NCBI GenBank assembly: GCA_963761425.1
Contig: CAVXGQ010000005.1
Location: 60,391-124,390 of the forward strand
Origin: an uncultured Acidimicrobiaceae bacterium
GTDB lineage: Bacteria; Actinomycetota; Acidimicrobiia; Acidimicrobiales; Bog-793
DNA: 64,000 nucleotides
Direction of reading: 5' to 3'
Shown: positions 1 to 64,000 of the stretch, piece by piece
Layout: the number at the start of each line of letters is the position of its first letter
Position numbering within the stretch: position 1 is the first letter of the stretch
Program-made: the position numbers and the translations under genes
Notes under the pieces: model-generated
What the model was told of the DNA's origin: nothing
The model's database searches: none
The model's input: only the letters and a program-made list of their open reading frames with translations

Positions 1-1366
1 TCGCCGGCCCCAGGAATTGCCGCGCCGAGGGCCGGATTGGCCGCGATGTCGTCCAGCAGTTCACCGGCCAACCCGCCGTACCGTCGAAGGAGGCGCTCCA
101 TCGCCTCCGAGGTGATCCCCGCTCGCTTGGCGAGTTCGGACCGGTCTGCCCACCTCTCGGCATAACCGCTCGCCCCGACCAAGGGCACCTGCGTGGTGCG
201 ACTGCGGGGAGCTCGCCGGCCGAGATCCGAAAGGGCGAGGTCGACAACGTCGGCCGCCATCACCCGGTAGGTGGTGAACTTGCCGCCGGCGACTACGGAA
301 AGGCCGGGCATCGGCTGGGCCACGGCGTGTTTCCTGCTCAGTTGGGCCGTTGAGGAGGCCTTGTTGTGCAGCAGCGGACGCAGCCCGGCGAAAGAAGCGA
401 CCACGTCGCGGCGTGAGACCTCGACGGAGAGTTCGGCGTTGAGGTGGGCAAGCAAGTAGTCGATGTCGGCGGCGTTCGCCACGGGGTCGATATGGCCGAG
501 GGTCCAGTCGGTGTCGGTCGTTCCGACGATCCAGTGCCGGTCCCAGGGGATCACCAACAGCACGCTCTTCTCGGTGCGCACGATCAGTCCGGTCTCGAGC
601 GGCAGGCACTCTTTTCTCAGGACGAGGTGCACTCCTTTGGAGGCGTGCACCTCGAGCCCGCCGACAACCCCGGCCTCGGACTGCAGTTCTCCGGTCCACA
701 CGCCGCCGGCCACGATGACCCGGCGTGCCTTGACCTCGATGTCGTCGCCGGTCTCTTCATCGTGGACGACCACCCCGCGAACACCGTCGCGTTGACGGAG
801 GAAACCCACCGCTCTGGCCCGGGAAGCGACCCTGGCACCGTAAGCGGCGGCGGTGCGAACTACCTCCACGGTGAAGCGGGCGTCGTCAACCTGGGCGTCG
901 AAGTATCGGATGCCGCCGCACAGGTCCTGGGCGCGAAGACCCGGGGCAATCGTCAAGGCCTCGGCGCGACTCAGGTGGCGATGCCGGGGGATCGCCCTCG
1001 GGCGGCCCCCGGGGGCGGTGCCGGCCAGCAGGTCATAGAGGAGCAGCCCGGATCCGACATAGGCCCGCTCCCGGTAGCGATGGCGGAGGGGGAACAGGAA
1101 CGACACCGGGTGGACGAGATGCGGGGCCAACGTTTCCAAGAGCAGGGTGCGCTCACGCAGCGCCTCCCGCACCAGTCCGAATTGCAGCTGCTCGAGGTAG
1201 CGGAGACCCCCGTGGATGAGCTTGCTCGAGCGGCTGGAGGTGCCCGCCGCCCAATCCCGCGCCTCGACCAAACCAACCGAAAGTCCTCGGCTGGCGGCGT
1301 CGAGGGCGGCTCCGGCTCCTGTGATCCCGCCGCCGATCACGACAAGGTCGAGATCGCCGCTCGCCA
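1..1366 (-). CDS. glpD: FAD-dependent glycerol-3-phosphate dehydrogenase (3' end runs off window start)
   Basis: Absent from the ORF track because it is open at the window edge. My minus-strand translation from the ATG (complement of 1364-1366) reads MASGDLDLVVIGGGITGAGAALDAASRGLSVGLVEARDWAAGTSSRSSKLIHGGLRYLEQ... It shows a GxGxxG FAD fold plus the SSRSSKLIHGGLRYL motif typical of GlpD. Listed + ORF 444..1520 is its antisense shadow. Confidence 0.85.
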
Positions 1367-1435
1367 TCGCGTCCAGGTCCTTCCGGCGTTTCGCCGGAGA
1401 GAGGCTTGGGGCGGGAACCGTCAGTCCTGGGCCGA

Positions 1436-2578
1436 TCACTCGAGGCGATGGCGGTCGACGACGAAGAGGACGTCGCCGAGGAGCTCGACTTCGACCCGAG
1501 TCTCGGGCGGGAAGCTGTAGGCCTCACTCGCGGGCAGCGTCGAAGTCACCTCGATTCCGCCCGGAAGGGTGGCGACCACGCGGACAATCGCCCCCAGGAA
1601 AGAAGCGCGAGCAACCCGGGCGGGCCCGTCGGCCGCCGGGCGGAACCTGATGCTCTCTGGCCGGACCAAGACGTCGACCTCGCTCGCGGTGGGGAACGTG
1701 CCGACCGCGCTGGCCGGAATCTGGAGCTGCGAGCCGAGAACGGCAACGCTGCCCGGGGCGACGACCTTGCCGGGCAGGCGGCTGACGGAGCCCACGAACC
1801 CGGCGACGAAATTCGTCGCCGGGTTCGAATAGACCTCGGCCGGCGACCCTAATTGCTCGAGCTGGCCTGCCCGCATCACTCCGACTCGATCCGAGATCGA
1901 TAACGCTTCTTCCTGGTCGTGCGTTACGAAAAGCGTGGTGATGCCCATGGAGAGCTGAATCCGCCGGATCTCGTCGCGCAGCTGGGCGCGCACCTTCGCG
2001 TCAAGCGCCGACAGCGGCTCGTCGAGCAGCAGCAAACGGGGTTCGACGCACAGCGCCCGTGCCAGCGCCACCCGCTGTTGCTGACCACCGGAAAGCTCGT
2101 GTGGATACCGTTCCGCCATCGTTGACAGCCCAACCAGCTCGAGCAGCTCCCCAGCGCGCCGGCGTCGTTCGGCGGCAGCTGTCCGGCGGACCTCGAGACC
2201 GAACGCCACGTTTTCCAACGCATTCATGTTGGGGAAGAGGCTGTAGGCCTGGAACACCATCCCGACATTGCGGCGGTGCGGGGGCGCATTAGTGATGTCA
2301 TCCCCTCCGACGAGCACCCTTCCCTCGTCAAGCTGCTCCAAGCCAGCAAGTGCCCGCAGGGCTGTCGTTTTGCCGCAACCGGACGGGCCGAGCAATGCAA
2401 CGAGCTCACCAGGTTCAATGGTGAGGGAGAAGCCGTTCAGCGCGTTGACTTTGCCGTAACTGCGACGGCAGTTGACTAGCTCGACGACAACGCCGCCGCG
2501 GCTCGGCACCTCCACTTCAGGCGGAGCGCTCGGGGGTTGCGTCGCGGTGGTCGTGGCTACCTCCTGGCGTGATCTCAA
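1436..2578 (-). CDS. ABC transporter ATP-binding protein (PotA/FbpC/MalK class)
   Basis: Walker A GPSGCGKTT, signature LSGGQQQRVALARAL, Walker B LLLLDEPLSALD and a C-terminal regulatory/TOBE-like tail. 4-nt overlap with the upstream permease gene. Confidence 0.9.
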   Translation of the reverse strand: MRSRQEVATTTATQPPSAPPEVEVPSRGGVVVELVNCRRSYGKVNALNGFSLTIEPGELVALLGPSGCGKTTALRALAGLEQLDEGRVLVGGDDITNAPPHRRNVGMVFQAYSLFPNMNALENVAFGLEVRRTAAAERRRRAGELLELVGLSTMAERYPHELSGGQQQRVALARALCVEPRLLLLDEPLSALDAKVRAQLRDEIRRIQLSMGITTLFVTHDQEEALSISDRVGVMRAGQLEQLGSPAEVYSNPATNFVAGFVGSVSRLPGKVVAPGSVAVLGSQLQIPASAVGTFPTASEVDVLVRPESIRFRPAADGPARVARASFLGAIVRVVATLPGGIEVTSTLPASEAYSFPPETRVEVELLGDVLFVVDRHRLE

Positions 2579-3435
2579 GTTGTCGCCTTTCCGAGAGGAG
2601 CGGAAGCAGCTAGCTCTACCTCATCGACCACGTCGACAAGCTCGACGCCGAAGCCGGTCTTCCGCCGTTCGCGCTTTCCCGCCCCGGCAAGTGCGAGCGC
2701 GACAAGCACGATCCAGGTGAACAACAACGCGGTGATCGACAGCGCGACCGCGACGTAGGGATTGTTGCCCTCGACGCTCACCAGCCAGACGGGAAAGGTC
2801 ATGAAACCCATGATGCTCGCGATGGCATACTCGCCGAGCGACAACGCCACCGTCAGGAAGGCCGCCGCGAGGATCCCCGACCGCAGGTTGGGTAGAAGAA
2901 CGCGGGAAAAGAGCTTCACCCATCCCGCCCCCATGGCACGGCCGGCGTCGACGAGCGTGTGAAGGTCGATGGACCGAACGCCGGCGTCGATCGCCCGATA
3001 CGAGTACGGCATGGCGAGGATCACGTAGACAAGGGCCAAGATCACCGGTGTGCCGGTAATCCATGCAGGGAAGCTTCGGTACGCGCCGAGCACACCGAGC
3101 ACGATCACCACCGCGGGCACACCGAGTGGCAGGAGGCTGGCGGCGTCGAGCACGGCGCGAAAGCGGGGAAAACGGAGGTTCACGAAGATCACCGTCGGAA
3201 CCAAGAGCGCCAAGGTGATCAGCATCGCTCCCAGGGCAACCTCGGTCGAGGTGAGCAGGCTTGTTCCCAGACCCGGCTCGGCCGCCGCTTGGGAGTAGGC
3301 AGACAACGACAGGCGTCCCTTGTAGCCCGCCTCAAGGGTGAATTGAATCGAGGCGGCGATGGGAATGAGCACGTAGCAACCGAGCAGTCCCAACACCACC
3401 CAGCGGAAGGTGCGGCCCGTCGTCACCGCAACCAC
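2575..3435 (-). CDS. ABC transporter permease
   Basis: Multi-pass hydrophobic protein in an operon with the ATPase, a second permease and a binding protein. Overlapping stop/start junctions. Confidence 0.85.
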   Translation of the reverse strand: MVAVTTGRTFRWVVLGLLGCYVLIPIAASIQFTLEAGYKGRLSLSAYSQAAAEPGLGTSLLTSTEVALGAMLITLALLVPTVIFVNLRFPRFRAVLDAASLLPLGVPAVVIVLGVLGAYRSFPAWITGTPVILALVYVILAMPYSYRAIDAGVRSIDLHTLVDAGRAMGAGWVKLFSRVLLPNLRSGILAAAFLTVALSLGEYAIASIMGFMTFPVWLVSVEGNNPYVAVALSITALLFTWIVLVALALAGAGKRERRKTGFGVELVDVVDEVELAASAPLGKATT

Positions 3436-4322
3436 CGCGCGGTCTTGCGCTGAACGATCACGTACATGGTCCCGGCGATGGCGACGATGACGATCATGCC
3501 CAGACCGAGGGCGTCACCGAGGTTCGCTTGGTTCGAGACGACGTTGCCGGCGAGCAACGCCCCGATCTCGATCGGCACGAGAGGAATCGACCCCGTGGTC
3601 AGCACGTCTGCTGTTGCGTAGGCGGCGAAGGCGTCCATGAACAGAACCATGAGGGTGGCGATGAACGGCGGGGTGAGCACGGGAAGGCCGACCTTCTGCC
3701 AGTACAGGCGGGTGCTCGCTCCGAGCGTCGCTGCCGCCTCCCGCCACTCCCGGCGGAGCGCCTCGACGGGAGGCAGCATGAGGAGGATCACGAGGGGCAG
3801 AAGAAAATAGAGGTAGACGATCACGAGCCCGGTGAACGTGAACAGGGAGAACCCGTGTAGGTAGGGATTGAACCCCATTTCGGCGAGCACGTGCGTCACA
3901 ATTCCTGCGTTCCCGATCGTGGCGATGAACGCAAACGCCAGGGGAACGCCGCCGGTATTCGCCAGCACCCCACAGCCGGTCGTGACAAGCCTCCTCACTA
4001 TCGGGCTCGGGGAGCTGACGAGCGCCACCGTCCCGACAAGACCGAGAATCGCCGCCACCACCGCGGAGATCGCTGAAAGCTCCAGGCTGATCACGTAGGA
4101 GTGCAGCCACGGCTGCTTGGTCGAGAGAACGGTCGAAAGGGTGGAGAAGGAAAGCCCGCCGTTGTTATTGCGGAAAGCCTCGACCATCACTGCCGCGGCG
4201 GGCACGATGAGGAAGAAGGCCACATAGGCGAGGAAGGGCACGAAACCGATCGCCGCCAGATAGCGGCGAACGCGCGTCCCGGGGCCCGCGTTTTTTACGC
4301 GGGCCCCGGACGTGTCGCTCAT
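3423..4322 (-). CDS. ABC transporter permease
   Basis: Hydrophobic multi-pass protein, second permease of the same operon. 13-nt overlap with the next gene. Confidence 0.85.
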   Translation of the reverse strand: MSDTSGARVKNAGPGTRVRRYLAAIGFVPFLAYVAFFLIVPAAAVMVEAFRNNNGGLSFSTLSTVLSTKQPWLHSYVISLELSAISAVVAAILGLVGTVALVSSPSPIVRRLVTTGCGVLANTGGVPLAFAFIATIGNAGIVTHVLAEMGFNPYLHGFSLFTFTGLVIVYLYFLLPLVILLMLPPVEALRREWREAAATLGASTRLYWQKVGLPVLTPPFIATLMVLFMDAFAAYATADVLTTGSIPLVPIEIGALLAGNVVSNQANLGDALGLGMIVIVAIAGTMYVIVQRKTARWLR

Positions 4323-4349
4323 TTCACTCGGTTCGGAAATTCGGGTTGA

Positions 4350-5543
4350 TCAACCGACAGCCGACGCCCAATCGGAGACGATGAGCGCCTTTGCCGTGGT
4401 GGACTCACCAATGCTCGCGATGGCTGGCGGCTTGGGCAGCTTGGGAATGGCGGCCTCGGCGGCCTTGTTCACCGTGCCGTCCTTCTGCATCGTCGTGATC
4501 GTCGCGGGCACCGCCCCACCTTCGAGCCAGAGGTTCTGTCCCGTGGGGGAGAACATGTACTCGAGGAAGAGCCTCGCCGCCGCGGGGTCCGGCGCGTACT
4601 TGCTGATCGCCATCGCGTAGTACGAGGCGTACGGCGTCCCGCTCGGGATGACGATCTTCCAGTCGATGCCGGAGGCCTTGAGCTCCTGTTTCCAGGAGAG
4701 CTCGTTGTAGGTCCAGTCGATGGTCAGAAGCACCGTCTTGTCCGCCATCGGCGCGTCACCGTCACCGCCAGCTTCGACCGGGTTGTAGTTGCCCACCGAA
4801 TTCAGCTTCTGGAAGAAGCTGATACCGGGGCGAATGTTCTTTAGCGATCCTCCCTCGTTGAGCGCCGCCGCGTACACGGCCGAAAAGCCGGCGTTCGAAG
4901 ACGTGGGGTTGTTGCTCAGCCCGACGGCACTCTTGAACTCGGGGTTCAACAGACTGTTCCACGAGGTCGGAGGGGTAGTGATGGCGCTCGCGTTGTAGCC
5001 GAACGAGATCACGCCGCTGTAGTCGTACTGCCAATACCCCGCTGAGCTCTTCCAGCTTGCCGGGATCTCGTTCCACTCTTGGGTCTCGTACCTGGAGAAG
5101 ATCGGTCCCTTGAAGACGCCCGACTCGCCGTGCACGCCCTCGATGGCAAAGGAGGGGCCGACATCGACGACGTCTGGTTCATTGCTCTTGCCCTGGTTGT
5201 CGACGATCTCGCTGAGCTCCTCGGCGCTCGTCCCGCCTGGGTTGAAGTCGTTGACATGGAGGCCGTACTTCTGTCCGAAGTCCTTGATGATGTTGCCGTA
5301 ATTAGCCCATGTGGTGGGGTCGGCGGTCAGGTTAAGTGTGCCCTCTTTCTTCGCTGCGGCGATGAGGGCGCTCATGCCGCCACACGAGTTGACCGTCAAA
5401 GCGGTGGCCCAGCAGGAGCTCGACGATGCCGCGCTCGCCGTGCCGGCTGCACCAGCCGTGATTCCGACCGACGCGAGCGTGGACGCAGCGACTCCTAGGA
5501 TGGCAATCGTGCGCCACCGTCGTCCTGACCTTTTATGCATCAA
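4350..5543 (-). CDS. ABC transporter substrate-binding protein (PotD/AfuA-like type 2 periplasmic binding fold)
   Basis: N-terminal signal-like segment RTIAILGVAASTLASVGITAGAAGTASA. First gene of the SBP-permease-permease-ATPase operon. Substrate cannot be assigned from sequence. Confidence 0.8.
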   Translation of the reverse strand: MMHKRSGRRWRTIAILGVAASTLASVGITAGAAGTASAASSSSCWATALTVNSCGGMSALIAAAKKEGTLNLTADPTTWANYGNIIKDFGQKYGLHVNDFNPGGTSAEELSEIVDNQGKSNEPDVVDVGPSFAIEGVHGESGVFKGPIFSRYETQEWNEIPASWKSSAGYWQYDYSGVISFGYNASAITTPPTSWNSLLNPEFKSAVGLSNNPTSSNAGFSAVYAAALNEGGSLKNIRPGISFFQKLNSVGNYNPVEAGGDGDAPMADKTVLLTIDWTYNELSWKQELKASGIDWKIVIPSGTPYASYYAMAISKYAPDPAAARLFLEYMFSPTGQNLWLEGGAVPATITTMQKDGTVNKAAEAAIPKLPKPPAIASIGESTTAKALIVSDWASAVG

Positions 5544-5879
5544 GCCCTCCTTTGTGCGGGAATGAACTAGGCGTTTCGCCGATCACGGCGCGCGGGACGC
5601 TAACGAGGGTTCAGGACATCTCCGTGGCGAAATGGTGAACAGCGGGAATCAGGGCGGTAAAAGTTCGATACCGACGCGCATTGTCTGTCGTTAGGACATG
5701 ATCACCAGGCATGGTCCCCAGCATCTGACCGTCCCAAGGCGCGCCGATTCCATGTCACCCGCCGGCGGCAGAGGGCCACTGTTGCGCCCGTAATGGGACC
5801 ACCCCGAAGCATCCACCGGCGACGGCGTCGCTGAGGTCGGACTCGCCACTCCAACGAAGGCGGCCCAAAAGTTGGTGAT

Positions 5880-6775
5880 GTCATTCCGGCAGGTTCATGC
5901 GTTCGAGTTCCGTAAGGTCCTGCGGCCATGGCTGCGGGGGGAGAGCTCGCGCTCGTCGACAAGACAGTGCGCGACGCCACGAGACCCTGGTCGAGAAGAA
6001 GCTCGCCGAGGCCGAGCGCAGGATCGGGCGCCTGGCACTGGAGAACGATCTCTTGGGAAAAGCGTCCCGGCGACTGACCTGAGCGCTCGCGCCGTCCTGG
6101 GCCGGAAGTTCTGGGCCGAGGTCGCCGGGCCGGTGGGGGTGATCGACAAGGTGCTGTCTGTCAGTCGCCAGAGCCCCTACGTGATGCCCAAGGTCCCGAG
6201 TACCGGCATCGGCGAGCGGGTGCCGCTCCGGCTTGTGACGCCGCCCTTACCCGCGCCGTGGGCCACGATGGAGTGCACCCTGGGCATCGTCGACCTGGAT
6301 GTTGGGGTAAGTGCGATGGCCAGACGTCACCCGGTCGCCGGCCACCGGAAGGTGACCTCCCTGCCGCACCGGCCCGGCTTCGTGGTGAACAAGATGCGGG
6401 TGGCCCGGTTGCGGCGGGCCCGGGGGTTCACCCGGGACCAGAAGAAGCGTCATCCGAAGGTCGAGGGCCGCCTGCTCCGCACCTCCCGTCCGAACGAGCG
6501 GTGACGGACCGACATGACGAGCATCTAGTGCGGGGAGGACGGCTGGGCCCACCTGACCGCGCTAATCGACTGCTCCGACCGGTCGATCGTTGGCTGGAGG
6601 TTCACCAAACGTTGCCAGGCGACCGAAGTCTCCCCGGCCATGGAGACGGCCTGGTCGGTGGCCTTCCCGCCCGGGCCGACCCCGACGGGGAGATCTCCGT
6701 CACGCTCGGCCACGACGGCACGCAGTTCACCGAATCGCCACCGGTTGCGACGCACCTCGTGGCCGGGCCCTCAGG
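5880..6775 (+). pseudogene. IS3-family transposase remnant (orfA tail plus disrupted orfB/rve), truncated at both ends
   Basis: Fragments are spread over three + frames. They include ...KKLAEAERRIGRLALENDLLGKA (OrfA leucine-zipper tail), VIDKVLSVSRQSPY, HRKVTSLPHRPGFVVNKMRVARLRRARGFTRDQKKR and RPNER-W-TDMT. Also GEDGWAHLTALIDCSDRSIVGWRF (DDE/rve core) and LGHDGTQFTE. In-frame stops and frame changes are present; no inverted repeats seen. Confidence 0.6.
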
Positions 6776-8408
6776 GCGCCACGCCGTCGTGCGCCGGGTC
6801 CTGGTGGAACATCGGCCAGGCCGGCCACGTCTCCGGGGTGACGGGGAGCCGGTAGGACACGACCCTGGCGGGGTACTTGAAGGCGGCGGGACCACCGCAG
6901 GCCTCGATCACGCTCCAGCCCGACCCGGCGCCGGCTCCCAGGACGTCGGTCACCGCGACGGCGTTGAAGACCCGGCAACCCGGGTCGATCGGTCCGTCGG
7001 TGAAGGAGGTCCCGAACAGGTAGGCCCCGGTGGCGCCGCTCACCGCGTAGAGGCCGGCGCCCGAGCCGATGAGCACGTCATTGACCGACGCCGTCCGCAG
7101 TGGAACGAGGACCGGTGAGGCGAAATCGGTTGGACCTTGCAGTTGGTCGGACCACAACTGCTCTCCGCCGCCGCTCCAGGCGGTCACCCGCGAGACGCCT
7201 GACGCTAGGCAGCTGGAATTGGTGAGGCCGGTGCACACCCAGGAGGTGTCGACCACGGCCGGATCTCCGGAGCTGTTGATGACCCCGATCGCCGGGGAGC
7301 CGAGCGAGGGCCCGGAGGTCCGCACCGGCCAACCGGGGACCGGGGCCCCGTTGTCGGCGTAGTAGGCGGAAAGCTCGTAGGTCGCCGATGGGAAGGGCTG
7401 GTAGTAGAAGCCGGTGCCGACCACCACGGCGGCCCGGCCGGAGGAGTTGATCACCCCGACCGCCGGGCTGGACCAGATGGTCTGGTTCTCGCAGTGCTGC
7501 CAGACGAGGGTCGCCCGGCCCCCCAGGTAGCGGTAGTCGCTGATCCAACCCCCCCGGCAGCCGTGCCAGCCGTGGGCGTCACCGCCGATGAAGATGGAGT
7601 CGCCCCGGGTCCCCGGGACCTGGTAGAGGGCGGGGGAGGACCAGATGGTGTCGGCGTTGTTGAGGGGGAAGCCGGGGAGGAGCCGCCCGGAGGGGGTGAG
7701 GGCGTAGAGGTAGTGGTCCCAGGACCCGAACACGATGTCCGGCTGGGAAGAGGCGGTGAGGGGCCCCACCGCCGGGGTGGAGATCACCCCCACCGCGGTC
7801 CCCGGGGCCGCCCCCACGTGGAAGAGGAACCGGACCTTCCCATTCAGCCGGAAGGCCTCCACCTCCCGGGCGGTGTTGTCGACCCAGGTGGAGGCGGCCC
7901 CCACGATGATGGAGGGAGGATGGCGGGGGCCGTCCAAAAAGGCGATGGTGGGGCTGCCTTCGATGGCCACCGCCGCCCCCGCCGGCGCGGTGAGCCGCAG
8001 GGGCCAGCCGGGGAGCTCGGCCCCGGTGGCCGCGTTGAGCACGTGGAGGACCCCGTTTTCGTCGCCCACCGCCACCAGGGTCTCGCCGTCCCAGTCGGCG
8101 ACGGTGGGGGAGCTCTGGGCGACGGCCCCGGACAGGCAGGTCACCCAGGAGGCACCCGGCCAGGTGATGTTGTGCCCGGAAAGGACCGAGCAGGCGGCCC
8201 GGGGGGCCGGGGCGGCGGCGGCGGGAGAGACGATCGCCGTCATCAGGCCGGTGGTGGCGGCCGTCGCCAGCAGGGTGGCGGAGAGAAGTCTCGTGGCGCG
8301 GATCGAGGCGCCTGATCCAGGACGGTGAGTGGTTGATGCAATCTTGGCAGTTGGCCACTCTCCGTGTTGCCTGCTCCTCCGTCCTTGCTCGCCGAGATGC
8401 CTTGCCAT
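6771..8408 (-). CDS. secreted repeat protein, beta-propeller-like (FG-GAP/PQQ-like repeats)
   Basis: Signal-like N-terminus ([30 protein letters not shown]). Recurrent SSP[AT][VL]..-G....[IV]..G..DG.L.A. blade-like repeats, for example SSPTVADWDGETLVAVGDENGVLHVLNAATGAELPGWP. Confidence 0.6.
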   Translation of the reverse strand: MARHLGEQGRRSRQHGEWPTAKIASTTHRPGSGASIRATRLLSATLLATAATTGLMTAIVSPAAAAPAPRAACSVLSGHNITWPGASWVTCLSGAVAQSSPTVADWDGETLVAVGDENGVLHVLNAATGAELPGWPLRLTAPAGAAVAIEGSPTIAFLDGPRHPPSIIVGAASTWVDNTAREVEAFRLNGKVRFLFHVGAAPGTAVGVISTPAVGPLTASSQPDIVFGSWDHYLYALTPSGRLLPGFPLNNADTIWSSPALYQVPGTRGDSIFIGGDAHGWHGCRGGWISDYRYLGGRATLVWQHCENQTIWSSPAVGVINSSGRAAVVVGTGFYYQPFPSATYELSAYYADNGAPVPGWPVRTSGPSLGSPAIGVINSSGDPAVVDTSWVCTGLTNSSCLASGVSRVTAWSGGGEQLWSDQLQGPTDFASPVLVPLRTASVNDVLIGSGAGLYAVSGATGAYLFGTSFTDGPIDPGCRVFNAVAVTDVLGAGAGSGWSVIEACGGPAAFKYPARVVSYRLPVTPETWPAWPMFHQDPAHDGVAP

Positions 8409-9146
8409 GAGGCCATCATTTGTCCTGTACCGATTAGGTCATAGACACGTTTGGCACCAACTGGAATGACATAGTTGCACCAGCATCTAGTCAACGCGCG
8501 TGAAGGCAGCTAAACACGCAGAGTGATGTCCGACCAAGGTCGTTGTCGGCAAAGCGACCCCTTCGGCTGGTTGTGAGGCGCCTAGCGACGGATAGCTCAA
8601 TAGGGGCCTGCGATCGGTCGCGGTCCCGGGGTCCTGTGGCCCTCCTTTGTGATCGGAACGTCGGCTCGTCATCGCCAGCCCGGTCGTCCGGTTTCGTCGC
8701 CGGCCGGAGCGGGATGACGTTGGTTGCCAAACCGGCTTCGCGTGAGCCGTCCGCATCGCCAAGTGCGGCGGTGATTCGGAACGCGAGCTTTCCGACTCGA
8801 GCCGTGACCTCGAGGGCGGAGCGCGTAAAGCCCAAAGCGTCACCTATCTGGTTGTCCTTGAGGGCTTTGGGACTCACTCGCCGTGTCGAGGAAAAGAATG
8901 GAGACGTTCGGCGATTGCTCCCCAGTCCAGGGCGTGGTCGAAGATCCTCTCGGATCCTCGTCCAGTAACCGGTCACTGCCGAAGCGAGGCCGAGCGGAAC
9001 AGACGGGTCGAGACTCGCCGGCTCGGTGGTTCCCGTCCGGACCTCCGGGGCGCACGATGCCGTCGCTGGGCTTCGCAGCTGAGGGCCGGGGCGTCGAAGT
9101 AGAGTCGCTCCTCGTTTCGGTTAACACTCTCGGCGAGGAGCTCCCC

Positions 9147-9809
9147 ATGAAGAAGCATTGTTCCGCCTGGTCTGGTGCACTGATGGCTGTCCTGGTGCTC
9201 GCCTTGCTGGTCGCCAGCGGGGGCGGCAGTGCGGCGGCCTCCTCTTCAAAGAAGCCGAAGTCGACCGCCAAGGTCGCCCTCACCGTCCCGGTCCAGGGCA
9301 GCGGGGGGTTCAACTACACCCAGGGGAGCTACCTGGAAGGGTTCGAGTTCACCGCCAAGAGCCCTATCTCGATCACCAAGCTCGGCGCCTACGACTCCAA
9401 CCTCTCCGACCTGGCGAACGGGACCGAGACCTTCGCCACCGTCCCGGTCGCGGTGTACGACCTGACCTCCCACAAGCAGGTGGCCGAGGCCGCGGTGAGC
9501 GCCTCCGACCCGGCAACCGGTGTCTACCGCTACGCCACCCTCCCCCGTCCGGTCAAGCTGGTCACCACCCACCGGTATGCGGTGGTCTGGGTCTCGCTCT
9601 CCAACTACTACGTGGCGAGCCCCACGTTGGTGGCCGCGGACGTGAACCCCACCCTCCACTACCTGGCCATGGTGGGCTACGGGCCGGGCGGTCTCACCAC
9701 AACCAGCACCATGGTGAGGCCCAACTGGTTCTTCACCAAGAGTGCTCACGGTCTGGCGGCGATCAATTACGATCTCGGCCCGAACTTCATTTTCAAGACC
9801 TCCGGCTGA
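9147..9809 (+). CDS. secreted hypothetical protein
   Basis: Internal ATG of ORF 8883..9809 preceded by GAGGAG. Signal peptide MKKHCSAWSGALMAVLVLALLVASGGGSAAASS. Loose resemblance to DUF4082-type beta-sandwich proteins, not verifiable here. Confidence 0.55.
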   Translation: MKKHCSAWSGALMAVLVLALLVASGGGSAAASSSKKPKSTAKVALTVPVQGSGGFNYTQGSYLEGFEFTAKSPISITKLGAYDSNLSDLANGTETFATVPVAVYDLTSHKQVAEAAVSASDPATGVYRYATLPRPVKLVTTHRYAVVWVSLSNYYVASPTLVAADVNPTLHYLAMVGYGPGGLTTTSTMVRPNWFFTKSAHGLAAINYDLGPNFIFKTSG

Positions 9810-10229
9810 TTCGCGTTCCGCGGCACGGCTCGTCGGGGATGGCCCCGGGCGCGGAGGACGGTCTCCAGTCGGGCGGTGATCGCTGACGGGGAACCCGGAC
9901 ACCCGGAGACGGCCCGAGTGGAGCGGTCGCAGCGACTCTGGAAGCTCCGCGACCGGATCGAGGAGGGCCGATTCTGCTCTGGGTTCGTTCCTTGAGGAGT
10001 GGCCCCGGTTCAATGTCCGGGTTCGCCCTTCGCCCCAACCCGCGGTTCGGAGCTCTCGCCGCGGTCGTCGTCGGGTGCTCTTCCACGGCGGCTTCGTCCG
10101 GTCGCGCGCTCGCGTCCTTGTGCTTTCGTTCTTAGGCAAGTTGTCGAGGCTGCGAAACCTCCGGCCGTCCTCCTGCATGCCGGCAGATCGGGTCATGGTC
10201 GAATAGCGTGCCGATGGAAACTCCTGGTC

Positions 10230-10928
10230 GTGCACGCACAACACAAGGAGGATCGAATCGCACGCCGACTGCTCATTCTCTTGTTGGTGCCGCTAGGACT
10301 CCTGTTGGTGGCGCCCGACGGTTTCGCGGTGAGCGGTCATCGTGAGTCCGCGAACCAGTTGGTGAAAGCGGCGACCAAGGCGCTCGCTTCGGCGAAATCG
10401 GTCCGGCTCTCCGGCTCGATCAACATATCGGGAGCGCCCGAGAGCCTGGATCTCGTGATGTACGCCAACAAGGACCTCGATGGCAGCTTCACCCTCCAGG
10501 GCTACACCGTGCAGGTCATTGTGGTGGGTGGGACCGACTACTACCGGGCTTCGGCGGCGTGGTGGCAGAAGGCTGGAGGTCTTCCAAGCAAGGCGGCCAA
10601 GAGCATCGGCGGTCATTGGATGAAGACCCCGGCTTCCAGCTCAGCCGGCATCGGTAACAGCTTGGAGATCGCTCCTCTTGCCTCCGGCCTGGGGTCGACC
10701 CGCGGCCTCTCAATCGTCGGCCACAAGAAGGTTGGCGGGCGCGCCGCGGTGGGCGTCAAGTTGTCCAATGGAGGCGTGCTTTGGATCGCCGCCTCGGGCA
10801 AGCCCTACCCGATCTCCGAGGTGAAACCCTCCGGCAACGTTGGCACTCTGTCGTTTCGCGGTTGGAACAGTTTTCCGCTGCCGAAAGCACCCAAGGGAGC
10901 CAAGTCGTTGTCATCACTCGGTTCCTGA
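10230..10928 (+). CDS. secreted/lipoprotein-like hypothetical protein
   Basis: GTG at 10230 in ORF 9999..10928 gives the signal-like VHAQHKEDRIARRLLILLLVPLGLLLVAP. The mature part loosely resembles LppX/LprAFG/LolA-like lipid-carrier proteins. Start uncertain. Confidence 0.5.
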   Translation: MHAQHKEDRIARRLLILLLVPLGLLLVAPDGFAVSGHRESANQLVKAATKALASAKSVRLSGSINISGAPESLDLVMYANKDLDGSFTLQGYTVQVIVVGGTDYYRASAAWWQKAGGLPSKAAKSIGGHWMKTPASSSAGIGNSLEIAPLASGLGSTRGLSIVGHKKVGGRAAVGVKLSNGGVLWIAASGKPYPISEVKPSGNVGTLSFRGWNSFPLPKAPKGAKSLSSLGS

Positions 10929-11366
10929 TCGGATACGGCTCCTCCGGGGAGGGTGCCGCCACGCAGGCTTCCCCTGTGGAGTGCGCCCTCCGGATCATGA
11001 CGCCGAGACCGTTCCCCCAACCCGATTGGTTGGCTCGGTCGGAGTTCCGTGAGCATCGCTCGATCTCCCGGCGACTCTACGGCGCAGGCCCTGGTGCGAG
11101 ACCAGATCGGGCGGCGGGCGCTGCCAGGCAGGGAACCGCACTTGCTCGGTGTCGAACCTTCCGGGGGTCCTTGTGAAGTCCGATTCCAGCGATCGGTTCG
11201 CTGCTCGGGCGGGTCTTCCGTGCGACGTGTCGCGCGTGGGTGGCAATCCCGCCCCCCAAGGGACCGTCGTCGTGGAATGACCTGGAACTGCTGATCGAGA
11301 ACGACTTCGGGTCGCGGTGCGAGACTGATCTCCGGTCGACGGGGCCGAGACGAGGAGTTCAGATTC

Positions 11367-12281
11367 ATGGCGACGGTGTTGGTGACTCGGCGCTTGCCTG
11401 ACGGTGCACTCGTTCCGCTCGCGGCTCATCAAGTCAGGATGCGATCCGACGATTCTCCCTACAGCCATTCGGAACTGGTCCGGGCCGTCGGCGACGTCGA
11501 CGGCATCGTGTGCGTTCTCACCGATCGAGTGGATGCCGAGGTACTCGGTGCGGCCCCGCGCCTGCGGGTGGTCGGCAACATCGCGGTCGGTCTCGACAAC
11601 GTCGACACGGATGCCGCGCGTGCCGCCGGCGTACAGGTGATCAACACGCCGGGCATTCTCGACGAAACCACGGCGGACCTGGCCTTTGCCTTGATCCTCG
11701 CGGCGAGTCGTGGCTTTTCGGACGCCGAGCGTGACCTTCGCGCCGGTCGCTGGCGGGGCTGGAGCCTGCTCGACCACCTCGGCCGGGACGTCAATGGAGC
11801 GACGCTCGGACTGGTCGGCTACGGGCGGATCGCCCACGCGGTCGCCCGTCGGGCCGCCGGGTTCGACATGACGGTCCTGCACTGGTCGCACCGGGACACC
11901 GGTGAGCCCGGATTCGTGGAGAACCTCGATGACCTGCTGGTGCAAAGCGACATCGTGAGTCTTCACGTCCCCCTGGACGAGTCAACCCGCCACCTGATCG
12001 GGGCCCGCGAGCTGGCCTTGCTCGGTCCGAACTCCGTCATCGTGAACACCGCCCGGGGTGCCGTCGTCGACGAGGAGGCGCTCGCCGACGCCCTCGAGCG
12101 TGGGCAGATCTTCGCGGCGGGGATCGACGTGTATTCCGACGAGCCGCGCGTGACGCCGGCTCTTCTGCACGCACCGCGCACGGTGCTCCTGCCGCACATC
12201 GGCAGCGCATCGCTCGCCACCCGCCGTCGCATGGCCCTCCTGGTGACGAATGGCGTGGCCGCCGTGCTCGCTGGTGCCTAG
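11367..12281 (+). CDS. D-isomer-specific 2-hydroxyacid dehydrogenase (glyoxylate/hydroxypyruvate reductase-like)
   Basis: NAD-binding GLVGYGRIAHAVARRAAGFDM, catalytic-domain motifs VNTARGAVVDEEAL and LLPHIGSAS. The next gene is glycerate kinase. Confidence 0.9.
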   Translation: MATVLVTRRLPDGALVPLAAHQVRMRSDDSPYSHSELVRAVGDVDGIVCVLTDRVDAEVLGAAPRLRVVGNIAVGLDNVDTDAARAAGVQVINTPGILDETTADLAFALILAASRGFSDAERDLRAGRWRGWSLLDHLGRDVNGATLGLVGYGRIAHAVARRAAGFDMTVLHWSHRDTGEPGFVENLDDLLVQSDIVSLHVPLDESTRHLIGARELALLGPNSVIVNTARGAVVDEEALADALERGQIFAAGIDVYSDEPRVTPALLHAPRTVLLPHIGSASLATRRRMALLVTNGVAAVLAGA

Positions 12282-12286
12282 CCGAG

Positions 12287-13285
12287 ATGCGCGTCCTGGT
12301 GGCGCCCGACAAGCTACGCGGCACGCTGAGCGCTGGCGCCGCGGCCCGGGCCCTTTCCGAAGGTCTCACCGCGGCCGGCGCCCAGACGGCCAGCCTGCCT
12401 CTTTCAGACGGAGGCGAAGGTTTCCTGGAGGCGCTGGGCGGTGCGAACCGGACCGCCGAGGTTCGGAACGCCTTCGGTGCGGTGGTGGAAGCTCCGTGGC
12501 AGTTGCGCGCCGGGCGGGCGGTCCTCGAGTCGGCGATCGTCATCGGGTACCTGCCGGGGATTGACCCCGATCCCTCGCAAGCTGAAACCGCGACAAGCTA
12601 CGGCCTCGGCGAGCTGATCGCCGTGGCGCTGCGCGACGGTGCCCGGCAGATCAGTGTCGGGCTGGGCGGCTCGGCGACGACCGATGGTGGGGTCGGTGCC
12701 CTGGAAGCACTGGCCGGGTTCGTCCCCTTCGGCGCTCGCGGCGAGATCGTGCTCGCCACCGACGTGACCACGGGCTACTTGGACGCGGCCCGCGTCTTCG
12801 GGCCGCAAAAGGGCGCCGATCCGGCCGCGGTCGCCCGGTTGGAACGACGCCTTACCGTCCAGGCGGAGCTGCTGCGGAAACGGTTCGCACGCGATGTCCG
12901 CCTGGTCCCCGGGGCCGGGGCGGCCGGTGGTCTCGCCGGTGGGCTGTGGGCAGCCGGGGCGCGCATCGTGCCGGGATTCGAATTCGTGGCCGAACACGTC
13001 GGCCTCGCCTCCCAGGTCGCGGCGGCGGATCTGGTCGTGACGGCTGAGGGCCGTCTCGACCGCACCTCGTTCCAGGGCAAGGTGGTCGGCGGGGTGCTGG
13101 CGGAGGCGGCGCGCGCCGACGTGCCGGCGGTGGTGGTGGCCGGAACGGCCGACCCCTCGGCGGCTCGAGCTGCCCCGGCACGGGTCATCGACTTGTCGGA
13201 GGAGTTCGGCGAGGAGCGGGCGACCCGGGCGACCGCCGACTGTCTGCATCGGGTCGCCCGGCTCATCCTCGAGACCGGCTGGTGA
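12287..13285 (+). CDS. glycerate kinase
   Basis: N-terminus MRVLVAPDKLRGTLSA...LPLSDGGEGFLEAL and C-terminal DLVVTAEGRLDRTSFQGKVVGGV are typical of the glycerate kinase family. Confidence 0.85.
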   Translation: MRVLVAPDKLRGTLSAGAAARALSEGLTAAGAQTASLPLSDGGEGFLEALGGANRTAEVRNAFGAVVEAPWQLRAGRAVLESAIVIGYLPGIDPDPSQAETATSYGLGELIAVALRDGARQISVGLGGSATTDGGVGALEALAGFVPFGARGEIVLATDVTTGYLDAARVFGPQKGADPAAVARLERRLTVQAELLRKRFARDVRLVPGAGAAGGLAGGLWAAGARIVPGFEFVAEHVGLASQVAAADLVVTAEGRLDRTSFQGKVVGGVLAEAARADVPAVVVAGTADPSAARAAPARVIDLSEEFGEERATRATADCLHRVARLILETGW

Positions 13286-13406
13286 AGGGTCGAGTGACGA
13301 GAGTCGACCCCTATGCAGGGCGCAAGACGCTTCGGCTCCGCCAGGGCCGCGGTCCCGTGCGCGGTGGCCCGAGGAGATACCGGCCGATTCCGGATCGTCG
13401 AGCCGG

Positions 13407-14732
13407 TTAGGACCCGGCAGCCGGCGGTCCGAGGTCTGATCGATACAGGTGGCAGGCCACCTCCACCCGCCCGGCTCCGTCGCCGAACGGACGCAGGGAG
13501 GGATCGAAGCTGTCATTGAAACGGATCGCGACGCCCCCCGGGCGCGGCTCGGTCGAGGCGATGCCCCGCCAGAACGGATCGTCGGGGCTCGCGGCGCGGT
13601 GCTCTTCCAGCAGGGCGGCGACATCGGCCGCACTGTGGCCGGAGGCGCAGGGCAGCAAGGCGACCGGTGACGGCGCGTCAAGCCCGTCGAGGTTGCCGAC
13701 GATGGCCCGCTCGCGCTGGAACTCGTCCGGGCCGAGCTTCGCCCAACGTTCTTCGAGCAAGGTACGTAGGTCGCGGCTCTCCCACCCGCAGGGTTCGAAC
13801 GCCCGGGGGCAGCGAGGATGGAAGGAGCAGCCGAGCGGCGGCACGGCGGCATCCGGCACCTCGCCGCGGGGGAGGTCGCGCGGCACGTGGTGGTGAGGGT
13901 CCGGTTCGGGGATCGCCTCGAGCAGAGCCTTGGTGTACGGGTGCCGGGGATGAGCGTAGACGTCGGTTGCCGCACCGATCTCGACGATCCGCCCGAGGTA
14001 CATGATCGCGATGCGATCGCAGAAGTAGTGGGCGGTGGCGAGGTCGTGGGTCACGTAGAGATAGGTCAGCCCGAGGTCGCTCTTCAGTGTGTCCATGAGC
14101 TGGAGGACCTTGGCCCGCACGCTCATGTCGAGCATGGAGACCGGTTCGTCGGCGATGACGAGCTCGGGACCGAGGATGATCGCCCGGGCCAGCACGGCGC
14201 GTTGCTTCTGGCCGCCGGAGAGGTCGCTCGGGTACTTGCGAAGGAAGCGGTCGACGGGCACGAGGCCGACGCGTTCCAGCGTCTCGCTGACGAGCCGTTG
14301 CACCTGCCGGTCGTCGCGGGCGAGGCCGTGGATGCGCAGGGGGTGGCCGACCGCTTCGAGGATGGTCATCGCTGGGTTGAGCGATGCATGCGGATCCTGG
14401 AAGATGAGCTGCATCCGCTTTCGCAGTGGTCGGAAGCGTCGCTCCGAGAGTCCGGAGATCGTCACCCCGTCCAGCGCGATCGACCCCGAGGTGATGTTCA
14501 CCAGGGAGAGCACCCCCCGCGACAAGGTCGTCTTGCCGCTTCCCGACTCGCCGACCAGCCCGAGCACCTCGCCGCGGTGCAGCTGGAAGCTCACCCCGTC
14601 GACGGCTTTGACCGATCCGGTGTCGTGGCCGAGCATCCGCTGGAGAAAGTTGCCGCGCAGCCCGAAGTGGATCTTCAGATCGCGCACATCCAGCAGGACC
14701 GGGGCGTTCGAGAGATCAGGCTTCGTCGGCAA
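13407..14732 (-). CDS. peptide/nickel-type ABC transporter ATP-binding protein (DppF/OppF-like) with a long C-terminal extension
   Basis: Walker A GESGSGKTT, signature LSGGQKQRAVLARAI, Walker B ADEPVSMLD and the oligopeptide C-terminal motif HPYTKALL..CSFHPRCP. About 110 further residues follow. Confidence 0.9.
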   Translation of the reverse strand: MPTKPDLSNAPVLLDVRDLKIHFGLRGNFLQRMLGHDTGSVKAVDGVSFQLHRGEVLGLVGESGSGKTTLSRGVLSLVNITSGSIALDGVTISGLSERRFRPLRKRMQLIFQDPHASLNPAMTILEAVGHPLRIHGLARDDRQVQRLVSETLERVGLVPVDRFLRKYPSDLSGGQKQRAVLARAIILGPELVIADEPVSMLDMSVRAKVLQLMDTLKSDLGLTYLYVTHDLATAHYFCDRIAIMYLGRIVEIGAATDVYAHPRHPYTKALLEAIPEPDPHHHVPRDLPRGEVPDAAVPPLGCSFHPRCPRAFEPCGWESRDLRTLLEERWAKLGPDEFQRERAIVGNLDGLDAPSPVALLPCASGHSAADVAALLEEHRAASPDDPFWRGIASTEPRPGGVAIRFNDSFDPSLRPFGDGAGRVEVACHLYRSDLGPPAAGS

Positions 14733-16761
14733 TGCCGATCTCCTCCCGCTCGAGCGGGACGCGGGCCTCTGGTGTCAGCTGGTCGAACGGACCGTGGAGC
14801 CAACACTCCGCCAGGTGTCCCGGGCGCACCTCGGTGCCGATCGGCACCTCGTCCCGGCAGATCCGCATCGCCGCCGGGCACCGGGGGTGGAAGCGGCATC
14901 CCGGCGGTGGGTCGACGAGGTCAGGCGGCGCACCGGGAATGAAGTGGAGCTCGCGTGTCGACAGAGAGATCGTCGAACGCATGAGCTCCTGGGTGTAGGG
15001 GTGCTCCGGACGGCCGAAGATGTCGTCCACGGTGCCCTGCTCGACGATGCGCCCCGCGTACATCACCGCGACGCGGTCGCAGGACTCCGCGACGATGCCG
15101 AGGTTGTGCGTGATGAGCAGCAGCGAGGTGTCGAAGTTGTTCTTCAGGTCGGCGATGATGGAGAGGATCTGCGCCTCGACGAGCACGTCGAGGGCCGTCG
15201 TCGGCTCGTCGGCGATGACGAATCTCGGGCGGAAGACGAGAGCCAGCGCGATCATGATCCGCTGCCGCATGCCGCCCGAGAACTCGTAGGGGTAGTTGCG
15301 GAACCGCGTCGGCGGGATGCCGACCCCCCCGAGGGCTTCCAGAGAACGCCGTCGCACCTCGGCGTCGGAGATGTCCGGTTCGTGGGTTCGCAGTGCTTCG
15401 GCGAAGTGCTCGGAGATCCGCATGAGCGGGTCGAGGCGGGTCATCGGTTCCTGGAAGACGAGTCCGATCTCCGGCCCACGGATTCTCCGCATCTCGGCCT
15501 GGCTGGCCTTGACCAGGTTGCGCCCCCCGAAGTCGACGACGCCGTCCCGGGTCGCTCCCGCCGGCAGCAGGCCGAGGATCCCCCGTCCGAGGGTCGACTT
15601 TCCGCAACCGGATTCGCCGACCAGCCCGAGGGTTTCGCGCTCGCGGATCTCGAAGCTCACGCCGTCGACGGCGTGCACCGGACCTCGGTCGGTCCCGTAC
15701 CAGACGCGCAGGTCGCGCACCCGGATGACCGGGTTGGCGATGGCGACCGCGGTGGTGGTCGCCTGGCGCTGCCCGCCGGGCAGGGCGTAGGAGCGGTGGT
15801 TCGGCCGGCGCAGAAGGGGGTTGTAGCTGTCGTTCAGCCCCTCACCGACGAGCGTCAGCCCCGTGACGAGCAGGATGATGGCGATTCCCGGGAAGAGCCC
15901 GGTCCACCAGAAGCCGGCCTGGGCATCCGAGATGCCCCGCGAGATGTCGTATCCCCATTCGGCGGCGACCGAGGGGTCCATGCCGATGCCGAGGAACGAC
16001 AGTCCGGCGAGCGTGAGGATTGCGTCGGCGGCGTTGAGCGAGGCGACGACCGGGACTGACTGGATGACGTTCGCGAAGACGTAGCGACGGATGACCGTGC
16101 GTGGTTTGGCACCGAGGGCGCGGCCCGCCTCCACGTAGGACTCCTCGCGCACCGACAGCACGCTGTTGCGGACGACACGGAAGTACTGCGGGATGTAGAC
16201 GACGGTGATCGCGATCGCCGCGGTGAACACACCGCCGCCGACCGAGTTCTGCAGAAGAAAGGCGATGACGATAGCGAGCAGCAGGTAGGGGAAGGCGAAG
16301 ATGGAGTCGTTGAATAGAACCAAAGCCCGGTCGAGCCAGCCACCGAAGTAGCCGGAGATCAACCCCAGCGGGACGCCGATGACGACGGAGAGCGCCAGGG
16401 CGAGCACGACGACCTCGATCGAGGTGCGCGCCCCGTAGATGACTCGGGAAAGGACGTCCTCGGAGACGACCGTGGTGCCCATCCAGTGCGCCGCCGAGGG
16501 CGCGCCCTGCTGGGGGAATCGCACCCCGTGCGCCATGTACTGGTTGAACCCGTAGGGCGCGATTTGCGGCGCGAAGACGGCGAGCACGATGAAGAACAAG
16601 GTGATGGCGGCGCCGGTCCAGAAGATCCAGCGCGGCAGACCGCGGGCCGCGAGCAGCGGAGCGATCGCGTGGTGGATCCCGCGCATCCGCGGCGTTCCTT
16701 CGTTCAGCGGTTCATCCAGCACGCCTCTTGTCGCCACCGTGACCTGCGCCGTGGTCGCCAT
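14716..16761 (-). CDS. fused ABC permease (DppC-like) and ATP-binding (DppD-like) protein
   Basis: The N-terminal ~300 aa are multi-pass membrane. The C-terminal half has GESGCGKST, FSGGMRQRIMIALAL, IADEPTTALD and HPYTQELM..CRFHPRCP. Confidence 0.9.
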   Translation of the reverse strand: MATTAQVTVATRGVLDEPLNEGTPRMRGIHHAIAPLLAARGLPRWIFWTGAAITLFFIVLAVFAPQIAPYGFNQYMAHGVRFPQQGAPSAAHWMGTTVVSEDVLSRVIYGARTSIEVVVLALALSVVIGVPLGLISGYFGGWLDRALVLFNDSIFAFPYLLLAIVIAFLLQNSVGGGVFTAAIAITVVYIPQYFRVVRNSVLSVREESYVEAGRALGAKPRTVIRRYVFANVIQSVPVVASLNAADAILTLAGLSFLGIGMDPSVAAEWGYDISRGISDAQAGFWWTGLFPGIAIILLVTGLTLVGEGLNDSYNPLLRRPNHRSYALPGGQRQATTTAVAIANPVIRVRDLRVWYGTDRGPVHAVDGVSFEIRERETLGLVGESGCGKSTLGRGILGLLPAGATRDGVVDFGGRNLVKASQAEMRRIRGPEIGLVFQEPMTRLDPLMRISEHFAEALRTHEPDISDAEVRRRSLEALGGVGIPPTRFRNYPYEFSGGMRQRIMIALALVFRPRFVIADEPTTALDVLVEAQILSIIADLKNNFDTSLLLITHNLGIVAESCDRVAVMYAGRIVEQGTVDDIFGRPEHPYTQELMRSTISLSTRELHFIPGAPPDLVDPPPGCRFHPRCPAAMRICRDEVPIGTEVRPGHLAECWLHGPFDQLTPEARVPLEREEIGIADEA

Positions 16762-17822
16762 TAGTAGCGCACCCGCGGGTCGATCCAGGCGTTCAACAGG
16801 TCGATGACGAGACTGATCGCGACGACCGCCAGCGCGAACACCGTGATGATCCCCTGGACCGCGATGTAGTCACGGGCTTCGAGATAGTAGATGAGCTGGT
16901 TGCCAATTCCCGGCCAGTTGAAGGTTTCTTCGGTGAGGACCGCGCCGGACAGTAGCAGCGCGGCCTGAAGCCCCGTCACCGTGATGATCGGAACGAGGGC
17001 GTTGCGGAAGGCATGGCGGACCACGACGGCGCGCTCTTTCAGCCCCCGGGCGCGGGCAGCCTCCACGTAGTCACCCTTCATCGTCTGGATGACGTTCACG
17101 CGCACCAGTCGGAGCACCACCCCCGAGATCACCAGTCCGAGCGTCATCGCCGGAAGGACGAGGTGGGCGAGAAGGTCCGGCAGGTCCCCCCACTGCCCGT
17201 CGATCATGGCGTCGATGATGGGGATGTTGGTGTGCGGGATGAGGGTGGCCTGGATGATGACGCTCGATTCGCTGGAGGTCGGCAGCCAGTTGAGGATGTG
17301 CCCGAACAGCAGCTGGGCGAGCAGTCCGAGGAAGAAGACCGGCGCCGCGTAGATGACGATGCCGAAGATCCGCGCCGAGGCGTCCACCCAGGTGTCGCGC
17401 ATCCGTCCGGCGAGCATGCCGAGCGGGATGCCGACGACGATCGCGACGAACATCGCCGCCACGGTGAGCTCGAGGGTGGCGGCGCCGTTCTGGGCGATGA
17501 TCTGAGTGACCGGTCGGTGGTCGGTGAGCGACGTGCCGAGGTTGCCAGTGAACACCTGCCTCAGGTACTCGCCGTACTGGACGAGGAGGGGCTTGTCGTA
17601 GCCGGCGGCACGCTCTCGGGCCGCGAGCTGGACCGGCGTGAGGTGTCCGCCGAGCGCCGCCAGGATGGGGTTTCCCGGCGCCACCCGCATCAACATGAAC
17701 ACGAGCGTCAGCAGGATCAGCACCATCGGCAGCACGAGCAGGAGCCGCGTGATGAGGTACCGGCGCAGTGAACCCGTCGACGAGGCCAAGTTGAGGGTTC
17801 CTTTCGAGGTCCGGGCCCCCAA
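16761..17822 (-). CDS. ABC permease (DppB-like)
   Basis: Multi-pass membrane protein with the typical C-terminal ...AWIDPRVRY. 1-nt junction with the downstream gene. Confidence 0.9.
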   Translation of the reverse strand: MGARTSKGTLNLASSTGSLRRYLITRLLLVLPMVLILLTLVFMLMRVAPGNPILAALGGHLTPVQLAARERAAGYDKPLLVQYGEYLRQVFTGNLGTSLTDHRPVTQIIAQNGAATLELTVAAMFVAIVVGIPLGMLAGRMRDTWVDASARIFGIVIYAAPVFFLGLLAQLLFGHILNWLPTSSESSVIIQATLIPHTNIPIIDAMIDGQWGDLPDLLAHLVLPAMTLGLVISGVVLRLVRVNVIQTMKGDYVEAARARGLKERAVVVRHAFRNALVPIITVTGLQAALLLSGAVLTEETFNWPGIGNQLIYYLEARDYIAVQGIITVFALAVVAISLVIDLLNAWIDPRVRY

Positions 17823-17863
17823 GGAGGCCGGGAGTCGGGCCCGGCCTCCTTGGGGTCATCCGG

Positions 17864-19483
17864 CTAGGACTTACCGACCAGCCAGAAGCGGAACGTGTAG
17901 GAGGCGTCGAGCGTCGACTTGACGCCGGTCACGTTGTCGCGCACCCCCGCGACCTGGCCTCCCTGCCAGATCGGGATGAGCGGCGCGTCCTCGGCCGTCA
18001 GCATCTGGAGCTTGGCGAACGCCGTGTTCCGGACGGACTGGACCGTGGAGGCTTCTTCTTGGGCGATGTAGGTGTTCACCATCTTGTTGCAGTAGTGGTT
18101 GACCATCCACTCGGCGTCGCACAGGTAGAACGGACCCGTGTAGTCGTCGGCGTCTGGGTAGTCCGGGAACCATCCGAACAGCGAGACCCCGTACTGGTTG
18201 GTCGTCCCGGCCTGTACGTACGTCGACCAGGCGGCGGTGTTCAGCGACACGTTGAGCAGACCCCCGGTGTCAAGCTCGCGCTGCAGCTCGGTCGCGAGGT
18301 CCTCGTCGCCGTAGTGGTCGGTGTTGTACCACAGGGTGAACGCCACCGGGGTCTTCACACTGGCCGCCTTGAGGACGGCCTTGGCCTTCGCAAGGTTTGG
18401 AGACGTGCCGTACACGTCGGCGAACGAATTGATGTGGCCCGCGAGCGCGTCGGCGATGATCGAGTAGAGCGGCTTGACCGTTCCCCTGTAGACGTCCTTC
18501 GCGATGTCCTGGCGGTTGATGAGGTAGGCGACCGCCTGACGGATGGCATGCTTCTGCGCCGCGGTCGAGCCGGGCTGGACCTTCAGGTTGAAGACGATGT
18601 AGCGGATCTCGATTCCCTCGCCCTGCAGGACCATGACGCCCTTGGTCTTTTCGAGGGCGAGGATCTGGGTCGGGCTCAGCTCGCGGTAGGCGATGTCGAC
18701 CGCACCTGACTCGATGTCCGAAACGAGCGTCGTGGCGTTCTCCTCGTAGCGCACGATGAACTCGCTGTTGTGCAGGACGTCATTCCCGCCGTAGTGAGGA
18801 TTCGGCTTGAGCACCGCGAGCTGATCCGGCGTGTACGAGGCAAGGTAATAGGGGCCGGATCCGATGATCTTCCCGACAGCCGATGGTTGCACTGACGTGA
18901 ATGAGTAGACCTTTTTGTCGACGATGGCGCCCGCTCCGGTCGTGAGCACGTCTGGCCAGGCCGCGTCGGCGCTCTTGAGCTTGAACGTGACCGTGTTCCC
19001 CGAATAGCTCACGCTCTTCATCGGCGCGATAAGGCTGATGGGACCGGTGGAGGTGGCCATCTTGTTGATGCGGTTGAACGAGTACGCCACGTCGGCAGCG
19101 GTCACCGGATCGCCGTTCGAGAAGAACTGGTTCGGCTTGACCGTGCAGACGTAGGTGGTTGCTCCCGTTCCCTTCCACGCGCAGGTACCCGCGTCGGAGA
19201 CGATCGTGGTGGTGCTGGGTATGTACTTGAGCAGCGTCTGGTAGACGTTGTAGATGATCGTCCAAGACGGCAGGTCGTAGGAGTCGGCTGGGTCCAGGGA
19301 CGTGATGCGGTCGGTTGTCCCCAAGGTCACCGTGACGTTGGGAGGAGCGTGGTGCGTGGCAGGCCGCGCCACGGCGCCACTGGTGCCCGCCCAGGCCGTG
19401 ACCGGAACGATCAGCGCAACTCCCACGGCAACGCCTGCCAAGCGGCCAAGGGTCGATCGGGTCAGTCGTCTGTCTCGTTGCAT
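17864..19483 (-). CDS. ABC substrate-binding protein, family 5 (peptide/nickel)
   Basis: 539 aa with signal-like LAGVAVGVALIVPVTAWAGTSGAVA. Family-5 SBP length and layout; first gene of the dpp/nik-like operon. Confidence 0.9.
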   Translation of the reverse strand: MQRDRRLTRSTLGRLAGVAVGVALIVPVTAWAGTSGAVARPATHHAPPNVTVTLGTTDRITSLDPADSYDLPSWTIIYNVYQTLLKYIPSTTTIVSDAGTCAWKGTGATTYVCTVKPNQFFSNGDPVTAADVAYSFNRINKMATSTGPISLIAPMKSVSYSGNTVTFKLKSADAAWPDVLTTGAGAIVDKKVYSFTSVQPSAVGKIIGSGPYYLASYTPDQLAVLKPNPHYGGNDVLHNSEFIVRYEENATTLVSDIESGAVDIAYRELSPTQILALEKTKGVMVLQGEGIEIRYIVFNLKVQPGSTAAQKHAIRQAVAYLINRQDIAKDVYRGTVKPLYSIIADALAGHINSFADVYGTSPNLAKAKAVLKAASVKTPVAFTLWYNTDHYGDEDLATELQRELDTGGLLNVSLNTAAWSTYVQAGTTNQYGVSLFGWFPDYPDADDYTGPFYLCDAEWMVNHYCNKMVNTYIAQEEASTVQSVRNTAFAKLQMLTAEDAPLIPIWQGGQVAGVRDNVTGVKSTLDASYTFRFWLVGKS

Positions 19484-20231
19484 CTTTCCCCCTTCACTTG
19501 AGATATAGCCCGCCCCGACGACAATCGAGGCTTGTTGGCTTACAGGAGATCCCTAGGGCTGACCTGCAGGAACGCAACGCGTGCATGTTCGCACACGTTG
19601 GCAGATCAAGCCAGATGGCAGGTTCAGTGGCGGTGCGGCCGTGGCGACCGTTCCCGTCGCAGGGTGCGAGAAGCGACGGGCCTTGCATGGCAGTTCACGA
19701 CCGGCGACACCTGTCGGACAGGGGTAGTCGGCAGTCTTGCGTGGTGCCGGGTCGTCATTGTCGGGGGCTCTTCGGCGGGACTTGGTTGGCCCGACACATC
19801 CTGGGGGGATCCGGTGCAATCCGGTCTTCGTCGGCCGTGGTCCCAGTCGAGTCGTCACTGGGATGGAGCTGCGGGTCAGGGGCCGGCCGCAACGAGGGTG
19901 AGGGTGACGTTGACTGCATCGGCGTCGCCAGCTCGTGGCTCTGCGCCCGGGAAGAGGGGCGTAGCAGCGCCAGCTTGTCTTCCGGGCGGCCAGGCGGGGA
20001 GGGTGCATCGGTCGCCCGGACCGGTTCTACGACCCGGGCCGCCGTCTCGTTCAGCCACCGACTGCCTGGTCGACGATCGGAGATCCTTTGGGCCGGACGA
20101 CCCGGGGGATTGACGACTTCTCATGGCGCCGAGCACCGCGGCCGCGGCCGCACCTCAAACCGGTGTCGCCGCGGATCTCGTTCACGGCGCGGGATGGCGC
20201 CCTTGAGGAATTGAACGAATTGGAGACCGGA

Positions 20232-20351
20232 TCAGCCGACGTGTCCAGCAGCAGCCTTCGAGGCTTCCTTTGACTTCTTGGCGGCGCGCTTTTCTTTCAC
20301 GCTCCGCCCCGGTTTCTTGTTGCTCGTCTTCTTCGGTGACTTGTCCGCCAT
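20232..20351 (-). CDS. possible small Lys-rich basic protein
   Basis: The tail of the long shadow ORF 20232..21476 reads MADKSPKKTSNKKPGRSVKEKRAAKKSKEASKAAAGHVG. This is a plausible small basic protein, but there is no independent support. Confidence 0.3.
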   Translation of the reverse strand: MADKSPKKTSNKKPGRSVKEKRAAKKSKEASKAAAGHVG

Positions 20352-20496
20352 GGCGGGGTCCTTTCCCATCGGCCGGTTGATCCCGATTGTCGCGTAACGC
20401 GCCTCGTCGTGCTCCCCGTGTCTCCCACTCATGATATGGCCGCGACGTAGTTGAATCGGCGGAAAGCACGCTGCCACCTGACTTGCCCCGTCACAG

Positions 20497-21708
20497 GTGG
20501 TGAGCGAGGATCGTCGTGTTCGGACCGCCAGAAGTTGCCGATCGGCTAGGCGCGTCCTCGCGCCTGCCGTCGCGGTGGTCGGTCTGATCCTGGCAGCCGA
20601 GCTCGGGCCGATGGCGGCGGGCGTGGCGTCTTCTCGGACCGCACCCACGCACGGTAAGCAGCCGGCGGCATGTTCGGTCGCGGCCAAGCTCGAAACCTGG
20701 AGTCTCGCCCGCCTCGCGGCCCAGACGTTGGCCGCGGCGGCAGACGAGCAAGACGTCGCCGGGGTTTCCCATGAGGTATCCATCGGCATCGGCGGCCTCG
20801 TCCTTTTCGGGTCGGCGGCACCGCCCGATCTCGGTAGGGAGCTTGCCGCCCTCGAGGTCCATGCCCCGGGAGGGGTAAAGCCGCTCGTCATGGCCGACGA
20901 GGAAGGAGGCGCGGTACAGCGGATGGCGAACCTGGTCGGGTCGATGCCTTCGGCGCGGGTGATGGGCGCCACCATGACGCCAGCGCAGATCGAGGCGCTC
21001 GCGACACAGGTCGGTCGAGGCATGCTCGCCGCCGGGGTGACGATGGATCTTGCGCCCGTTCTTGACGTGGACGGCGGCGCCGGACCGAATGCGCGGGATC
21101 CCGACGGGACTCGCTCGTTCAGCGCGGAAGTCGGCGTCGCCGCCCAAGACGGTCTCGCCTTCGCCGCCGGCCTCGAGCGGGCGGGGGTGATCGCGGTGGT
21201 GAAACACTTCCCTGGTCTCGGGGGCGTGAGTGAAAACACCGACATTGGTCCCGCCACCACCGTTGCCTGGAGCCGCCTCCAGCAGACCGGGTTGGTGCCA
21301 TTCGTGGACGCGGTCGATGCCGGGATCCAAGCCGTGATGGTCGCCAATGCGTCCGTCCCCGGTCTCACCGCCCAGCCGGCGAGCCTGTCCGCGGTCGTCG
21401 AAACCTGGTTGCTGCGGGACCACCTCCATTTCAAAGGGCTGATCCTCACCGATTCGCTGATCGCCGGGGCGATCAAGGCGACCGGGTTGACCCTGTCCCA
21501 GGCGGCGGTCGAGGCGCTGCGCGCCGGAGCCGATCTGCTCCTGTATCAGGCCTCCGGCGGGAGCATCGACGAAACGACCAACGAGATCGTGCACGCGATC
21601 GTGGAAGCGGTTGGGAACGGAGTGTTGTCGAGGTCGCAGCTCATCGGGGCGGTCAGTTACATGCTGGCGGCCAAAGGAGTCAACCTGTGCGCACGCCGCG
21701 GAACGTGA
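20497..21708 (+). CDS. glycoside hydrolase family 3 (beta-N-acetylhexosaminidase, NagZ-like)
   Basis: GH3 N-terminal domain motifs: KPLVMADEEGGAVQR, GVTMDLAPVLDV, KHFPGLGGVSENTD, LILTDSL. N-terminal signal-like segment; exact start uncertain. Confidence 0.85.
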   Translation: MVSEDRRVRTARSCRSARRVLAPAVAVVGLILAAELGPMAAGVASSRTAPTHGKQPAACSVAAKLETWSLARLAAQTLAAAADEQDVAGVSHEVSIGIGGLVLFGSAAPPDLGRELAALEVHAPGGVKPLVMADEEGGAVQRMANLVGSMPSARVMGATMTPAQIEALATQVGRGMLAAGVTMDLAPVLDVDGGAGPNARDPDGTRSFSAEVGVAAQDGLAFAAGLERAGVIAVVKHFPGLGGVSENTDIGPATTVAWSRLQQTGLVPFVDAVDAGIQAVMVANASVPGLTAQPASLSAVVETWLLRDHLHFKGLILTDSLIAGAIKATGLTLSQAAVEALRAGADLLLYQASGGSIDETTNEIVHAIVEAVGNGVLSRSQLIGAVSYMLAAKGVNLCARRGT

Positions 21709-21824
21709 CGTCGACCTGACGCTCCATCTCGCCGGCGCGGGAGCGCGAACCGGCGGTCATGCTCCGAGTCGAGTGCCTTGCCGCACGGGGAACGGGGCGC
21801 ATGGCCCGAAGATCCCTTTAGCGT

Positions 21825-22055
21825 TCAGTAGACCCGCGCGTAGACTAGGATCCCCAGCACGACGATGACGAGGCCGACGATCGGCACGATGATCGCGCGC
21901 GAAACGCGCAAGGCAACCCGTATGCCGCCGACGACAACCAGCAGAGCGCCGACGACGATGCCGACGATTCCCGCCACGTGGTGCTTGCTGAGTGTTGCCA
22001 GAACTGAAGCCATCATGCCGACGGCGTGCATGGTCTCTCCCTCGACGATCTGCAT
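21825..22055 (-). CDS. small membrane protein (two TM segments)
   Basis: C-terminal part of ORF 21825..22325: MQIVEGETMHAVGMMASVLATLSKHHVAGIVGIVVGALLVVVGGIRVALRVSRAIIVPIVGLVIVVLGILVYARVY. The upstream part of the ORF is not protein-like. Start uncertain. Confidence 0.45.
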   Translation of the reverse strand: MQIVEGETMHAVGMMASVLATLSKHHVAGIVGIVVGALLVVVGGIRVALRVSRAIIVPIVGLVIVVLGILVYARVY

Positions 22056-22398
22056 GAACCGCGAGACTGTAGCGATCGGGCGCATGGTCGCGCGGCCGAT
22101 CTCATCGGCCGTGTCACTGTCAGGAAGTACCGGCCTCGATCCGCCGATCTGCCGGGGCGGCCCGCCAGCTTGGTCGGCGGGCTCTGGTGCTCCTCGAGGG
22201 CATGAACTTGACGGCAGGCGCAGATCGGCTCCGCACTGCTCATCTACTTCGGCTAACGGCTCCGGGCGCCCCTTTCCCGCCGGCCGGGGCCCTTCGGTGT
22301 CGGGGAAGGCTTGGGGAAGGGTCACTTTCCGGGTCGAACGGCCCCTTGCGTCGAGCGGCGCGATACCAGCTCACGAAAGCCATCTTCGGGGGCGCCCC

Positions 22399-23145
22399 TC
22401 AGGGCGCGGTGACGACCCGGAACAACTCCGCCAGTCGCCCTTCGGGCAGCCCGGCGCGACGGGCCCCGGTGGCGAGCCAGGAGCCCACGCGTTCGGCGAG
22501 CCATTCGCCCTGGCCGACCTGGCTCACGTGACAGCGCAGCGCGTTGATCTTGCGGTCAAAAGAGTCGGTGACGTCGACGGCGCGGTTCGGTTCGGGATGT
22601 GCCACGAGCCACAGCTCGTCCACCCGATGGGGTTCGAGCCGATCCGCCAGGAGCTCCGGGTACGCGAAGGGATTGCGCGCGTCGGGATAGAACGCGCAGA
22701 CCGTAGCCTCGCCCGCCGCAAGGTGGTCCGGATGCGAGGCGCCGAGGGTGTCCCAGTTCCGCTCCGGCGACGGGCAGACCACACGCTCCGGGCGAAGCGT
22801 GCGCAGAAGACGGCTGATCTCGCGACGCAGTTCGCTCGAGGCGACCAGCGCGCCGTCCGGGTAGCCGAGGAAGTGCACGTCATGGACGCCTGCGACCGCC
22901 GCCGCGGCCCGCTGTTCGTTCCGACGGATCTCGGCCATCTCGGCGCGCTCGATCGAGCGGTCGGAACCCCCGGCGTCACCATCGGTGATGATGCAGTAGG
23001 AGACGTCCAGTCGGGCGTCGGTCCAAAGCGCAACGGACCCCGCCACGCCGAACTCGACATCGTCGGGGTGGGCGGCGACCACGAGGACGCGGGAGATACC
23101 CGGGTCGACGCCGTCGGTGACGGTGAGAGCCGCCTTATCGGTCAT
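22399..23145 (-). CDS. PIG-L/LmbE family deacetylase (MshB/Mca-like)
   Basis: VLVVAAHPDDVEFGVAGSVALW and HPDH motifs match the zinc site of the LmbE family. Lies near mshA. Confidence 0.85.
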   Translation of the reverse strand: MTDKAALTVTDGVDPGISRVLVVAAHPDDVEFGVAGSVALWTDARLDVSYCIITDGDAGGSDRSIERAEMAEIRRNEQRAAAAVAGVHDVHFLGYPDGALVASSELRREISRLLRTLRPERVVCPSPERNWDTLGASHPDHLAAGEATVCAFYPDARNPFAYPELLADRLEPHRVDELWLVAHPEPNRAVDVTDSFDRKINALRCHVSQVGQGEWLAERVGSWLATGARRAGLPEGRLAELFRVVTAP

Positions 23146-23351
23146 CGACCGCGCGGTTGATCATCGTGGGAGGCTAGCGCCGGGTGGGGTTCGCGGGCGT
23201 TCTGTCGAGGTCCGCGTGAACCCCTCGTGCGCCTGGAACGGGGCCCGATGCCTCTGGCCCGTTGCTGACCGGGCGGTCCGCTACGCTCCCGCCATGTTCG
23301 GGCCTCCGGTGCCCACCGGCACCACAACCGTCCGGTATTAGGGCGCGCCCG

Positions 23352-23624
23352 ATGGCTGACTCGTCGCAAGCTCCGCCCGGGGGCGAACCGCCGGCGACGG
23401 TGCCGGACGCGGCACTCGACGAGGCGCGAGCCCTGGTCGCTGGGGCGGAGACCGAGCTCGACGCCATCGAACAGGCGATCAAGCGTCTCGAGCACGGCAC
23501 GTACTCGACCTGCGAGGTCTGCGAGTCGCCGATCGAGCCGGAACGTCTCAGCGCCGAGCCGACGGGCCGGCGCTGCGCCGCGCACGATGCGTCAGGCCGA
23601 TCGGGGTCATCGCCGGTCGGGTAG
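23352..23624 (+). CDS. TraR/DksA-family C4 zinc-finger protein
   Basis: AIEQAIKRLEHGTYSTCEVCESPIEPERLSAEPTGRRCAAH shows CxxC...C zinc-finger spacing typical of DksA/TraR. Start taken at ATG 23352. Confidence 0.75.
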   Translation: MADSSQAPPGGEPPATVPDAALDEARALVAGAETELDAIEQAIKRLEHGTYSTCEVCESPIEPERLSAEPTGRRCAAHDASGRSGSSPVG

Positions 23625-23640
23625 AGCGCGACCTATCGAC

Positions 23641-24060
23641 TCAGGCCTTCTTGGTCTCCCGGAAGATGCGATCGATCTCGGCGATGCCTTCGAGCAGCCG
23701 GTCTGCCACCGCGACATCGCAAGTCTTCTTGGCCTCGCCGGCGGCCTTGGTCGTCATCCAGAACAGCTCGTGCAGCTCGGGGAAGCGTTGGGCGTGCTCC
23801 GGTCGGAAGTAGTCGGTCCACAGCACCCAGAGGTGGTGCTTAACGAGCTCGGCCCGCTCTTCTTTGATCATGATGGCGCGCTGGCGGAACACGGGATCAT
23901 CGGAGGCGTTGAACTTGTCCATGCAGGCCTTCACCGACTCCGCCTCGATGCGGGCCTGCGCCGGGTCGTAGACGCCGCAGGGCAGGTCGCAGTGGGCGTG
24001 CGCCGTGCGCGGTGGCACGAGGCGGTCGGTGAGAGAGAACAGGTATGAGGTGAGCGGCAT
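23641..24060 (-). CDS. sodN: nickel superoxide dismutase precursor
   Basis: MPLTSYLFSLTDRLVPPRTAHA / HCDLPCGVYDP is an N-terminal propeptide followed by the Ni-hook (His-Cys-x-x-Pro-Cys-Gly-x-Tyr). The upstream part of ORF 23641..24405 is not coding. Confidence 0.95.
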   Translation of the reverse strand: MPLTSYLFSLTDRLVPPRTAHAHCDLPCGVYDPAQARIEAESVKACMDKFNASDDPVFRQRAIMIKEERAELVKHHLWVLWTDYFRPEHAQRFPELHELFWMTTKAAGEAKKTCDVAVADRLLEGIAEIDRIFRETKKA

Positions 24061-24148
24061 GCCACGACTCCTTCGATCGCTGTCATTTGCCCGCCGTGGC
24101 GGGAGAGATGCCGGCGCCGAGGCGCGCGGCGCGGTCAACACTAACGAG

Positions 24149-24517
24149 GTGCGCCCCTTCCGATACCGCTGGCGCCGGCGTGCCGCGGCCCTGGCGCGGA
24201 CCCTGCGGATCCCGACCCGCGTTATCGTGGCCGGCCCGAGCATGCTGCCGACGCTGTGCGACGGCGACCGTTGCGCGGTGCGCAGGACCCGGCGGGTGGG
24301 GCCCGGGGACCTCGTCGTGCTTCTCGACCCGGAGGAGCCGAGCCGCCTCCTCGTGAAGAGAGCCGTGGAGGTCTCGCCCCGAGGCCTCCTGGTCGTCGGC
24401 GACAATCCCGGCGCCAGTCGCGACAGTCGAAACTTCGGAGCGGTGCCGCTCGAATCGCTCGTCGGTGTGGCGTGGTACCGCTACGGGCCGGCGGGTCGGA
24501 TCGGCCCGGTCCGCTGA
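24149..24517 (+). CDS. sodX: S26-family signal-peptidase-like protease, Ni-SOD maturation
   Basis: VAGPSMLPTL (catalytic Ser), VVLLDPEEPSRLLVKRAV, GDNPGASRDSRNFG. Divergent from sodN as in Streptomyces. Start set at GTG 24149; ATG 24059 is possible but would overlap the sodN start. Confidence 0.8.
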   Translation: MRPFRYRWRRRAAALARTLRIPTRVIVAGPSMLPTLCDGDRCAVRRTRRVGPGDLVVLLDPEEPSRLLVKRAVEVSPRGLLVVGDNPGASRDSRNFGAVPLESLVGVAWYRYGPAGRIGPVR

Positions 24518-24523
24518 GGGGTC

Positions 24524-25819
24524 TTGGTGCGGCTGAAGGGGGCCGTGCCGTTACGCTTGGCCCGAATGCGCAAGATCGCGGTTCTCTCCATGCACACGTC
24601 GCCCCTCGCCCAACCCGGCAGCGGCGACGGCGGGGGGATGAACGTCTACGTGCGCGAACTGTCCTCGTCCCTGGCGCGGGCGGGCGTCGGTTGCGACGTC
24701 TACACCCGCGCCTCGGCGGAGGGCCTTCCGTCGCTCGTCGAGGTGGAGCCGGGGCTGACCGTCCACCACGTCGACGCCGGACCGAGACGACCGGTCCCGA
24801 AGGGGCTCCTGCACGAGCTCGTCGGCGACTTCACCGAGGCCGTCGCCGACCGCATGGCCGGGTTCGAGGCGCTCGGCGCCCCCCGGACGGACGCGATCCA
24901 CGCCAACTATTGGCTCTCGGGCATGGCCGGTCATGCGCTGAAGCACCGGCTGGGGATCCCGCTCGTCTCGACCTTTCACACCCTGGACCGCGTGAAAGCG
25001 GAGGCGAGCCCGGAGGAGTTCGACCCCGCCGATCCGGGGCGACGGGCCCGCGCCGAGGCGGAGATCATCGGATGCTCTGACGCCATCCTCGCTTCCTGTT
25101 CGGTAGAGCTCGACCAACTGGTCGAGCTCTACGGTGCCGACCCTTCCCGGGTGGAGATCGTCGCTCCCGGCGTGGACCACGCCTTTTTCTCCCCGGGCAA
25201 CAAGCTCCAGGCCCGCCGGGCGCTCGGGCTCGCCGGGGACGAGCCATTGCTTCTGTTCGTCGGTCGCATCCAGCCTCTCAAGGGGACCGATGTCGCCGTC
25301 CGGACCCTCGCCGCCCTCGGTCGCTCTGGCCGGGGCGCCCGCTTGGCGGTCGTCGGCGGACCCAGCGGACCGCGCGGGCAAGCCGCGGTCGCCACGCTGC
25401 ACGCGCTGGTGGCGGAGCTCGGGCTCGACGGCCGGGTGGCGTTCGTGCCGCCCCAGCCGCACGAGCGGCTCTCCACCTTCTACCGGGCGGCGGACGTCTG
25501 CCTCGTGCCGAGCCGCTCGGAATCCTTCGGTCTCGTCGCCCTGGAGGCTGCCGCCTGTGGCGCCCCCGTCGTGGCCTCCGCCGTCGGGGGTCTCGCCACG
25601 CTCGTCGACCATGGCGAGACCGGCTTCCTCGTTGAGGAGGGTGGTGTCGCGGCCTTCGCCGGTTACGTCGCGGCCCTCCTGCGCGACCCGGGGCTGGTGG
25701 CCCGCCTGGGGGAAGCGGCGGCGCGACGGGCCCGGGCCTACACCTGGTCGCTCGCCGCGGCCCGGCTGCGCCGTCTCTACCTCGACTTGACCGCCCGCAA
25801 CCTCGTCGAGTGCGGTTGA
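24524..25819 (+). CDS. mshA: D-inositol-3-phosphate glycosyltransferase (mycothiol biosynthesis, GT4)
   Basis: RKIAVLSMHTSPLAQPGSGDGGGMNVYVRELS is the characteristic MshA N-terminus. The GT4 C-terminal region reads PSRSESFGLVALEAAACGAPVVASAVGGL. Confidence 0.9.
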   Translation: MVRLKGAVPLRLARMRKIAVLSMHTSPLAQPGSGDGGGMNVYVRELSSSLARAGVGCDVYTRASAEGLPSLVEVEPGLTVHHVDAGPRRPVPKGLLHELVGDFTEAVADRMAGFEALGAPRTDAIHANYWLSGMAGHALKHRLGIPLVSTFHTLDRVKAEASPEEFDPADPGRRARAEAEIIGCSDAILASCSVELDQLVELYGADPSRVEIVAPGVDHAFFSPGNKLQARRALGLAGDEPLLLFVGRIQPLKGTDVAVRTLAALGRSGRGARLAVVGGPSGPRGQAAVATLHALVAELGLDGRVAFVPPQPHERLSTFYRAADVCLVPSRSESFGLVALEAAACGAPVVASAVGGLATLVDHGETGFLVEEGGVAAFAGYVAALLRDPGLVARLGEAAARRARAYTWSLAAARLRRLYLDLTARNLVECG

Positions 25820-25826
25820 GGCAGCG

Positions 25827-26654
25827 GTGACGGAGGGCGTCCGGCTCTGCATCGTCGGAGGGGGCCGGATGGGGACCGCTCTCGTCGCCGGGCTGCTCAC
25901 CGGGGGATGGGGGACGCCCGACGAGATCGTGGTGGCCGAACGGGTGGACACTGCGCGCCACGTTTTGCAGGAACGCTTTCCCCGGCTCAGCGTCTCTGCT
26001 GGCCCACAATCCGCCGAGGGCGTTGTCGTGGCGGTGAAGCCGCACGATGCCGAGGCGGTCTGTCGTCAGCTCGGCGGGTTCGGCTACCGGCGCGTGCTGT
26101 CGATCGCCGCTGGGATCACCAGCGCCAGCCTCGGGGAGTGGTTCGGAGGAAAGGTCCCGGTGGTGCGGGCGATGCCGAACACTCCGGCGCAGCTGGGGTC
26201 GGGGGTGTCGATCATCGCCGGAGGATCGGCGGTCACGGAGGCCGATCTCGTCTGGGCCGAGGGAATCTTGTCGGCGGTCGGCACCGTCGTTCGGCTTCCC
26301 GAGGAGCTCGTGAACGCGGCGACGGGGGTTTCTGGCTGTGGGCCCGCCTATCTCTTCTACCTCGCCGAGGCGCTCATCTCGGCCGGGGTCGCCGCCGGGC
26401 TCGAGGCCAGCGTCGCCCGGCAACTCGTCGACGAGACCCTTCTTGGGGCGGCCCGGATGATCGTCGAGAGCGGGCGACCGGCGGAGGTGCTGCGCGCCGA
26501 GGTCGCCTCCCCGGGGGGGTCGACCGAGGCGGCCCTCAAGATGCTCGAGGCCCGGGGCGTGCGCGCCGCGTTCGTCGACGCCGTCGCCGCGGCGGTGGCC
26601 CGGGCCGGCGAGCTCGGCGAGGCCAACTCAGGCACGCGACCAACCTCCCGGTGA
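25827..26654 (+). CDS. proC: pyrroline-5-carboxylate reductase
   Basis: LCIVGGGRMGTAL NADP site, VRAMPNTPAQLG and SPGGSTEAAL motifs. Confidence 0.9.
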   Translation: MTEGVRLCIVGGGRMGTALVAGLLTGGWGTPDEIVVAERVDTARHVLQERFPRLSVSAGPQSAEGVVVAVKPHDAEAVCRQLGGFGYRRVLSIAAGITSASLGEWFGGKVPVVRAMPNTPAQLGSGVSIIAGGSAVTEADLVWAEGILSAVGTVVRLPEELVNAATGVSGCGPAYLFYLAEALISAGVAAGLEASVARQLVDETLLGAARMIVESGRPAEVLRAEVASPGGSTEAALKMLEARGVRAAFVDAVAAAVARAGELGEANSGTRPTSR

Positions 26655-26731
26655 CCGCCGGAGGACACGAAATCTCTTTCCCCTCTTTCCCCACGAGCCC
26701 CGCTGGCCTACAGTCGTGTCGGCGGAGAGGG

Positions 26732-26935
26732 GTGATCGAGCTGTCCATCCAATACACGAAGTCGCAGTTCCTCACGGTGGGAGAGGTCGCGCGGATGCTG
26801 CGGATCTCGAACATGACCGTCTACCGGCTCATCAGTTCCGGCCAGCTGCCCGCGGTCCGGGTGGGCAAGTCCTACCGCCTGCGCGAAGAGGACGTCGACG
26901 GCTACCTCGCCGCACGGTTCACCGAGGCGGGCTAG
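26732..26935 (+). CDS. excisionase-family helix-turn-helix DNA-binding protein
   Basis: GTG 26732 preceded by GGAGAGGGG. FLTVGEVARMLRISNMTVYRLISSGQLPAVRVGKSYRLREEDVDGYL. Same position downstream of proC as the small HTH gene known in mycobacteria. Confidence 0.8.
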   Translation: MIELSIQYTKSQFLTVGEVARMLRISNMTVYRLISSGQLPAVRVGKSYRLREEDVDGYLAARFTEAG

Positions 26936-27162
26936 GCACCACCGTTTGACACCGCCTACTGGACGGCGATCTCGCCGCCGGCGTGGCGGGATCGCCCGGA
27001 GGACGGAGCTCGGGCCGAAGCGCGGCCCGTGGCGCCCCGACCGGTCCGAGCATCCTCGGGCAACTCGCGGACGGCCAACCTCTTTTGTTGGCTCGCTCGC
27101 CCTCGACGGGCCCGCCGGGCCGCGAAGGTCCAGCGTCGTCCGTCCGCCGCGCCCTCGTTAGG

Positions 27163-27903
27163 GTGCAAGACGTGGCGGCGACGGAACTGGAACGCCTGAG
27201 CAACCGGATTCCCGGGCCGACGGTGACGCGCCTGCCGCTCTACCGGCGGGCGCTCTCGGTGATGGTCGAGCGGGGGGTCACCCACGTGTCGTCGTCCGAG
27301 CTCGCCGGGGTCGTCGGCGTGAACCCGGCCACGCTGCGCCGGGACTTGTCGCGTTTCGGTTCGTACGGCACCCGTGGCACCGGCTACGAGGTGCCGCGCC
27401 TGCTCGACCGGGTCGACGCGGCGCTGGCGCTCGACCGGGACTGGCCGGTCGCGATCGTCGGGGTCGGCAATCTCGGGCGGGCGCTCGCCCGGTCGCGGGG
27501 TTTCCGTTCGGGCGGGTTCCGGGTGGTGGTGCTCGTCGACGTCGACTCGGCGGTCGTGGGGACGACGCTCGACGGGATCGAGGTCGAGCCCCTGGAGGAG
27601 CTGGGTGCGGCCTGCGCCCGCGAGCTGGTGCGAATTGGCGTCATCACCACCCCGGCGAGCGAGAGCCAGGGCGTCGCCGAACGGCTCGTTGCCGCCGGGG
27701 TGCGGTCGATCCTCAACTTTGCGCCGGTCGTTCTCACGGCGCCCGCCGGGGTGACGGTCCGTCAGGTGGACCTCGCCGCGGAGCTCCAGGTGCTCGCGTT
27801 CTACCGTTCCCGCCCCCCCCGTCCACCGGAAGGGTCCGACGAGACGTACCGGGCCGACCGGGAGGACCATCCCGTTGCCGACCGGATCGACGAGAGACCG
27901 TAG
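27163..27903 (+). CDS. rex: redox-sensing transcriptional repressor Rex
   Basis: IPGPTVTRLPLYRRAL...SSSELAGVVGVNPATLRRDLSRFGSYGTRGTGY (wHTH) followed by the Rossmann segment VAIVGVGNLGRALA. Start set at GTG 27163. Confidence 0.85.
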   Translation: MQDVAATELERLSNRIPGPTVTRLPLYRRALSVMVERGVTHVSSSELAGVVGVNPATLRRDLSRFGSYGTRGTGYEVPRLLDRVDAALALDRDWPVAIVGVGNLGRALARSRGFRSGGFRVVVLVDVDSAVVGTTLDGIEVEPLEELGAACARELVRIGVITTPASESQGVAERLVAAGVRSILNFAPVVLTAPAGVTVRQVDLAAELQVLAFYRSRPPRPPEGSDETYRADREDHPVADRIDERP

Positions 27904-27990
27904 AGTCTGCAGGCGGCGTGCGGTGGTCCCTCCGGCGTGGCCGCAGGTCGGCTTGCCGCCGGGATCCGCCGTGAGTCCCAGGACGAGGAG

Positions 27991-29271
27991 GTGAGCGTGC
28001 CGGTCGTCGTGGTCGGGCTGCACGAGAGGGACGCGCCGCTCGAGCTGCTGGAGTCGCTGGCGTTCTCCGACGAGGAGCTGCCCAAGGCGCTCGCCGGGCT
28101 GGGGGACAGCCCGCACCTGTCCGAGGCCGTGATCCTGTCCACCTGTATGCGCACCGAGGTCTACGCGGTCACCGACACCTTCCGCGACGGGGTGGCGGAC
28201 GTTCGCAATTTCCTGGACGACCGGCTGGCCGCCAGCAGCGCCCCGGCCACCGCCCTCGAAGGGGCGCTGGACGTGTCGCGCGACGAATCCGCGGTGCGCC
28301 ACCTGTTCGAGGTGGCGTCGGGCATCGACTCGCCGGTGCTCGGCGAGGGCGAGATCCTGCGCCAGGTGCGCTCGGCCCACGAGTGCGCCCACCACGAACG
28401 AGTTTCCGGCCCGGTCCTTGACGGTCTGTTCCGCCATGCCGTCGAGGTCGGCAAGCGGGCCCGAGCCGAGACCGGGATCGCCCGGGGCATCACCTCGCTC
28501 GCCCACGTCGCGGTGGCGCTGGCTATCGAGCACCTGGGCGGGTCGCTCGCCGGGCGGCGGGTGGTCGTCGTCGGTACCGGCCAGATGGGCGAGGGTCTCA
28601 TCGACGCGCTTTCGCCTGTCGGGGGCCAGGCCGACCTGGTGGTGGTGAGTCGCAGTCGTAGCCGGGCGGACGCCCTGGTGAACTCCATCGGCGGTCGGGG
28701 GGCCGGGCTCGCCGACCTCGGTTCGGAGCTCGCCGACGCCGACGTGCTGTTCTCCGCCACCTCGTCGTCGGAGATGCTGCTCGGGCCGGAGGACCTCCAG
28801 CGGGCCCGCCAAACCCGGCCCCGACATCCGCTGCTCATCGTCGACGCGGCGGTGCCGCGGGACGTCGACCCCGCGGTGGCGTCATTTCCCGACGTCACCC
28901 TGAGGGACGTCGACGACCTTCGCAACTTCGCGGAACGCGCCCTGGCGACGAGGCGGGCGGAGATCGACCGGGTGCGGGAGATCGTCGGTGAGGAGCTCGG
29001 CCGGTACGCCCACGACGCCCGGGGACGTTCGGTGGCTCCGGTCGTCACCGCCCTGCACGAGCGCGCCGAGCTGATCCGCGCCGGCGAGCTGGAGCGGATC
29101 GAGGCGGTGCTGTCCCGCCTCGGTGCCGACGAGCGCGCCGCGGTGGAATCCGCCACCCGTCGCATCGTCGCCAAACTGGTCCACGAGCCGACGGTCCGGG
29201 TGAAGGGGGCGGCCGGCTCACCGCGTGGCGAGCGCCTCGCCGAGGCGCTGCGCGCCCTGTTCGGCCTGTAG
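27991..29271 (+). CDS. hemA: glutamyl-tRNA reductase
   Basis: GTG 27991 after GAGGAG. Motifs VVVGLHERDAPLELLE, STCMRTEVY (catalytic Cys), SPVLGEGEILRQV, VVVGTGQMGE. Confidence 0.9.
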   Translation: MSVPVVVVGLHERDAPLELLESLAFSDEELPKALAGLGDSPHLSEAVILSTCMRTEVYAVTDTFRDGVADVRNFLDDRLAASSAPATALEGALDVSRDESAVRHLFEVASGIDSPVLGEGEILRQVRSAHECAHHERVSGPVLDGLFRHAVEVGKRARAETGIARGITSLAHVAVALAIEHLGGSLAGRRVVVVGTGQMGEGLIDALSPVGGQADLVVVSRSRSRADALVNSIGGRGAGLADLGSELADADVLFSATSSSEMLLGPEDLQRARQTRPRHPLLIVDAAVPRDVDPAVASFPDVTLRDVDDLRNFAERALATRRAEIDRVREIVGEELGRYAHDARGRSVAPVVTALHERAELIRAGELERIEAVLSRLGADERAAVESATRRIVAKLVHEPTVRVKGAAGSPRGERLAEALRALFGL

Positions 29272-29323
29272 CCGCGTTGGTCCGGCGGGGCGCCGCCCTC
29301 CAGGCGATGCCGCAGGTCGCGTC

Positions 29324-31030
29324 GTGAGACCGCTGCGACTCGCCACCCGGGGCAGCCCGCTCGCCCTGGAACAGGCCCGGCGGATGCAAGCCCGCCTGGC
29401 GGCGGTGGACCCGGGTCTGGCGACCGAGCTCGTGGTGGTGGCCTCCCGGGGCGACCTGCGGCCGAAGACCGCCATCCACACCCTCGGCGGAACCGGGGTG
29501 TTCGTCGCGGAAGTGGAACGGGCGGTGCTGGCGGGGGAGGCCGATGTCGCGGTCCATTCCTTAAAGGACCTTCCGTCGTCGGCCCCGCCGGCGGGACTGG
29601 TCCTGGCCGCGACGCCCGAACGTCTGGATCCCCGCGACGCCCTCGTCGGCCGGAGGCTCGAAGAGCTCGCCCCGGGGGCCATCGTCGCGACGGGCGCGGT
29701 CCGGCGGCGGGCCCAGCTGGCGTGGTTGCGTCCGGATCTCTGTTTCAGCGAACTGCGCGGCGCGGTCGGCACGCGCCTTAGCCGGGTGCCGCCGGGAGGA
29801 GCCATCGTCGTCGCCGTGGCGGCCCTCGAACGTCTCGGGCTCACCGACCGGGTCGCCGAGATCCTCGAGACCGCGGTGATGGTTCCCCAGGTCGGCCAAG
29901 GCGCCCTCGGGTTGCGCTGTCGGGAGGACGACGCCGGGACCATCGAGCTGCTGGCGGCGATCGACGACGCCGCCGTGGCGCGGGCGACCGCGGCCGAGCG
30001 GGCCTTTCTCGGCCGGCTCGGGGGCGGCTGCGACGTGCCGGTTGGCGCCCACGCCAGCTGCGATTCGGCGACGGGGCCCCTGCGGATCGACGGCTTCATC
30101 GCCAGCGAGGACGGGCACCGGCTGGTTCGCGGGGAAATGCGGGGTGACGACCCGGCCCTCCTCGGCACCGCGCTCGCCGAACGACTCCTCGGGGCCGAGG
30201 GCGGCCAGTCCCTCCTCGGTGCACTCGTCGGCACGTCCGCCTCTCGAGGCGCCTCCCGACGGCCGCTTGCGGGGTGGCGCATCGTCGTCACCCGGCCGGC
30301 CGCCCAGGCGGCGCCGCTCGTGGCGGCTTTGGTGGACCAGGGGGCGGAGGTGGTCGAGCTGGCGACCATTTCCATTGCGGACCCGGCCGACGGGGGCGCG
30401 GCGCTGCGGGCCGCGGCTGGCCGGCTCGACCAGTTCGCCTGGGTGGTGTTCACCTCGGAGAACGCGGTGGCCCGCTTCGTCAGCGCGGTCGGTGACCTCC
30501 GGGCACTCGGCGGCGTCCGGGTGGCGGCGATCGGCGTCGGCACCGCGCAGGCCCTGCGGAGCCGGGGGATCGAGGTTGATCTGGTGCCCCGGCGCTTCGT
30601 CGGCGAGGCGCTCATCGAGGAGTTCCCACCCGCCATCCCGGGAGGCCGGGTCCTGCTGCCCCGGGCGGCGGTCGCCCGCCAGGTCGTTCCCGACGGGCTC
30701 CGGCGTCTCGGCTGGCAGGTCGAGGTGGTGGAGGCGTATCAGACGGCCCCGGCCGCCCCGTCACCGGAGGCCCTGGCCCGGGCCGGGACAGCCGACGCCA
30801 TCACCTTCACCTCGCCTTCGACGGTGGCCGGCTACCGCCACCTCGCCCCGGGCGAGGCGCCAGAGGTGGTGGCGTCGATCGGTCCGGTCACCTCGGCCGC
30901 AGTACAGGCCGCCGGGATGTCGGTCACCGTCGAGGCCGGCGTCCATTCGCTCGACGGGCTCGTCGCGGCGCTGGTCGACTGGGTGAGGGACCATCCCCGC
31001 CCCCCGGCCCGGCCGCGGCGGGGGTCGTAG
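29324..31030 (+). CDS. hemCD: fused hydroxymethylbilane synthase (HemC) / uroporphyrinogen-III synthase (HemD)
   Basis: N-terminal LRLATRGSPLALEQA...RGD...GGTGVFV...HSLKDLP...GGGCDVPVGAH indicates HemC. The C-terminal WRIVVTRPAAQAAPLVAALVDQGAEVVELATI...FTSENAV...ITFTSPSTV indicates HemD. One uninterrupted frame. Confidence 0.85.
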   Translation: MRPLRLATRGSPLALEQARRMQARLAAVDPGLATELVVVASRGDLRPKTAIHTLGGTGVFVAEVERAVLAGEADVAVHSLKDLPSSAPPAGLVLAATPERLDPRDALVGRRLEELAPGAIVATGAVRRRAQLAWLRPDLCFSELRGAVGTRLSRVPPGGAIVVAVAALERLGLTDRVAEILETAVMVPQVGQGALGLRCREDDAGTIELLAAIDDAAVARATAAERAFLGRLGGGCDVPVGAHASCDSATGPLRIDGFIASEDGHRLVRGEMRGDDPALLGTALAERLLGAEGGQSLLGALVGTSASRGASRRPLAGWRIVVTRPAAQAAPLVAALVDQGAEVVELATISIADPADGGAALRAAAGRLDQFAWVVFTSENAVARFVSAVGDLRALGGVRVAAIGVGTAQALRSRGIEVDLVPRRFVGEALIEEFPPAIPGGRVLLPRAAVARQVVPDGLRRLGWQVEVVEAYQTAPAAPSPEALARAGTADAITFTSPSTVAGYRHLAPGEAPEVVASIGPVTSAAVQAAGMSVTVEAGVHSLDGLVAALVDWVRDHPRPPARPRRGS

Positions 31031-31040
31031 GCTGGACGCG

Positions 31041-32057
31041 ATGTCGCCGCTCGGAGCCTCCTTCGAGGGGGCGGGTTTTCCCGACCGAAGGCTTCGCCGG
31101 CTCCGCCGCACCCCGGCGCTGCGCCGGCTCGTCGCCGAGACCCGGGTTTCGGTCGACGACCTCGTCGCGCCGGTGTTCGTGCGGGAAGGCATCGACGATC
31201 CGGTCCCGATCGTCACCCTCCCCGGGTTGGTCCAGCACACGGTGGACTCCCTGGTGGCCGAGGCCCGCGCGCTTATCGAGCTCGGCATTCCGGCGCTCAT
31301 CGTCTTCGGCGTCCCGGCGACGAAGGACCCGGTCGGCACGGCGGCCTCGGCCCCCGACGGCATCGTCCAGGTCGCCCTGCGGGCGCTCAAAGAGGCGGTC
31401 GGCGACGAACTCGTCCTCATCGCCGACTGCTGCCTCGACGAGTACACCGATCACGGCCACTGCGGCGTCCTCGATCGGCGCGGTCGGGTCGACAACGACG
31501 CCACCATCCTTCGCTACGGGGAGGTGGCGGTGGCGCAGGCCGACGCCGGCGCTGATGTCGTGGCACCGAGCGGGATGATGGACGGTCAGGTCGGCGCCAT
31601 CCGGGCGGCCCTCGACGAGGCGGGACACGCCGAGACCGCCATCCTCGCCTACGCGGCGAAGTACGCCTCCGCCCTGTACGGGCCCTTCCGGGAGGCGGTC
31701 GACGTCACGATCGCCGGCGGCGGCGACCGGCGCGACTACCAGCAGGACCCGCCGAATCGCCGTGAGGCGCTCGCCGAGGTGCGGCTCGACCTCGTCGAGG
31801 GCGCCGATGCCGTCATGGTGAAGCCGGCCTTGCACTACCTCGACGTCGTGGCCGAGGTGCGCCGGCGAGTCGAGGTGCCCGTGGCGGCGTACCACGTGAG
31901 CGGGGAGTACGCGATGCTCGCCGCGGCCGCCGAGCTCGGCGTGATCGACCGGGAGGCGATGGTGCGCGAGACGCTGGTGGCGATCAAGCGGGCCGGCGCG
32001 GACTTCATCCTCACTTACCTCGCCAAGCAGGCTGCCCCGTTGCTGGGCGGCCGGTAG
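31041..32057 (+). CDS. hemB: porphobilinogen synthase (delta-aminolevulinate dehydratase)
   Basis: RLRRLRRTPALRRLVAETRVSVDDLVAPVFV, APSGMMDGQV, VKPALHYLD, AYHVSGEYAM. Confidence 0.95.
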   Translation: MSPLGASFEGAGFPDRRLRRLRRTPALRRLVAETRVSVDDLVAPVFVREGIDDPVPIVTLPGLVQHTVDSLVAEARALIELGIPALIVFGVPATKDPVGTAASAPDGIVQVALRALKEAVGDELVLIADCCLDEYTDHGHCGVLDRRGRVDNDATILRYGEVAVAQADAGADVVAPSGMMDGQVGAIRAALDEAGHAETAILAYAAKYASALYGPFREAVDVTIAGGGDRRDYQQDPPNRREALAEVRLDLVEGADAVMVKPALHYLDVVAEVRRRVEVPVAAYHVSGEYAMLAAAAELGVIDREAMVRETLVAIKRAGADFILTYLAKQAAPLLGGR

Positions 32058-32061
32058 CGCG

Positions 32062-33336
<1,275 letters not shown>

Positions 33337-33343
33337 CGACGGG

Positions 33344-34599
33344 TCAGCCGGTGGTCTGGGCGAGGCGCGCCAGCGCCCCGTAGACCAGTTCGGCCGGGCC
33401 GACCTGGTCGGCGCGCATCAGATTCGACATCATCCGCAGCAGCCACTCCATGAAGGTGCGGGAGTGCATGCCGGTGCCGACGAGCGCCCGCATGACCTGC
33501 GGGCGGCCCATCATCCGCATGAAGGCGTTGGCGGTCTCAAAGTACCGGCCGTAGTTGTCGGTGAGCTTTTTCTCGTAGCCCGCCAACAGGTTGTTGTCGT
33601 TGGCGGCGATCGCTTCGGCGGCGAAGGAGGCGGCGATGCGCCCGGTCTCGTAGCCGTAGGCGATCCCCTCGCCGTTGAAGGGGTTGATGGCTCCGCCGGC
33701 GTCGCCGACCAGGAGGAAGTCGGGGCCCTGGCGGGGGCCGACCGATAGCCCCATCGGCAGGCGCCCCCCGCTCGGCTCGCCGAGGGCGCTCGCCCGTTCC
33801 AGGCACCACGAAGCCGGGGCGTGGGCGACGAAGGCCTCCCAGAGCCGGGTCGTGTTCATCGACTTCCAGCGGTCGAAGCTCGACACGATCCCCACGCCGA
33901 CGTTGACGCGACCGTCGCCGAGCGGGAAGACCCAGCCGTAACCGGGTATCACCGCGCCCGTCTCGTCCCGCAGGTCGAGGTGGGACTCGATCCAGGTCTC
34001 GTCGTGGCGGGGCGAGGCGAAGTAGCCGCGTATCGCCATCCCCTGGGGGATGCTGCGGTCGCGCGAGGCGCCGAGGGCCCGGCCGAAGCGGGAGTTCGCC
34101 CCGTCGGCGACGATGACGACCCGGGCGCGGATCTCGACGTTCGCCCCCGTGGCGTGCTCCTTCACGACCGCACCGAGCGCCGGGCCACCCGAGGCCGCCT
34201 CGACGCCGAGCGGGGCGAGCGCTTCGCAACCCTCGAGAAAGGCCGCTCCCGCCTTCTCGGCGCGGCGCGCCACCAGCGCGTCGAGTTCGGCCCGGGCGAC
34301 GACGTAGCCGTGGTCCCCGAAGTCCGGGTGCTTCGGCCAGTGCAGGAGGAGCTCCCGCCCGTAGGCCAGCGCCCGTAGACCTTCGATGCGGTGGCAACGG
34401 CGGAGGTCGTCACCGAGACCCATGTCCTCGAGCTGGCGCACCGCGCGGGGGTGAGCCCGTCGCCGCAAGTCTTTTCCCGTGGGAAGTGCTTCTTTTCCAC
34501 CACGACGACGTCGAACCCCGCCTCCGCCAGCCAGTAGGCGGCGGCCGAACCCGAGGGTCCCCCTCCGATCACGAGCACCTCGCAGGCGGGGGGAATCAC
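33344..34599 (-). pseudogene. geranylgeranyl reductase family FAD oxidoreductase (MenJ-like), interrupted by a 1-nt frameshift
   Basis: The N-terminal VIPPACEVLVIGGGPSGSAAAYWLAEAGFDVVVVEKKHFPREKTCGDGLTP is in the frame of ORF 34162..35775. The continuation RAVRQLEDMGLGDDL... is in the frame of ORF 33344..34468. The junction lies at a G5 run, 34447-34451 (+ strand). It could be a sequencing error rather than a true pseudogene. Confidence 0.75.
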
Positions 34600-34673
34600 C
34601 AGTGCCAGCGCGGACGCGCGCTCGTCGGCAGCACCTGGCACGCCAGGAGCGTACCGGCCGCCCCCTCGTCTTG

Positions 34674-34701
34674 TCGCGACCCGTAGGGAAGCGGGTCGCG
34701 A
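34674..34701. promoter_or_regulatory. perfect inverted repeat in the divergent MenJ-like/nuoA intergenic region
   Basis: TCGCGACCCG - 8 nt - CGGGTCGCGA, about 45 bp upstream of the nuoA start. Candidate operator or RNA hairpin. Confidence 0.35.
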
Positions 34702-34743
34702 ACGTGCCGGTGCCGGCCTGTCGTGGTAAAACCGCAGGGCGCC

Positions 34744-35199
34744 ATGGGAAGCCTCGACAGCTACCTGCCGATCTTTGTGCTGCTCGTGCTGGGGGTCCTC
34801 TTCGCGGCCCTGTCGGTAGCCGCCTCGCGACTGCTCGCGCCCTACCGCCCGAATGCCGCGAAACAAGCCCCTTACGAGTGCGGCATCGTGCCGACCTACG
34901 AGCCCCCGCAACGCTTCCCGGTGCGCTTCTATCTCATCGCGATGATCTTCATCATCTTCGACATCGAGATCATCTTCCTGTTCCCGTGGGCGGTCATCTA
35001 CGGCCAGCTCGGGCGGTTCGGCCTCGTCGAGGTGCTGGTGTTCGCGGGGGCGGTGTTCTTCTCGTTCATCTATCTCGTCGCCAACGGGGCCCTCGACTGG
35101 GGTCCGGTGCGACGGTCCCGGCCGGTCCGGGAGGCCTCGGGGCGCACGACCGAGTCGACGGTACGCCGGGTCGGTTCGGCGGGCGGGAAGGCGGCGTAG
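34744..35199 (+). CDS. nuoA: NADH-quinone oxidoreductase subunit A
   Basis: MGSLDSYLPIFVLLVLGVLFA...PYECG...RFYLIAMIFIIFDIEIIFLFPWA. Confidence 0.9.
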   Translation: MGSLDSYLPIFVLLVLGVLFAALSVAASRLLAPYRPNAAKQAPYECGIVPTYEPPQRFPVRFYLIAMIFIIFDIEIIFLFPWAVIYGQLGRFGLVEVLVFAGAVFFSFIYLVANGALDWGPVRRSRPVREASGRTTESTVRRVGSAGGKAA

Positions 35200-35793
35200 G
35201 TGCCGGCCTGGGAGCCCTGGCAGGGACTCGAGTCGCTCAACCGCAACTTTCTCACCGGCAAGCTCGAGGATTTCGTGCGGTGGTCGCGACACCGCTCGAT
35301 GTGGCCGGCGACGTTCGGCCTGGCGTGCTGCGCGATCGAGATGATGGCCGCCGGCGGCGCCGAGTACGACATCTCCCGGTTCGGGATGGAGGTGTTCCGG
35401 TCGTCGCCGCGGCAGGCGGACCTGATGATCGTGGCTGGCCGGGTGTCCCAGAAGATGGCGCCGGTGCTGCGCCAGGTCTACGACCAGATGGTCGAGCCGA
35501 AATGGGTGATCTCGATGGGGGTGTGCGCCTCGACCGGCGGGATGTTCAACAACTACGCCATCGTCCAGGGCGTCGACGAGATCGTTCCGGTCGACGTCTA
35601 CGCGCCGGGCTGCCCGCCGAGCCCCAACACCTTGCTGCACGCCATCCTCACCCTGCACGAGAAGGTCCGTACCGGAGAGATCCTGCGCCGGCGCCAAGTT
35701 TCCGGGGCGGGCGCCGGCGTCGATCTCGAGACGGAGGTGCCGGGCTGGACCCAGCCGCTCGCCACCCCGGTCCACCTCGGGACGCCGCGTTGA
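35200..35793 (+). CDS. nuoB: NADH-quinone oxidoreductase subunit B
   Basis: [32 protein letters not shown] (N2 cluster cysteines). Confidence 0.95.
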
Positions 35794-36299
35794 TGGTTTC
35801 GCCGGGGTCGCTGGACCGGCGGGTGCCGGAGCTCGAGGAGGTGCCGTCGGCCGACTCGTCGGGCGACGAGGTGTTCTTCCCGCCCCGCCCGCGCTACCTC
35901 GAGGTGGCCACGGCGCTGCGCCGGGCGGGCTTCGTCACCTGTAGTGACCTCTGCGCCGTCGACTACCTCACCCACCCCGGCCGCCAGCTCCCGGCGGGGG
36001 TGCGACCGGAGCGGTTCGAGGTGGTCGTGAACCTGCTTTCGCACACCGAGGCGCGTCGGGTCCGGTTGCGGGTGATGGTCCCGGAGGACGACCCGGTGTG
36101 TCCCAGCTTGTTCTTCGTCTACCCCGGGACCGAGAACATGGAGCGCGAGGCCTACGACCTGTTCGGAATCACCTTCTCGGGGAACCCGGACCCCAGCCGG
36201 ATCCTCATGCCCCAGGACTGGGAGGGACACCCGTTGCGCCGGGACTACAGCGTCGGGCGGGTGCCGGTCCAGTTCAAAGGGGCACCCGGCCCACGGTGA
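35793..36299 (+). CDS. nuoC: NADH-quinone oxidoreductase subunit C
   Basis: ATG 35793 overlaps the nuoB stop. ERFEVVVNLLS...NMEREAYDLFGITFSGNPD...RILMPQDWEGHPLRRDY. The upstream part of ORF 34479..36299 is shadow. Confidence 0.9.
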   Translation: MVSPGSLDRRVPELEEVPSADSSGDEVFFPPRPRYLEVATALRRAGFVTCSDLCAVDYLTHPGRQLPAGVRPERFEVVVNLLSHTEARRVRLRVMVPEDDPVCPSLFFVYPGTENMEREAYDLFGITFSGNPDPSRILMPQDWEGHPLRRDYSVGRVPVQFKGAPGPR

Positions 36300-37687
36300 G
36301 CGACGAGCACCCCGACGTGCGACCGGGCGGCGATCCGGGGACGGCTGACTCTCGCGATGACGCCACCACCTGGCGCGTCGCTGAGACCGACGAGGGGCCC
36401 CAGGAGCTCGTCCCCGCCGACCGGACCGGACCGGTCGAGCTCCTCATCGAGCAGGGCGGCGTGCTCCGCCTCCCGGAGTCGGCCGCCCTCGACCCGGACG
36501 CCGCCGACGCGGCCTTCGGGTCCGGCGAGACGATGATCCTCAACCTCGGGCCGCAGCACCCTTCGACCCACGGTGTGCTGCGAATGATGGTCGAGCTGCA
36601 GGGTGAGACCGTGCTGCGGTCCAAGCCGGTGATCGGCTACCTCCACACCGGCATGGAAAAGACCGGCGAAGAGCTCACCTACGTCCAGGGCGCAACCAAC
36701 GTGACGCGCATGGACTACCTCTCGCCGCTCCACAACGAGCTCGTCTACTCCCTGGCGGTGGAGAAGCTCCTCGGGGTCGAGATCCCCCCGCGCGCCACTT
36801 GGATCCGCATGCTCATGTGCGAGCTCAACCGGATCTCGTCCCACGTCATGTGGGCGGCGACCAACGGCATGGACCTTGCCTCGACGACGATGATGATCTT
36901 CGGGCTGCGCGAGCGCGACCTCGTGCTTCAGTTCTTCGAGAAGGTCACCGGGCTCCGGATGAACCACAACTACATCCGACCCGGTGGCGTCGCCGCCGAC
37001 TTGCCCGACGGATGGGAAGACGACGTCGAGGCGGTCGTCGACACGGTCGGTGCCCGGCTCCGCGACTACGACAACCTCCTCACCGGGCAGCCCATCTTTC
37101 GCGAGCGGACCGAGGGGGTCGGGGTCGCCAGCTCGGAGCTGTTGCTCGCCCTCTCGGTCACCGGGCCGATCCTGCGAGCCGCGGGCGTCCCCTGGGACCT
37201 GCGGCGGGCGATGCCCTACCTCGCCTACGACGAGGTCGACTTCGACGTCATCGTCGGCACCTCCGGGGACTGCTTCGACCGCTACGCGGTGCGCCTCAAC
37301 GAGGTGCGGGAGTCGATCCGGATCGTCCGCCAGATCCTGGAGAAGATGCCGTCGGGCGACTACCGGACCCAGGACAAGAAGGTGACGCCCCCACCGCGCG
37401 CTCGAATCGACGAGTCGATGGAGGCGCTGATCCACCACTTCAAGCTGTTCACCCGCGGCATCGAGCCTCCCGAGGGCGAGGTCTACGTGGCGGTGGAGTC
37501 ACCGCGCGGTGAGCTCGGTTGCTACCTGGTTTCCGACGGGTCGAATCGGCCGATGCGGATGCACATCCGGGCCCCGAGCTTCGTCAACCTTCAGGCGGTG
37601 CCGGCACTGCTCAGAGGCGGCCTGGTCGCCGACCTGGTCGCCATCCTGTCCTCGGTCGACCCGGTGCTCGGCGAGGTCGACCGGTGA
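36296..37687 (+). CDS. nuoD: NADH-quinone oxidoreductase subunit D
   Basis: GTG 36296 overlaps the nuoC stop. MILNLGPQHPSTHGVLRM, GYLHTGMEK, RMNHNYIRPGGV, ESPRGELG. Confidence 0.95.
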   Translation: MSDEHPDVRPGGDPGTADSRDDATTWRVAETDEGPQELVPADRTGPVELLIEQGGVLRLPESAALDPDAADAAFGSGETMILNLGPQHPSTHGVLRMMVELQGETVLRSKPVIGYLHTGMEKTGEELTYVQGATNVTRMDYLSPLHNELVYSLAVEKLLGVEIPPRATWIRMLMCELNRISSHVMWAATNGMDLASTTMMIFGLRERDLVLQFFEKVTGLRMNHNYIRPGGVAADLPDGWEDDVEAVVDTVGARLRDYDNLLTGQPIFRERTEGVGVASSELLLALSVTGPILRAAGVPWDLRRAMPYLAYDEVDFDVIVGTSGDCFDRYAVRLNEVRESIRIVRQILEKMPSGDYRTQDKKVTPPPRARIDESMEALIHHFKLFTRGIEPPEGEVYVAVESPRGELGCYLVSDGSNRPMRMHIRAPSFVNLQAVPALLRGGLVADLVAILSSVDPVLGEVDR

Positions 37688-38265
37688 CGGCCTACTTCAC
37701 CGAGGACAACCGTGCCCGAGCCGAGGCGCTGGTCGGGCTGTACCCGCAGCCGCGCTCGGCCCTCATCCCGCTGTGCCACCTCGCCCAGTCCCAGGACGGA
37801 TGGCTGTGCGCGGAGGCGATGGAGGAGATCGCCGAACTCTGCGGCGTCACCCCGGCGGACGTCTATGGCACCGCCACCTTCTACGACATGCTCCACACCG
37901 AACCGGTCGGCCGGCACGTCATCTCGATCTGCACCAACATCGCCTGTTTACTGGCCGGGGCGTACGAACTCGTCGAGCACGCCGAGGAGCGGCTGGGCAT
38001 CCGCTGCGGGCAGACCACCGAGGACGGCGAGTTCACCCTGGAGGAGGCGGAGTGCCTCGCCGGCTGCGACGCCGCACCCTGCGTGCAGGTGAACCACCGC
38101 TTCGTGGAGGCGGCTGACGGAGCCTCGTTCGACGCTCTGATCGCGGATCTCCCGACCGGGGGACGGGCGTCGGAGATCCCCCCTCACGGCGTGCTCTGCC
38201 GGGTGGAGCGCGCCGTCGGCCTGCCGGGGGCCGAGGGGCCGTCCCGTCGGCGGACGAGGGGCTGA
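37684..38265 (+). CDS. nuoE: NADH-quinone oxidoreductase subunit E
   Basis: GTG 37684 overlaps the nuoD stop. ALIPLCHLAQSQDGWL, ISICTNIACLLAG, CLAGCDAAPCVQVN (2Fe-2S cysteines). Confidence 0.9.
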   Translation: MTAYFTEDNRARAEALVGLYPQPRSALIPLCHLAQSQDGWLCAEAMEEIAELCGVTPADVYGTATFYDMLHTEPVGRHVISICTNIACLLAGAYELVEHAEERLGIRCGQTTEDGEFTLEEAECLAGCDAAPCVQVNHRFVEAADGASFDALIADLPTGGRASEIPPHGVLCRVERAVGLPGAEGPSRRRTRG

Positions 38266-38269
38266 CCGC

Positions 38270-39601
38270 ATGCTCACCGACGCGCCGCGCATCGTCACCG
38301 GGCGACTCGGCTACCAGGACTCCTACACCCTCGAGCGCTACCTGGCGACCGGCGGGTACAAGGCGCTGCGCAAGGCGGTGCGGATGAGGCCCGAGGCGGT
38401 GCGTGAGGAGGTGAACCGGGCGAAACTGTTGGGCCGCGGCGGGGCCGGGTTCCCGGCGGGCCGCAAGTGGTCGATGCTCCGCCCGGCGGAGACCACCTAC
38501 CTCGTCGTGAACGGCGACGAGAGCGAACCGGCGACCTTCAAGGACCACTTGCTGATCGAGCGGGACCCCCACCAGATCATCGAGGGGGCGGCCATCGCGG
38601 CCTACGCGGTCGGGGTCCGGCGCGCCTTCATCTACTGCCGCGGGGAGTTCGCGCTCGGGCTCGAACGTCTCACCCAGGCCTGCAACGAGGCCTACGCCTA
38701 CGGCGCGCTCGGGAGAGGGATCTTCGGCTCGCCCTTCTCGCTCGACCTCGTCGTCCACCCGGGCGCGGGCGCCTACATCTGCGGGGAGGAGACCGCCCTC
38801 TTGGAGAGCCTGGAGGGCAAACGCGGCTTCCCGCGTATCAAGCCCCCCTACTTTCCTGCTGCCATCGGTCTTTACGGAGAGCCGACCGTTGTGAACAACG
38901 TCGAGACCATCTCCAGCCTGCCCTGGATCGTCGAGCAGGGCGGTGACGCTTTCGCCGCGCTCGGCGCCGACTCGTCGACCGGCACGCGCCTGTTCGCGTT
39001 GTCCGGTCGGGTCGCCCGGCCCGGCTGGTACGAGCTGGAGCTGTCCAAGACGACCTTCCGTGACCTGATCTTCGCCCCGAGTCTCGGTGGCGGCATCCTC
39101 CGGGGCGGCGAGCTGAAGGCCTTCATCCCCGGCGGGGTCTCGGCGCCGTGGCTCGGCCCGGATCAGCTCGACCTGGGCCTGGATCAGGAGGCGGTGGGGC
39201 GGGCGGGATCGATGCTCGGTTCGGGCTCCGTCGTGGTGCTGGACGAGTCCAGCTGCGTGGTGCGCGCCGCCTGGCGGATCACCCGCTTCTATTACCGGGA
39301 GTCCTGCGGGCAGTGCACCCCCTGCCGGGAGGGCGGCCACTGGCTGGAGAAGATCCTCCGGCGAATGGAGGAGGGTGGGGGCCAGGTCCGCGACCTCGAT
39401 CTTTTGATGGACGTCTGCGACAACCTCGCCCCCGGGGTGAGCTGGCCGCCCGAACAGACGACGATCTGCCCGCTCGGACCCTCGATCCCGTCGTCGATCG
39501 CCTCGGCGATCCGGATGTTCCGCGAGGAATTCGTGGCCCACATCGGCCGCGGCGAATGCCCCCTGGGCCGCGCCGGCGGGCCGCAAGGCGGTGCCCGATG
39601 A
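38270..39601 (+). CDS. nuoF: NADH-quinone oxidoreductase subunit F
   Basis: GRGGAGFPAGRKW (FMN), YLVVNGDESEPATFKD, ESCGQCTPCREG (4Fe-4S). Confidence 0.95.
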   Translation: MLTDAPRIVTGRLGYQDSYTLERYLATGGYKALRKAVRMRPEAVREEVNRAKLLGRGGAGFPAGRKWSMLRPAETTYLVVNGDESEPATFKDHLLIERDPHQIIEGAAIAAYAVGVRRAFIYCRGEFALGLERLTQACNEAYAYGALGRGIFGSPFSLDLVVHPGAGAYICGEETALLESLEGKRGFPRIKPPYFPAAIGLYGEPTVVNNVETISSLPWIVEQGGDAFAALGADSSTGTRLFALSGRVARPGWYELELSKTTFRDLIFAPSLGGGILRGGELKAFIPGGVSAPWLGPDQLDLGLDQEAVGRAGSMLGSGSVVVLDESSCVVRAAWRITRFYYRESCGQCTPCREGGHWLEKILRRMEEGGGQVRDLDLLMDVCDNLAPGVSWPPEQTTICPLGPSIPSSIASAIRMFREEFVAHIGRGECPLGRAGGPQGGAR

Positions 39602-42297
39602 GCGAGCCAGCCCGCCAAGAGCTCGGCCGGCTCCCGGTCGTCAATCTGACGATCGACGGACGCCCGGTCGAGGCCTCACCGGGAGAGCTCATCATCGAGG
39701 CCGCGGAGCGAGCGGGGATCTTCATCCCGCGTTTTTGCTACCACCCACGTATGGCCCCGGTCGGTATGTGCCGGATGTGTCTCGTCGAGGTGTCCGGGCT
39801 GCGCGGATTCGTGCTGCAGCCGGCCTGCTTCCTTACGGTGGCCGAAGGCCAGGAGGTGCGCACCGCTTCGCCCAAGGCGGTCAAGGCCCAGCAAGGCGTG
39901 CTCGAATTCCTGCTCATCAACCACCCGCTCGACTGCCCGGTTTGCGACAAGGGAGGGGAGTGCCCGCTGCAGGACCAGGCCCTCTCGCACGGGCCGGGGG
40001 AGAGCCGGTTCGTCGAGGACAAGCGACACTGGGCGAAGCCGATCGAGATCGGCCCGCTCGTTCTGCTCGACCGGGAGCGCTGCATCCAGTGCGCCCGCTG
40101 CACGCGCTTCGCCGAGGAGATCGCCGGAGAGCCGCTCATCAACCTGGCCTTTCGCACCGATGCCGTCGAGGTCGCGACCTTCCCCGAGCAGCCCTTCGGC
40201 TCCTACTTCGCTGGCAACACCATCCAGATCTGTCCGGTCGGCGCCCTCACCGCCCCCGCCTACCGGTTCAAGGCGCGCCCCTGGGATCTCGAGCAGGTCG
40301 AGACGACCTGCACCACCTGCGCGGTGGGTTGCCGCGTGGTGGCGCAGTCGTCGGCGGGACAGCTGGTGCGGTATCTCGGCGTCGACTCGGATCCGGTGAA
40401 CCAGAGCTGGATGTGCGACAAGGGCCGTTATGCCTTCGAGGCGATCCACTCGCCGAACCGTCTCTGCTTCCCGGCTCTCGAGCACCACGACACGCAGGTC
40501 CCGGTCGCCTGGCACGAGGCGCTCGACGAGGCCACGGCGGCGATTCGCCACGCCCACCGGATAGGCGGACCGGAGTCCGTCGGGATCCTCGGCGGGTCCC
40601 AGTTCTCGAACGAGGACGCCTACGCCTGGGCCAAGCTCGCCAAGGCGGTGCTCGGCACGGATTCGATCGACGCGCAGCTCGGCGACGGGCTCCCGGCCGA
40701 GGCGGTTCTCGGCCTGCCGCACGCGACCATCGACGAGGTAGCTGGGGCCAAGGCCGTCATCACGCTGTCGGGCGACCTGAAAGAGGAGTTGCCGGTGCTC
40801 TTCCTGCGCCTCCGGCGGGCCGCGCTGGCGGGCGTGCCGATCATCGAGTGTTCGACCGCCGCCACCGCGCTCACCCCCTACGCGCGGCAACGACTCGCCT
40901 ACCTCCCGGGTCGGATCGCCGGTGTGGTGGCGGCGCTGACCGGCCCCTCTCGGGCCTCGCCGCCGACCGGGGTCGACCCGTTGGCGCTGGCGGCCTCACG
41001 GGATCTGCTCCGGTCGCTCGGCGACGGAGGTGAAGGACTTGTCGTCTTGTACGGACGGCCGTCGCTCGCCGAATCGGCGGCGACTGTCGCCGAGGCGGCG
41101 TGGGCGATCGGCCGGGCCTTCCCCGGCGCCCGCTACCTGCCGGCACTGCGTCGGGGGAACCTGCACGGCGCGCTCGACATGGGTCTGGCGCCGGGAATCC
41201 TTCCGGGACGGGTGGCGCTGGAAGACGGTCGGGTCGCCTTTACGGCCGTCTGGGGGTCGCTGCCCTCGAGGTCCAGCCGTGACGCCCGCGGCATCCTCGA
41301 GGCGACGGTCGACGGTGGAATCACCACCTTGGTGCTTCTCGGGTGCGACCCGCTGGCCGACTGCGCCGACCGCGCCCTGGCGCGGGCCGCGATCGAGCAG
41401 GTCCAAAGGCTCATTTTCGTGGGAACCCACCCCAACGAGACGAGCGCGCTGGCCCAGGTCGTGCTGCCGGTGGCGGGTGACGGCGAGCGGGGCGGCACTA
41501 CGACGAACTGCGAGGGTCGGGTGACCCGACTGGCGGCCAAGGTGGTGCCACCGGGGATCGCCTGGCCGGCGTGGACGGTGGCGAGCGAGATCGCGCGACG
41601 ACTCGGCGTGCCGCTGGGTCTCGAAGGTGTCGACCAGATCTCGGCCGAGATCGCCCGGGTGGCGCCGGCCTACCGGGGGGTAGACGCGGCGCTGCTCGGA
41701 GGGCCGGACCGTCGCGACGGCGTCGTCGTGCCGCTCGGTGCCGTGCCGGTCGGCGCCGGCGGTCACCGGCCGGGTCCGATCGATCCCATTGCGACGCCAG
41801 GGATCCTGTCGGTCGAGGAGCAGGGCGCCCCGCTCGACCTCGGTTCGGCACGGCCACCCGGAGCCGACGGCGAGGAGGCCGGGCTCGTGGCCGCGGTGAG
41901 GGATGGGACGAGACCACCGCTCCTCACCTACTCTCCGGGTCGGGCGCCGGTGCCGGCCGACGAGGCGGAAGATGGTGCCTACCGTCTCGTCGTGCGCCGG
42001 ACGCTCTATGACCGGGAGACCGCGGTGGTGGAGAGCCCGTCGCTCGCGCCGTTGGTGGCCAAGCCGGCGGTGTTCGTCCACCCCTCGGCGCTCGACGAGA
42101 TCGGCGTGGTGGTCGGGGAGACGATCATCGTGCGCAATTCCCGCGACTCGTTGAGCCTGCCCGTCGCCGTCGACGATTCCCTGCCGCACAAGGTCGCGCT
42201 CCTCGTCGCCAACCTGGTCGGGCCGACCGAGCACGGTGCGAACTCGCTCATCGACTCGGCCCAGGTCTCAACGCAAGTCTGGTTGGAGAGGGCGTGA
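39598..42297 (+). CDS. nuoG: NADH-quinone oxidoreductase subunit G
   Basis: ATG 39598 overlaps the nuoF stop. IPRFCYHPRMAPVGMCRMCLVEV, NHPLDCPVCDKGGECPLQD, RCIQCARCTRF, then a molybdopterin-like domain. Confidence 0.95.
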   Translation: MSEPARQELGRLPVVNLTIDGRPVEASPGELIIEAAERAGIFIPRFCYHPRMAPVGMCRMCLVEVSGLRGFVLQPACFLTVAEGQEVRTASPKAVKAQQGVLEFLLINHPLDCPVCDKGGECPLQDQALSHGPGESRFVEDKRHWAKPIEIGPLVLLDRERCIQCARCTRFAEEIAGEPLINLAFRTDAVEVATFPEQPFGSYFAGNTIQICPVGALTAPAYRFKARPWDLEQVETTCTTCAVGCRVVAQSSAGQLVRYLGVDSDPVNQSWMCDKGRYAFEAIHSPNRLCFPALEHHDTQVPVAWHEALDEATAAIRHAHRIGGPESVGILGGSQFSNEDAYAWAKLAKAVLGTDSIDAQLGDGLPAEAVLGLPHATIDEVAGAKAVITLSGDLKEELPVLFLRLRRAALAGVPIIECSTAATALTPYARQRLAYLPGRIAGVVAALTGPSRASPPTGVDPLALAASRDLLRSLGDGGEGLVVLYGRPSLAESAATVAEAAWAIGRAFPGARYLPALRRGNLHGALDMGLAPGILPGRVALEDGRVAFTAVWGSLPSRSSRDARGILEATVDGGITTLVLLGCDPLADCADRALARAAIEQVQRLIFVGTHPNETSALAQVVLPVAGDGERGGTTTNCEGRVTRLAAKVVPPGIAWPAWTVASEIARRLGVPLGLEGVDQISAEIARVAPAYRGVDAALLGGPDRRDGVVVPLGAVPVGAGGHRPGPIDPIATPGILSVEEQGAPLDLGSARPPGADGEEAGLVAAVRDGTRPPLLTYSPGRAPVPADEAEDGAYRLVVRRTLYDRETAVVESPSLAPLVAKPAVFVHPSALDEIGVVVGETIIVRNSRDSLSLPVAVDDSLPHKVALLVANLVGPTEHGANSLIDSAQVSTQVWLERA

Positions 42298-43514
42298 TGG
42301 GCGATCCCCTCTTCTCCCATGGCGTCGATCTCGGTGTGGTGGTGATCGTGCTGGTCAAGGCGGTCATCGCCTTCGGGCTCCTGCTCGTCTCGGTGATGCT
42401 GATGATCTGGTTCGAGCGCAAGGTGCTCTCGGACATGCAGAACCGCATCGGGCCGAACCGGGCGGGGAAGTTCGGGATCCTCCAGACGCTCGCCGACGCA
42501 ACGAAGCTGTTCTTTAAAGAGGACCTGCTGCCCGAGCGGGCGGACCGGGTGGTGTTCCGTCTCGCCCCCTTCCTCGCGGTCGTGCCCGCTTTCCTCATCT
42601 TTGCCGTCGTCCCGGTCGGCGGGGTCGTGACCATCGCCCATCACGTCGTCGAGCTCCAGGTGGCCGACCCGCCCATCGGCATCCTTTTGGTGCTGGCGCT
42701 GTCTTCGGTCGCCGTGTACGGCGTGATGCTCGCCGGGTGGTCGTCGGGATCGAAGTATCCGCTCCTCGGCTCGGTGCGGGCCTCGGCGCAGATGATCTCC
42801 TACGAGGCGGCGCTGGGGCTCACCGTGGTGACCGTCATCTTGGAGTCGCACGGGCTTTCCACGCGGGCGATCGTCAACTCCCAGGCCCAGTACTTCTGGC
42901 ACTGGAATGTCCTGCGACTGTGGTTCGTGCCATTCGCGATCTTCTTCATCGCCGGGACCGCCGAACTCAACCGGCCCCCCTTCGACCTCGCCGAGGGCGA
43001 CACCGAGCTCGTCGGCGGGTTCCACACCGAGTACTCGTCGATCCGTTTCGCCATGTTCTATCTGGCCGAGTTCATGAACACGATCACCATGTCGGCGGTC
43101 GTGGTGACCTTGTTCTTCGGCGGACCCGACGGTCCCGGATTCCACGTGGTGCGCTGGCTCTGGCCAATTCTGTGGTTCCTGGGCAAGACGGTGGTGTTCT
43201 TGTACGTCCAGGTGTGGATCCGCGCCGCCCTCCCGCGGCTCCGCTACGACCAGTTGATGAACCTCGGGTGGAAATGGCTCATCCCGCTCTCGCTCGGCTG
43301 GCTCCTGCTCGTAGCGGCGGCCCAGGTCTCCAGGGACTGGGGCTACGGCGTTCTCGGGGGGGTCGTCTTCGGCGGGCTTCTGCTCGCCCAGGCCCGGGCC
43401 ACCTCTCGTCGCCGTCGCGAAGGCCTCGTTGCCGTAGGCCTGGTGTCACCGGGGGATACCGGCGGCCTCGCCGTCGCCCCCACGGCAGCCGACCGGCCTT
43501 CGGTGGAGAGCTGA
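42294..43514 (+). CDS. nuoH: NADH-quinone oxidoreductase subunit H
   Basis: ERKVLSDMQNRIGPNRAGKFGILQTLADATKLFFKED, GWSSGSKYPLLGSVRA, FDLAEGDTELVGGFHTEYS. Confidence 0.95.
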   Translation: MMGDPLFSHGVDLGVVVIVLVKAVIAFGLLLVSVMLMIWFERKVLSDMQNRIGPNRAGKFGILQTLADATKLFFKEDLLPERADRVVFRLAPFLAVVPAFLIFAVVPVGGVVTIAHHVVELQVADPPIGILLVLALSSVAVYGVMLAGWSSGSKYPLLGSVRASAQMISYEAALGLTVVTVILESHGLSTRAIVNSQAQYFWHWNVLRLWFVPFAIFFIAGTAELNRPPFDLAEGDTELVGGFHTEYSSIRFAMFYLAEFMNTITMSAVVVTLFFGGPDGPGFHVVRWLWPILWFLGKTVVFLYVQVWIRAALPRLRYDQLMNLGWKWLIPLSLGWLLLVAAAQVSRDWGYGVLGGVVFGGLLLAQARATSRRRREGLVAVGLVSPGDTGGLAVAPTAADRPSVES

Positions 43515-43517
43515 CCG

Positions 43518-44210
43518 ATGGGCGTCTTCGGCCAGACCAATTTCTTCGGTGGATTCTTGGTGGCGGCCAAGCAGGTGCTGCGGCCGCGGGTGACGACCGA
43601 GTACCCCGCCGTGAAGCGGCCGAAGCCCCCACGGCTGCACGGGCGTCACGTCCTCAACCGGTACGAGGACGGAATGGAGAAATGCATCGGCTGTGAGCTC
43701 TGCGCCGCGGTGTGCCCGGCCGACTGCATCTACGTGCGCGGCGCCGACAATCCGGTCGACGCGCCGGTCTCGCCCGGCGAGCGTTACGGCTTTGTGTACG
43801 AGATCAACTACCTCCGCTGCATCCACTGCGACCTCTGCGTCGAGGCGTGTCCGACCGAGGCGATCACCGAGTCGAAGCTGTTCGAGTTCTCCTTCACTAG
43901 CCGGGCCGACGCCATCTACACGCGAGACGAGCTCCTCGTCGCCGAGGACGGCAAGCCCCGCCGGTTGCCGTGGGAGGACTGGCGGGAAGGTGAAGACCGC
44001 TTCACCTCCGGTTGGATGCGGGCGACCTCCCCATCGGGCGCCGCCAGCTACGAGGGCCAGGTGCAGTGGTCGGGCGAGCTCGGCTACGGCGTGCGGCCGG
44101 CAGAGGCGGGCCAGACCGGCGAGCGTGACGACGAGGCGACCGGCAACATCTCGATCCGGGAGACCCAGCGCAAGAAGATCCCGGTGCGCTTCGGCGGGAG
44201 GAGGCGCTGA
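43518..44210 (+). CDS. nuoI: NADH-quinone oxidoreductase subunit I
   Basis: Two ferredoxin motifs, [12 protein letters not shown] and [12 protein letters not shown]. Confidence 0.95.
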
Positions 44211-44827
44211 TGGCCGGGGCGCTTTTCGCCACCGTGTCGTTGCCGGATCTGGCGACGTTTCTCATCGCCGCGGTGATCTGTGTCGCCGGTTCGCTCGGCG
44301 TGGTCTTGGGGCGCAATCCCGTCCATGCCGCGCTCAGCCTGGTGATGACGCTGCTCGGCGTGGCGGTGCTTTTCGTGGAGGAGAACGCCCAGTTCCTCGC
44401 GGCGGTGCAGATCATCGTCTACACGGGCGCGATCGTCGTTCTGTTCCTGTTCGTCATCATGCTGCTCGGCGTCGACCGCCAGGAGCGGGTGTTGGTGGAC
44501 CAATTCCGCGGCCAACACCTCCTCGCCATGGCCCTCGGGGCCCTGGTCCTCGCCGAGGTGCTGTTGCTCGGCACGGGACACTGGACGACCGGTGCCCACT
44601 CGACGACCGGGGCGCTCAGCCGTCCCCTGTCGAACGTCGCCCAGCTCGGCCGGGCCATCTTCACCACCTACCTGTTGCCGTTCGAGATCACCTCGGCGCT
44701 GCTCGTCGTGGCGGTGGTGGCGGCGGTGGTGCTCGCCCGGCGTTTCGACCGTCCACTCGACGAAGCCGATCCGCCGACGGAGCCACACTCCGGGGCTCCC
44801 GACGAGGACGAGGTGACCAGCCGATGA
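44210..44827 (+). CDS. nuoJ: NADH-quinone oxidoreductase subunit J
   Basis: Hydrophobic; [20 protein letters not shown]...[28 protein letters not shown]. Confidence 0.9.
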
Positions 44828-45129
44828 CCATCGACGGCGCCTGGTACCTGACGCTGGCGGCGGTGATGTTCAGCATCGGGGCGGTCGGCGTGCTCATCCG
44901 GCGCAACGTGCTGGTCATGTTCATGTGCATCGAGCTGATGCTGAACGCGGCGAACCTCACCTTCGTCACGTTCTCCCGGGAGCTGAACGACATCGCCGGC
45001 CAGGTCGCGGTGTTCTTCGTGCTGGTCGTAGCGGCGGCCGAGGTCGTCGTCGGTCTGGGGATCATCGTCGCCATTTTCCGGCGGCGGGTCGGGGCGACGG
45101 CAGACGACCCCCACGAGCTGAGGGGCTGA
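44824..45129 (+). CDS. nuoK: NADH-quinone oxidoreductase subunit K
   Basis: ATG 44824 overlaps the nuoJ stop. [30 protein letters not shown]...[17 protein letters not shown]. Confidence 0.9.
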
Positions 45130-45136
45130 GGCCGCC

Positions 45137-47023
45137 GTGCTCCATCTCGCCTACCTCATCCCGCTGCTGCCGCTCGGCGGGTTCGCCATCCTGCTCTCGT
45201 TCGGTCGGCGGATCGGCAACCCGGTGGCGGGCTGGATCGCGACCGTGGCGGTGGCGGGGGCGTTCGTCATCTCGGTGATCGTCCTGGTGGCGTTGTTCGG
45301 GCACGCGCCCGATCAGCGGGTGTTCACCCAGCACTGGTTCACCTGGCTGACGGTCGACCGACTCAGCATCGGAGTCGGGCTGCGGATCGACCCGCTGTCG
45401 GTCACCATGGCGCTGTTCGTCACCGGCGTCGGCGCGCTGATCCACCTGTACTCGATCGGCTACATGGAGCACGACGAGGACTTCGCCAAGTTCTTCACCT
45501 ACCTCAACCTCTTCGTCTTCTCCATGCTCATGCTGGTTCTGGCGAGCAACCTCGTCATCACCTTCTTCGGGTGGGAAGGGGTCGGCGTCTGCTCGTACCT
45601 GCTCATCGCGTTCTGGTTCCGTCGTCCGGCGGCGGCGAGCGCCGGCAAGAAGGCGATGATCTACAACCGCATCGGGGACGCAGGCTTCTTGGTGGCGCTG
45701 TTCCTCATCTTCGAACGCACCGGGAGCCTCGACTACGCGACCGTGTTCGCCCGGCTCGGTCGCGTCTCCAGCGCGGACCTGGTGGCGATCGCCCTGTTGT
45801 TGTTCCTCGGGGCGGTGGGCAAGTCGGCGCAGATCCCTCTGTTCCCCTGGCTAGCCGACGCGATGGAGGGCCCGACGCCGGTCTCCGCGCTGATCCACGC
45901 CGCGACGATGGTGACGGCGGGCGTCTATCTCATGTGCCGGATCAACCCGATCCTCCACGCCGCGCCGGTGGCGGGACACGTCGTGGCGTGGGTCGGGGTC
46001 CTGACCGCCTTGGTCGCGGCGACGATCGGCTGCGCCCAGACCGACATCAAAAAGGTCCTCGCCTACTCGACGGTTTCCCAGCTCGGCTACATGTTCCTGG
46101 CCGCGGGCTGCGGGGCCTACGTGGCGGCGATCTTCCTCATGCTCGCCCACGCCTTCTACAAGGCGCTGCTGTTCTTGTCAGCGGGATCGGTCATCCACGC
46201 CCTCGACGGCGAGCAGGACCTGAAGAAGATGGGGTCGCTGCGGACCTTGATGCCGGTCACCGCGGTCTGCTTCTTCGTCGGGTGGCTCTCGATCGCCGGG
46301 GTGCCGCCGTTCAGCGGCTTCTGGGCGAAGAGCGACGTGCTGGAGAACGCCTGGGCCGTCAGCCCGGCCCTGTGGGTGATCGGAGCCGTGACGGCGATCC
46401 TCACCGCCTACTACATGGGCCGCGAGTTCTTCCTCGTGTTCATGGGCGATCGCCGATGGGAGGATGCCAGGCCCGGGGGACGGTCTCCCGGGGACCCGGG
46501 TTGGGTGATGGGCGTTCCGGTGCTGGTGCTGGCAGCGTGCTCGTTTCTCGGGCTGTTCATCGATCTGCCGTTCCACCCGACGTGGACCTTCCTCGAACGT
46601 TGGCTGCGACCCGTCGTCGGCGCCAACCTCGCCGTCCACCATTTCGGCCTCGCCGAGCTCTGGGGCTTCGGGCTCGCCGACGTGGCCTTCGCGCTGGTCG
46701 GCATCGCCATGGCGGCCGCGGTGTGGCGGGTGGCCGTGAACCGCCCGAAGCTCGAACCCCGTTTCCTTTTCATGGCCTGGTTCATCGACTGGAGCTACGA
46801 CCGCTTCGTGGCGCGTCCGGGGACGGCCATCTCGTCGTTCGCCTCGTCGGTCGTTGACGGAAGGGTGATCGACGGCGCGGTGGAGGGGGTCGCGAAGCTC
46901 ATCCGGGCCGGGGGCGACCGGCTGCGGCGTGCCCAGTCCGGCTACCTACGGACCTACGCCCTCACCATCTTCGGCGGGATCGTCATCATCGTGGCCTATC
47001 TGGTGACGAGGGCCGGGTCATGA
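45137..47023 (+). CDS. nuoL: NADH-quinone oxidoreductase subunit L
   Basis: [55 protein letters not shown]. Confidence 0.95.
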
Positions 47024-48612
47024 CCCGGCACGTGGTCGTGTTGAGCCTGGCGGCGGTCGCCGACCAACGCGCCTTCCCGTTCCTCACGGTGCTCGTCCTT
47101 CTTCCGGTCGGGGCGGCGGTCGCCGCCCTCCTGCTTCCCCGCCGGGCCAGCTGGGCGATACGAACCGTTGGCTTGCTGGGGACCTTCGGCGTGCTGGGCC
47201 TCGCCGCGGCGGTGCTCGACGAGTTCCAGTCCGGCTTCGGCGGCTACCAGATGGTCTCGGATCACCCCTGGATCGGCTCGCTGGGGATCTCGTGGAATCT
47301 CGGCGTCGACGGGATCTCGCTGTTTTTGGTGTTGCTCTCGGCGTTGCTCTTCGTGCTGGCCTTGGTTGGCGCGGGGGAGCGGTCCAACGTGAAGTCGTTC
47401 ACGGTTTGGATCCTCCTCCTCGAAGCGGCCTGTCTCGGGAGCTTTCTGTCGCTCGACCTTCTGATGTTCTTCCTGTTCTTCGAGACGACGCTCGTGCCGG
47501 TGTACTTCATCATCGGCGGCTGGGGCCACGAGCGACGGAACCACGCCGCGATGAAGTTCTTCATCTACACCTTCACGGGCTCGGCGGTGATGCTGGTCGG
47601 CATCCTGACGCTGGTCTCCATCCACGAGGGACAGACCGGGGTGACGACGTTCGACATCCGCCAGCTCGCCGAGACCCATCTGAGCGGGGCCGCCGGGGTG
47701 CTGCTGCTGCTCGCCTTCACCGCCGCCTTCGCGGTCAAGGCACCGATCTTCCCCTTCCACACCTGGTCGCCCGACGCTTATCGGGAGGCCCCAGTCGCCG
47801 GTTCGGTGCTGCTGGCGGGCATCACCGCCAAGCTCGGCACCTACGGCATCGTCCGGTTCGACCTCGGCCTGTTCCCCCACGCCGTGGTGGTCCTGGCGCC
47901 GGTGTTCTTAACGCTCGGCGCGGTCGGCATCATCTACGGGGCGCTCGTTGCCGCGGTGCAAAAAGACCTGAAGCGCCTGGTCGCCTATTCATCGCTCGCG
48001 CACATCGGCTTCATCGTGGTCGGTGCCTTCGCCCTCACCGGCGAGGCGGTCTCGGGCGCCGTCCTCCAGATGCTGAACCACGGGATCATCATCGCGGCCC
48101 TCTTCTTGCTCGTGGCGATGATCCACCGGCGGCGCCAGACGATGTCGGTCGCCCATCTTGGCGGGCTCCAGAAGCGGGCGCCGGTGATGGCGGCGATCTT
48201 CACCGTCGTCGCGCTGGCCTCGATCGGTGTTCCGGGCCTCAACGGCTTCGTCGGCGAGTTCCTCATCCTCGCCGGCACCTTCATCACCCACCGGTGGTGG
48301 GCGGTGGTGGCGACGGCCGGGGTCGTGCTGGCCGCGGTCTATCTGCTCTGGGCCTACCAGCAGATCTTCCACGGTCCCGAGCGGGAGTCCGAGCGCGGCA
48401 AGCCTTTCCGCGAGATCACCTGGCGGGAGGGCGCCGTCATGGCGCCGCTACTCCTGCTCATCGTGTTCTTAGGCGTCTATCCCAAGCCGGTGCTCGACCG
48501 GATCACTCCTTCGGTCGACCAGCTGGTCACCCACATCGAGCAGGTGGCGCACCCCACCATCCCCAAGGTCGGCCAGCCTGAGCTCACCGTCCGGCCGGAG
48601 GGGACGAAGTGA
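47020..48612 (+). CDS. nuoM: NADH-quinone oxidoreductase subunit M
   Basis: FFLFFETTLVPVYFIIGGWG, AVKAPIFPFHTWSPDAYREAP, VAYSSLAHIGF. Confidence 0.95.
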   Translation: MTRHVVVLSLAAVADQRAFPFLTVLVLLPVGAAVAALLLPRRASWAIRTVGLLGTFGVLGLAAAVLDEFQSGFGGYQMVSDHPWIGSLGISWNLGVDGISLFLVLLSALLFVLALVGAGERSNVKSFTVWILLLEAACLGSFLSLDLLMFFLFFETTLVPVYFIIGGWGHERRNHAAMKFFIYTFTGSAVMLVGILTLVSIHEGQTGVTTFDIRQLAETHLSGAAGVLLLLAFTAAFAVKAPIFPFHTWSPDAYREAPVAGSVLLAGITAKLGTYGIVRFDLGLFPHAVVVLAPVFLTLGAVGIIYGALVAAVQKDLKRLVAYSSLAHIGFIVVGAFALTGEAVSGAVLQMLNHGIIIAALFLLVAMIHRRRQTMSVAHLGGLQKRAPVMAAIFTVVALASIGVPGLNGFVGEFLILAGTFITHRWWAVVATAGVVLAAVYLLWAYQQIFHGPERESERGKPFREITWREGAVMAPLLLLIVFLGVYPKPVLDRITPSVDQLVTHIEQVAHPTIPKVGQPELTVRPEGTK

Positions 48613-50183
48613 CCCCCGCCCTCCTCCTCGGCGCCGCCAAGGCCTCGGCGATCGCGCTCCCGCACATCGACTACACCGCGATCCTGCCGGAGCTGATCCT
48701 GGTGGGCGGGGTGCTCGCGCTCATCGGGATCTCGGCGGTGACGCCCCGCCAACCTCCCACCGGCGTGTACGCGGCGGCGACCGTCGGGATCTCGGTCGCC
48801 GCGCTCGTCGCCTCGCTGCGGCTGTGGCGAGAGGTCCAGCTCCACGGCGCCTTCACCACCGTCGCCCACTCCATCGACGTCGACGGGTTCGCGGTGTTCT
48901 TCTTGGTCCTCGTCTCGTCGGTGCTCGTGGTGGCGGCCATCCTCGGGGCGGGATACCTGCAGCGCGAGGAGGTCACCGGCTGCGAGTACTACGCGCTCGC
49001 TCTCATCTCGGGATCGGGCGCCATGTTGATGGCCGCGGCCAACGACCTGATCCTCGTGTTTCTGGCCCTCGAGGTGATGTCGATCCCGCTCTACGTGATG
49101 GCCGGTTTCGACCGGCGCCGCGCCACCTCCCAGGAAGCGGCCATCAAGTACTTCGTGCTCGGGGCGTTCTCCTCGGCGGTGTTCGTCTACGGCATCGCGC
49201 TCGTCTACGGCGCGACCGGGTCGACGAACCTGCCGGAGATCGGGGCCTTTCTCGCCCACAACGTCATCACCGCCAACGGGGTTCTGCTGGCGGGGGTGGC
49301 ACTGGTGGCGGTGGGATTCTCGTTCAAAGTGGCGGCGGTGCCGTTCCACATGTGGACGCCCGACGTGTACCAGGGTGCACCGACGCCGGTGACGGGGTTC
49401 ATGGCGGCGATCGCCAAGGCCGGGGGCTTCGCGGCCTTCCTGCGGGTCTTTGTCGCGACCTTCCCCACCTTGCGCGGCGACTGGCAGCCGGTCATCTGGG
49501 CGCTGGCGGCGGTGACGCTGCTCGGCGGCGCCGTCGTCGCCCTGGTCCAGCGGGACGTGAAACGGATGCTGGCCTACTCCTCGATCAACCAGGCCGGGTT
49601 CGTCCTCCTCGGCCTGCAGGCCGCCACGACGCAGGGTGTCGCCGCCAGCTCCTACTACGTCTTCGCCTACGCCTTCATGGTGCTCGGCAGCTTCGCGGTG
49701 GTCGGCGTGGTCGGCGGCAAGGGCGACCGCCGACACGACCTCGAGGCTTATCGGGGCCTCGCGACCCGCAACCCGATGCTGGCGACGGTGTTCGCGGTGC
49801 TGCTACTCGCCCAGGCGGGGGTCCCGTTCACGACGGGGTTCTTCGCCAAGTTCTACGTGGTTGAGGCGTCGGTCGAGGCCCATAGCTACGCCCTGGCGGT
49901 GATCGCCATGGCCTCGGCCGCCATCGCCGTCTTCTTCTACCTCCGGGTGGTGCTCTTGATGTTCGCGACCCAGCCCACCGAGGCGGGCGCCGAAGCGGCG
50001 CTGACGCCTTCATCGGCGGTGGGGGGAGTGGCCACCTTGGTGCGACCGGTGGTCGGGCGGCTGGTGGTGGCCCCGTCGGTGGGGGTGGGGCTGGCGGTGA
50101 GCTTCGGGGTGACGGTGGTGCTCGGTTGCTGGCCGCAACCGCTCATCGACTTCGCGCGGGCTGCCACCCTGATCTTCCACTAG
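48609..50183 (+). CDS. nuoN: NADH-quinone oxidoreductase subunit N
   Basis: FLALEVMSIPLYVMAG, FKVAAVPFHMWTPDVYQGAPTPVTGF, MLAYSSINQAGF. Confidence 0.95.
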   Translation: MTPALLLGAAKASAIALPHIDYTAILPELILVGGVLALIGISAVTPRQPPTGVYAAATVGISVAALVASLRLWREVQLHGAFTTVAHSIDVDGFAVFFLVLVSSVLVVAAILGAGYLQREEVTGCEYYALALISGSGAMLMAAANDLILVFLALEVMSIPLYVMAGFDRRRATSQEAAIKYFVLGAFSSAVFVYGIALVYGATGSTNLPEIGAFLAHNVITANGVLLAGVALVAVGFSFKVAAVPFHMWTPDVYQGAPTPVTGFMAAIAKAGGFAAFLRVFVATFPTLRGDWQPVIWALAAVTLLGGAVVALVQRDVKRMLAYSSINQAGFVLLGLQAATTQGVAASSYYVFAYAFMVLGSFAVVGVVGGKGDRRHDLEAYRGLATRNPMLATVFAVLLLAQAGVPFTTGFFAKFYVVEASVEAHSYALAVIAMASAAIAVFFYLRVVLLMFATQPTEAGAEAALTPSSAVGGVATLVRPVVGRLVVAPSVGVGLAVSFGVTVVLGCWPQPLIDFARAATLIFH

Positions 50184-50200
50184 CCCCGCGCCGGGGAGGT

Positions 50201-50689
50201 TCAGTCGCGGTAGTTGCCGAACTGGAGCGGGATCCCGAGGTCCTCCGCCTTAAGCTCGGCGATCACCGCCTGGAGGTCGTCGCGCTTCTTGCCGAAGACG
50301 CGGACCTGGTCGCCCTGGGACTGGGAGGTCACGCCTTTCCGGTTGAGCTGCTTCACGATCTTGTTGATGCGCCGCGCCTGGTCGGCCGAGATCCCGGCCT
50401 GCAACGCGACGTGCTGGCGGACGCTGCCCTTGGCGGCCTCCTCGACCTTGCCGTAGGAGAGGGCCTTCAGCGATACCTGGCGCCGCACCAGCTTCTCCTC
50501 GAGCACCTGGGTGAGGGCGAGCAGTCGGTCCTCGGTGGGGGCGTTGAGCTCGATCTCGTGGGGTTTGAGCTCCAGCGAGCAGTCGGTGTCCTTGAAGTCG
50601 AAGCGGGTCGCCACCTCCCGTGACGCCTGGTCGACGGCGTTGCGCACTTCCTGAAAGTCGAACTCGGAGGTGACGTCGAAACTCGGCAT
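50201..50689 (-). CDS. yajQ: YajQ-family nucleotide (cyclic-di-GMP)-binding protein (UPF0234)
   Basis: MPSFDVTSEFDFQEVRNAVDQASREVATRFDFKDT... matches the family N-terminus. Convergent with nuoN. Confidence 0.9.
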   Translation of the reverse strand: MPSFDVTSEFDFQEVRNAVDQASREVATRFDFKDTDCSLELKPHEIELNAPTEDRLLALTQVLEEKLVRRQVSLKALSYGKVEEAAKGSVRQHVALQAGISADQARRINKIVKQLNRKGVTSQSQGDQVRVFGKKRDDLQAVIAELKAEDLGIPLQFGNYRD

Positions 50690-50792
50690 GACCACCACGC
50701 TACCGGCGGGAGTCGGCGGACCCCGGCGAAGGCGACGCGACTATGGACCTCCCCCTCCTCGCCCTTCCCTGGGCATCGGATATCCTCGCTTC

Positions 50793-50874
50793 GGGTCGGT
50801 ACCCAAGCGGACAACGGGAGCAGACTGTAAATCTGCTGGCACTGCCTACGTAGGTTCAAATCCTACCCGGCCCA
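50793..50874 (+). tRNA. tRNA-Tyr (anticodon GTA), class II with long variable arm
   Basis: Hand-folded. Acceptor GGGTCGG/CCGGCCC with one G-T pair, 3-bp D stem CCC/GGG, anticodon stem GCAGA/TCTGC. Loop CTGTAAA with GTA at 50827-50829, variable arm GGCA-C-TGCC, T arm GTAGG-TTCAAAT-CCTAC, discriminator A. CCA is not encoded. Confidence 0.9.
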
Positions 50875-50975
50875 CCCGTTCTAACTACCTAGTCAGAGCA
50901 GGTGCCGACACCAGATAACGACACACAGAAAGCTGGATCGGTGCGGGTTGACCGCCAAACTGACCACCAAGCGGT

Positions 50976-52139
50976 TCAATTCCCGTCGGCTGCGCTGATC
51001 CTGCCGAGTGCGCGCTCGGTCGCGTCGGCCGCCTCTCGCATGGTCGCTGGCCACACGTGGGAGTAGGTGTCCATGGTGAGACGGAACGTCGAGTGCCCAA
51101 GGACTTCCATAGCGACCCGAGGATGCACGCCTTGCGCCAGGAGCAGCGTCGCGGCCGTGTGACGGCAATCGTAGAGACGGTGACCGGTGATGCCGGCTCG
51201 CTCCGACAATTTCGTGAACCACCTCGACAGGGCGCTCGACGATAGCGGGTGCCCCATTTCTCCAGTGAACACGAGGCCGCTGTCGTGCCATTCCGAGCCG
51301 GCCCGAAGGCGCTCCTCGAGTTGCGCCGTTCGGCGAGTGCGCAGCGCCGTGACGCATTGCAGCGGTAGGGCGATCGTGCGTCGCGAGCGATCCGTCTTCG
51401 GCGGCCCGATGCTCTCGCCTCCAGGTGCACGTCTGAACGCGCGTTGCACTCGGACACACGGGTCGGGCCCGTCGAGGTCGACGTCATCCCAGCTAAGAGC
51501 TCGCGCCTCGGCCGGCCGCAAACCGAGCGCCAGGGCGACCATGACGAAGGCACCGAGTCGATCGCCCCGTGCCTGTGAGAGAAGTCGGCCAACTTCGTCG
51601 TCGCTGAATGGTCGGATCTCCGCACGACGTACCGAGATCGGCTCGACGAGCATCGCGACATTGTCGTGCACGAGTCCCCACCGCTTCGCGACCGTCAATG
51701 CTGCGCGGAGGGTCGCGTGGACTAGGCGAACGGTGTCGTCGGCTACGCCCTTCGCTCGAGTCGTGTTGATGAGTCGTTCAATGTCCGCCGCGGTCAGCTT
51801 CGCTAACGGAATGCGACCGATAACCGGGTCGATGTGCCGCCTGATGTGGCTCTCGCAATTGCGCCAGTGGCCATAAGTGCGGCGAGGTTTCACGATTTCG
51901 AGGAGCCACCGATCGAGGAACTTGTCCACGCGGGCGCGCTCATCGAGAGCCGGCTGTCCTTCAGCCAAGGCGCGCTGTGCGCGCCGCAGTTTCGACATCG
52001 CTTCGGCGCGAGTGCGCCCGTAGAAGGACTTGCGCTTGCGTTTGCCGGCGGGCCCATAGCCGACACCGACCGAACCCTCCCAGCGACCATCCGCCCGCTT
52101 TCGGATGCCGCCCTCGCCCGCGCCCCTGCGCTTCGTCAC
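50976..52139 (-). CDS. tyrosine recombinase / phage-type integrase
   Basis: N-terminal arm-binding-like GGIRKRADGRWEGSVGVGYGPAGKRKRKSFYGRTRAEA. Catalytic ALGLRPAEARAL (Arg), HRLYDCRHTAATLLL (HxxR), LGHSTFRLTMDTYSHV (His...Tyr). GTG start 52139 overlaps the upstream stop (GTGA). Confidence 0.9.
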   Translation of the reverse strand: MTKRRGAGEGGIRKRADGRWEGSVGVGYGPAGKRKRKSFYGRTRAEAMSKLRRAQRALAEGQPALDERARVDKFLDRWLLEIVKPRRTYGHWRNCESHIRRHIDPVIGRIPLAKLTAADIERLINTTRAKGVADDTVRLVHATLRAALTVAKRWGLVHDNVAMLVEPISVRRAEIRPFSDDEVGRLLSQARGDRLGAFVMVALALGLRPAEARALSWDDVDLDGPDPCVRVQRAFRRAPGGESIGPPKTDRSRRTIALPLQCVTALRTRRTAQLEERLRAGSEWHDSGLVFTGEMGHPLSSSALSRWFTKLSERAGITGHRLYDCRHTAATLLLAQGVHPRVAMEVLGHSTFRLTMDTYSHVWPATMREAADATERALGRISAADGN

Positions 52140-52447
52140 CGTGGCCCCGCATTCGAGCTGGCGAGAGCCACGATGCCCTCGGCGAGCGCACGGCGAGCCT
52201 GCGGCCACGTCGCGAGCGTCGCGGCCCGCTCGAGCAGCGCTCGCAACTCCCCGAGCTGATCGGGCACGCTCATGAGCGGGGGCGCCGCGTCACCGACGAC
52301 TCGCTTATCGAGGAGCCTCTGCCGATAGGCGGCTTGGCGGTGCGCCGGCGAGCAGTAGGAAGGGGCGGGGCCTCGCGTAGAGGGGAGCGTCAGTTTGTTG
52401 CCGCAGTGGGCGCACCGAATGGTGCGGGTTCGGTCTTGGCGAGCCAT
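52136..52447 (-). CDS. small zinc-ribbon protein translationally coupled to the integrase (candidate excision/regulatory factor)
   Basis: MARQDRTRTIRCAHCGNKLTLPSTRGPAPSYCSPAHRQAAYRQR... shows a CxxC...CxxxH motif. Its stop TGA overlaps the integrase GTG. Confidence 0.6.
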   Translation of the reverse strand: MARQDRTRTIRCAHCGNKLTLPSTRGPAPSYCSPAHRQAAYRQRLLDKRVVGDAAPPLMSVPDQLGELRALLERAATLATWPQARRALAEGIVALASSNAGPR

Positions 52448-52464
52448 ATACCCGTCACCATATT

Positions 52465-52530
52465 CGTCACGCTTCCGCGTGACGCGGATGCTCGGTTGCG
52501 CTCCGTTGCCCTCACCTGGCCGGGTGAGGG
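52465..52530. promoter_or_regulatory. two perfect 8-bp-arm palindromes in a divergent intergenic region
   Basis: CGTCACGC-ttcc-GCGTGACG (52465-52484) and CCCTCACC-tggccg-GGTGAGGG (52509-52530). They lie between divergently oriented genes 52136..52447(-) and 52576..53001(+). Confidence 0.5.
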
Positions 52531-52575
52531 AACGTCTACCGATTGCCGAGCTCGTGCGCGAGGTAGGTTCGTGCG

Positions 52576-53001
52576 ATGAGCGAACCGCCGTGGTGGGCAA
52601 GTGTCACGCCCCACACGGTTTTGGCCAGTTGTCGCCTCAACGGCGCGACACAGGAGAATGAGGTCGGAGCTCTAACCGTCGACGGAACGGGTTTCCAGTA
52701 TCGCAGCAAATCGACATTTGGCATCGGTTGGCCCGAGGTCGGCAGGCTCGACATCACCGAGAACCGAATTCCCCACGGTCGCAAGCGCAGCGCTTTCGGA
52801 TTCGGGTTGATCGGGCTCGCGGTCGTCGGAGCCACCGTCGCCCACAACCGCGGGGTTCGCCCCGTTGAGATCGTTCGTGTCGTAACGATCACGACCAGGA
52901 CCGGCCAGCAATTCCACTTCATTCCGGGGAACTCCTCGCTGGCAGCGATGGCACCGACCCTCGGACTCATCGAGCTGATCCGGTCTCACGGTTCAAACTG
53001 A
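52576..53001 (+). CDS. hypothetical protein with one central hydrophobic segment
   Basis: 141-aa ORF with ordinary composition and a putative TM segment AFGFGLIGLAVVGATVA. No recognisable motif. Confidence 0.45.
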   Translation: MSEPPWWASVTPHTVLASCRLNGATQENEVGALTVDGTGFQYRSKSTFGIGWPEVGRLDITENRIPHGRKRSAFGFGLIGLAVVGATVAHNRGVRPVEIVRVVTITTRTGQQFHFIPGNSSLAAMAPTLGLIELIRSHGSN

Positions 53002-53245
53002 CCCAGTACCGAAGGCACCGGCGATCACGCTTGGACCGCCCCGGCTCGTGACGATGACTTCCTCGGCGACGCGCGCTGGGCCAATGACGAGCACGCCTCA
53101 TGCGGCACTCACGACCGGCTTCTCGGTCACGTGCCAGCCGGTAAGCAGGTGACCCTCGCATCGGACGGGGGTCAGCCTCCAGCTGAGGTTGACAGTTGGA
53201 TTGCTCGCGCCTCGGGTGGGCGCCGCTCTGCGAGTCGTGACGAGC

Positions 53246-53482
53246 TCAGTCGTTCGCCAGGATCCCGTGGATGCGCCCGAGCGAGAGCCCGGCCGCCCGC
53301 GCCACCTGACGGTGCGAGACGAGGTAGAAGTCGATCGCCTCTCTGACCGCCGCGTCCCGCTCATCGATCCGCTTCCGCACGTCGAGCCCGGCTACCCGCA
53401 CCGCCTCGGCCAGCTCGGTGACCCTCCGGAGCACCTCCGCCTGCGGGACTTCGGCAGGGGTGTCCGTCTCACCGGACATCAT
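53246..53482 (-). CDS. small helix-turn-helix protein
   Basis: The C-terminal VSHRQVARAAGLSLGRIHGILAND resembles an HTH. ATG 53482 is preferred over the GTG 53503 given by the ORF track, because the upstream extension only re-translates a DNA repeat (MSGETDG/MSGETD). Confidence 0.55.
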   Translation of the reverse strand: MMSGETDTPAEVPQAEVLRRVTELAEAVRVAGLDVRKRIDERDAAVREAIDFYLVSHRQVARAAGLSLGRIHGILAND

Positions 53483-53608
53483 GCCGTCCGTCTCACCGGA
53501 CACCTCCCGTCCGTCTCACCGGACACCCCCCGTCCGTCGCGACGGACTGTTTCGCATCGGCCCAGGTTATGACATGACCGTCGCGACGGACGCGGTGTCT
53601 GTCGCGAC
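53462..53608. repeat. operator-like repeat array: 3x GTCCGTCTCACCGGACA plus 3x GTCGCGAC palindromes
   Basis: 17-mers at 53462-53478, 53486-53502 and 53509-53525, each an internal GTCCG/CGGAC inverted repeat. 16-bp perfect palindrome GTCCGTCGCGACGGAC at 53532-53547. CCGTCGCGACGG at 53578-53589. GTCGCGAC at 53601-53608. Confidence 0.8.
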
Positions 53609-53754
53609 GGGCGGTGACGGAGGGTGAGAAAGAACGCCGGGCGGGTGAAGGATTGAGGCGTGCGCCTCGTACGGAGTACGGGCGTCTTCCCGTTCGGCTG
53701 AGCAGCGTGCAGCTGCAGCCTTGCGACTCGTGCTCCGAGGGACTCCCCATCGGT

Positions 53755-54045
53755 TCAGTATTCGATCGCCGCAGCCACGACTGCAGTCGCCCAATCTTCC
53801 GCGGTCGGGAGGGCGCAGTGCCGCGTCGTCTCCAGCGAGCGATGGCCGGCGAGCTCCGCCACGAGCACGACGTCAGCCCCAGACCGGACGAGCCGCGTCA
53901 GGAAGGTGTGACGCAGCACGTGCGGCGACCACCGTGCATTCGCGATCAGCGCTACACGACCGCGCGAGGGCCTTGTCCACAGCATCGGATCATCGTCTCT
54001 GAAGCTGATCGAACTGCCAGCCGGGCGTGCCTCTCTGGTCTCCAC
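53755..54045 (-). pseudogene. C-terminal fragment of a tyrosine recombinase
   Basis: HVLRHTFLTRLVRSGADVVLVAELAGHRSLETTRHC retains HxxR and the GH motif. Cys sits where the catalytic Tyr is expected, and there is no N-terminal domain. Confidence 0.65.
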
Positions 54046-54060
54046 TCCCGTGTCAGAGTG

Positions 54061-54498
54061 TCAGCCGCGAGCAGAGGTGGCGGAGCTGTGACTGGGAAGC
54101 TTCGCCACGGCCAGTGCGAGGAGCGTCATGGCGAGCGTCCAGGCGATCCAGGCGACGATGGCCAAGCGGGCGTAGTCCCAACCGGTGCCTGAATGGATGA
54201 CCGGCGCCGGTCCCAAGTCGTAGGCGCGAGGCGGGTTGTCCGCCGAAATGACCTCGACGCAGTCGTTGCCAGGGACGCCTTTCCAGCCAGGACTCGAGCC
54301 GGCGAGCTCCACCTTGTCAGAGCTCGAATGGGTTGGGGCGACGCCCGCGCACGAGGTTGACGGCCACGCACCCACGAGGGCAACTACGCCACCAACGACG
54401 AACAGTCCGAACAGGGCGGCCGCGATGGCAGCGAGAACCTGGTGGGGATAGGTGCGCCTCACCGCCGGCGAGCCTTCGCCCGAGCCAGCAGTTGTCAT
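54061..54498 (-). CDS. membrane protein, two TM segments flanking a ~70-aa extracytoplasmic loop
   Basis: VLAAIAAALFGLFVVGGVVALVGAW and LAIVAWIAWTLAMTLLALAVA. No other motif. Confidence 0.5.
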   Translation of the reverse strand: MTTAGSGEGSPAVRRTYPHQVLAAIAAALFGLFVVGGVVALVGAWPSTSCAGVAPTHSSSDKVELAGSSPGWKGVPGNDCVEVISADNPPRAYDLGPAPVIHSGTGWDYARLAIVAWIAWTLAMTLLALAVAKLPSHSSATSARG

Positions 54499-54720
54499 CG
54501 GGCCCAGTGTACGGCGCGGCTTTCGTGACGGATGGGCCCCGCGCGGGACAACGCTGAGCGGGCGCGAGCGCGCAAGCCGTGTGCAGCGGGCAACGCCATC
54601 GAGTCGTTCGCCGAGTGCGGCTGGTCTCCGCCGGATGGTGGTCGCATGGAAGCTGGGGCCGACTCGGCTGCCGCTCCGGCGGTGACGAGCTCGGCGGCTG
54701 ACCTCTCCGCCGGCACGTGC

Positions 54721-55140
54721 TTAGGTGCGGGCCACCTCGAGCCCGAGCGTTTCGGCAGCCGCGCACAGACCTGCGTCGCCGGCGACGAACACGAGGTCGT
54801 CGGCCTGGACGAGTTCCGCTGCGGCTAGGTGGATCGCGTCATAGCCGCGGAGCGCTAAGCGTTCGGCGAGAGCGCCGGCGCGGCGCACGAGCAGATCGGA
54901 GATCTCAAGGAGGTCAAGCTGCTCGTAGAGACCGACGAGCTTCGTCACTGCGTCTCGCAGCGCCGACTCAGCGATGTGGCCCTTTCGAGCAGCCTGAGCG
55001 AGAGCCGCGTGGCCTTCGGCGTAAACGATCCGCGCGCTCGTGAGGCGGTCCGCTTCCAGCCACCGGCGCCGAGCCGCGTCCGAACCGGGCTCAGCGACGA
55101 TCAGCGGAACGATCGCCGAGGTGTCGAAGTAGGCGATCAC
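54721..55140 (-). CDS. vapC: PIN-domain ribonuclease toxin VapC
   Basis: MIAYFDTSAIVPL (first acidic residue) ...YDAIHLAAA... is PIN layout. 4-nt overlap with the upstream antitoxin gene. Confidence 0.85.
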   Translation of the reverse strand: MIAYFDTSAIVPLIVAEPGSDAARRRWLEADRLTSARIVYAEGHAALAQAARKGHIAESALRDAVTKLVGLYEQLDLLEISDLLVRRAGALAERLALRGYDAIHLAAAELVQADDLVFVAGDAGLCAAAETLGLEVART

Positions 55141-55430
55141 CGCCGCTGGTCGGACACCAGCGGGCTCACCGGTCGAGTCGCTGGGATCAGCTCGTCCGGG
55201 ACGCTCCGACGGGCCGTCCGGGCCGGCGAGGCGACACCATTGGTAATCAGACGATCGAGCACCATGGGTTTGCCGTTCTCTCGGGCGAGGGGCACGACTC
55301 GCGCGACAGCGCGGCCGTGGTCCGTGACGACGAGCTCACTGCCTGTGCGAACTCGGTGCAGGTAACGACTCAGATTGTTCTTCAGCTCCCGAACTCCGAC
55401 CTCCACAGCCACCTCCCTCTGGGGCCACAT
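55137..55430 (-). CDS. Phd/YefM-type antitoxin (VapB role)
   Basis: VGVRELKNNLSRYLHRVRTGSELVVTDHGRAVARVVP is the typical Phd/YefM N-terminal domain. Confidence 0.8.
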   Translation of the reverse strand: MWPQREVAVEVGVRELKNNLSRYLHRVRTGSELVVTDHGRAVARVVPLARENGKPMVLDRLITNGVASPARTARRSVPDELIPATRPVSPLVSDQRR

Positions 55431-55500
55431 TCTGCGACCATTGTAGCTACAATTCTCTAGTCCCCGACGGCGCGGACCACGTTGCCGAGGGGTACCGCGG

Positions 55501-55512
55501 CCTAGTTAGGAG
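55501..55512 (+). repeat. left copy of exact 12-bp direct repeat CCTAGTTAGGAG
   Basis: Identical 12-mer at 57265-57276. An AT-rich, CTAG-containing word that looks rare in this GC-rich window. This copy also supplies the AGGAGG Shine-Dalgarno for the recombinase gene. Confidence 0.8.
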
Positions 55513-55519
55513 GTGCGGG

Positions 55520-57214
55520 ATGTCTGACCTCTCCGGGATCGAGCCAGGCGGTCTCTCGTCGAGCGCGTGGAGGTCGCGCTATGGCGATCTGAGCGCGGAC
55601 GAAGTCGCCCTGCTCGGCGAGTTGGCGTGCTCGGCCTTCCTCGGACAGGGGCTGTCTGACCGCACCGCCCGCACCTACGCCCAGGTGGTCGCCGCTGGCG
55701 AACGGTACTGCCGGACGCGCCACAGCACGCTGCTCGCCGCTGACGCCGGATTGATCGGCGGCTTCGCGGCGACCCTGACGCTCCCGAGACGAGCGCAGGC
55801 GCGAAGTGCGCTTGCCAGCTGGTGGCGCTTTCTCGGTCGCGCTTCGCCTCCGCTCGATCCACTTCGCGTAGCGGGTCGCCAATCCGATCTCCCGTCGAAG
55901 CGCCGTTCACGAGGTCACGCGGCCGGGCGACCGCACCGTGGCGATAGCTGGGACCTCGAGGGGTCAGCTACCAGCGAGCGGATCCGACGCGCCCGTGAAT
56001 CGATGCGACGTGCCGGCGTCAATCCGACCTCGACACGTCAATACTGTCGGTACCTCGCCGCCGCGGAGAGGTGGTGCAGCCAGCGCGACCTCGACCTCGC
56101 AACGATCGAGGGCGAGGCGCTTGAGCAACTCGCGGAGACCGTCCCGAGGTCGACTAGTTCCCGTCGTGCGCTGCGTTCGGCGTTGCGACATTACTTCCAT
56201 GCCCTCGGACGATCGGAACCACCTCTGTGGGCGGTGCGGGTTCCGAAAAAGCGACGCATGATCGCGAGACCGCTTGAGCCGGACGAGCTCAGGCGCTTGC
56301 TGGCCGTCGTCCGCGAGGACGGCGGTAGACGGGGCTTTGCCGTGATGCTCGGCCTGTTTCTCGGCCTCCGTCGTTTCGAGATCGCGACGGTTCGCTTCCG
56401 AGATTTCGAAGGCGGCTGGCTCGAGCTCATCGGCAAGGGCGATCTTCCAGCCCGACTTCCGGTTCATCCCGAAGTTACGCGGAATCTCGCCCGCATCCCG
56501 AAGACCTCGGCATTTGTGTTTCCGGGCCGCCTGTCTGGTCACGCGTCTCCGGCGACGATCTGGACCTGGGTCGTTCAACTCGCCGAGGAGGCTCGAATCG
56601 ACGGCCTGACGACGCACCGCCTCCGGCACACGTGCCTCACATACGCGAACGACGCGACAAAGGATCTCCGCGCCGTGCAAGAGTTCGCTCGCCACGAACG
56701 ACCCGAGACAACTGCCGGGTACACGCGAGCGTCGGCCGACCGACTCCTCGAGGTTATGCGCGCGCTCGGCGGCGCCTACGGCGTAACTGCTCCACGTGAG
56801 CGGCCTGGCCGGGCGTCGTCCTCGAAGTGGTCGGCAACGCTCGAGGACATCGCTGCCGGAGTCGACGGGAATCAATACGTCGACGACTGGTCAGCTCTCG
56901 GCAACCTGCTTGCTGGTCGATCCGGGTGGCACCTATGTGTCGAATCGCCGGGGCCTGAGCTCCGTTTTGTCTACGAGGACGCTCCACTCTGGGTCGGCGT
57001 CGACAACGGCTGGCAGGTCAACCCGCATCGCTACTGCCTCTTCGTCGAGCTTGATCCCGATGACCGAGAGGTCGTCGGCTGCTGGCACTTCTCTGACATC
57101 GAGAGCCTCGGAGTCATGCTGTCGACCTTCGAGACGGGCGACGTGAGCGCGTTGCCGCCGACGTTTGTGCTTGGGCTGTCCTCCAGCGGTCAGCCCGACG
57201 TCGTTGCGGTGTGA
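55520..57214 (+). CDS. atypical tyrosine recombinase: duplicated N-terminal core-binding-like domains, catalytic domain, ~130-aa C-terminal extension
   Basis: Catalytic GLRRFEI (Arg), HRLRHTCLTYA (HxxR), ARHERPETTAGYT (His...Tyr). Two SAM-like segments (LSDRTARTYAQVVAAGERYC... and STRQYCRYLAAAERWC...). The tail from about residue 430 has no recognisable motif. Confidence 0.85.
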   Translation: MSDLSGIEPGGLSSSAWRSRYGDLSADEVALLGELACSAFLGQGLSDRTARTYAQVVAAGERYCRTRHSTLLAADAGLIGGFAATLTLPRRAQARSALASWWRFLGRASPPLDPLRVAGRQSDLPSKRRSRGHAAGRPHRGDSWDLEGSATSERIRRARESMRRAGVNPTSTRQYCRYLAAAERWCSQRDLDLATIEGEALEQLAETVPRSTSSRRALRSALRHYFHALGRSEPPLWAVRVPKKRRMIARPLEPDELRRLLAVVREDGGRRGFAVMLGLFLGLRRFEIATVRFRDFEGGWLELIGKGDLPARLPVHPEVTRNLARIPKTSAFVFPGRLSGHASPATIWTWVVQLAEEARIDGLTTHRLRHTCLTYANDATKDLRAVQEFARHERPETTAGYTRASADRLLEVMRALGGAYGVTAPRERPGRASSSKWSATLEDIAAGVDGNQYVDDWSALGNLLAGRSGWHLCVESPGPELRFVYEDAPLWVGVDNGWQVNPHRYCLFVELDPDDREVVGCWHFSDIESLGVMLSTFETGDVSALPPTFVLGLSSSGQPDVVAV

Positions 57215-57226
57215 CCGAATCGGGGT

Positions 57227-57256
57227 GCCTCGGCGGCGTCTCCGCGCCGCCGAGGC
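57227..57256. terminator. 12-bp-stem GC hairpin between convergent genes
   Basis: GCCTCGGCGGCG-tctccg-CGCCGCCGAGGC, 13 nt after the recombinase stop. No T-tract, which is common in high-GC actinobacteria. Confidence 0.55.
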
Positions 57257-57264
57257 GGTCGCCA

Positions 57265-57276
57265 CCTAGTTAGGAG
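57265..57276 (+). repeat. right copy of exact 12-bp direct repeat CCTAGTTAGGAG
   Basis: Identical to 55501-55512. The two copies bracket only the recombinase gene and its hairpin. Confidence 0.8.
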
Positions 57277-57303
57277 ATGACGACGCGGCCGACGATACCC
57301 GCG

Positions 57304-59238
57304 TCAGCCCTCGAGTTCGGTGAGCCTCGCGTCGAGTTGCGCGATCGCGGCATCGAGCACGGCGTGGACCGCGGGCCAGTCCCATGCCGCGAGCTGCTCG
57401 TGCCCCCAGACGCGACCAGCGACGTCGACGAAGCGACGCCTGACGACGGTGCGCGTCCTTCGCGGCTGAGGCTCACCACGCACGATTCGCAACACGTCTC
57501 GCATCGTGGGGCGCGCGGCGATCTCCTCCCTGGCATCCATCGGTCTCAACACGCTGACGTCGGCGAGCACAGCCGAAGGAGGTCCGCCCGGATGCGCCCG
57601 GACCCGAGCTCGCAACTTCGACAGCTCGGCGCGCCGTCTTCGGAGCGCACGGATTTCTGCTTTTCGCTGCCGCTCGAGCGCTTCCAGCGACCGGCGATAT
57701 TCACGCTTCGCCGCCGCGGCGTCGCGCGCCGCGGCTTCGCGGTCCCGTTTGTCCCGCGCCAGCTCAGCGTCCCGACTCGCCTTCGCCTCGTCGAGTTCGG
57801 CGCGCAGAGAGCGGGCGAAGGCGACCTCGCGCGAAGCCACCGGGATGATCTCTTCCAGCGCGCCCCGGCTTCTCGCCGCGCTCGCCTGTCGCCGGACTTT
57901 CGAGAGTCGCGCTCGCAGCGCGGCGGCCTCGGCGCGTTCGGTCCGTGGCACCGTCTTGATTGTCGCAACAGCCTGATCGATCGTCGTCACAAGGCGCGCC
58001 CGTTCTCCCGTGAGCTCGAGGTCCTCATGAATGGCTGCCTGGCGCCGCACCTTCACCTCTCCACGGATCCGCTCGCGAGACTCGGTCCGGGCTCTTGCTG
58101 CCTCCGCGAGCTCCCGGAGGCCGGGCACGTCTCCGAGCTGAGCAGCGATGTCGTCAATGGGCACATGCCAGTCGGGATCGACGAGGCCCACGACGGTTTC
58201 GGTGACCGTGAGGACGTCCGTGCCAATGAAGTAGGCGAGGCCGCGGAGGTCGACACCGCTCTCGAGCCCATAGCGCGCCGCCCGTCCCAGGGTGGCGAGT
58301 TCGAGCATCCGCAGGTCGACCCGATGGCGCCCCTCGTCGGTTAGGACATGGGCGACCCGCTCAAGGATGCGGATGCAGCTTTCGCCGACCCTGTCCGTGA
58401 CCGGCCTGTAACTGTCGAGCGATAGGGTCCCTGCACCCGTTCCCGCGAGTTCTGCCGCGCGCAACCGAGCGGGGAGGTCAGGGATGAGAACCTCGTCGAC
58501 GCAGATGGTCAGGGCCCGCCGGAAGTAGGGCTTCGCGACGACGGTCGCCCCGTCGCGGGGATTCCATGTCGCCATCACGGTGCCGGCGATCCGTACGGCG
58601 GTTCCCTCGACAGGGACGACCGGGTCGCCGTGGAAGAGGATCTGCGCTTGCCGCCGGACGTCCGTATCAGCTTCGCCGAGTTCGTCTAGGCAAACGAACG
58701 GGAGCGCCAGGTGTGACGCTGGCTCGAGCGCCCAGCCACCGTCGACTTGCCAGCGCCGGCCGAAGATCTCGCCGCGAGCCAGCGCGGGGACGTCGAGGAT
58801 CGCCTCCCTCCCGAGCCCAAGCGCCCGAGCGAGCAGCTCCGCCGCCGCCGTCTTGCCTCGTCCGAGCGCGCCGAAGGCGAAGAGCGCCGGGTGGAAGGCC
58901 CGATCGGGGTACAGACGTCGAGCCACAATGAGGTCTGCTGCCAGTCGACAGAATGCGCCCAGCGCCGGCGAGGGCCCGAAGATGGCCTCCACGGCCTCCT
59001 CGAATGGCCCTTGAGGCTCGCGGACCAGGGACCGCGCTGCGGCCCGGCCCGCGTTGGTGAGTTGCGGTCGGTTCTTGGGACCGGTGACGAGACCAGCAGC
59101 ACGAAGCTTCGCGAGCCCCTCAGTGACCGATCTAGACGGCCGCCCACTCGCCGCGGCAATCTCCGTCGGCGTAGCCGTTCCCCCGAGATCAGCGAGCGCC
59201 TGCAGGACGTCGTCCCGCGCCGTCGGGCGGCTCACCAT
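57304..59238 (-). CDS. orphan wHTH / P-loop NTPase / coiled-coil protein (644 aa)
   Basis: N-terminal MarR-like wHTH DDVLQALADLGGTATPTEIAAASGRPSRSVTEGLAKLRAAGLV. Walker A-like FGALGRGKTAAAELLAR and Walker B-like LPFVCLDELGE. A long Arg/Glu/Ala-rich heptad-like region runs from about residue 400 to 560. Confidence 0.7.
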   Translation of the reverse strand: MVSRPTARDDVLQALADLGGTATPTEIAAASGRPSRSVTEGLAKLRAAGLVTGPKNRPQLTNAGRAAARSLVREPQGPFEEAVEAIFGPSPALGAFCRLAADLIVARRLYPDRAFHPALFAFGALGRGKTAAAELLARALGLGREAILDVPALARGEIFGRRWQVDGGWALEPASHLALPFVCLDELGEADTDVRRQAQILFHGDPVVPVEGTAVRIAGTVMATWNPRDGATVVAKPYFRRALTICVDEVLIPDLPARLRAAELAGTGAGTLSLDSYRPVTDRVGESCIRILERVAHVLTDEGRHRVDLRMLELATLGRAARYGLESGVDLRGLAYFIGTDVLTVTETVVGLVDPDWHVPIDDIAAQLGDVPGLRELAEAARARTESRERIRGEVKVRRQAAIHEDLELTGERARLVTTIDQAVATIKTVPRTERAEAAALRARLSKVRRQASAARSRGALEEIIPVASREVAFARSLRAELDEAKASRDAELARDKRDREAAARDAAAAKREYRRSLEALERQRKAEIRALRRRRAELSKLRARVRAHPGGPPSAVLADVSVLRPMDAREEIAARPTMRDVLRIVRGEPQPRRTRTVVRRRFVDVAGRVWGHEQLAAWDWPAVHAVLDAAIAQLDARLTELEG

Positions 59239-59284
59239 CGCATGCCGGTGCCTCTCTCGGCGGTTGCCGGTGGTGATGGATGTG

Positions 59285-59390
59285 TTGCCGATCGCCCGTC
59301 TTCGCTTGCCGATCGCATTGCGGGGAGCACGAAGCGGCCACCGATGACCAGGACATATGCGCGGAGAGCTGGAGAACTATTGCCGATCGC
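59285..59390 (+). repeat. three direct copies of TTGCCGATCGC upstream of the wHTH/P-loop gene
   Basis: Exact 11-mers at 59285-59295, 59306-59316 and 59380-59390, 47-152 bp upstream of the ATG at 59238. Each contains the palindrome CGATCG. Confidence 0.75.
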
Positions 59391-59583
59391 CGCCTCGGGG
59401 GCCCCGTCAGGCGTCGACTGGGTTCGAAGGAGGCTGTACAGAGCTCGACCCCGGATTGCGCACCGCGCGTCCGTCGCGACAGACGACTCGCGAGGCCCCG
59501 CGGAGCTCGTGACCGCGCGACCTGCGCGGCCGCGGACATAGGCGCCAACACAACATTGGACATGACACCTTGGGTAGGGAGAA

Positions 59584-60069
59584 ACCTGTCCAACCTGTCC
59601 ACCTGTCCGCGCGGGGGCGCCAACCGTGCCTTGACTAGGAGCTTTCGCTCTCGTGGCGCGCGGATAAGTTGGCCGACGCGCGGACAGGTTGAGTTCCTCG
59701 CGGGCAGGTTCACCCTTGGTCACCGGGGCCGAGCTACGACGTCGTGAAGCCCAGAAGTGGATGACCACCAGGGAGAACGCCGCTGCGGACGCCGCTGCGC
59801 CGCGCGGACAGGTTCCCCCCTGCGCGGACAGGTTCCCCCCTTGCGTAACCCGATTGACTGTCCCGCGCGGGGATCGGCGAGGGTTCCATGGTGCAACCTG
59901 TCCGCGCTGGAAGCGGCCGCTGACCAGGGAACACGCCGCGGGCGCGGACAGAGTGGCCTCTTCGCGGACAGGTCGCGGACAGGTTGAACCGCAACCTGTC
60001 CGCGGTCTGCATAGGGGGTGACCAGGATAAATGCAGCCGCAGAGCCCCGCGCGGACAGGTTGGACAGGT
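59584..60069. repeat. iteron-like field: 12 exact GGACAGGT/ACCTGTCC cores plus degenerate copies; extended consensus GCGCGGACAGGTT
   Basis: Forward cores start at 59682, 59806, 59826, 59966, 59977, 60053 and 60062. Reverse cores start at 59584, 59593, 59601, 59896 and 59994. Degenerate copies lie near 59658, 59699, 59858 and 59946. Sub-arrays have 8-9, 11 and 20-bp periods. A 12-bp-arm palindrome CGCGGACAGGTT-gaaccgc-AACCTGTCCGCG spans 59974-60004. Confidence 0.9.
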
Positions 60070-60132
60070 TTCCCTTTCCTCTCGCGAAAACAGAGAGGGA
60101 AGAAGGAACGGGTACCTGCCAGCCCGGAGCAA

Positions 60133-61599
60133 TCAACACTGCAGCTGTGGCTGCTCATCAGGATCGGCGCCGATCAAGAGAAGTCGCGACCGGTCTCTTC
60201 CGCGCCGGCCGAGTTCGTGAACGGGCACGCCGGCGGCACGCAGGTGCGGGGCGACCCGTCTGAGGCTGTTAGCCGTTTGCTGGGGCCCGGCCGGCCAGCC
60301 GCGGGGCGTTTGCCCCTGGTCGCGCCGCCGGTTGAGCTCCTCGAGGAGCGCCGCGGCCGTGCCTCTCCATGGTCCCTTTTCCCGGACGAAGTCAACCACC
60401 GCCTGAGCGAGCGCAGACGATTCCAGGACTGCAGACGTCGCGCTCTCTCGGGCAGAGTCGAGCGCACTTACCATCGTGCCCGGAGGCAATCGCAATCCTT
60501 CCTCGGCGGCGACTGCAAAGCGCGCAGCGTCAGCCATGCGGGGCGGTCGCACCAGCTCGACCGATAAAAGGTGACGCAGTCCAGAGGCAAGACCATCTAG
60601 CAGGACGCCGAACATCTGTCCCGAGTCACGTCCGAAGTCTGAGCGCAGTCGCCGTTCGTCGAGACGCTGGTCATCGGGAATTCGCGGTGCCTCAACAACG
60701 TAGGAACGATCGAGCAGATCGGGCCGGCTTGCCGCCTCGGCTATCCCAGTGAGGACAACCGGCCGCGCGCTGGCGAAGACTTCCTCCTCTCGGTCTGCGT
60801 AGAGAGTGCGCGTGCCGAACCCCTCCCCACCCGCAACACGGCACAGCGCGTCGGAGAGACGGGGCTCCATCCCCGACACGTTGTCGAACCCGAGGACATG
60901 GCCGTTGTACGCCGCGATGACCAGATCACGCTCGTCGTGAGGGAGCGCCCGCAACGGCGCCTCGGCTGGGTCCACGAGGAGACGACAGAAGCGAGCCGTC
61001 GTCGTCTTCGCTGAACCCTGTTCGCCGTAGATGACGAGCAGCGGGTAAGGACCGCTTCCCGCGAGCGCGTTCACGAGCCACGAGAGCACGAGAGGGAATC
61101 CCTCATCGCTCACGTGCAGGTACCTGCGAAGTGTGTCAACCGAGCCGCCTCGTGTCGGCGCTGGAAGCGGCCGTAGCGTTCGGGGCCGTCGAAACGGAAC
61201 GGGCGGCGCCTCGACAACCGTCCAACCGGCTGGCGTAACCACCACGGCGGAGCCGCGCTCGTCGCCCAGATCGATGATGACCTGATTCTCGGATCGGGCG
61301 ACCCGGAGAAAGACCTCGTGCTGGCCACCCTCGTGGCATGCGATCACCTCGAGCGTGCGTTGGGCGTCGCCCCAGCTCTGCCCGGCAATGACCCGCCTCT
61401 TCCCTCCTGTGGCGAGGCGATGAGCGTGGAATGCTCCGACGAATTGACGCTCGAACGCCTTTGACTCCAAGGGGAACGTGCGCACTGATTCAATAATCGG
61501 CGTCCCCACGGTGGCAAATGCGTCCCCGGAAGTGTTGTGGAAGAGCTCGAGGGAGCCCTGCTCGACCAGCGCCTCAGCGAACGCGACAACCTCCTCCAC
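60133..61599 (-). CDS. P-loop ATPase, probable replicative (SF3/primase-associated helicase-like) protein
   Basis: Walker A YGEQGSAKTTTARF and Walker B-like HVLGFDNVS. Overlaps the upstream Toprim primase gene by 26 nt. The family assignment is an inference from context. Confidence 0.65.
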   Translation of the reverse strand: MEEVVAFAEALVEQGSLELFHNTSGDAFATVGTPIIESVRTFPLESKAFERQFVGAFHAHRLATGGKRRVIAGQSWGDAQRTLEVIACHEGGQHEVFLRVARSENQVIIDLGDERGSAVVVTPAGWTVVEAPPVPFRRPRTLRPLPAPTRGGSVDTLRRYLHVSDEGFPLVLSWLVNALAGSGPYPLLVIYGEQGSAKTTTARFCRLLVDPAEAPLRALPHDERDLVIAAYNGHVLGFDNVSGMEPRLSDALCRVAGGEGFGTRTLYADREEEVFASARPVVLTGIAEAASRPDLLDRSYVVEAPRIPDDQRLDERRLRSDFGRDSGQMFGVLLDGLASGLRHLLSVELVRPPRMADAARFAVAAEEGLRLPPGTMVSALDSARESATSAVLESSALAQAVVDFVREKGPWRGTAAALLEELNRRRDQGQTPRGWPAGPQQTANSLRRVAPHLRAAGVPVHELGRRGRDRSRLLLIGADPDEQPQLQC

Positions 61600-62569
61600 G
61601 ACCCTCGGTTCCGGATCCGGCCGCGTCCGCGATGTCCCTCGGACGGGTCTCGGCGGCTGCCGGGACCGAATCGGCTGCGTCGACGCGCCGCCAGAGCTCG
61701 TCGAGCGTGCCTCTGCCGTCGAGGTAGTCGCTCACGTCCCCGTGTTCTGGCAGCTCGGGGAACGAGACGATGCGGACGTCATCGATCACCGTCCGCAGTT
61801 GCGTTGCGACCTTCAGCGCGTGTTTCCGCCCGGGGGCGTCATTGTCCTCGAGCACGGCCGCCTGCCGGAATCCCCGGAGCGCGTTCAGATCCTGAGAGGT
61901 GAACGTCGGAGAGCTCGCGAAGTGCGTCGTTGTGACGAGCCCGAGCGCCGCGAGGCGGTCGGCGTCCTTTTCGCCCTCGGTGAAGACGAGCATCCCGTCG
62001 GCTTCGCGGCCATCTCGGGCTGCGATCACCTCCGGCAGGCGGTAGATGGCGCGCTCGTCGCCGGCGTCATATCGGATCGCACCGGGACGTTCGGGATCCG
62101 GGCGTCGAATGGCGAAGGTCTTTTGGTGCTCACCGTTCGCGGCCTTGCGCTCGAAACGGACCTTTTCGCAGAGCAGGCGGTCGTCGGCACCGCGGTACTC
62201 GTAATAGGCGACCGCTTGCCAACCGTCGCCGCGGGTCCATGGTCTCGGCAGCTCAGATCGCGCAGCGAGCGTCCCCACGCCATTGCTCGAGACGGGGCCG
62301 GCGCCGGCTTCTGGCCGGTACACCGGGGGCCGGCGAACGTCGAGCGCGCTCGACGCGGCGCCGGCGCCGTCGGCCTTCAGTTGTGCCGTGACGTACTCGT
62401 CGAGTGCGTGCACGGGAATGCGCCGTGCCCGGCCGACCTTGAAGCTTCGAAGCTGTCCCGAATTGATGAGGTCGTAGATGGTCGGCCGGCTTAGGTGGAG
62501 GCGTGCGGCCGCCTCATCCACCGTCAACAGCAGCCGAGGACCGTGAACGTCTCCTGGTGTGTCTGTCAT
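61574..62569 (-). CDS. excisionase-type HTH fused to a Toprim (DnaG-like) primase domain
   Basis: HTH LLLTVDEAAARLHLSRPTIYDLINSGQLRSFKVGRARRIPVHAL. Toprim LVFTEGEKDADRLAALGL (Glu) and AAVLEDNDAPGRKHA (DxD), then LPEHGDVSDYL. Confidence 0.8.
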   Translation of the reverse strand: MTDTPGDVHGPRLLLTVDEAAARLHLSRPTIYDLINSGQLRSFKVGRARRIPVHALDEYVTAQLKADGAGAASSALDVRRPPVYRPEAGAGPVSSNGVGTLAARSELPRPWTRGDGWQAVAYYEYRGADDRLLCEKVRFERKAANGEHQKTFAIRRPDPERPGAIRYDAGDERAIYRLPEVIAARDGREADGMLVFTEGEKDADRLAALGLVTTTHFASSPTFTSQDLNALRGFRQAAVLEDNDAPGRKHALKVATQLRTVIDDVRIVSFPELPEHGDVSDYLDGRGTLDELWRRVDAADSVPAAAETRPRDIADAAGSGTEGRGGGCRVR

Positions 62570-62651
62570 GCGCGCGAGGGTTACTCCAATGGCGAGCGCG
62601 ATGGCGGATCATGCGCCGAGCCGATGTTGGATGGCATGTAACATTGTCACA

Positions 62652-62984
62652 ATGGCTGGTCGTAGTGGTGCTGCCACGCTGGAACCACTCGACATCGCGA
62701 GCGCACGGGCGCGCCTCGGTCTCAGCCTTCGCGAGCTCGGTGCCGAGGTCGGCGTCAGCAGGGCAACCGTCCAGCGATGGGAGCGGCGAGAGGCGTCGGT
62801 TCCAGATTCCCTGGAGCTCACGCTCCGCCGTCTCCTCGCGGCGGGAAAGGAGTCTCCCGAAGAGCGCGTATTGCGAATGGTCCGCCAGGCAGGCGCCGCC
62901 ACGCGCTCCGAGCTCACCGTTGCTTGCTCCGATCGGCGCGAACGACGCGCTCTCTCCCGTCTCCTCGCGGCGGAGCGCTGGTTA
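62652..62984 (+). CDS. poly-HTH DNA-binding protein, N-terminal segment (before an apparent -1 frame change)
   Basis: MAGRSGAATLEPLDIASARARLGLSLRELGAEVGVSRATVQRWERREASVP (XRE-type HTH), then ERVLRMVRQAGAATRSELTVACSDRRERRALSRLLAAER (wHTH-like). Downstream of about 62980 this frame becomes Arg/Cys-rich nonsense while the next frame continues the domain. Confidence 0.6.
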
Positions 62985-64000
62985 CGGCCGCGGTGCCCCG
63001 TCGGGACGCGCGAGGCCGTCACTATTTGCGCGAGGCCATCTGTCTGGCAGGCAGTTCGAGGGCTGCCGCCCTGCCGATTGTTTCGGGCCCAGAACTTGCT
63101 CGCGCGCGCAGGGGCGCCAGCCTGTCCATCTTCGAGCTGGCGGCGCGCCTTGGCGTCGCGCCATCGACATTGCGCGTCTGGGAAGCGACGTCGCCGCCAG
63201 CAGCTCGAGTCGCCAACCTTGCCGCGGCGCTGCGCCTCGAGGGGGGCGAACTCCGCGCCGCTCGAAAAGCGGCCGGCCTGTCCTTGCGCCAGCTTGGCGC
63301 GCGTGCCGGCGTAACCCTGTCAGTCGTCGACGCATGGGAGAGAGGCAAGCGGCCCATCCCTGCGCGTCGACTCGTCGCTCTCAGAGGAGCCCTAGCCGTG
63401 GCGCAAGAGTCTGCAGATGAGCGCCCCGCGGGGCTCGAAGAACGGATCGTCGAACTTGTGCGGCGCCGGCCAGGAAGGACGCCTGCAGACGTTCGCCACG
63501 AGCTGCGCAAGCGTCGGGCCGGTCGTTATCGCACTGGTGCCGAAACAGACCGCGCGCTCCGTCGGCTACTTCGGGGCGGTCGGATCGTCGCGGCAGAGGT
63601 GGCGATAGTCGACGGACAAGGCCGCGCGCGAACGCGCTCCCGCCTCTATGTGCCGCACGCCCGTCCGGCGTCTCGTGGTCTGAAGCTCACCGGTGATGAG
63701 CTCGGGGCGAGACGTGTTGGAGCGGGGCTAAGTCAGCAGCGACTCGGATCGGCCCTGGGGAAGACCGGCGGATTCGTGGGGTATTGGGAGCGGCGCGGAT
63801 CAGCCCCCGTCCCCGAGCCTTGGGCGGCGCGACTGCTCGAGGAACTCGCCAGCACGCGGAATCGCCCCGATCCGACCGAGTTGGCTCGTGCCGGGATCGT
63901 CTCCGCAGTAGCACAACAGCCGGGATTGTCCCGCTGGCGGCTCCAAAAGGTTGTCGGGAATGGCAATTCGGCGCGCCGCGCGCTGCACGAACTCCTGCAT
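62978..64000 (+). CDS. poly-HTH DNA-binding protein, continuation (open at window end)
   Basis: Absent from the ORF track because there is no stop before 64000. My translation reads ...LVTAAVPRRDARGRHYL..GPELARARRGASLSIFELAARLGVAPSTLRVWE..GGELRAARKAAGLSLRQLGARAGVTLSVVDAWERGKRPIP. It continues ..ERIVELVRRRPGRTPADVRHEL...ALRRLLRGGRIVAAEVAIVDGQGRARTRSRLYV..GDELGARRVGAGLSQQRLGSALGKTGGFVGYWERRGSAPVP.. This gives three more XRE-HTH units and at least one more wHTH-like unit. Confidence 0.6.
   Translation, partial: MVTAAVPRRDARGRHYLREAICLAGSSRAAALPIVSGPELARARRGASLSIFELAARLGVAPSTLRVWEATSPPAARVANLAAALRLEGGELRAARKAAGLSLRQLGARAGVTLSVVDAWERGKRPIPARRLVALRGALAVAQESADERPAGLEERIVELVRRRPGRTPADVRHELRKRRAGRYRTGAETDRALRRLLRGGRIVAAEVAIVDGQGRARTRSRLYVPHARPASRGLKLTGDELGARRVGAGLSQQRLGSALGKTGGFVGYWERRGSAPVPEPWAARLLEELASTRNRPDPTELARAGIVSAVAQQPGLSRWRLQKVVGNGNSARRALHELLH

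Follow-up and report, generated by a model that had tools for sequence, protein, structure and literature searches.

Genes from tRNA-Tyr to p644

The 64,000-nucleotide stretch of DNA analyzed here (the window) contains a tRNA-Tyr (GTA) gene at positions 50793..50876 on the plus strand, which was detected by ARAGORN and scores 53.9 bits with the Rfam tRNA model. At this gene, third-position GC (GC3) shifts from ~0.93 in core genes to ~0.75-0.80 in the island that follows. A first-pass annotation of the same DNA had described the island as visibly lower in GC, which is not what we find: bulk GC is unchanged (0.63-0.71 on either side of tRNA-Tyr), and only GC3 drops. The same annotation placed an integrase about 100 bp from the 3' end of the tRNA, and a tyrosine integrase ORF (50976..52208, minus strand) indeed stops 100 bp away. 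It matches Pfam Phage_integrase (4e-19), Phage_int_SAM_3 and the phrog_1 integrase (2e-73), and shares 35-47% identity with the integrases at the ends of related loci L173, L178 and L085. Comparison with relatives suggests that its true start is probably near 52139, for a protein of ~387 aa. Between the tRNA and the integrase stop is a tandem arm-type motif, GGTGGTCAGTTTGGCGGTCAAC (50946..50968, minus strand), which also occurs near both ends of relatives L178, L175, L170 and L173, and probably represents Int/Xis arm sites.

Upstream of the integrase gene and overlapping it, an ORF at 52136..52600 (minus strand), whose start is likely near 52447, encodes a zinc-ribbon protein (CxxC...YCSPAHRQAAYRQR). 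It matched no Pfam family. The protein is a conserved partner of the integrase: in L170, L172, L173, L174, L175 and L178, a homologue with 45-48% identity is encoded immediately upstream of the integrase gene. A 141-aa ORF (52576..53001, plus strand) with a coding-like GC phase pattern has no family match and no homologue among the related loci, and is probable cargo. The next ORF (53246..53503, minus strand) encodes an 85-aa protein with a C-terminal HTH-like segment and has the highest GC3 of the island; in L081, a 63% identical homologue adjoins a toxin-antitoxin pair. Six 16-bp palindrome-like sites of the form GTCCGTC-NN-GACGGAC are spaced by ~23 bp at 53462..53612 (TRF period 23), and a seventh copy is found at 59469-59484. 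A search with this pattern gave 11 matches, versus 3.2 expected (0/100 shuffles), and we regard the array as a putative operator set.

Farther from the tRNA, a pseudogene at 53758..54024 (minus strand) retains a C-terminal part of the family's second tyrosine recombinase. A match to Pfam Phage_integrase covers just its last 40 residues, and the stub aligns to residues 240-322 of one intact homologue (322 aa) and to 325-380 of another (381 aa). A weak gene call from the ORF list (54061..54498, minus strand) corresponds to a 145-aa hydrophobic product with no family match and no homologue in relatives. It is followed by a VapC-like PIN-domain toxin (54721..55140, minus strand; Pfam PIN, 1.5e-9) and a Phd/YefM-type antitoxin (55137..55430, minus strand; Pfam PhdYeFM_antitox, 1.2e-9), whose genes overlap by 4 nt and whose L081 homologues are 64% and 59% identical, respectively. 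On the plus strand, 55520..57214 encodes a large tyrosine recombinase of 564 aa (Pfam Phage_integrase, 7e-13; Phage_int_SAM_1), in which SAM-like N-terminal domains and the catalytic domain are followed by a C-terminal extension of ~150 aa.

The protein that we call p644 (57304..59238, minus strand) serves as the backbone marker of the family. Weak wHTH matches and motifs in its alignment indicate, in this order, a MarR-like winged helix, an AAA_5/MoxR-type AAA+ ATPase (Walker A, GRGKT; Walker B, CLDELGE) and a long coiled coil; the C-terminal domain that follows is small. Its profile matches midasin AAA modules (2e-13) and ClpC/ClpB, AAA_5 was matched in 23 of 50 family members, and confidence in the AF2 model is limited to the wHTH and the coiled coil. 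Homologues of the large recombinase (555-626 aa, 36-62% identical) adjoin a p644 homologue in either orientation in L081, L085, L088, L170, L174, L178 and L181.

Predicted replication module and divergent regulator

As the first-pass annotation had proposed, the distal part of the island carries its own primase, helicase and iterons in a SaPI-like order. The primase ORF (61574..62569, minus strand) fuses an HTH_17 (excisionase/AlpA-like) domain in frame to a Toprim primase domain, and matches Pfam HTH_17 (2e-15), the TIGR01764 excisionase-family domain (2e-15), phrog_239 DNA primase/helicase (9e-16) and the phrog_6088 primase. The next ORF (60133..61599, minus strand) overlaps it by 26 nt, and the helicase GTG overlaps the primase stop. 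This ORF had been annotated as a P-loop ATPase, and its predicted structure (AF2 pLDDT 91) identifies it as a D5/SaPI-Rep-like SF3 helicase-initiator with a C-terminal winged helix. Foldseek searches with this model return SF3/D5-type helicases; the top PDB match is the SaPI5 primase-helicase (7OLA; E 6e-7, TMq 0.53), followed by ASFV PrimPol, NrS-1 and poxvirus E5/D5 helicases. In BFVD, the model is matched by a protein of an uncultured phage and by the helicase of Microbacterium phage Zeta1847 (TM 0.85-0.86). Homologues of the helicase occur fused to PrimPol or Toprim/DUF3854 primases, and its sequence relatives include 29 plasmids, some merely 12-20 kb, and one sequenced phage. The helicase family is no less characteristic of theta-replicating plasmids, such as pFP11, than of satellites.

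Immediately 3' of the helicase gene, an 894-bp region (59239..60132) corresponds to the gene-free stretch of ~900 bp with iterated motifs that was noted previously. A 308-aa ORF spans this region, yet GC is equal across the three codon phases, and the region behaves as noncoding. Within 486 bp (59584-60069) are 12 exact copies of GGACAGGT, versus one elsewhere in the 64 kb; chance expectation is 2.2 for the whole window, and 13 copies were reached in 0 of 100 shuffles. If up to two mismatches are allowed, GCGGACAGGT occurs 15-16 times in the same interval, on both strands and with a frequent spacing of 9-11 or 20 nt. On either side of the iterons are the two 40-nt patches with the lowest GC in the region (59545-59594, 47.5-50% GC; 60055-60114, 50% GC). 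Iterons directly follow the helicase gene in every helicase-bearing relative (L081, L084, L085 and L088), with diverged sequences; no clean covariation between the winged-helix domains of the helicases and the iteron sequences was seen among five relatives.

The divergently transcribed multi-HTH gene that had been reported to start at 62652 is of XRE type. It begins at about 62652-62703 on the plus strand, encodes at least four HTH units, and runs off the end of the window at 64000; intact homologues are 500-756 aa. Its frame shifts at 62972, and both frames are colinear with a 535-aa protein of L087. A further frame change, at 61632-61673, splits the primase from the helicase, which form one fused gene in close relatives: these have a separate HTH_17 gene of 70-90 aa and a Toprim-helicase fusion. 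The island copy may be partly decayed, or the assembly may have indel errors.

A family of related elements

Homologous elements of 13-16 kb were found in metagenomes of uncultured high-GC Actinomycetota, and share a backbone that is conserved in loci L081-L088, L170-L178 and L181-L182. From the distal end, the order is multi-HTH regulator, divergent HTH_17 (Xis/AlpA-like) gene, Rep cassette, iterons, wHTH-AAA+ protein (p644), large tyrosine recombinase, second tyrosine recombinase, zinc-ribbon protein, integrase and tRNA. This backbone accommodates the Rep module as an exchangeable cassette, and members with other Rep cassettes also have a repeat array right after the Rep gene. Relatives carry defense-type cargo, namely methylases, an Eco57I-type enzyme and a TIR protein.

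In L178, the 3' end of tRNA-Lys is repeated directly and without mismatch over 36 bp, and the two copies bound 14.5 kb. The integrase adjoins the intact tRNA-Lys and the multi-HTH gene adjoins the distal repeat copy. Contig L088 starts and stops inside a tRNA-3' repeat. In every relative with flanking sequence, the multi-HTH gene is terminal, and an att copy or housekeeping genes follow ~125-300 bp later. In the window, the element is integrated at tRNA-Tyr, and attL lies at the 3' end of this gene. Because no repeat of the tRNA-Tyr 3' end occurs inside the 64 kb, attR is not seen there; homology with relatives suggests that it lies past 64000 and that the distal end is at ~64.4 kb, which would give an element of about 13.6 kb. 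The nearest genomes have a NuoN identity of only 52-57% and lack synteny.

The integrase, the GC3 shift, the arm-type sites and the homologous elements bounded by tRNA-3' direct repeats all support an island at tRNA-Tyr, as originally suggested. We assign a probability of roughly 0.7 to the reading that the region from 50877 to ~64.4 kb is one integrative mobile element, with a Toprim/SF3/iteron replication module, belonging to this family. No capsid, terminase, TraB/FtsK-like or relaxase gene had been noticed in the 13 kb visible, and we find none in the window or in the complete relatives, including L178. Since the complete relatives lack these genes, the island appears to be neither an ordinary AICE nor a prophage. 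The earlier observations hold apart from the lower GC, and the earlier interpretation is supported in part, a satellite life style being only a candidate. We found no published description of these elements, and the island seems to be a member of a small, apparently undescribed family of self-replicating integrative elements.

Possible mode of action and routes of spread

We propose the following scheme. The multi-HTH protein would repress the divergent operon; once this repression is lifted, the HTH_17 domain would act with the integrase to cut the element out at the tRNA repeat. The SF3 helicase would use its C-terminal winged helix to bind the iterons immediately downstream of its own gene, load itself and melt the origin, for which the less GC-rich patches on either side of the array are the probable place. 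The Toprim primase would then prime synthesis, host polymerase would copy the circle by theta replication, and the PIN/Phd pair would stabilize the element. Because no transfer or packaging machinery is encoded, spread would have to depend on a helper (a phage or a conjugative element) or on other routes.

One such route is that of a true phage satellite, either PICI/SaPI-like or minimalist and PICMI-like: a helper actinophage would relieve the multi-HTH repressor, leading to excision, replication from the element's own origin and packaging in helper capsids. We consider this rather unlikely. The island shares with SaPIs (Staphylococcus aureus pathogenicity islands) and PICIs (Rep1, PriRep5) a site-specific integrase at one end, a divergent regulator, an xis-like HTH and a primase, and both the int ... 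regulator / xis-pri-rep / ori order and the 13-15 kb size match SaPIs (PMC9371898). The Reps of SaPIs are self-loading helicases of the SF3 class that end in a winged helix, and rep is closely followed by 6-12 iterons (PMC9371898). The island has such a helicase, which has the SaPI5 PriRep as its best solved structural match, with iterons in both orientations immediately downstream; the size of ~14-15 kb is shared as well. The lack of conjugation genes in complete relatives and their defense cargo also fit a satellite, and minimalist satellites that lack capsid-remodeling genes are reported (PMC10803314). Nevertheless, the window and the complete relatives have no terS, capsid, portal, head-tail or known interference gene, nor does the island have capsid-remodeling genes. 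Its helicase is just 7-10% identical to SaPI Reps over the structural alignment and matches 29 plasmids but only one sequenced phage, and its less GC-rich patches are found on both sides of the iteron array, not at the array center as in SaPIs. The backbone also has genes that are not known from SaPIs: the wHTH-AAA+ protein gene, those of one or two additional tyrosine recombinases, and that of a regulator with at least four HTH units. The host belongs to Actinomycetota, and no helper phage is known. Searches of 50,697 phage records and of IMG/VR found no relative of p644. Moreover, an integrase, an AlpA-like protein and a primase alone constitute "Type C", which the SatelliteFinder authors deem insufficient (PMC10085698).

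The P4 satellite is integrated in a tRNA gene and has an AlpA-type HTH, an alpha protein that joins a primase to an SF3 helicase with a C-terminal iteron-binding domain, and ori/crr iterons. The island resembles it in its tRNA integration, AlpA-type HTH and primase joined to an SF3 helicase, and relatives resemble it in their defense cargo; there is no detectable sequence relationship beyond fold class, and no PHROG matches to psu, delta, sid or epsilon homologues occur in the island.

A plasmid-like route is likewise rather unlikely in our estimation. Here the island would be an integrated mobilizable element, an AICE that lost or never had its transfer gene. After excision it would replicate like a theta plasmid, and a conjugative element in the same cell, of TraB type or another, would mobilize it in trans. 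Plasmids of Streptomyces, Methylobacterium, Stanieria and Methanothrix carry members of the helicase family, and the Streptomyces theta-type plasmids pFP11, pFP1 and pWTY27 (repA, a repB primase-polymerase gene and a noncoding iteron sequence) have experimentally defined rep/iteron replicons that are sufficient for replication, with RepA binding the iterons (PMC3583192). In pFP11, a primase-polymerase gene, a helicase homologue and CAGGGACGCAC iterons lie together; the protein adjoining the iterons, putatively the pFP11 "RepA", is 34% identical to the window helicase (E 5e-41). These plasmids share with the island a primase gene, a Rep and an adjacent region of 8-11-bp repeats in both orientations, but their primase is of Prim-Pol rather than Toprim type, and they exist as free, conjugative molecules (14-39 kb, with traA/traB and par genes), not integrated at a tRNA gene. 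Like the island, AICEs (actinomycete integrative and conjugative elements: pSAM2, SLP1, pMEA300) are actinobacterial, 10-25 kb long, and insert into tRNA genes by a tyrosine integrase; they replicate autonomously and have an excisionase, XRE-type regulators and their own replication module, with varied, unrelated Rep proteins (PMC2440964). The island also carries a toxin-antitoxin pair, along with recombinases that might act in multimer resolution, and such maintenance functions are typical of plasmids. However, FtsK/SpoIIIE-type transfer, Nudix (Pif), spd and relaxase genes were not found, and no clt or oriT is recognizable. AICEs use RepSA or RepAM in place of a Toprim/SF3 theta-type module with iterons, and their hosts are Actinomycetales, whereas the island host appears Acidimicrobiia-like. 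The p644 backbone occurs in 0 of 72,556 plasmids, and no free plasmid form is known. That the island is an ordinary AICE or prophage with transfer or structural genes beyond the window seems very improbable: the window does stop inside the multi-HTH gene, leaving the far end unseen, but this gene is terminal in relatives, which are just 13-16 kb when complete.

The repeats at 59584-60069 could instead be an operator or partition site for the p644 wHTH, or a clt-like site for a TraB-type translocase. The p644 gene, whose product starts with a winged helix, has the array on its upstream side, and repeats of 8 bp are reminiscent of the sites that TraB recognizes, as in the pSVH1 clt. This alternative to an origin is quite unlikely, given that in L085 the iterons and the p644 homologue have a methylase gene between them, and the iterons remain with the helicase while the region upstream of p644 has no array. 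Also, pFP11 has the same helicase-then-iterons arrangement without a p644 homologue, and other Rep cassettes have their own array.

Tycheposons, from Prochlorococcus and other marine bacteria, provide another parallel, with a tRNA-targeting tyrosine recombinase, exchangeable primase/helicase modules, variable cargo, no conjugation genes and mostly no packaging genes in 10-20 kb (10.1101/2020.12.28.424599). They differ from the island in phylum and hallmark genes, and the wHTH-AAA+ protein and multi-HTH regulator are not reported there.

Whichever route applies to the family, this copy could be a defective remnant without regulation, replication or movement, a possibility that we hold tentatively and that fits either origin. 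The frame-shifted multi-HTH gene, the split between primase and helicase domains that are fused in all close relatives, and the reduction of the second recombinase to its last 56-89 residues suggest that the copy is possibly nonfunctional. On the other hand, indels of a single base in a contig from metagenomic data may stem from the assembly. SaPIs normally have separate pri and rep genes, and the helicase ORF has its own GTG. The remaining backbone ORFs are all full length, and the iteron array is intact.

The tRNA-Tyr island and its replication module

The sole tRNA of the window, tRNA-Tyr(GTA), was located by ARAGORN and Rfam at 50793-50876 on the + strand. An integrase ORF (50976-52208, -) stops 100 bp from it, in agreement with the distance of approximately 100 bp from the tRNA 3' end that the first-pass annotation had given. 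This integrase matches the Pfam families Phage_integrase and Phage_int_SAM_3, as well as phrog_1 at 2e-73. The genes that follow had also been described as visibly lower in GC, which does not hold for bulk GC (0.63-0.71 on either side of tRNA-Tyr). What drops is third-position GC: it is ~0.93 in nuoN and the DUF520 gene, and ~0.75-0.80 in the integrase gene and those beyond it. The island block is therefore compositionally foreign. No second copy of the tRNA-Tyr 3' end (...GGTTCAAATCCTACCCGGCCCACC) occurs within the 64-kb window, and attR would lie outside it. Exact look-ups of the primase and helicase of the window matched no record, and a 45-nt sequence from the window end had no exact match among metagenome contigs. 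In the chromosomal flank (48609-50698), a nuo operon ends with nuoN (524 aa), and a DUF520/YajQ gene that converges with tRNA-Tyr comes next; their GC3 is 0.93-0.94. The best matches in a NuoN-based scan were Acidimicrobiia/Acidimicrobiales MAGs (52-57% identity), in which no tRNA lies near nuoN. One homologue of the large recombinase is labeled Acidimicrobiales. The host probably belongs to the Actinomycetota, as an uncultured, Acidimicrobiia-like bacterium.

At the distal end of the island, the order previously proposed, an HTH-Toprim primase (61574-62569, -) and then a P-loop ATPase (60133-61599, -), is reproduced by ORFs and domain matches. The primase ORF carries an HTH_17/excisionase-family domain (TIGR01764), followed by a region that matches phage primase(-helicase) families. 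The ATPase ORF carries a Walker A motif, GEQGSAKT, and belongs to no Pfam family. A regulator gene with multiple HTH units (multi-HTH gene; 62652-64000, +) is indeed divergent from the primase gene, with 83-134 bp between the two starts.

The gene-free stretch of roughly 900 bp, reported earlier as carrying short iterated motifs 3' of the ATPase gene, corresponds to 59239-60132. A 308-aa ORF is present there, yet GC is equal in all three codon phases, unlike in every flanking gene. The sequence GGACAGGT has 12 exact copies in 59584-60069 and a single one in the rest of the window; by chance, 2.2 copies would be expected over the full 64 kb, and none of 100 shuffles reached 13. When up to two mismatches are allowed, GCGGACAGGT occurs in 15-16 copies in the same interval, on both strands and often spaced by 9-11 or 20 nt. 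These 12-16 iterons begin 64 bp past the stop codon of the ATPase gene. Each edge of the array has a 40-nt patch of low GC (47.5-50%), and these two are the least GC-rich in the region.

Searches of the ATPase against Pfam, NCBIfam and PADLOC and a profile search of PDB gave only Walker A matches and no PDB sequence relative. A fold comparison, a check suggested in the first-pass annotation, did place it. An AlphaFold model built from 34 homologues (pLDDT 91, pTM 0.89) was compared with PDB by using Foldseek, and the best match was the SaPI5 primase-helicase 7OLA (E 6e-7, TMq 0.53, 471 aligned columns). ASFV PrimPol, the NrS-1 helicase region, the poxvirus E5/D5 helicases and SaPI PriRep1 came next. 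Among predicted viral structures, the model resembles an uncultured-phage protein and the helicase of Microbacterium phage Zeta1847 (TM 0.85-0.86), along with many VirE-, DUF927- and D5-type phage primase-helicases. On the strength of these PDB and viral matches, the protein is an SF3 helicase, the kind that mobile elements use as combined initiator and helicase; this class assignment comes from the fold comparison and not from the sequence searches. The last 90 residues of the model form a helix-strand-helix-helix-hairpin arrangement, which is a winged-helix-like pattern. In all pairs compared, this C-terminal winged helix is more diverged than the ATPase core, and no informative covariation with iteron sequence was found. 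The helicase has 348 detectable homologues in many phyla (40-52% identity). Most are longer, at 550-800 aa, because they include an N-terminal primase, which is either Prim-Pol plus PriCT_1 or Toprim/DUF3854. The island and its replication module, as read here, are well supported.

Related elements, their shared backbone and their replicons

Contigs that carry the closest helicase homologues (47-52% identity) have the same gene neighborhood each time. On the opposite strand, a multi-HTH gene encodes a protein of 500-745 aa built from repeated XRE-type HTH units. Next come, in this order, an HTH_17 gene of 70-90 aa, a Toprim-helicase fusion of 705-726 aa and a gap of 390-880 bp. Past the gap, most loci have a homologue (666-688 aa) of the window protein p644 (57304-59238, -). 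Beyond this homologue are two recombinases, first a tyrosine recombinase of 577-618 aa and then another of 314-381 aa, and an integrase is the terminal gene. The exception is locus L084, in which a methylase gene and an Eco57I-type gene stand where the p644 homologue would be.

Every such gap holds iterons, namely ACCGTCCGC in 11 copies in L085 and L088 and six copies in L084, and ATCGTTCAC in five copies in L081. In L085, a methylase gene separates the iterons from the p644 homologue, and the iterons still adjoin the helicase gene, which argues that the partner of the iterons is the helicase and not p644.

Searches with p644 and with the large recombinase of the window (55520-57214, +) yielded additional members (L170-L178 and L181-L183). 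The added members keep the order of multi-HTH gene, HTH_17 gene, p644, large recombinase, and zinc-ribbon protein with integrase. The window has homologues of all these genes, arranged as in the family, with tblastn identities of 33-62% between the window backbone and L081-L088, L170-L178 and L181.

The site between HTH_17 and p644 is fixed, and its contents vary. In L173 (6574-8283) and L178 (2818-4562), it is occupied by a 161-aa DnaB-N-like protein and a helicase-like protein of 401-428 aa; in L170 (6761-9300), by proteins of 182 and 664 aa; and in L181 (2688-4881), by proteins of 140, 172 and 380 aa. At least four unrelated Rep cassettes occupy this one site across the family, each with its own array of short repeats behind it. 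Directly past the alternative Rep gene is an 8-mer array, which consists of 10 copies of ACAGGCCA in L170 and six copies of GCGCGAAA in L173. As judged from these comparisons of gene content, the backbone is distinct from the replicon, and the family is a clear case of replicons being swapped within one element backbone. Our text searches found no description of such a backbone in the literature.

Relatives also carry defense-like cargo (L084 7885-15935; L085 5171-6379 and 13047-13997; L181 5258-6553), which includes N6/N4 methyltransferases, a 1351-aa Eco57I-type enzyme, a TIR_2 protein and a 905-aa NACHT-like ATPase. The cargo of the window, by contrast, consists only of a PIN/Phd pair and two unassigned ORFs. 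The PIN toxin and Phd-YefM antitoxin genes (54721-55140 and 55137-55430) are common to the window and L081.

The p644 protein combines a MarR-like winged helix (wHTH), Walker A and Walker B motifs and a long coiled coil. Its predicted structure is poor (pLDDT 67, with the ATPase core <50), and its assignment to AAA_5 comes from profile search instead. The family profile matches midasin AAA modules at 2e-13 and ClpC/ClpB, and Pfam AAA_5 is detected in 23 of 50 members. Among 1.84 billion clusters, 421 representatives belong to this family, and PLSDB, INPHARED and IMG/VR contain no p644 match. Both the wHTH-AAA+ protein and the large recombinase are missing from sequenced plasmids and phages (for p644, as represented in those three databases). 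The helicase family, for its part, occurs in only one sequenced phage and on 173 IMG/VR contigs. We know of no precedent in comparable element types for the functions of the wHTH-AAA+ protein and the large recombinase; our guess is that they serve multimer resolution or an accessory part in excision. A defense-system reading of the two proteins was rejected, as neither has PADLOC matches. The large recombinase and p644 are in the same orientation in L081, L085 and L170 and in opposite orientations in the window and L088. At 55496-55515, just ahead of the large recombinase gene, and at 57260-57279, just behind it, the window has a direct repeat, C(G/C)C..CCTAGTTAGGAG(G/A)TG. The idea that this segment is invertible is unsupported, since the flanking repeat is direct and no inverted repeats were seen.

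A second repeat system, unrelated to the iterons, consists of six palindrome-like sites of 16 bp (GTCCGTC-NN-GACGGAC) at 53462-53612, approximately 23 bp apart. The array covers the 5' end and upstream region of a small HTH gene (53246-53503), with a perfect copy, GTCCGTCGCGACGGAC, at 53532. The same tandem repeat also yields the duplicated N terminus MSGETDG-MMSGETDT of the small protein. A seventh copy is located upstream of p644 at 59469-59484, and 11 matches were found, compared with 3.2 expected. From their sequence and placement, these sites look like a shared operator set.

Element boundaries and the state of the window copy

A 36-bp att repeat pair was demonstrated in only one relative, L178, which is a 14.7-kb soil-metagenome contig. 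The direct repeat is perfect and is found at 63-98 and 14592-14627. Its second copy forms the 3' end of an intact tRNA-Lys(CTT), toward which the stop of the integrase gene points, an arrangement also seen in the window. At the other end, 124 bp separate the multi-HTH gene from the distal repeat copy, and the element is 14.5 kb in size. In L088 (14.4 kb), both contig ends lie inside a tRNA-3' repeat and have 14 nt in common; no terminal overlap of at least 15 nt was present when L084-L088 were considered as circular contigs. A tRNA-3' fragment is found ~150 bp beyond the multi-HTH gene in L085-L087, and housekeeping genes begin directly past it in L081, L170 and L173.

A tandem motif, GGTGGTCAGTTnGGTGGTCAA, is located just inside both ends of L178 (205-230 and 14527-14550), L170 (~4355-4380 and 20136-20161), L173 (4147 and 18725) and L175. 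The window has this motif (GGTGGTCA-type; GGTGGTCAGTTnGGTGGTCAA) at 50946-50968, between the tRNA and the integrase gene. These motif copies are probably arm-type sites for a recombinase or an excisionase. The multi-HTH gene of the window matches the 535-aa L087 protein over residues 1-439 of the latter, from which we infer that the gene would end at ~64.29 kb, which would place attR at ~64.4 kb and give an element of ~13.6 kb.

The window copy differs from its relatives in gene structure. Compared with intact homologues, the multi-HTH gene passes into another frame precisely at 62972, and the frameshifted regulator could be a case of genuine decay or of an assembly indel. Relatives have the Toprim and helicase parts in a single ORF; in the window, the frame changes from one part to the other between 61673 and 61632. 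HTH_17 (62390-62569), a separate small gene in relatives, is fused in frame to Toprim. Either real mutations or assembly indels could account for these three differences. The primase/helicase split need not be disabling, because the helicase ORF has its own GTG overlapping the primase stop and because SaPI pri and rep are normally separate. Of the second recombinase, only the last 56-89 residues remain (53758-54024, -).

Comparison with known element classes and plasmid replicons

The first-pass annotation proposed a satellite- or AICE-like replicon. Rep proteins of SaPIs are self-loading SF3 or SF6 helicases whose C-terminal winged helix recognizes 6-12 iterons, and the iterons lie directly downstream of rep in both orientations (PMC9371898). 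The window shares with SaPI/PICI elements an SF3 Rep with a winged-helix-like C terminus, iterons just past rep and, in gene layout alone, a regulator divergent from a xis/pri/rep operon. It differs in that the packaging or hijacking module of those elements (terS, cpm/ppi; capsid genes in cfPICI) was not found in its ORFs or in those of L178 and L088 by Pfam, PHROG and NCBIfam searches. The absence of p644 from IMG/VR and INPHARED speaks indirectly against induction and transfer by a helper phage. Similarly, the psu, delta, sid and epsilon genes of P4 have no counterpart in a PHROG scan of the island ORFs, which gave integrase, HTH and primase families only. The lack of packaging and hijacking genes places the element outside the PICI and P4 definitions. 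AICEs, like this island, integrate into tRNA genes by means of a tyrosine integrase and have an excisionase (here, the HTH_17/TIGR01764 domain). However, an FtsK/SpoIIIE-domain transfer protein (TraB/TraSA) is characteristic of AICEs, and no match to it was found among the ORFs of the island or of the complete relatives; AICEs also have a Nudix hydrolase (Pif) and spd genes, for which no such matches were obtained. Without an FtsK-type transfer gene or a Nudix gene, the element falls outside the AICE definition (PMC2440964). The earlier statement that the visible island lacks capsid, terminase, TraB/FtsK-like and relaxase genes held up in searches of the window ORFs against Pfam, PHROG and NCBIfam, and the complete relatives L178 and L088 gave no capsid, terminase, portal, FtsK/TraB, relaxase or Nudix matches among their ORFs.

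Integrase, an AlpA-like HTH protein and primase alone constitute the "Type C" pattern, which the authors of SatelliteFinder deemed insufficient (PMC10085698). A satellite interpretation of the island is possible but less likely than not. Tycheposons integrate into tRNA genes and carry exchangeable primase/helicase modules, and most of them have no transfer or packaging genes (10.1101/2020.12.28.424599). They are the nearest class, a likeness in organization alone, as their hallmark genes and phylum differ from those of the window element. Our most far-reaching reading, to which we assign a probability of about one in four, is that these loci may represent an undescribed family of actinobacterial helper-dependent elements, satellite- or "tycheposon-like", that are 13-16 kb long and integrate into tRNA genes. 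The replicon, as a swappable cassette, would lie outside their conserved core, which would consist of the wHTH-AAA+-coiled-coil protein, a tyrosine recombinase of 560-630 aa (in many cases accompanied by a second recombinase and a terminal integrase) and a giant many-HTH regulator. If this reading is true, the core proteins together might act as a new apparatus for excision, induction or hijacking. Small self-replicating integrative elements without transfer genes, including satellites, tycheposons and mobilizable islands, are emerging as major carriers of defense and niche genes. To our knowledge, almost none have been described in Actinomycetota outside Streptomyces, and none in Acidimicrobiia-like lineages. 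The present locus yields a defined family with a recognizable backbone and clear swapping of replicon cassettes at a fixed position.

For the replication module itself, plasmids provide a precedent as close as SaPI. By tblastn, helicase homologues are found on 29 PLSDB plasmids, 21 of which are Streptomyces plasmids; small plasmids that carry them include those of Methylobacterium (18 kb and 20 kb) and Methanothrix (12 kb). The homologue on pFP11 (NC_006911) is 34% identical over helicase residues 96-460 (E 5e-41, tblastn). A primase-polymerase gene lies upstream of it, and ~10 copies of CAGGGACGCAC in both orientations lie ~550 bp downstream of it. Plasmids pFP11 and pFP1 have repA/iteron replication loci whose RepA proteins bind the iterons; in pWTY27, replication requires repB (primase-polymerase), repA and a 300-bp iteron sequence, which together suffice for it, and RepA footprints on the repeats (PMC3583192). 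Judged by its position, the pFP11 RepA is presumably the helicase homologue. The pFP11-type replicon and the window thus have in common a homologous Rep, an adjoining primase gene and an iteron-bearing noncoding sequence, whereas the primase is Prim-Pol in the former and Toprim in the latter. The module would work like that of SaPI or P4, and its Rep protein family is like that of a pFP11-type theta plasmid. Cognate helicase/iteron pairs could possibly serve as replicons for genetically intractable high-GC bacteria. The helicase family is also found on an archaeal plasmid (NC_016637.1, Methanothrix harundinacea, 12 kb) and on cyanobacterial Stanieria plasmids, with 32-38% identity over 91% of the query, and this Rep type therefore crosses domains.

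Follow-up and report, generated by a model that had tools for sequence, protein, structure and literature searches.

A winged-helix AAA+ ATPase gene of actinobacterial islands and the box array in front of it

The locus and its genes

The window, that is the whole 64,000-nt stretch analysed here, comes from an uncultured Acidimicrobiaceae bacterium and includes the edge of an island at a tRNA-Tyr gene (Table 1). GC3 falls at this edge from about 0.92 to about 0.74, and contigs of other runs diverge at 50875. The gene studied here, gene X, is a real coding ORF, with GC of 0.77/0.54/0.78 at its three codon positions in the window sequence. On its downstream side it faces the gene for a long tyrosine recombinase (IntL), which scores highest against XerC/XerD/XerA models. 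On its upstream side are a short array of boxes, a field of iterons, a replication gene and a divergent regulator gene. Deleting base 61627, as in the contigs of runs X1 and X4, merges the two replication ORFs of the window into one 811-aa protein, and the ORF of the regulator opens when a C is added after 62969, as all four runs have.

Table 1. Features of the window around gene X
Feature	Coordinates	Strand	Basis
Island edge: tRNA-Tyr (50793-50876, +) and adjacent 410-aa tyrosine integrase (50976-52208, -)	50793..52208		
IntL, long tyrosine recombinase, 564 aa	55520..57214	plus	Pfam Phage_integrase
Perfect 12-bp hairpin between convergent gene X and IntL	57227..57256		sequence
Gene X, 644 aa: winged helix, AAA+, helical stalk, C-terminal domain	57304..59238	minus	ORF, ATG start, codon-position GC, full-length homologues, AlphaFold model
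C-terminal domain, type A, residues 554-644	57307..57579 (554-643)	minus	model
Helical stalk, Ala/Arg/Glu-rich, residues 374-544	57607..58119	minus	model helices and composition
AAA+ module, residues 116-346	58201..58893	minus	conservation, PDB profile search, Foldseek, AAA_5 matches, model
MarR-like winged helix, residues 7-60 (recognition helix ~35-47)	59059..59220	minus	Pfam MarR_2/TrmB/IclR, Foldseek, PDB profile search
Gene X box array	59263..59390	minus (gene's strand)	repeat geometry and whole-locus occurrence
Iteron field, ~15 copies of AACCTGTCCGCG in both orientations	59578..60075		repeat listing
Replication gene, excisionase-type HTH, Toprim and ATPase; two ORFs in the window (331 aa, 488 aa)	60133..62569	minus	Pfam, NCBIfam, PHROGs
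Divergent multi-HTH (XRE-type) regulator, continuing beyond the window end	62559..64000	plus	sequence

A 308-aa ORF (59232..60158) overlapping the promoter region of gene X was rejected as a gene; it lacks codon periodicity, so about 900 bp of non-coding DNA lie there. A scan for consensus promoters gave no site of the sigma-70 type. The public runs are DNA metagenomes only; no excision joint was seen in them.

Domains of the gene X protein

The order of winged helix, P-loop, coiled coil and C-terminal domain that an earlier note had proposed for this protein was borne out by translation, Pfam and a structural model, with all its motifs present (GALGRGKT at residues 123-130, FVCLDELGE at 181-189). 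The AlphaFold model, made from 80 sequences, has a pLDDT of 93. In an earlier run with 11 sequences the ATPase part had stayed below pLDDT 50, and Foldseek on that model had returned MarR proteins only.

For the winged helix (residues 10-60) the Pfam matches to MarR_2/TrmB/IclR are weak, with E about 1e-3, and reach 1e-8 in other relatives; Foldseek and a profile search of PDB sequences match it to MarR and DtxR regulators. MarR regulators are dimeric proteins of ~150 aa, whereas here the winged helix makes up the opening 60 residues of an ATPase of 644 aa. According to the model, residues 1-110 consist of the winged helix and two further helices, and an N-terminal oligomerisation (OB-fold) domain of the MCM type is absent.

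The next module has the marks of the AAA+ superfamily: Walker A GxxxxGK[ST] (residues 123-130), Walker B hhhhDE (181-186), a polar sensor-1 residue (N226) and an Arg before strand 5, here a pair (R240/R241), followed by a helical lid (255-346). Two beta-hairpin inserts are predicted by the model, one in helix 2 and one before sensor-1 (strand pairs 160-165/168-173 and 207-210/213-216). G123, K129, N226 and R241 are invariant in 80/80 sequences, T/S130 is kept in 79, D185 and E186 in 77, R240 and R161 in 76 each, and R162 in 73. The earlier note would have counted a P-loop not conserved among homologues against its reading; these residues are conserved, so no refutation comes from there. Conservation strongly supports an ATPase that would retain the residues required for hydrolysis within an oligomer, and we infer an intersubunit role for the Arg before strand 5.

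The profile search of PDB sequences with the family alignment gave midasin (4e-10) and ClpC D2 (1e-7), also ClpB and RFC, and NorQ and CbbQ at ~1e-4 to 1e-3. Pfam AAA_5 matches 20/42 relatives (best E 3.6e-6) and AAA_3 matches four; the window's own protein has no AAA match in Pfam. Foldseek on the 80-sequence model brought out MCM proteins as the best matches, together with MoxR-type ATPases, BrxL (rank 29) and Cch. The scores include 3f8t at E 1e-5 (target TM 0.41), 6sko_6 at TM 0.58 and Cch 5dgk at E 1.5e-3, and MoxR-type proteins score equally. Against viral models only generic AAA+ and helicase cores were found. By these profile and fold comparisons the ATPase most probably belongs to a recognisable class, the MoxR/AAA_5-type AAA+ proteins. 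The earlier note had seen no named family in this architecture, which stands for the full length of the protein and probably does not for its ATPase.

The best sequence-profile and Pfam matches are to the MoxR/AAA_5 group (NorQ, CbbQ, RavA, midasin), to which Foldseek matches also point (2r44, NorQ, CbbQ), and gene X has a set of motifs in common with it: GxxGxGKT, GRR in the helix-2 insert, hhhhDE, 'NP' after sensor-1 and the Arg pair before strand 5. Members of that group, however, are protein remodellers of ~250-330 aa that have no DNA-binding domain and are usually paired with a VWA protein, whereas gene X also carries a winged helix, a stalk of 170 residues and a domain at its C terminus.

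The stalk (22% Ala, 22% Arg, 13% Glu over ~170 residues) is formed in the model by three long helices (374-426, 432-453 and 458-544). A conserved patch at about 427-463 spans the break between the second and third (454-457), with I427, V430, P431, A438, R442, L445, R449 and L461 as conserved columns. The C-terminal domain occurs in two types in the family, and its profile has no match among PDB sequences. No strongly hydrophobic 20-residue stretch was found in the protein, the maximum being 10 of 20 residues I, L, M, F, V or W.

The domain order is the reverse of that in Orc/Cdc6, and the classical Walker A GxxGxGKT sets the protein apart from ParA; the note had distinguished it from both. Chains of Orc, Cdc6 and DnaA are absent among the best 60 PDB profile matches of the family, the corresponding Pfam families are not among the 25 listed for its relatives, and there is no Pfam MCM match for the family.

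Size and distribution of the family

Gene X had been taken for an orphan, wrongly: an exhaustive profile search found relatives represented by 421 clusters (defined at 50% identity) at E ≤ 1e-3, and by 143 at E ≤ 1e-30. Nearly all are 640-720 aa long and all are without a name; no full-length named family matches the protein in Pfam, NCBIfam, PHROGs, PADLOC or PDB sequences, where single-sequence searches matched only the winged helix. When homologues were sought through a word index, the 80-sequence alignment brought back no protein beyond the 11 already collected, and an alignment trimmed to the ATPase gave no match at all, probably because the word index is swamped by the low-complexity stalk. 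Among the GTDB genomes relatives turned up in one MAG only, and IMG/VR yielded none. Neither gene X nor IntL has a relative in the phage and plasmid collections searched.

Gene neighbourhoods were examined for ~13 of the 421 clusters. Gene X keeps a constant position in every element type examined, which supports the suggestion, made from the window alone, that it is a factor for the island. The replication module, on the other hand, is interchanged, being of the Toprim-ATPase, DUF3987 or AAA_25 type. One element of ~16 kb (L004) holds gene X, the replication module and little else. These neighbourhoods strongly support gene X as a core gene of actinobacterial islands that are integrated at tRNA genes and carry their own replication module and several tyrosine recombinases.

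A box array precedes gene X

Three exact copies of TTGCCGATCGC stand in front of gene X (59285-59295, 59306-59316 and 59380-59390), and the window holds no further exact copy. On the minus strand, the upstream box of the array reads GCGATCGGCAA (59380-59390) and is followed by CCTGGTCA at 59345-59352, while a degenerate fourth box, CCACCGGCAAC, lies at 59263-59273. The layout is one box, 26 nt, CCWGGTCA, 29 nt, and then three to four boxes spaced 21-22 bp, and it precedes gene X in at least 10 related loci. An identical geometry (74, 21, 21 and 22 bp) was observed in the window and in L006, L013, L014, L019 and L023, with looser versions in L001, L004, L017 and L024. Boxes 21-22 bp apart with one 74 bp upstream all lie, therefore, on one face of the helix. 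The 63-bp gap inside the array, with a GC of 0.55, is among the lowest-GC spots of the region.

Exclusivity of the box word was scored in the three longest loci (L023, L006 and L014, whole loci), and all copies of its 9-mer, 5/5, fall inside the array in the orientation of the gene. The array keeps to gene X also where an integrase or methyltransferase gene intervenes before the iterons; whole genes part the two in L006, L013 and L017-L019, and in L024 the array is far from the replication gene. The box sequence co-varies with the recognition helix: residue 40 is Arg in 5/5 loci with GATCGGC-C-AC and another residue in 6/6 with GATCGGC-A-A (Fisher p=0.002 over 11 loci, shared ancestry ignored), and at least three independent switches are likely. 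Most likely, then, judging from this covariation and the position of the repeats, the winged helix of gene X reads phased boxes of 10-11 bp (GATCGGCAA) directly upstream of its own gene.

The earlier note had pointed to three promoter repeats and a copy of an operator-like word. The repeats proved to be gene X's own array. The word, GTCGCGAC, is present at 59473-59480 and was rejected as an operator of the gene X promoter, not being enriched in the window (12 found against 7.4 expected, a count of 12 being reached in 8/100 shuffles).

The iterons go with the replication gene

The iteron field, next to which gene X had been placed, is real and goes with the neighbouring replication gene. From 59592 to 60061 it has 13 AACCTGTCCGCG-like copies, with partial ones at either edge, and it is flanked by lower-GC patches (59540-59599 and 60060-60119). 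The window's replication gene is 47-49% identical to a fused 726-aa protein of L004, and homologues of its ATPase occur on small plasmids. Across other loci the iteron sequence tracks the type of replication gene, and DUF3987-type loci have a common GCGAAGAAA-like iteron core. The large iterons were rejected as sites of gene X since they track the swappable replication gene rather than gene X. To judge by this tracking, the field is that of the replication protein, and probably the origin that the adjoining replication gene serves.

Recombinases beside gene X

The co-occurrence with tyrosine recombinases that the note had proposed to look for was found: a recombinase adjoins gene X, and its type matches that of the C-terminal domain. 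IntL orthologues adjoin gene X in L001, L004, L007, L014, L017-L020 and L023. In the window the two genes are convergent, whereas in other loci IntL is on the same strand, downstream of X. All 10 type-A loci have a protein with the type-A C-terminal domain beside IntL, while type-B proteins adjoin another type of recombinase, of 334/438 aa. The match of types covers about three independent lineages. The recombinases of L006 and L024 are 54-58% identical, the X proteins only 34%, and the recombinase gene is upstream of X in one of these loci and downstream in the other. Elements of ~16 kb carry two to four recombinase genes, so that adjacency alone is weak evidence.

Possible roles of gene X

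The sequence strongly supports an AAA+ ATPase as the product of gene X, most likely one that binds DNA sequence-specifically and belongs to the MoxR/AAA_5 class. As to its role, our preferred reading, held tentatively and a little short of probable, is that of an AAA+ factor which regulates itself, assembles on the boxes in front of its gene and acts together with the recombinase next to it. Several copies would bind the array and form an oligomer with ATP; the oligomer would repress its own promoter and form a nucleoprotein platform, the stalk and C-terminal domain would touch the adjacent tyrosine recombinase, and ATP turnover would assemble, activate or dismantle the recombination complex. 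The reaction served may be control of excision and integration, or multimer resolution of the excised, replicating circle.

Element-encoded AAA+ proteins that act on DNA beside a recombinase gene to control recombination are found in IstB, MuB, TnsC and TniB, which resemble the proposed role. They belong, however, to other AAA+ groups and have DDE transposases as partners, whereas the neighbours of gene X are tyrosine recombinases, and no IstB, MuB or TnsC profile matched gene X in Pfam or the PDB profile search. Recombinases of the Xer type are controlled by a hexameric motor bearing a winged helix (FtsK with XerCD) or by hexameric accessory proteins on accessory DNA (ArgR and PepA at cer and psi). 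FtsK differs from gene X in its RecA-type motor and membrane anchor, and gene X has no FtsK match in Pfam; ArgR and PepA differ in not being ATPases. A recombination core site was not identified near the box array. The inverted IntL of the window and the lack of the usual MoxR-class companion count against a recombinase partner. The usual substrates of MoxR-class ATPases are proteins and their usual partner is a VWA-domain protein, and no VWA family was found among the neighbours of gene X in any locus examined.

No tyrosine recombinase is known to us to have an AAA+ partner, and such a pairing is therefore without precedent. That gene X should be the first is an unlikely proposal: the protein, driven by ATP, would dock by its winged helix on the phased, 'arm-like' array and use its stalk and C-terminal domain to hold or activate the recombinase next door, and the types of C-terminal domain would have been exchanged along with the types of recombinase.

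The earlier note had thought of an initiator or a partition-like factor. It seems rather unlikely that gene X instead maintains the excised circle as an episome, as a replication initiator or loader or as a partition factor, with the array as a second origin or a centromere-like site. Parallels would be plasmid Rep proteins on 22-bp iterons, initiators such as E1 and large T that combine a binding domain with AAA+, Cch and SaPI Rep, and centromeres upstream of a partition NTPase. A single site of direct repeats 21-22 bp apart beside the gene of an NTPase with its own DNA-binding domain fits this, as do the low GC of the array gap and the Foldseek matches to MCM and Cch, and in the close clade gene X adjoins the replication gene and origin. 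Every element, however, already has a replication gene of helicase or primase type with iterons of its own, from which whole genes separate the array in the loci named above. The missing MCM N-terminal domain, the lack of Pfam MCM, DnaA and Cdc6 matches, and a Walker A of the classical rather than the ParA type also argue against it.

SCCmec Cch and SaPI Rep are MCM-like self-loading helicases of mobile elements (PMC7581432, PMC9371898). Like gene X, these have an AAA+ module of the same broad structural group, a sequence-specific DNA-binding domain and genes on integrative elements near recombinases. Gene X differs in its long stalk and in the N-terminal place of its DNA-binding domain, as well as in the points already raised. 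Plasmid Rep and archaeal Orc1/Cdc6 are likewise winged-helix proteins with direct repeats about two helical turns apart beside their own gene, and self-regulated; Rep proteins, however, have no ATPase, and in Orc1/Cdc6 the domains stand in reverse order and the AAA+ module is of another group.

We also consider it unlikely that gene X is a pure regulatory switch, an ATP-dependent transcription factor that binds the array, represses itself and controls the recombinase operon that lies downstream. Its stalk and C-terminal domain would serve to sense a signal, and the protein would play no mechanical part in recombination or replication. Such a switch would explain the MarR-like winged helix, the confinement of the boxes to the gene's own promoter and the recombinase gene lying downstream on the same strand at gaps of 30-125 bp (L004, L017, L019 and L020); the conserved CCWGGTCA, at its constant position among the boxes, might serve as a promoter element. 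But 80 diverse sequences keep a complete set of residues for hydrolysis and oligomerisation, sensor-1 and Arg pair included, which exceeds the needs of a simple repressor, the match between C-terminal domain and recombinase types suggests contact between the proteins, and in the window the two genes are convergent and therefore not co-transcribed.

Very unlikely is the earlier suggestion that gene X is an NTPase sensor or effector of anti-phage or anti-plasmid defence carried by the island: coiled-coil AAA+ ATPases are known in defence (e.g. the McrB-like CoCoNuT proteins, PMC11090510), BrxL is among the Foldseek matches, and a DNA methyltransferase gene lies directly upstream of gene X in L017, L018, L019 and L021, but PADLOC gave only weak matches (E 0.01-0.02), to Csa3 and a PRTase model in their winged-helix portions, nuclease or other effector domains and a fixed partner gene are absent, the gene has a private binding array in its promoter, and it is constant and fixed in position where defence cargo varies among related elements.

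Implications

If the reading of gene X as a self-regulated AAA+ factor working with the adjacent recombinase is right, the islands would form a family of small elements on a clear modular plan, made up of a regulator, an excisionase, an interchangeable replication gene together with its iterons, gene X preceded by its boxes, and several genes for tyrosine recombinases, and the protein family would be a widespread one of more than 400 clusters, hitherto without a name and almost exclusively metagenomic. It would add to elements that move by tyrosine recombinases an ATP-driven layer of control, which is known for DDE transposons and not for these, and it would offer a testable code of DNA reading, a single helix residue against a single base. 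Should gene X indeed be the first AAA+ partner of such recombinases, functions united in lambda-type integrases would be divided between two proteins. Were gene X to prove no more than a maintenance factor of the AAA+ type that regulates itself, its family could even so be named and placed in annotation.

A winged-helix AAA+ protein family

Gene X is intact, runs for 644 residues from its ATG and can be aligned with its relatives over its whole length; its GC content by codon position (0.77/0.54/0.78) follows the pattern of neighbouring genes. The motifs picked out earlier from the sequence are all in place, GALGRGKT at residues 123-130 and FVCLDELGE at 181-189, and the Ala/Arg/Glu-rich segment is real (22% Ala, 22% Arg and 13% Glu over residues 374-544). 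The label of orphan has to be dropped. Searched alone, the protein weakly matched winged-helix models and nothing beyond the winged helix in Pfam, NCBIfam, PHROGs, PADLOC or PDB sequences. A word-indexed search gave 10 full-length relatives (46-54% identity). An exhaustive search by profile raised the count to 421 cluster representatives at E<=1e-3, of which 143 pass E<=1e-30; almost all are 640-720 aa long. The homologues looked up are metagenomic and unnamed, and the complete architecture carries no family name.

The P-loop is conserved among these homologues: G123 and K129 (Walker A) are invariant in an 80-sequence alignment, as are N226 and R241, while Walker B D185 and E186 occur in 77 of the 80, R240 and R161 in 76 and R162 in 73. 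Against PDB sequences, the family profile matched the AAA+ module of midasin (4e-10), ClpC and ClpB D2 (1e-7 to 1e-5), and the AAA+ modules of NorQ, CbbQ and RFC. Pfam matches among 42 members included MarR_2 (21/42), AAA_5 (20/42) and AAA_3 (4/42). Judged on sequence, the closest class is MoxR/AAA_5.

AlphaFold with a deep alignment gave a confident model (mean pLDDT 93), whose domains are listed in the table. From their lengths, the three long helices would form a folded-back stalk; a conserved patch (427-463) covers the breaks between them. Over some 330 columns of the AAA+ part, Foldseek found alignments with MCM proteins (E 1e-5), MoxR-type ATPases (2r44, NorQ, CbbQ), BrxL and the SCCmec helicase Cch; against viral models it matched generic cores only. 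From the conserved motifs and the profile, Pfam and Foldseek matches, we therefore take gene X to be a winged helix fused to an AAA+ module that belongs to the MoxR/MCM structural group, is of the oligomer type and is predicted to be capable of hydrolysis.

Gene X in integrated elements

The window from 50.9 kb onward is an island. Its edge has a tRNA-Tyr gene (50793-50876) followed by a 410-aa integrase, and GC3 drops there from about 0.92 to about 0.74. The same gene plan (table) was found in all related loci examined: L001-L003, L004/L005/L009, L006/L012, L013/L022, L007/L010/L011, L014, L016-L021 and L023. L004 is a ~16-kb element between host genes, with little else inside. The replication module is exchanged between elements, with three types seen: (i) Toprim-ATPase (window, L004), whose homologues include genes on small plasmids of Streptomyces, Methylobacterium and Methanothrix; (ii) a small DnaB-N-like protein with a DUF3987 protein (L006, L013, L014, L016, L023); and (iii) AAA_25 (L007). 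There is strong support for gene X as a core gene of the element, and this constancy between elements, like the absence of PADLOC support, makes the defence cargo suggested in the earlier note very improbable.

Every element begins with a 500-756-aa tandem XRE-type HTH protein, divergent from the excisionase/replication genes; this unusual multi-headed regulator is probably the element's master repressor.

The window sequence was checked against contigs that cover the region in four public metagenome runs from sediment and soil. Each of the four carries an additional C after 62969, and therefore the window is frameshifted there, probably by an assembly error; with this C the multi-HTH regulator is restored and stays open for at least 481 aa, from 62559 as far as the end of the window. 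A single-base difference within 61574-61676 breaks what is one gene into the Toprim and ATPase ORFs. Base 61627 is missing in runs X1 and X4, fusing ORFs of 331 and 488 aa into an 811-aa protein that resembles the 726-aa L004 protein. Run X2 agrees with the window; the base is either an error of assembly or truly polymorphic. Neither excision joints nor RNA data turned up in the public runs.

Features of the window, of gene X and of related loci; numbered rows follow the island along the gene X strand from its high-coordinate end
Feature	Sequence	Position	Remark
Winged helix	gene X protein	residues 7-60	AlphaFold model
Two linker helices	gene X protein		between winged helix and AAA+ core; AlphaFold model
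AAA+ core, two beta-hairpin inserts, helical lid	gene X protein	residues 116-346	AlphaFold model
Three long helices	gene X protein	residues 374-544	AlphaFold model
Small mixed C-terminal domain	gene X protein	residues 554-644	AlphaFold model
1 Multi-HTH regulator	window	62559 to beyond 64000	divergent
2 Replication gene	window	62569-60133	excisionase-HTH + Toprim + ATPase
3 Iteron field	window	59578-60075	~15 copies of AACCTGTCCGCG, both orientations
4 Box array, exact boxes	window	59380-59390, 59306-59316, 59285-59295	GCGATCGGCAA, read on gene X strand
4 Box array, fourth box	window	59263-59273	degenerate
5 Gene X	window	57304-59238	minus strand
6 IntL, long tyrosine recombinase	window	55520-57214	inverted in window
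7 Phd/PIN toxin-antitoxin pair	window		after IntL
8 Remnant of ~320-aa recombinase	window	53755-54045	~90 C-terminal residues survive
9 410-aa integrase, then tRNA	window		island end
CCWGGTCA	window	59345-59352	in box array
CCWGGTCA-like copies	window	59921-59936, 60019-60034	in iteron field
12-bp hairpin	window	57227-57256	perfect, GC-rich
15-nt inverted repeat	window	55462-55476, 57241-57255	imperfect
Three GTCGCGAC palindromes	window	53536-53608	spacing 44 and 21 bp
Multi-HTH regulator	L001	4348-6393
Multi-HTH regulator	L004	4752-6254
Multi-HTH regulator	L006	4164-6218
Multi-HTH regulator	L007	286-2433
Multi-HTH regulator	L023	5131-7401
Iteron	L006	8342-8559	GCGCGAAAAG
Iteron	L013	about 3430-3650	GCGGCGAAAG
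Iteron	L014	about 4370-4700	GCGAAGAAA
Iteron	L023	9527-9618	GCGAAGAAA
Iteron	L016	about 2570-2750	GCGCGAAGAG
Methyltransferase gene	L017	5258-6553	N6_N4_Mtase
Methyltransferase gene	L018	153-1454	N6_N4_Mtase
Methyltransferase gene	L019	675-2051	N6_N4_Mtase
Gene end	L021	3-287	methyltransferase-like motif

Two repeat systems upstream of gene X

Codon periodicity is absent over 59240-60130, so the 308-aa ORF there is spurious and the ~900 bp are non-coding. This stretch contains two distinct repeat systems. In every locus the replication gene is immediately followed by iterons, whose sequence goes with the replication-gene type, since the DUF3987-type loci have a common GCGAAGAAA-like core despite proteins just 44-52% identical; each Toprim-ATPase locus has a separate iteron word.

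The second system, the box array, stays with gene X. The three exact repeats reported upstream of the gene are present and belong to a layout of box, 26 nt, CCWGGTCA, 29 nt, then 3-4 boxes at 21, 21 and 22 bp, with identical geometry in the window, L006, L013, L014, L019 and L023. The array is recognisable in L001, L004 and L017, and in L024, whose protein is 33-34% identical, it uses another word (ATCGCTACG) with 21-bp phasing. All five 9-mer copies in L023 (22 kb), L006 (19 kb) and L014 (15 kb) lie inside the array in gene orientation. All boxes are on one face of the DNA helix, because spacings of 21 and 74 bp make two and seven turns respectively. That the phased array in the gene X promoter is private to this gene is strongly supported.

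CCWGGTCA keeps its place in the five related loci of identical geometry, and in L017 with 27 nt; it may be part of the promoter or be bound by some other protein. Methyltransferase genes (Pfam N6_N4_Mtase), or in L021 a gene end with a methyltransferase-like motif, lie directly upstream of the array in four loci (L017-L019 and L021). The boxes include GATC and CGATCG, so methylation-dependent binding is conceivable, as speculation. As for the operator-like word GTCGCGAC, one copy does occur at 59473, but the window shows no enrichment of it. Elsewhere in the island, three such palindromes fall within 73 bp, just upstream of a weakly coding ORF (53614-54192).

Across 11 loci, residue 40, in the recognition helix, changes together with box base 8. 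It is Arg in all five GATCGGC-C-AC loci (P0004, P0005, P0008, P0011, P0013) and Glu, Asp, His, Tyr or Ala in the six GATCGGC-A-A loci (P0001, P0002, P0003, P0006, P0009, P0010; Fisher's exact p=0.002, uncorrected for ancestry). At least three independent switches are likely, as both P0004 and P0005 are more closely related to proteins of the opposite state. The co-variation is good, though indirect, evidence for recognition of the boxes by the winged helix.

Association with recombinases

The C-terminal domains of the family are of two types, A (window) and B. All 10 type-A locus types have IntL (555-626 aa) next or next-but-one, on the gene X strand except in the window. In type-B L006 and L013 the gene just upstream instead encodes a recombinase of 307-334 aa. 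The distant type-B homologue P0050 (L024/L025; 34% identity to P0009) has an orthologue of that recombinase, 54-58% identical, just downstream, and the replication gene lies several kilobases away. This suggests that array, gene X and matching recombinase travel together over long distances, while adjacency to the replication gene does not hold. The link is suggestive rather than proven, because it comes from ~3 independent lineages of recombinase-rich elements.

Between the convergent stops of gene X and IntL lies a perfect hairpin, likely a two-way terminator although no T-run follows it. The imperfect inverted repeat flanking IntL in the window may be chance in GC-rich DNA.

Possible function

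Gene X is, on strong support, a DNA-binding AAA+ ATPase. We tentatively favour a self-repressing array platform that acts on the neighbouring recombinase. Several copies would bind the array, assemble in an ATP-dependent manner and repress the promoter; the platform would touch the recombinase through the stalk and C-terminal domain, and the outcome could be control of excision/integration, or multimer resolution of a replicating circle. Unlikely, though to be weighed, is that the array is an origin or centromere and gene X an initiator, loader or partition factor: the array is built like classical 22-bp iterons and the fold is similar to that of MCM and Cch, but each element already owns a replication gene that comes with iterons, and a whole gene (integrase or methyltransferase) stands between these iterons and the array in L006, L013 and L017-L019. 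A purely regulatory ATP switch seems improbable.

Among known systems, gene X differs from MoxR/AAA_5, its closest class, by extra domains and predicted DNA binding, and the usual VWA partner is absent. Mobile-element MCM-like helicases are alike in fold and setting, but gene X lacks their N-terminal domain. On the platform reading, it would work similarly to AAA+ helpers of DDE transposases and to FtsK with XerCD, without being a member of either group. It does not have the defining features of Orc1/Cdc6, DnaA, ParA, FtsK/TraB or MarR-type regulators, and is therefore best described as a known ATPase class built into a new architecture and module.
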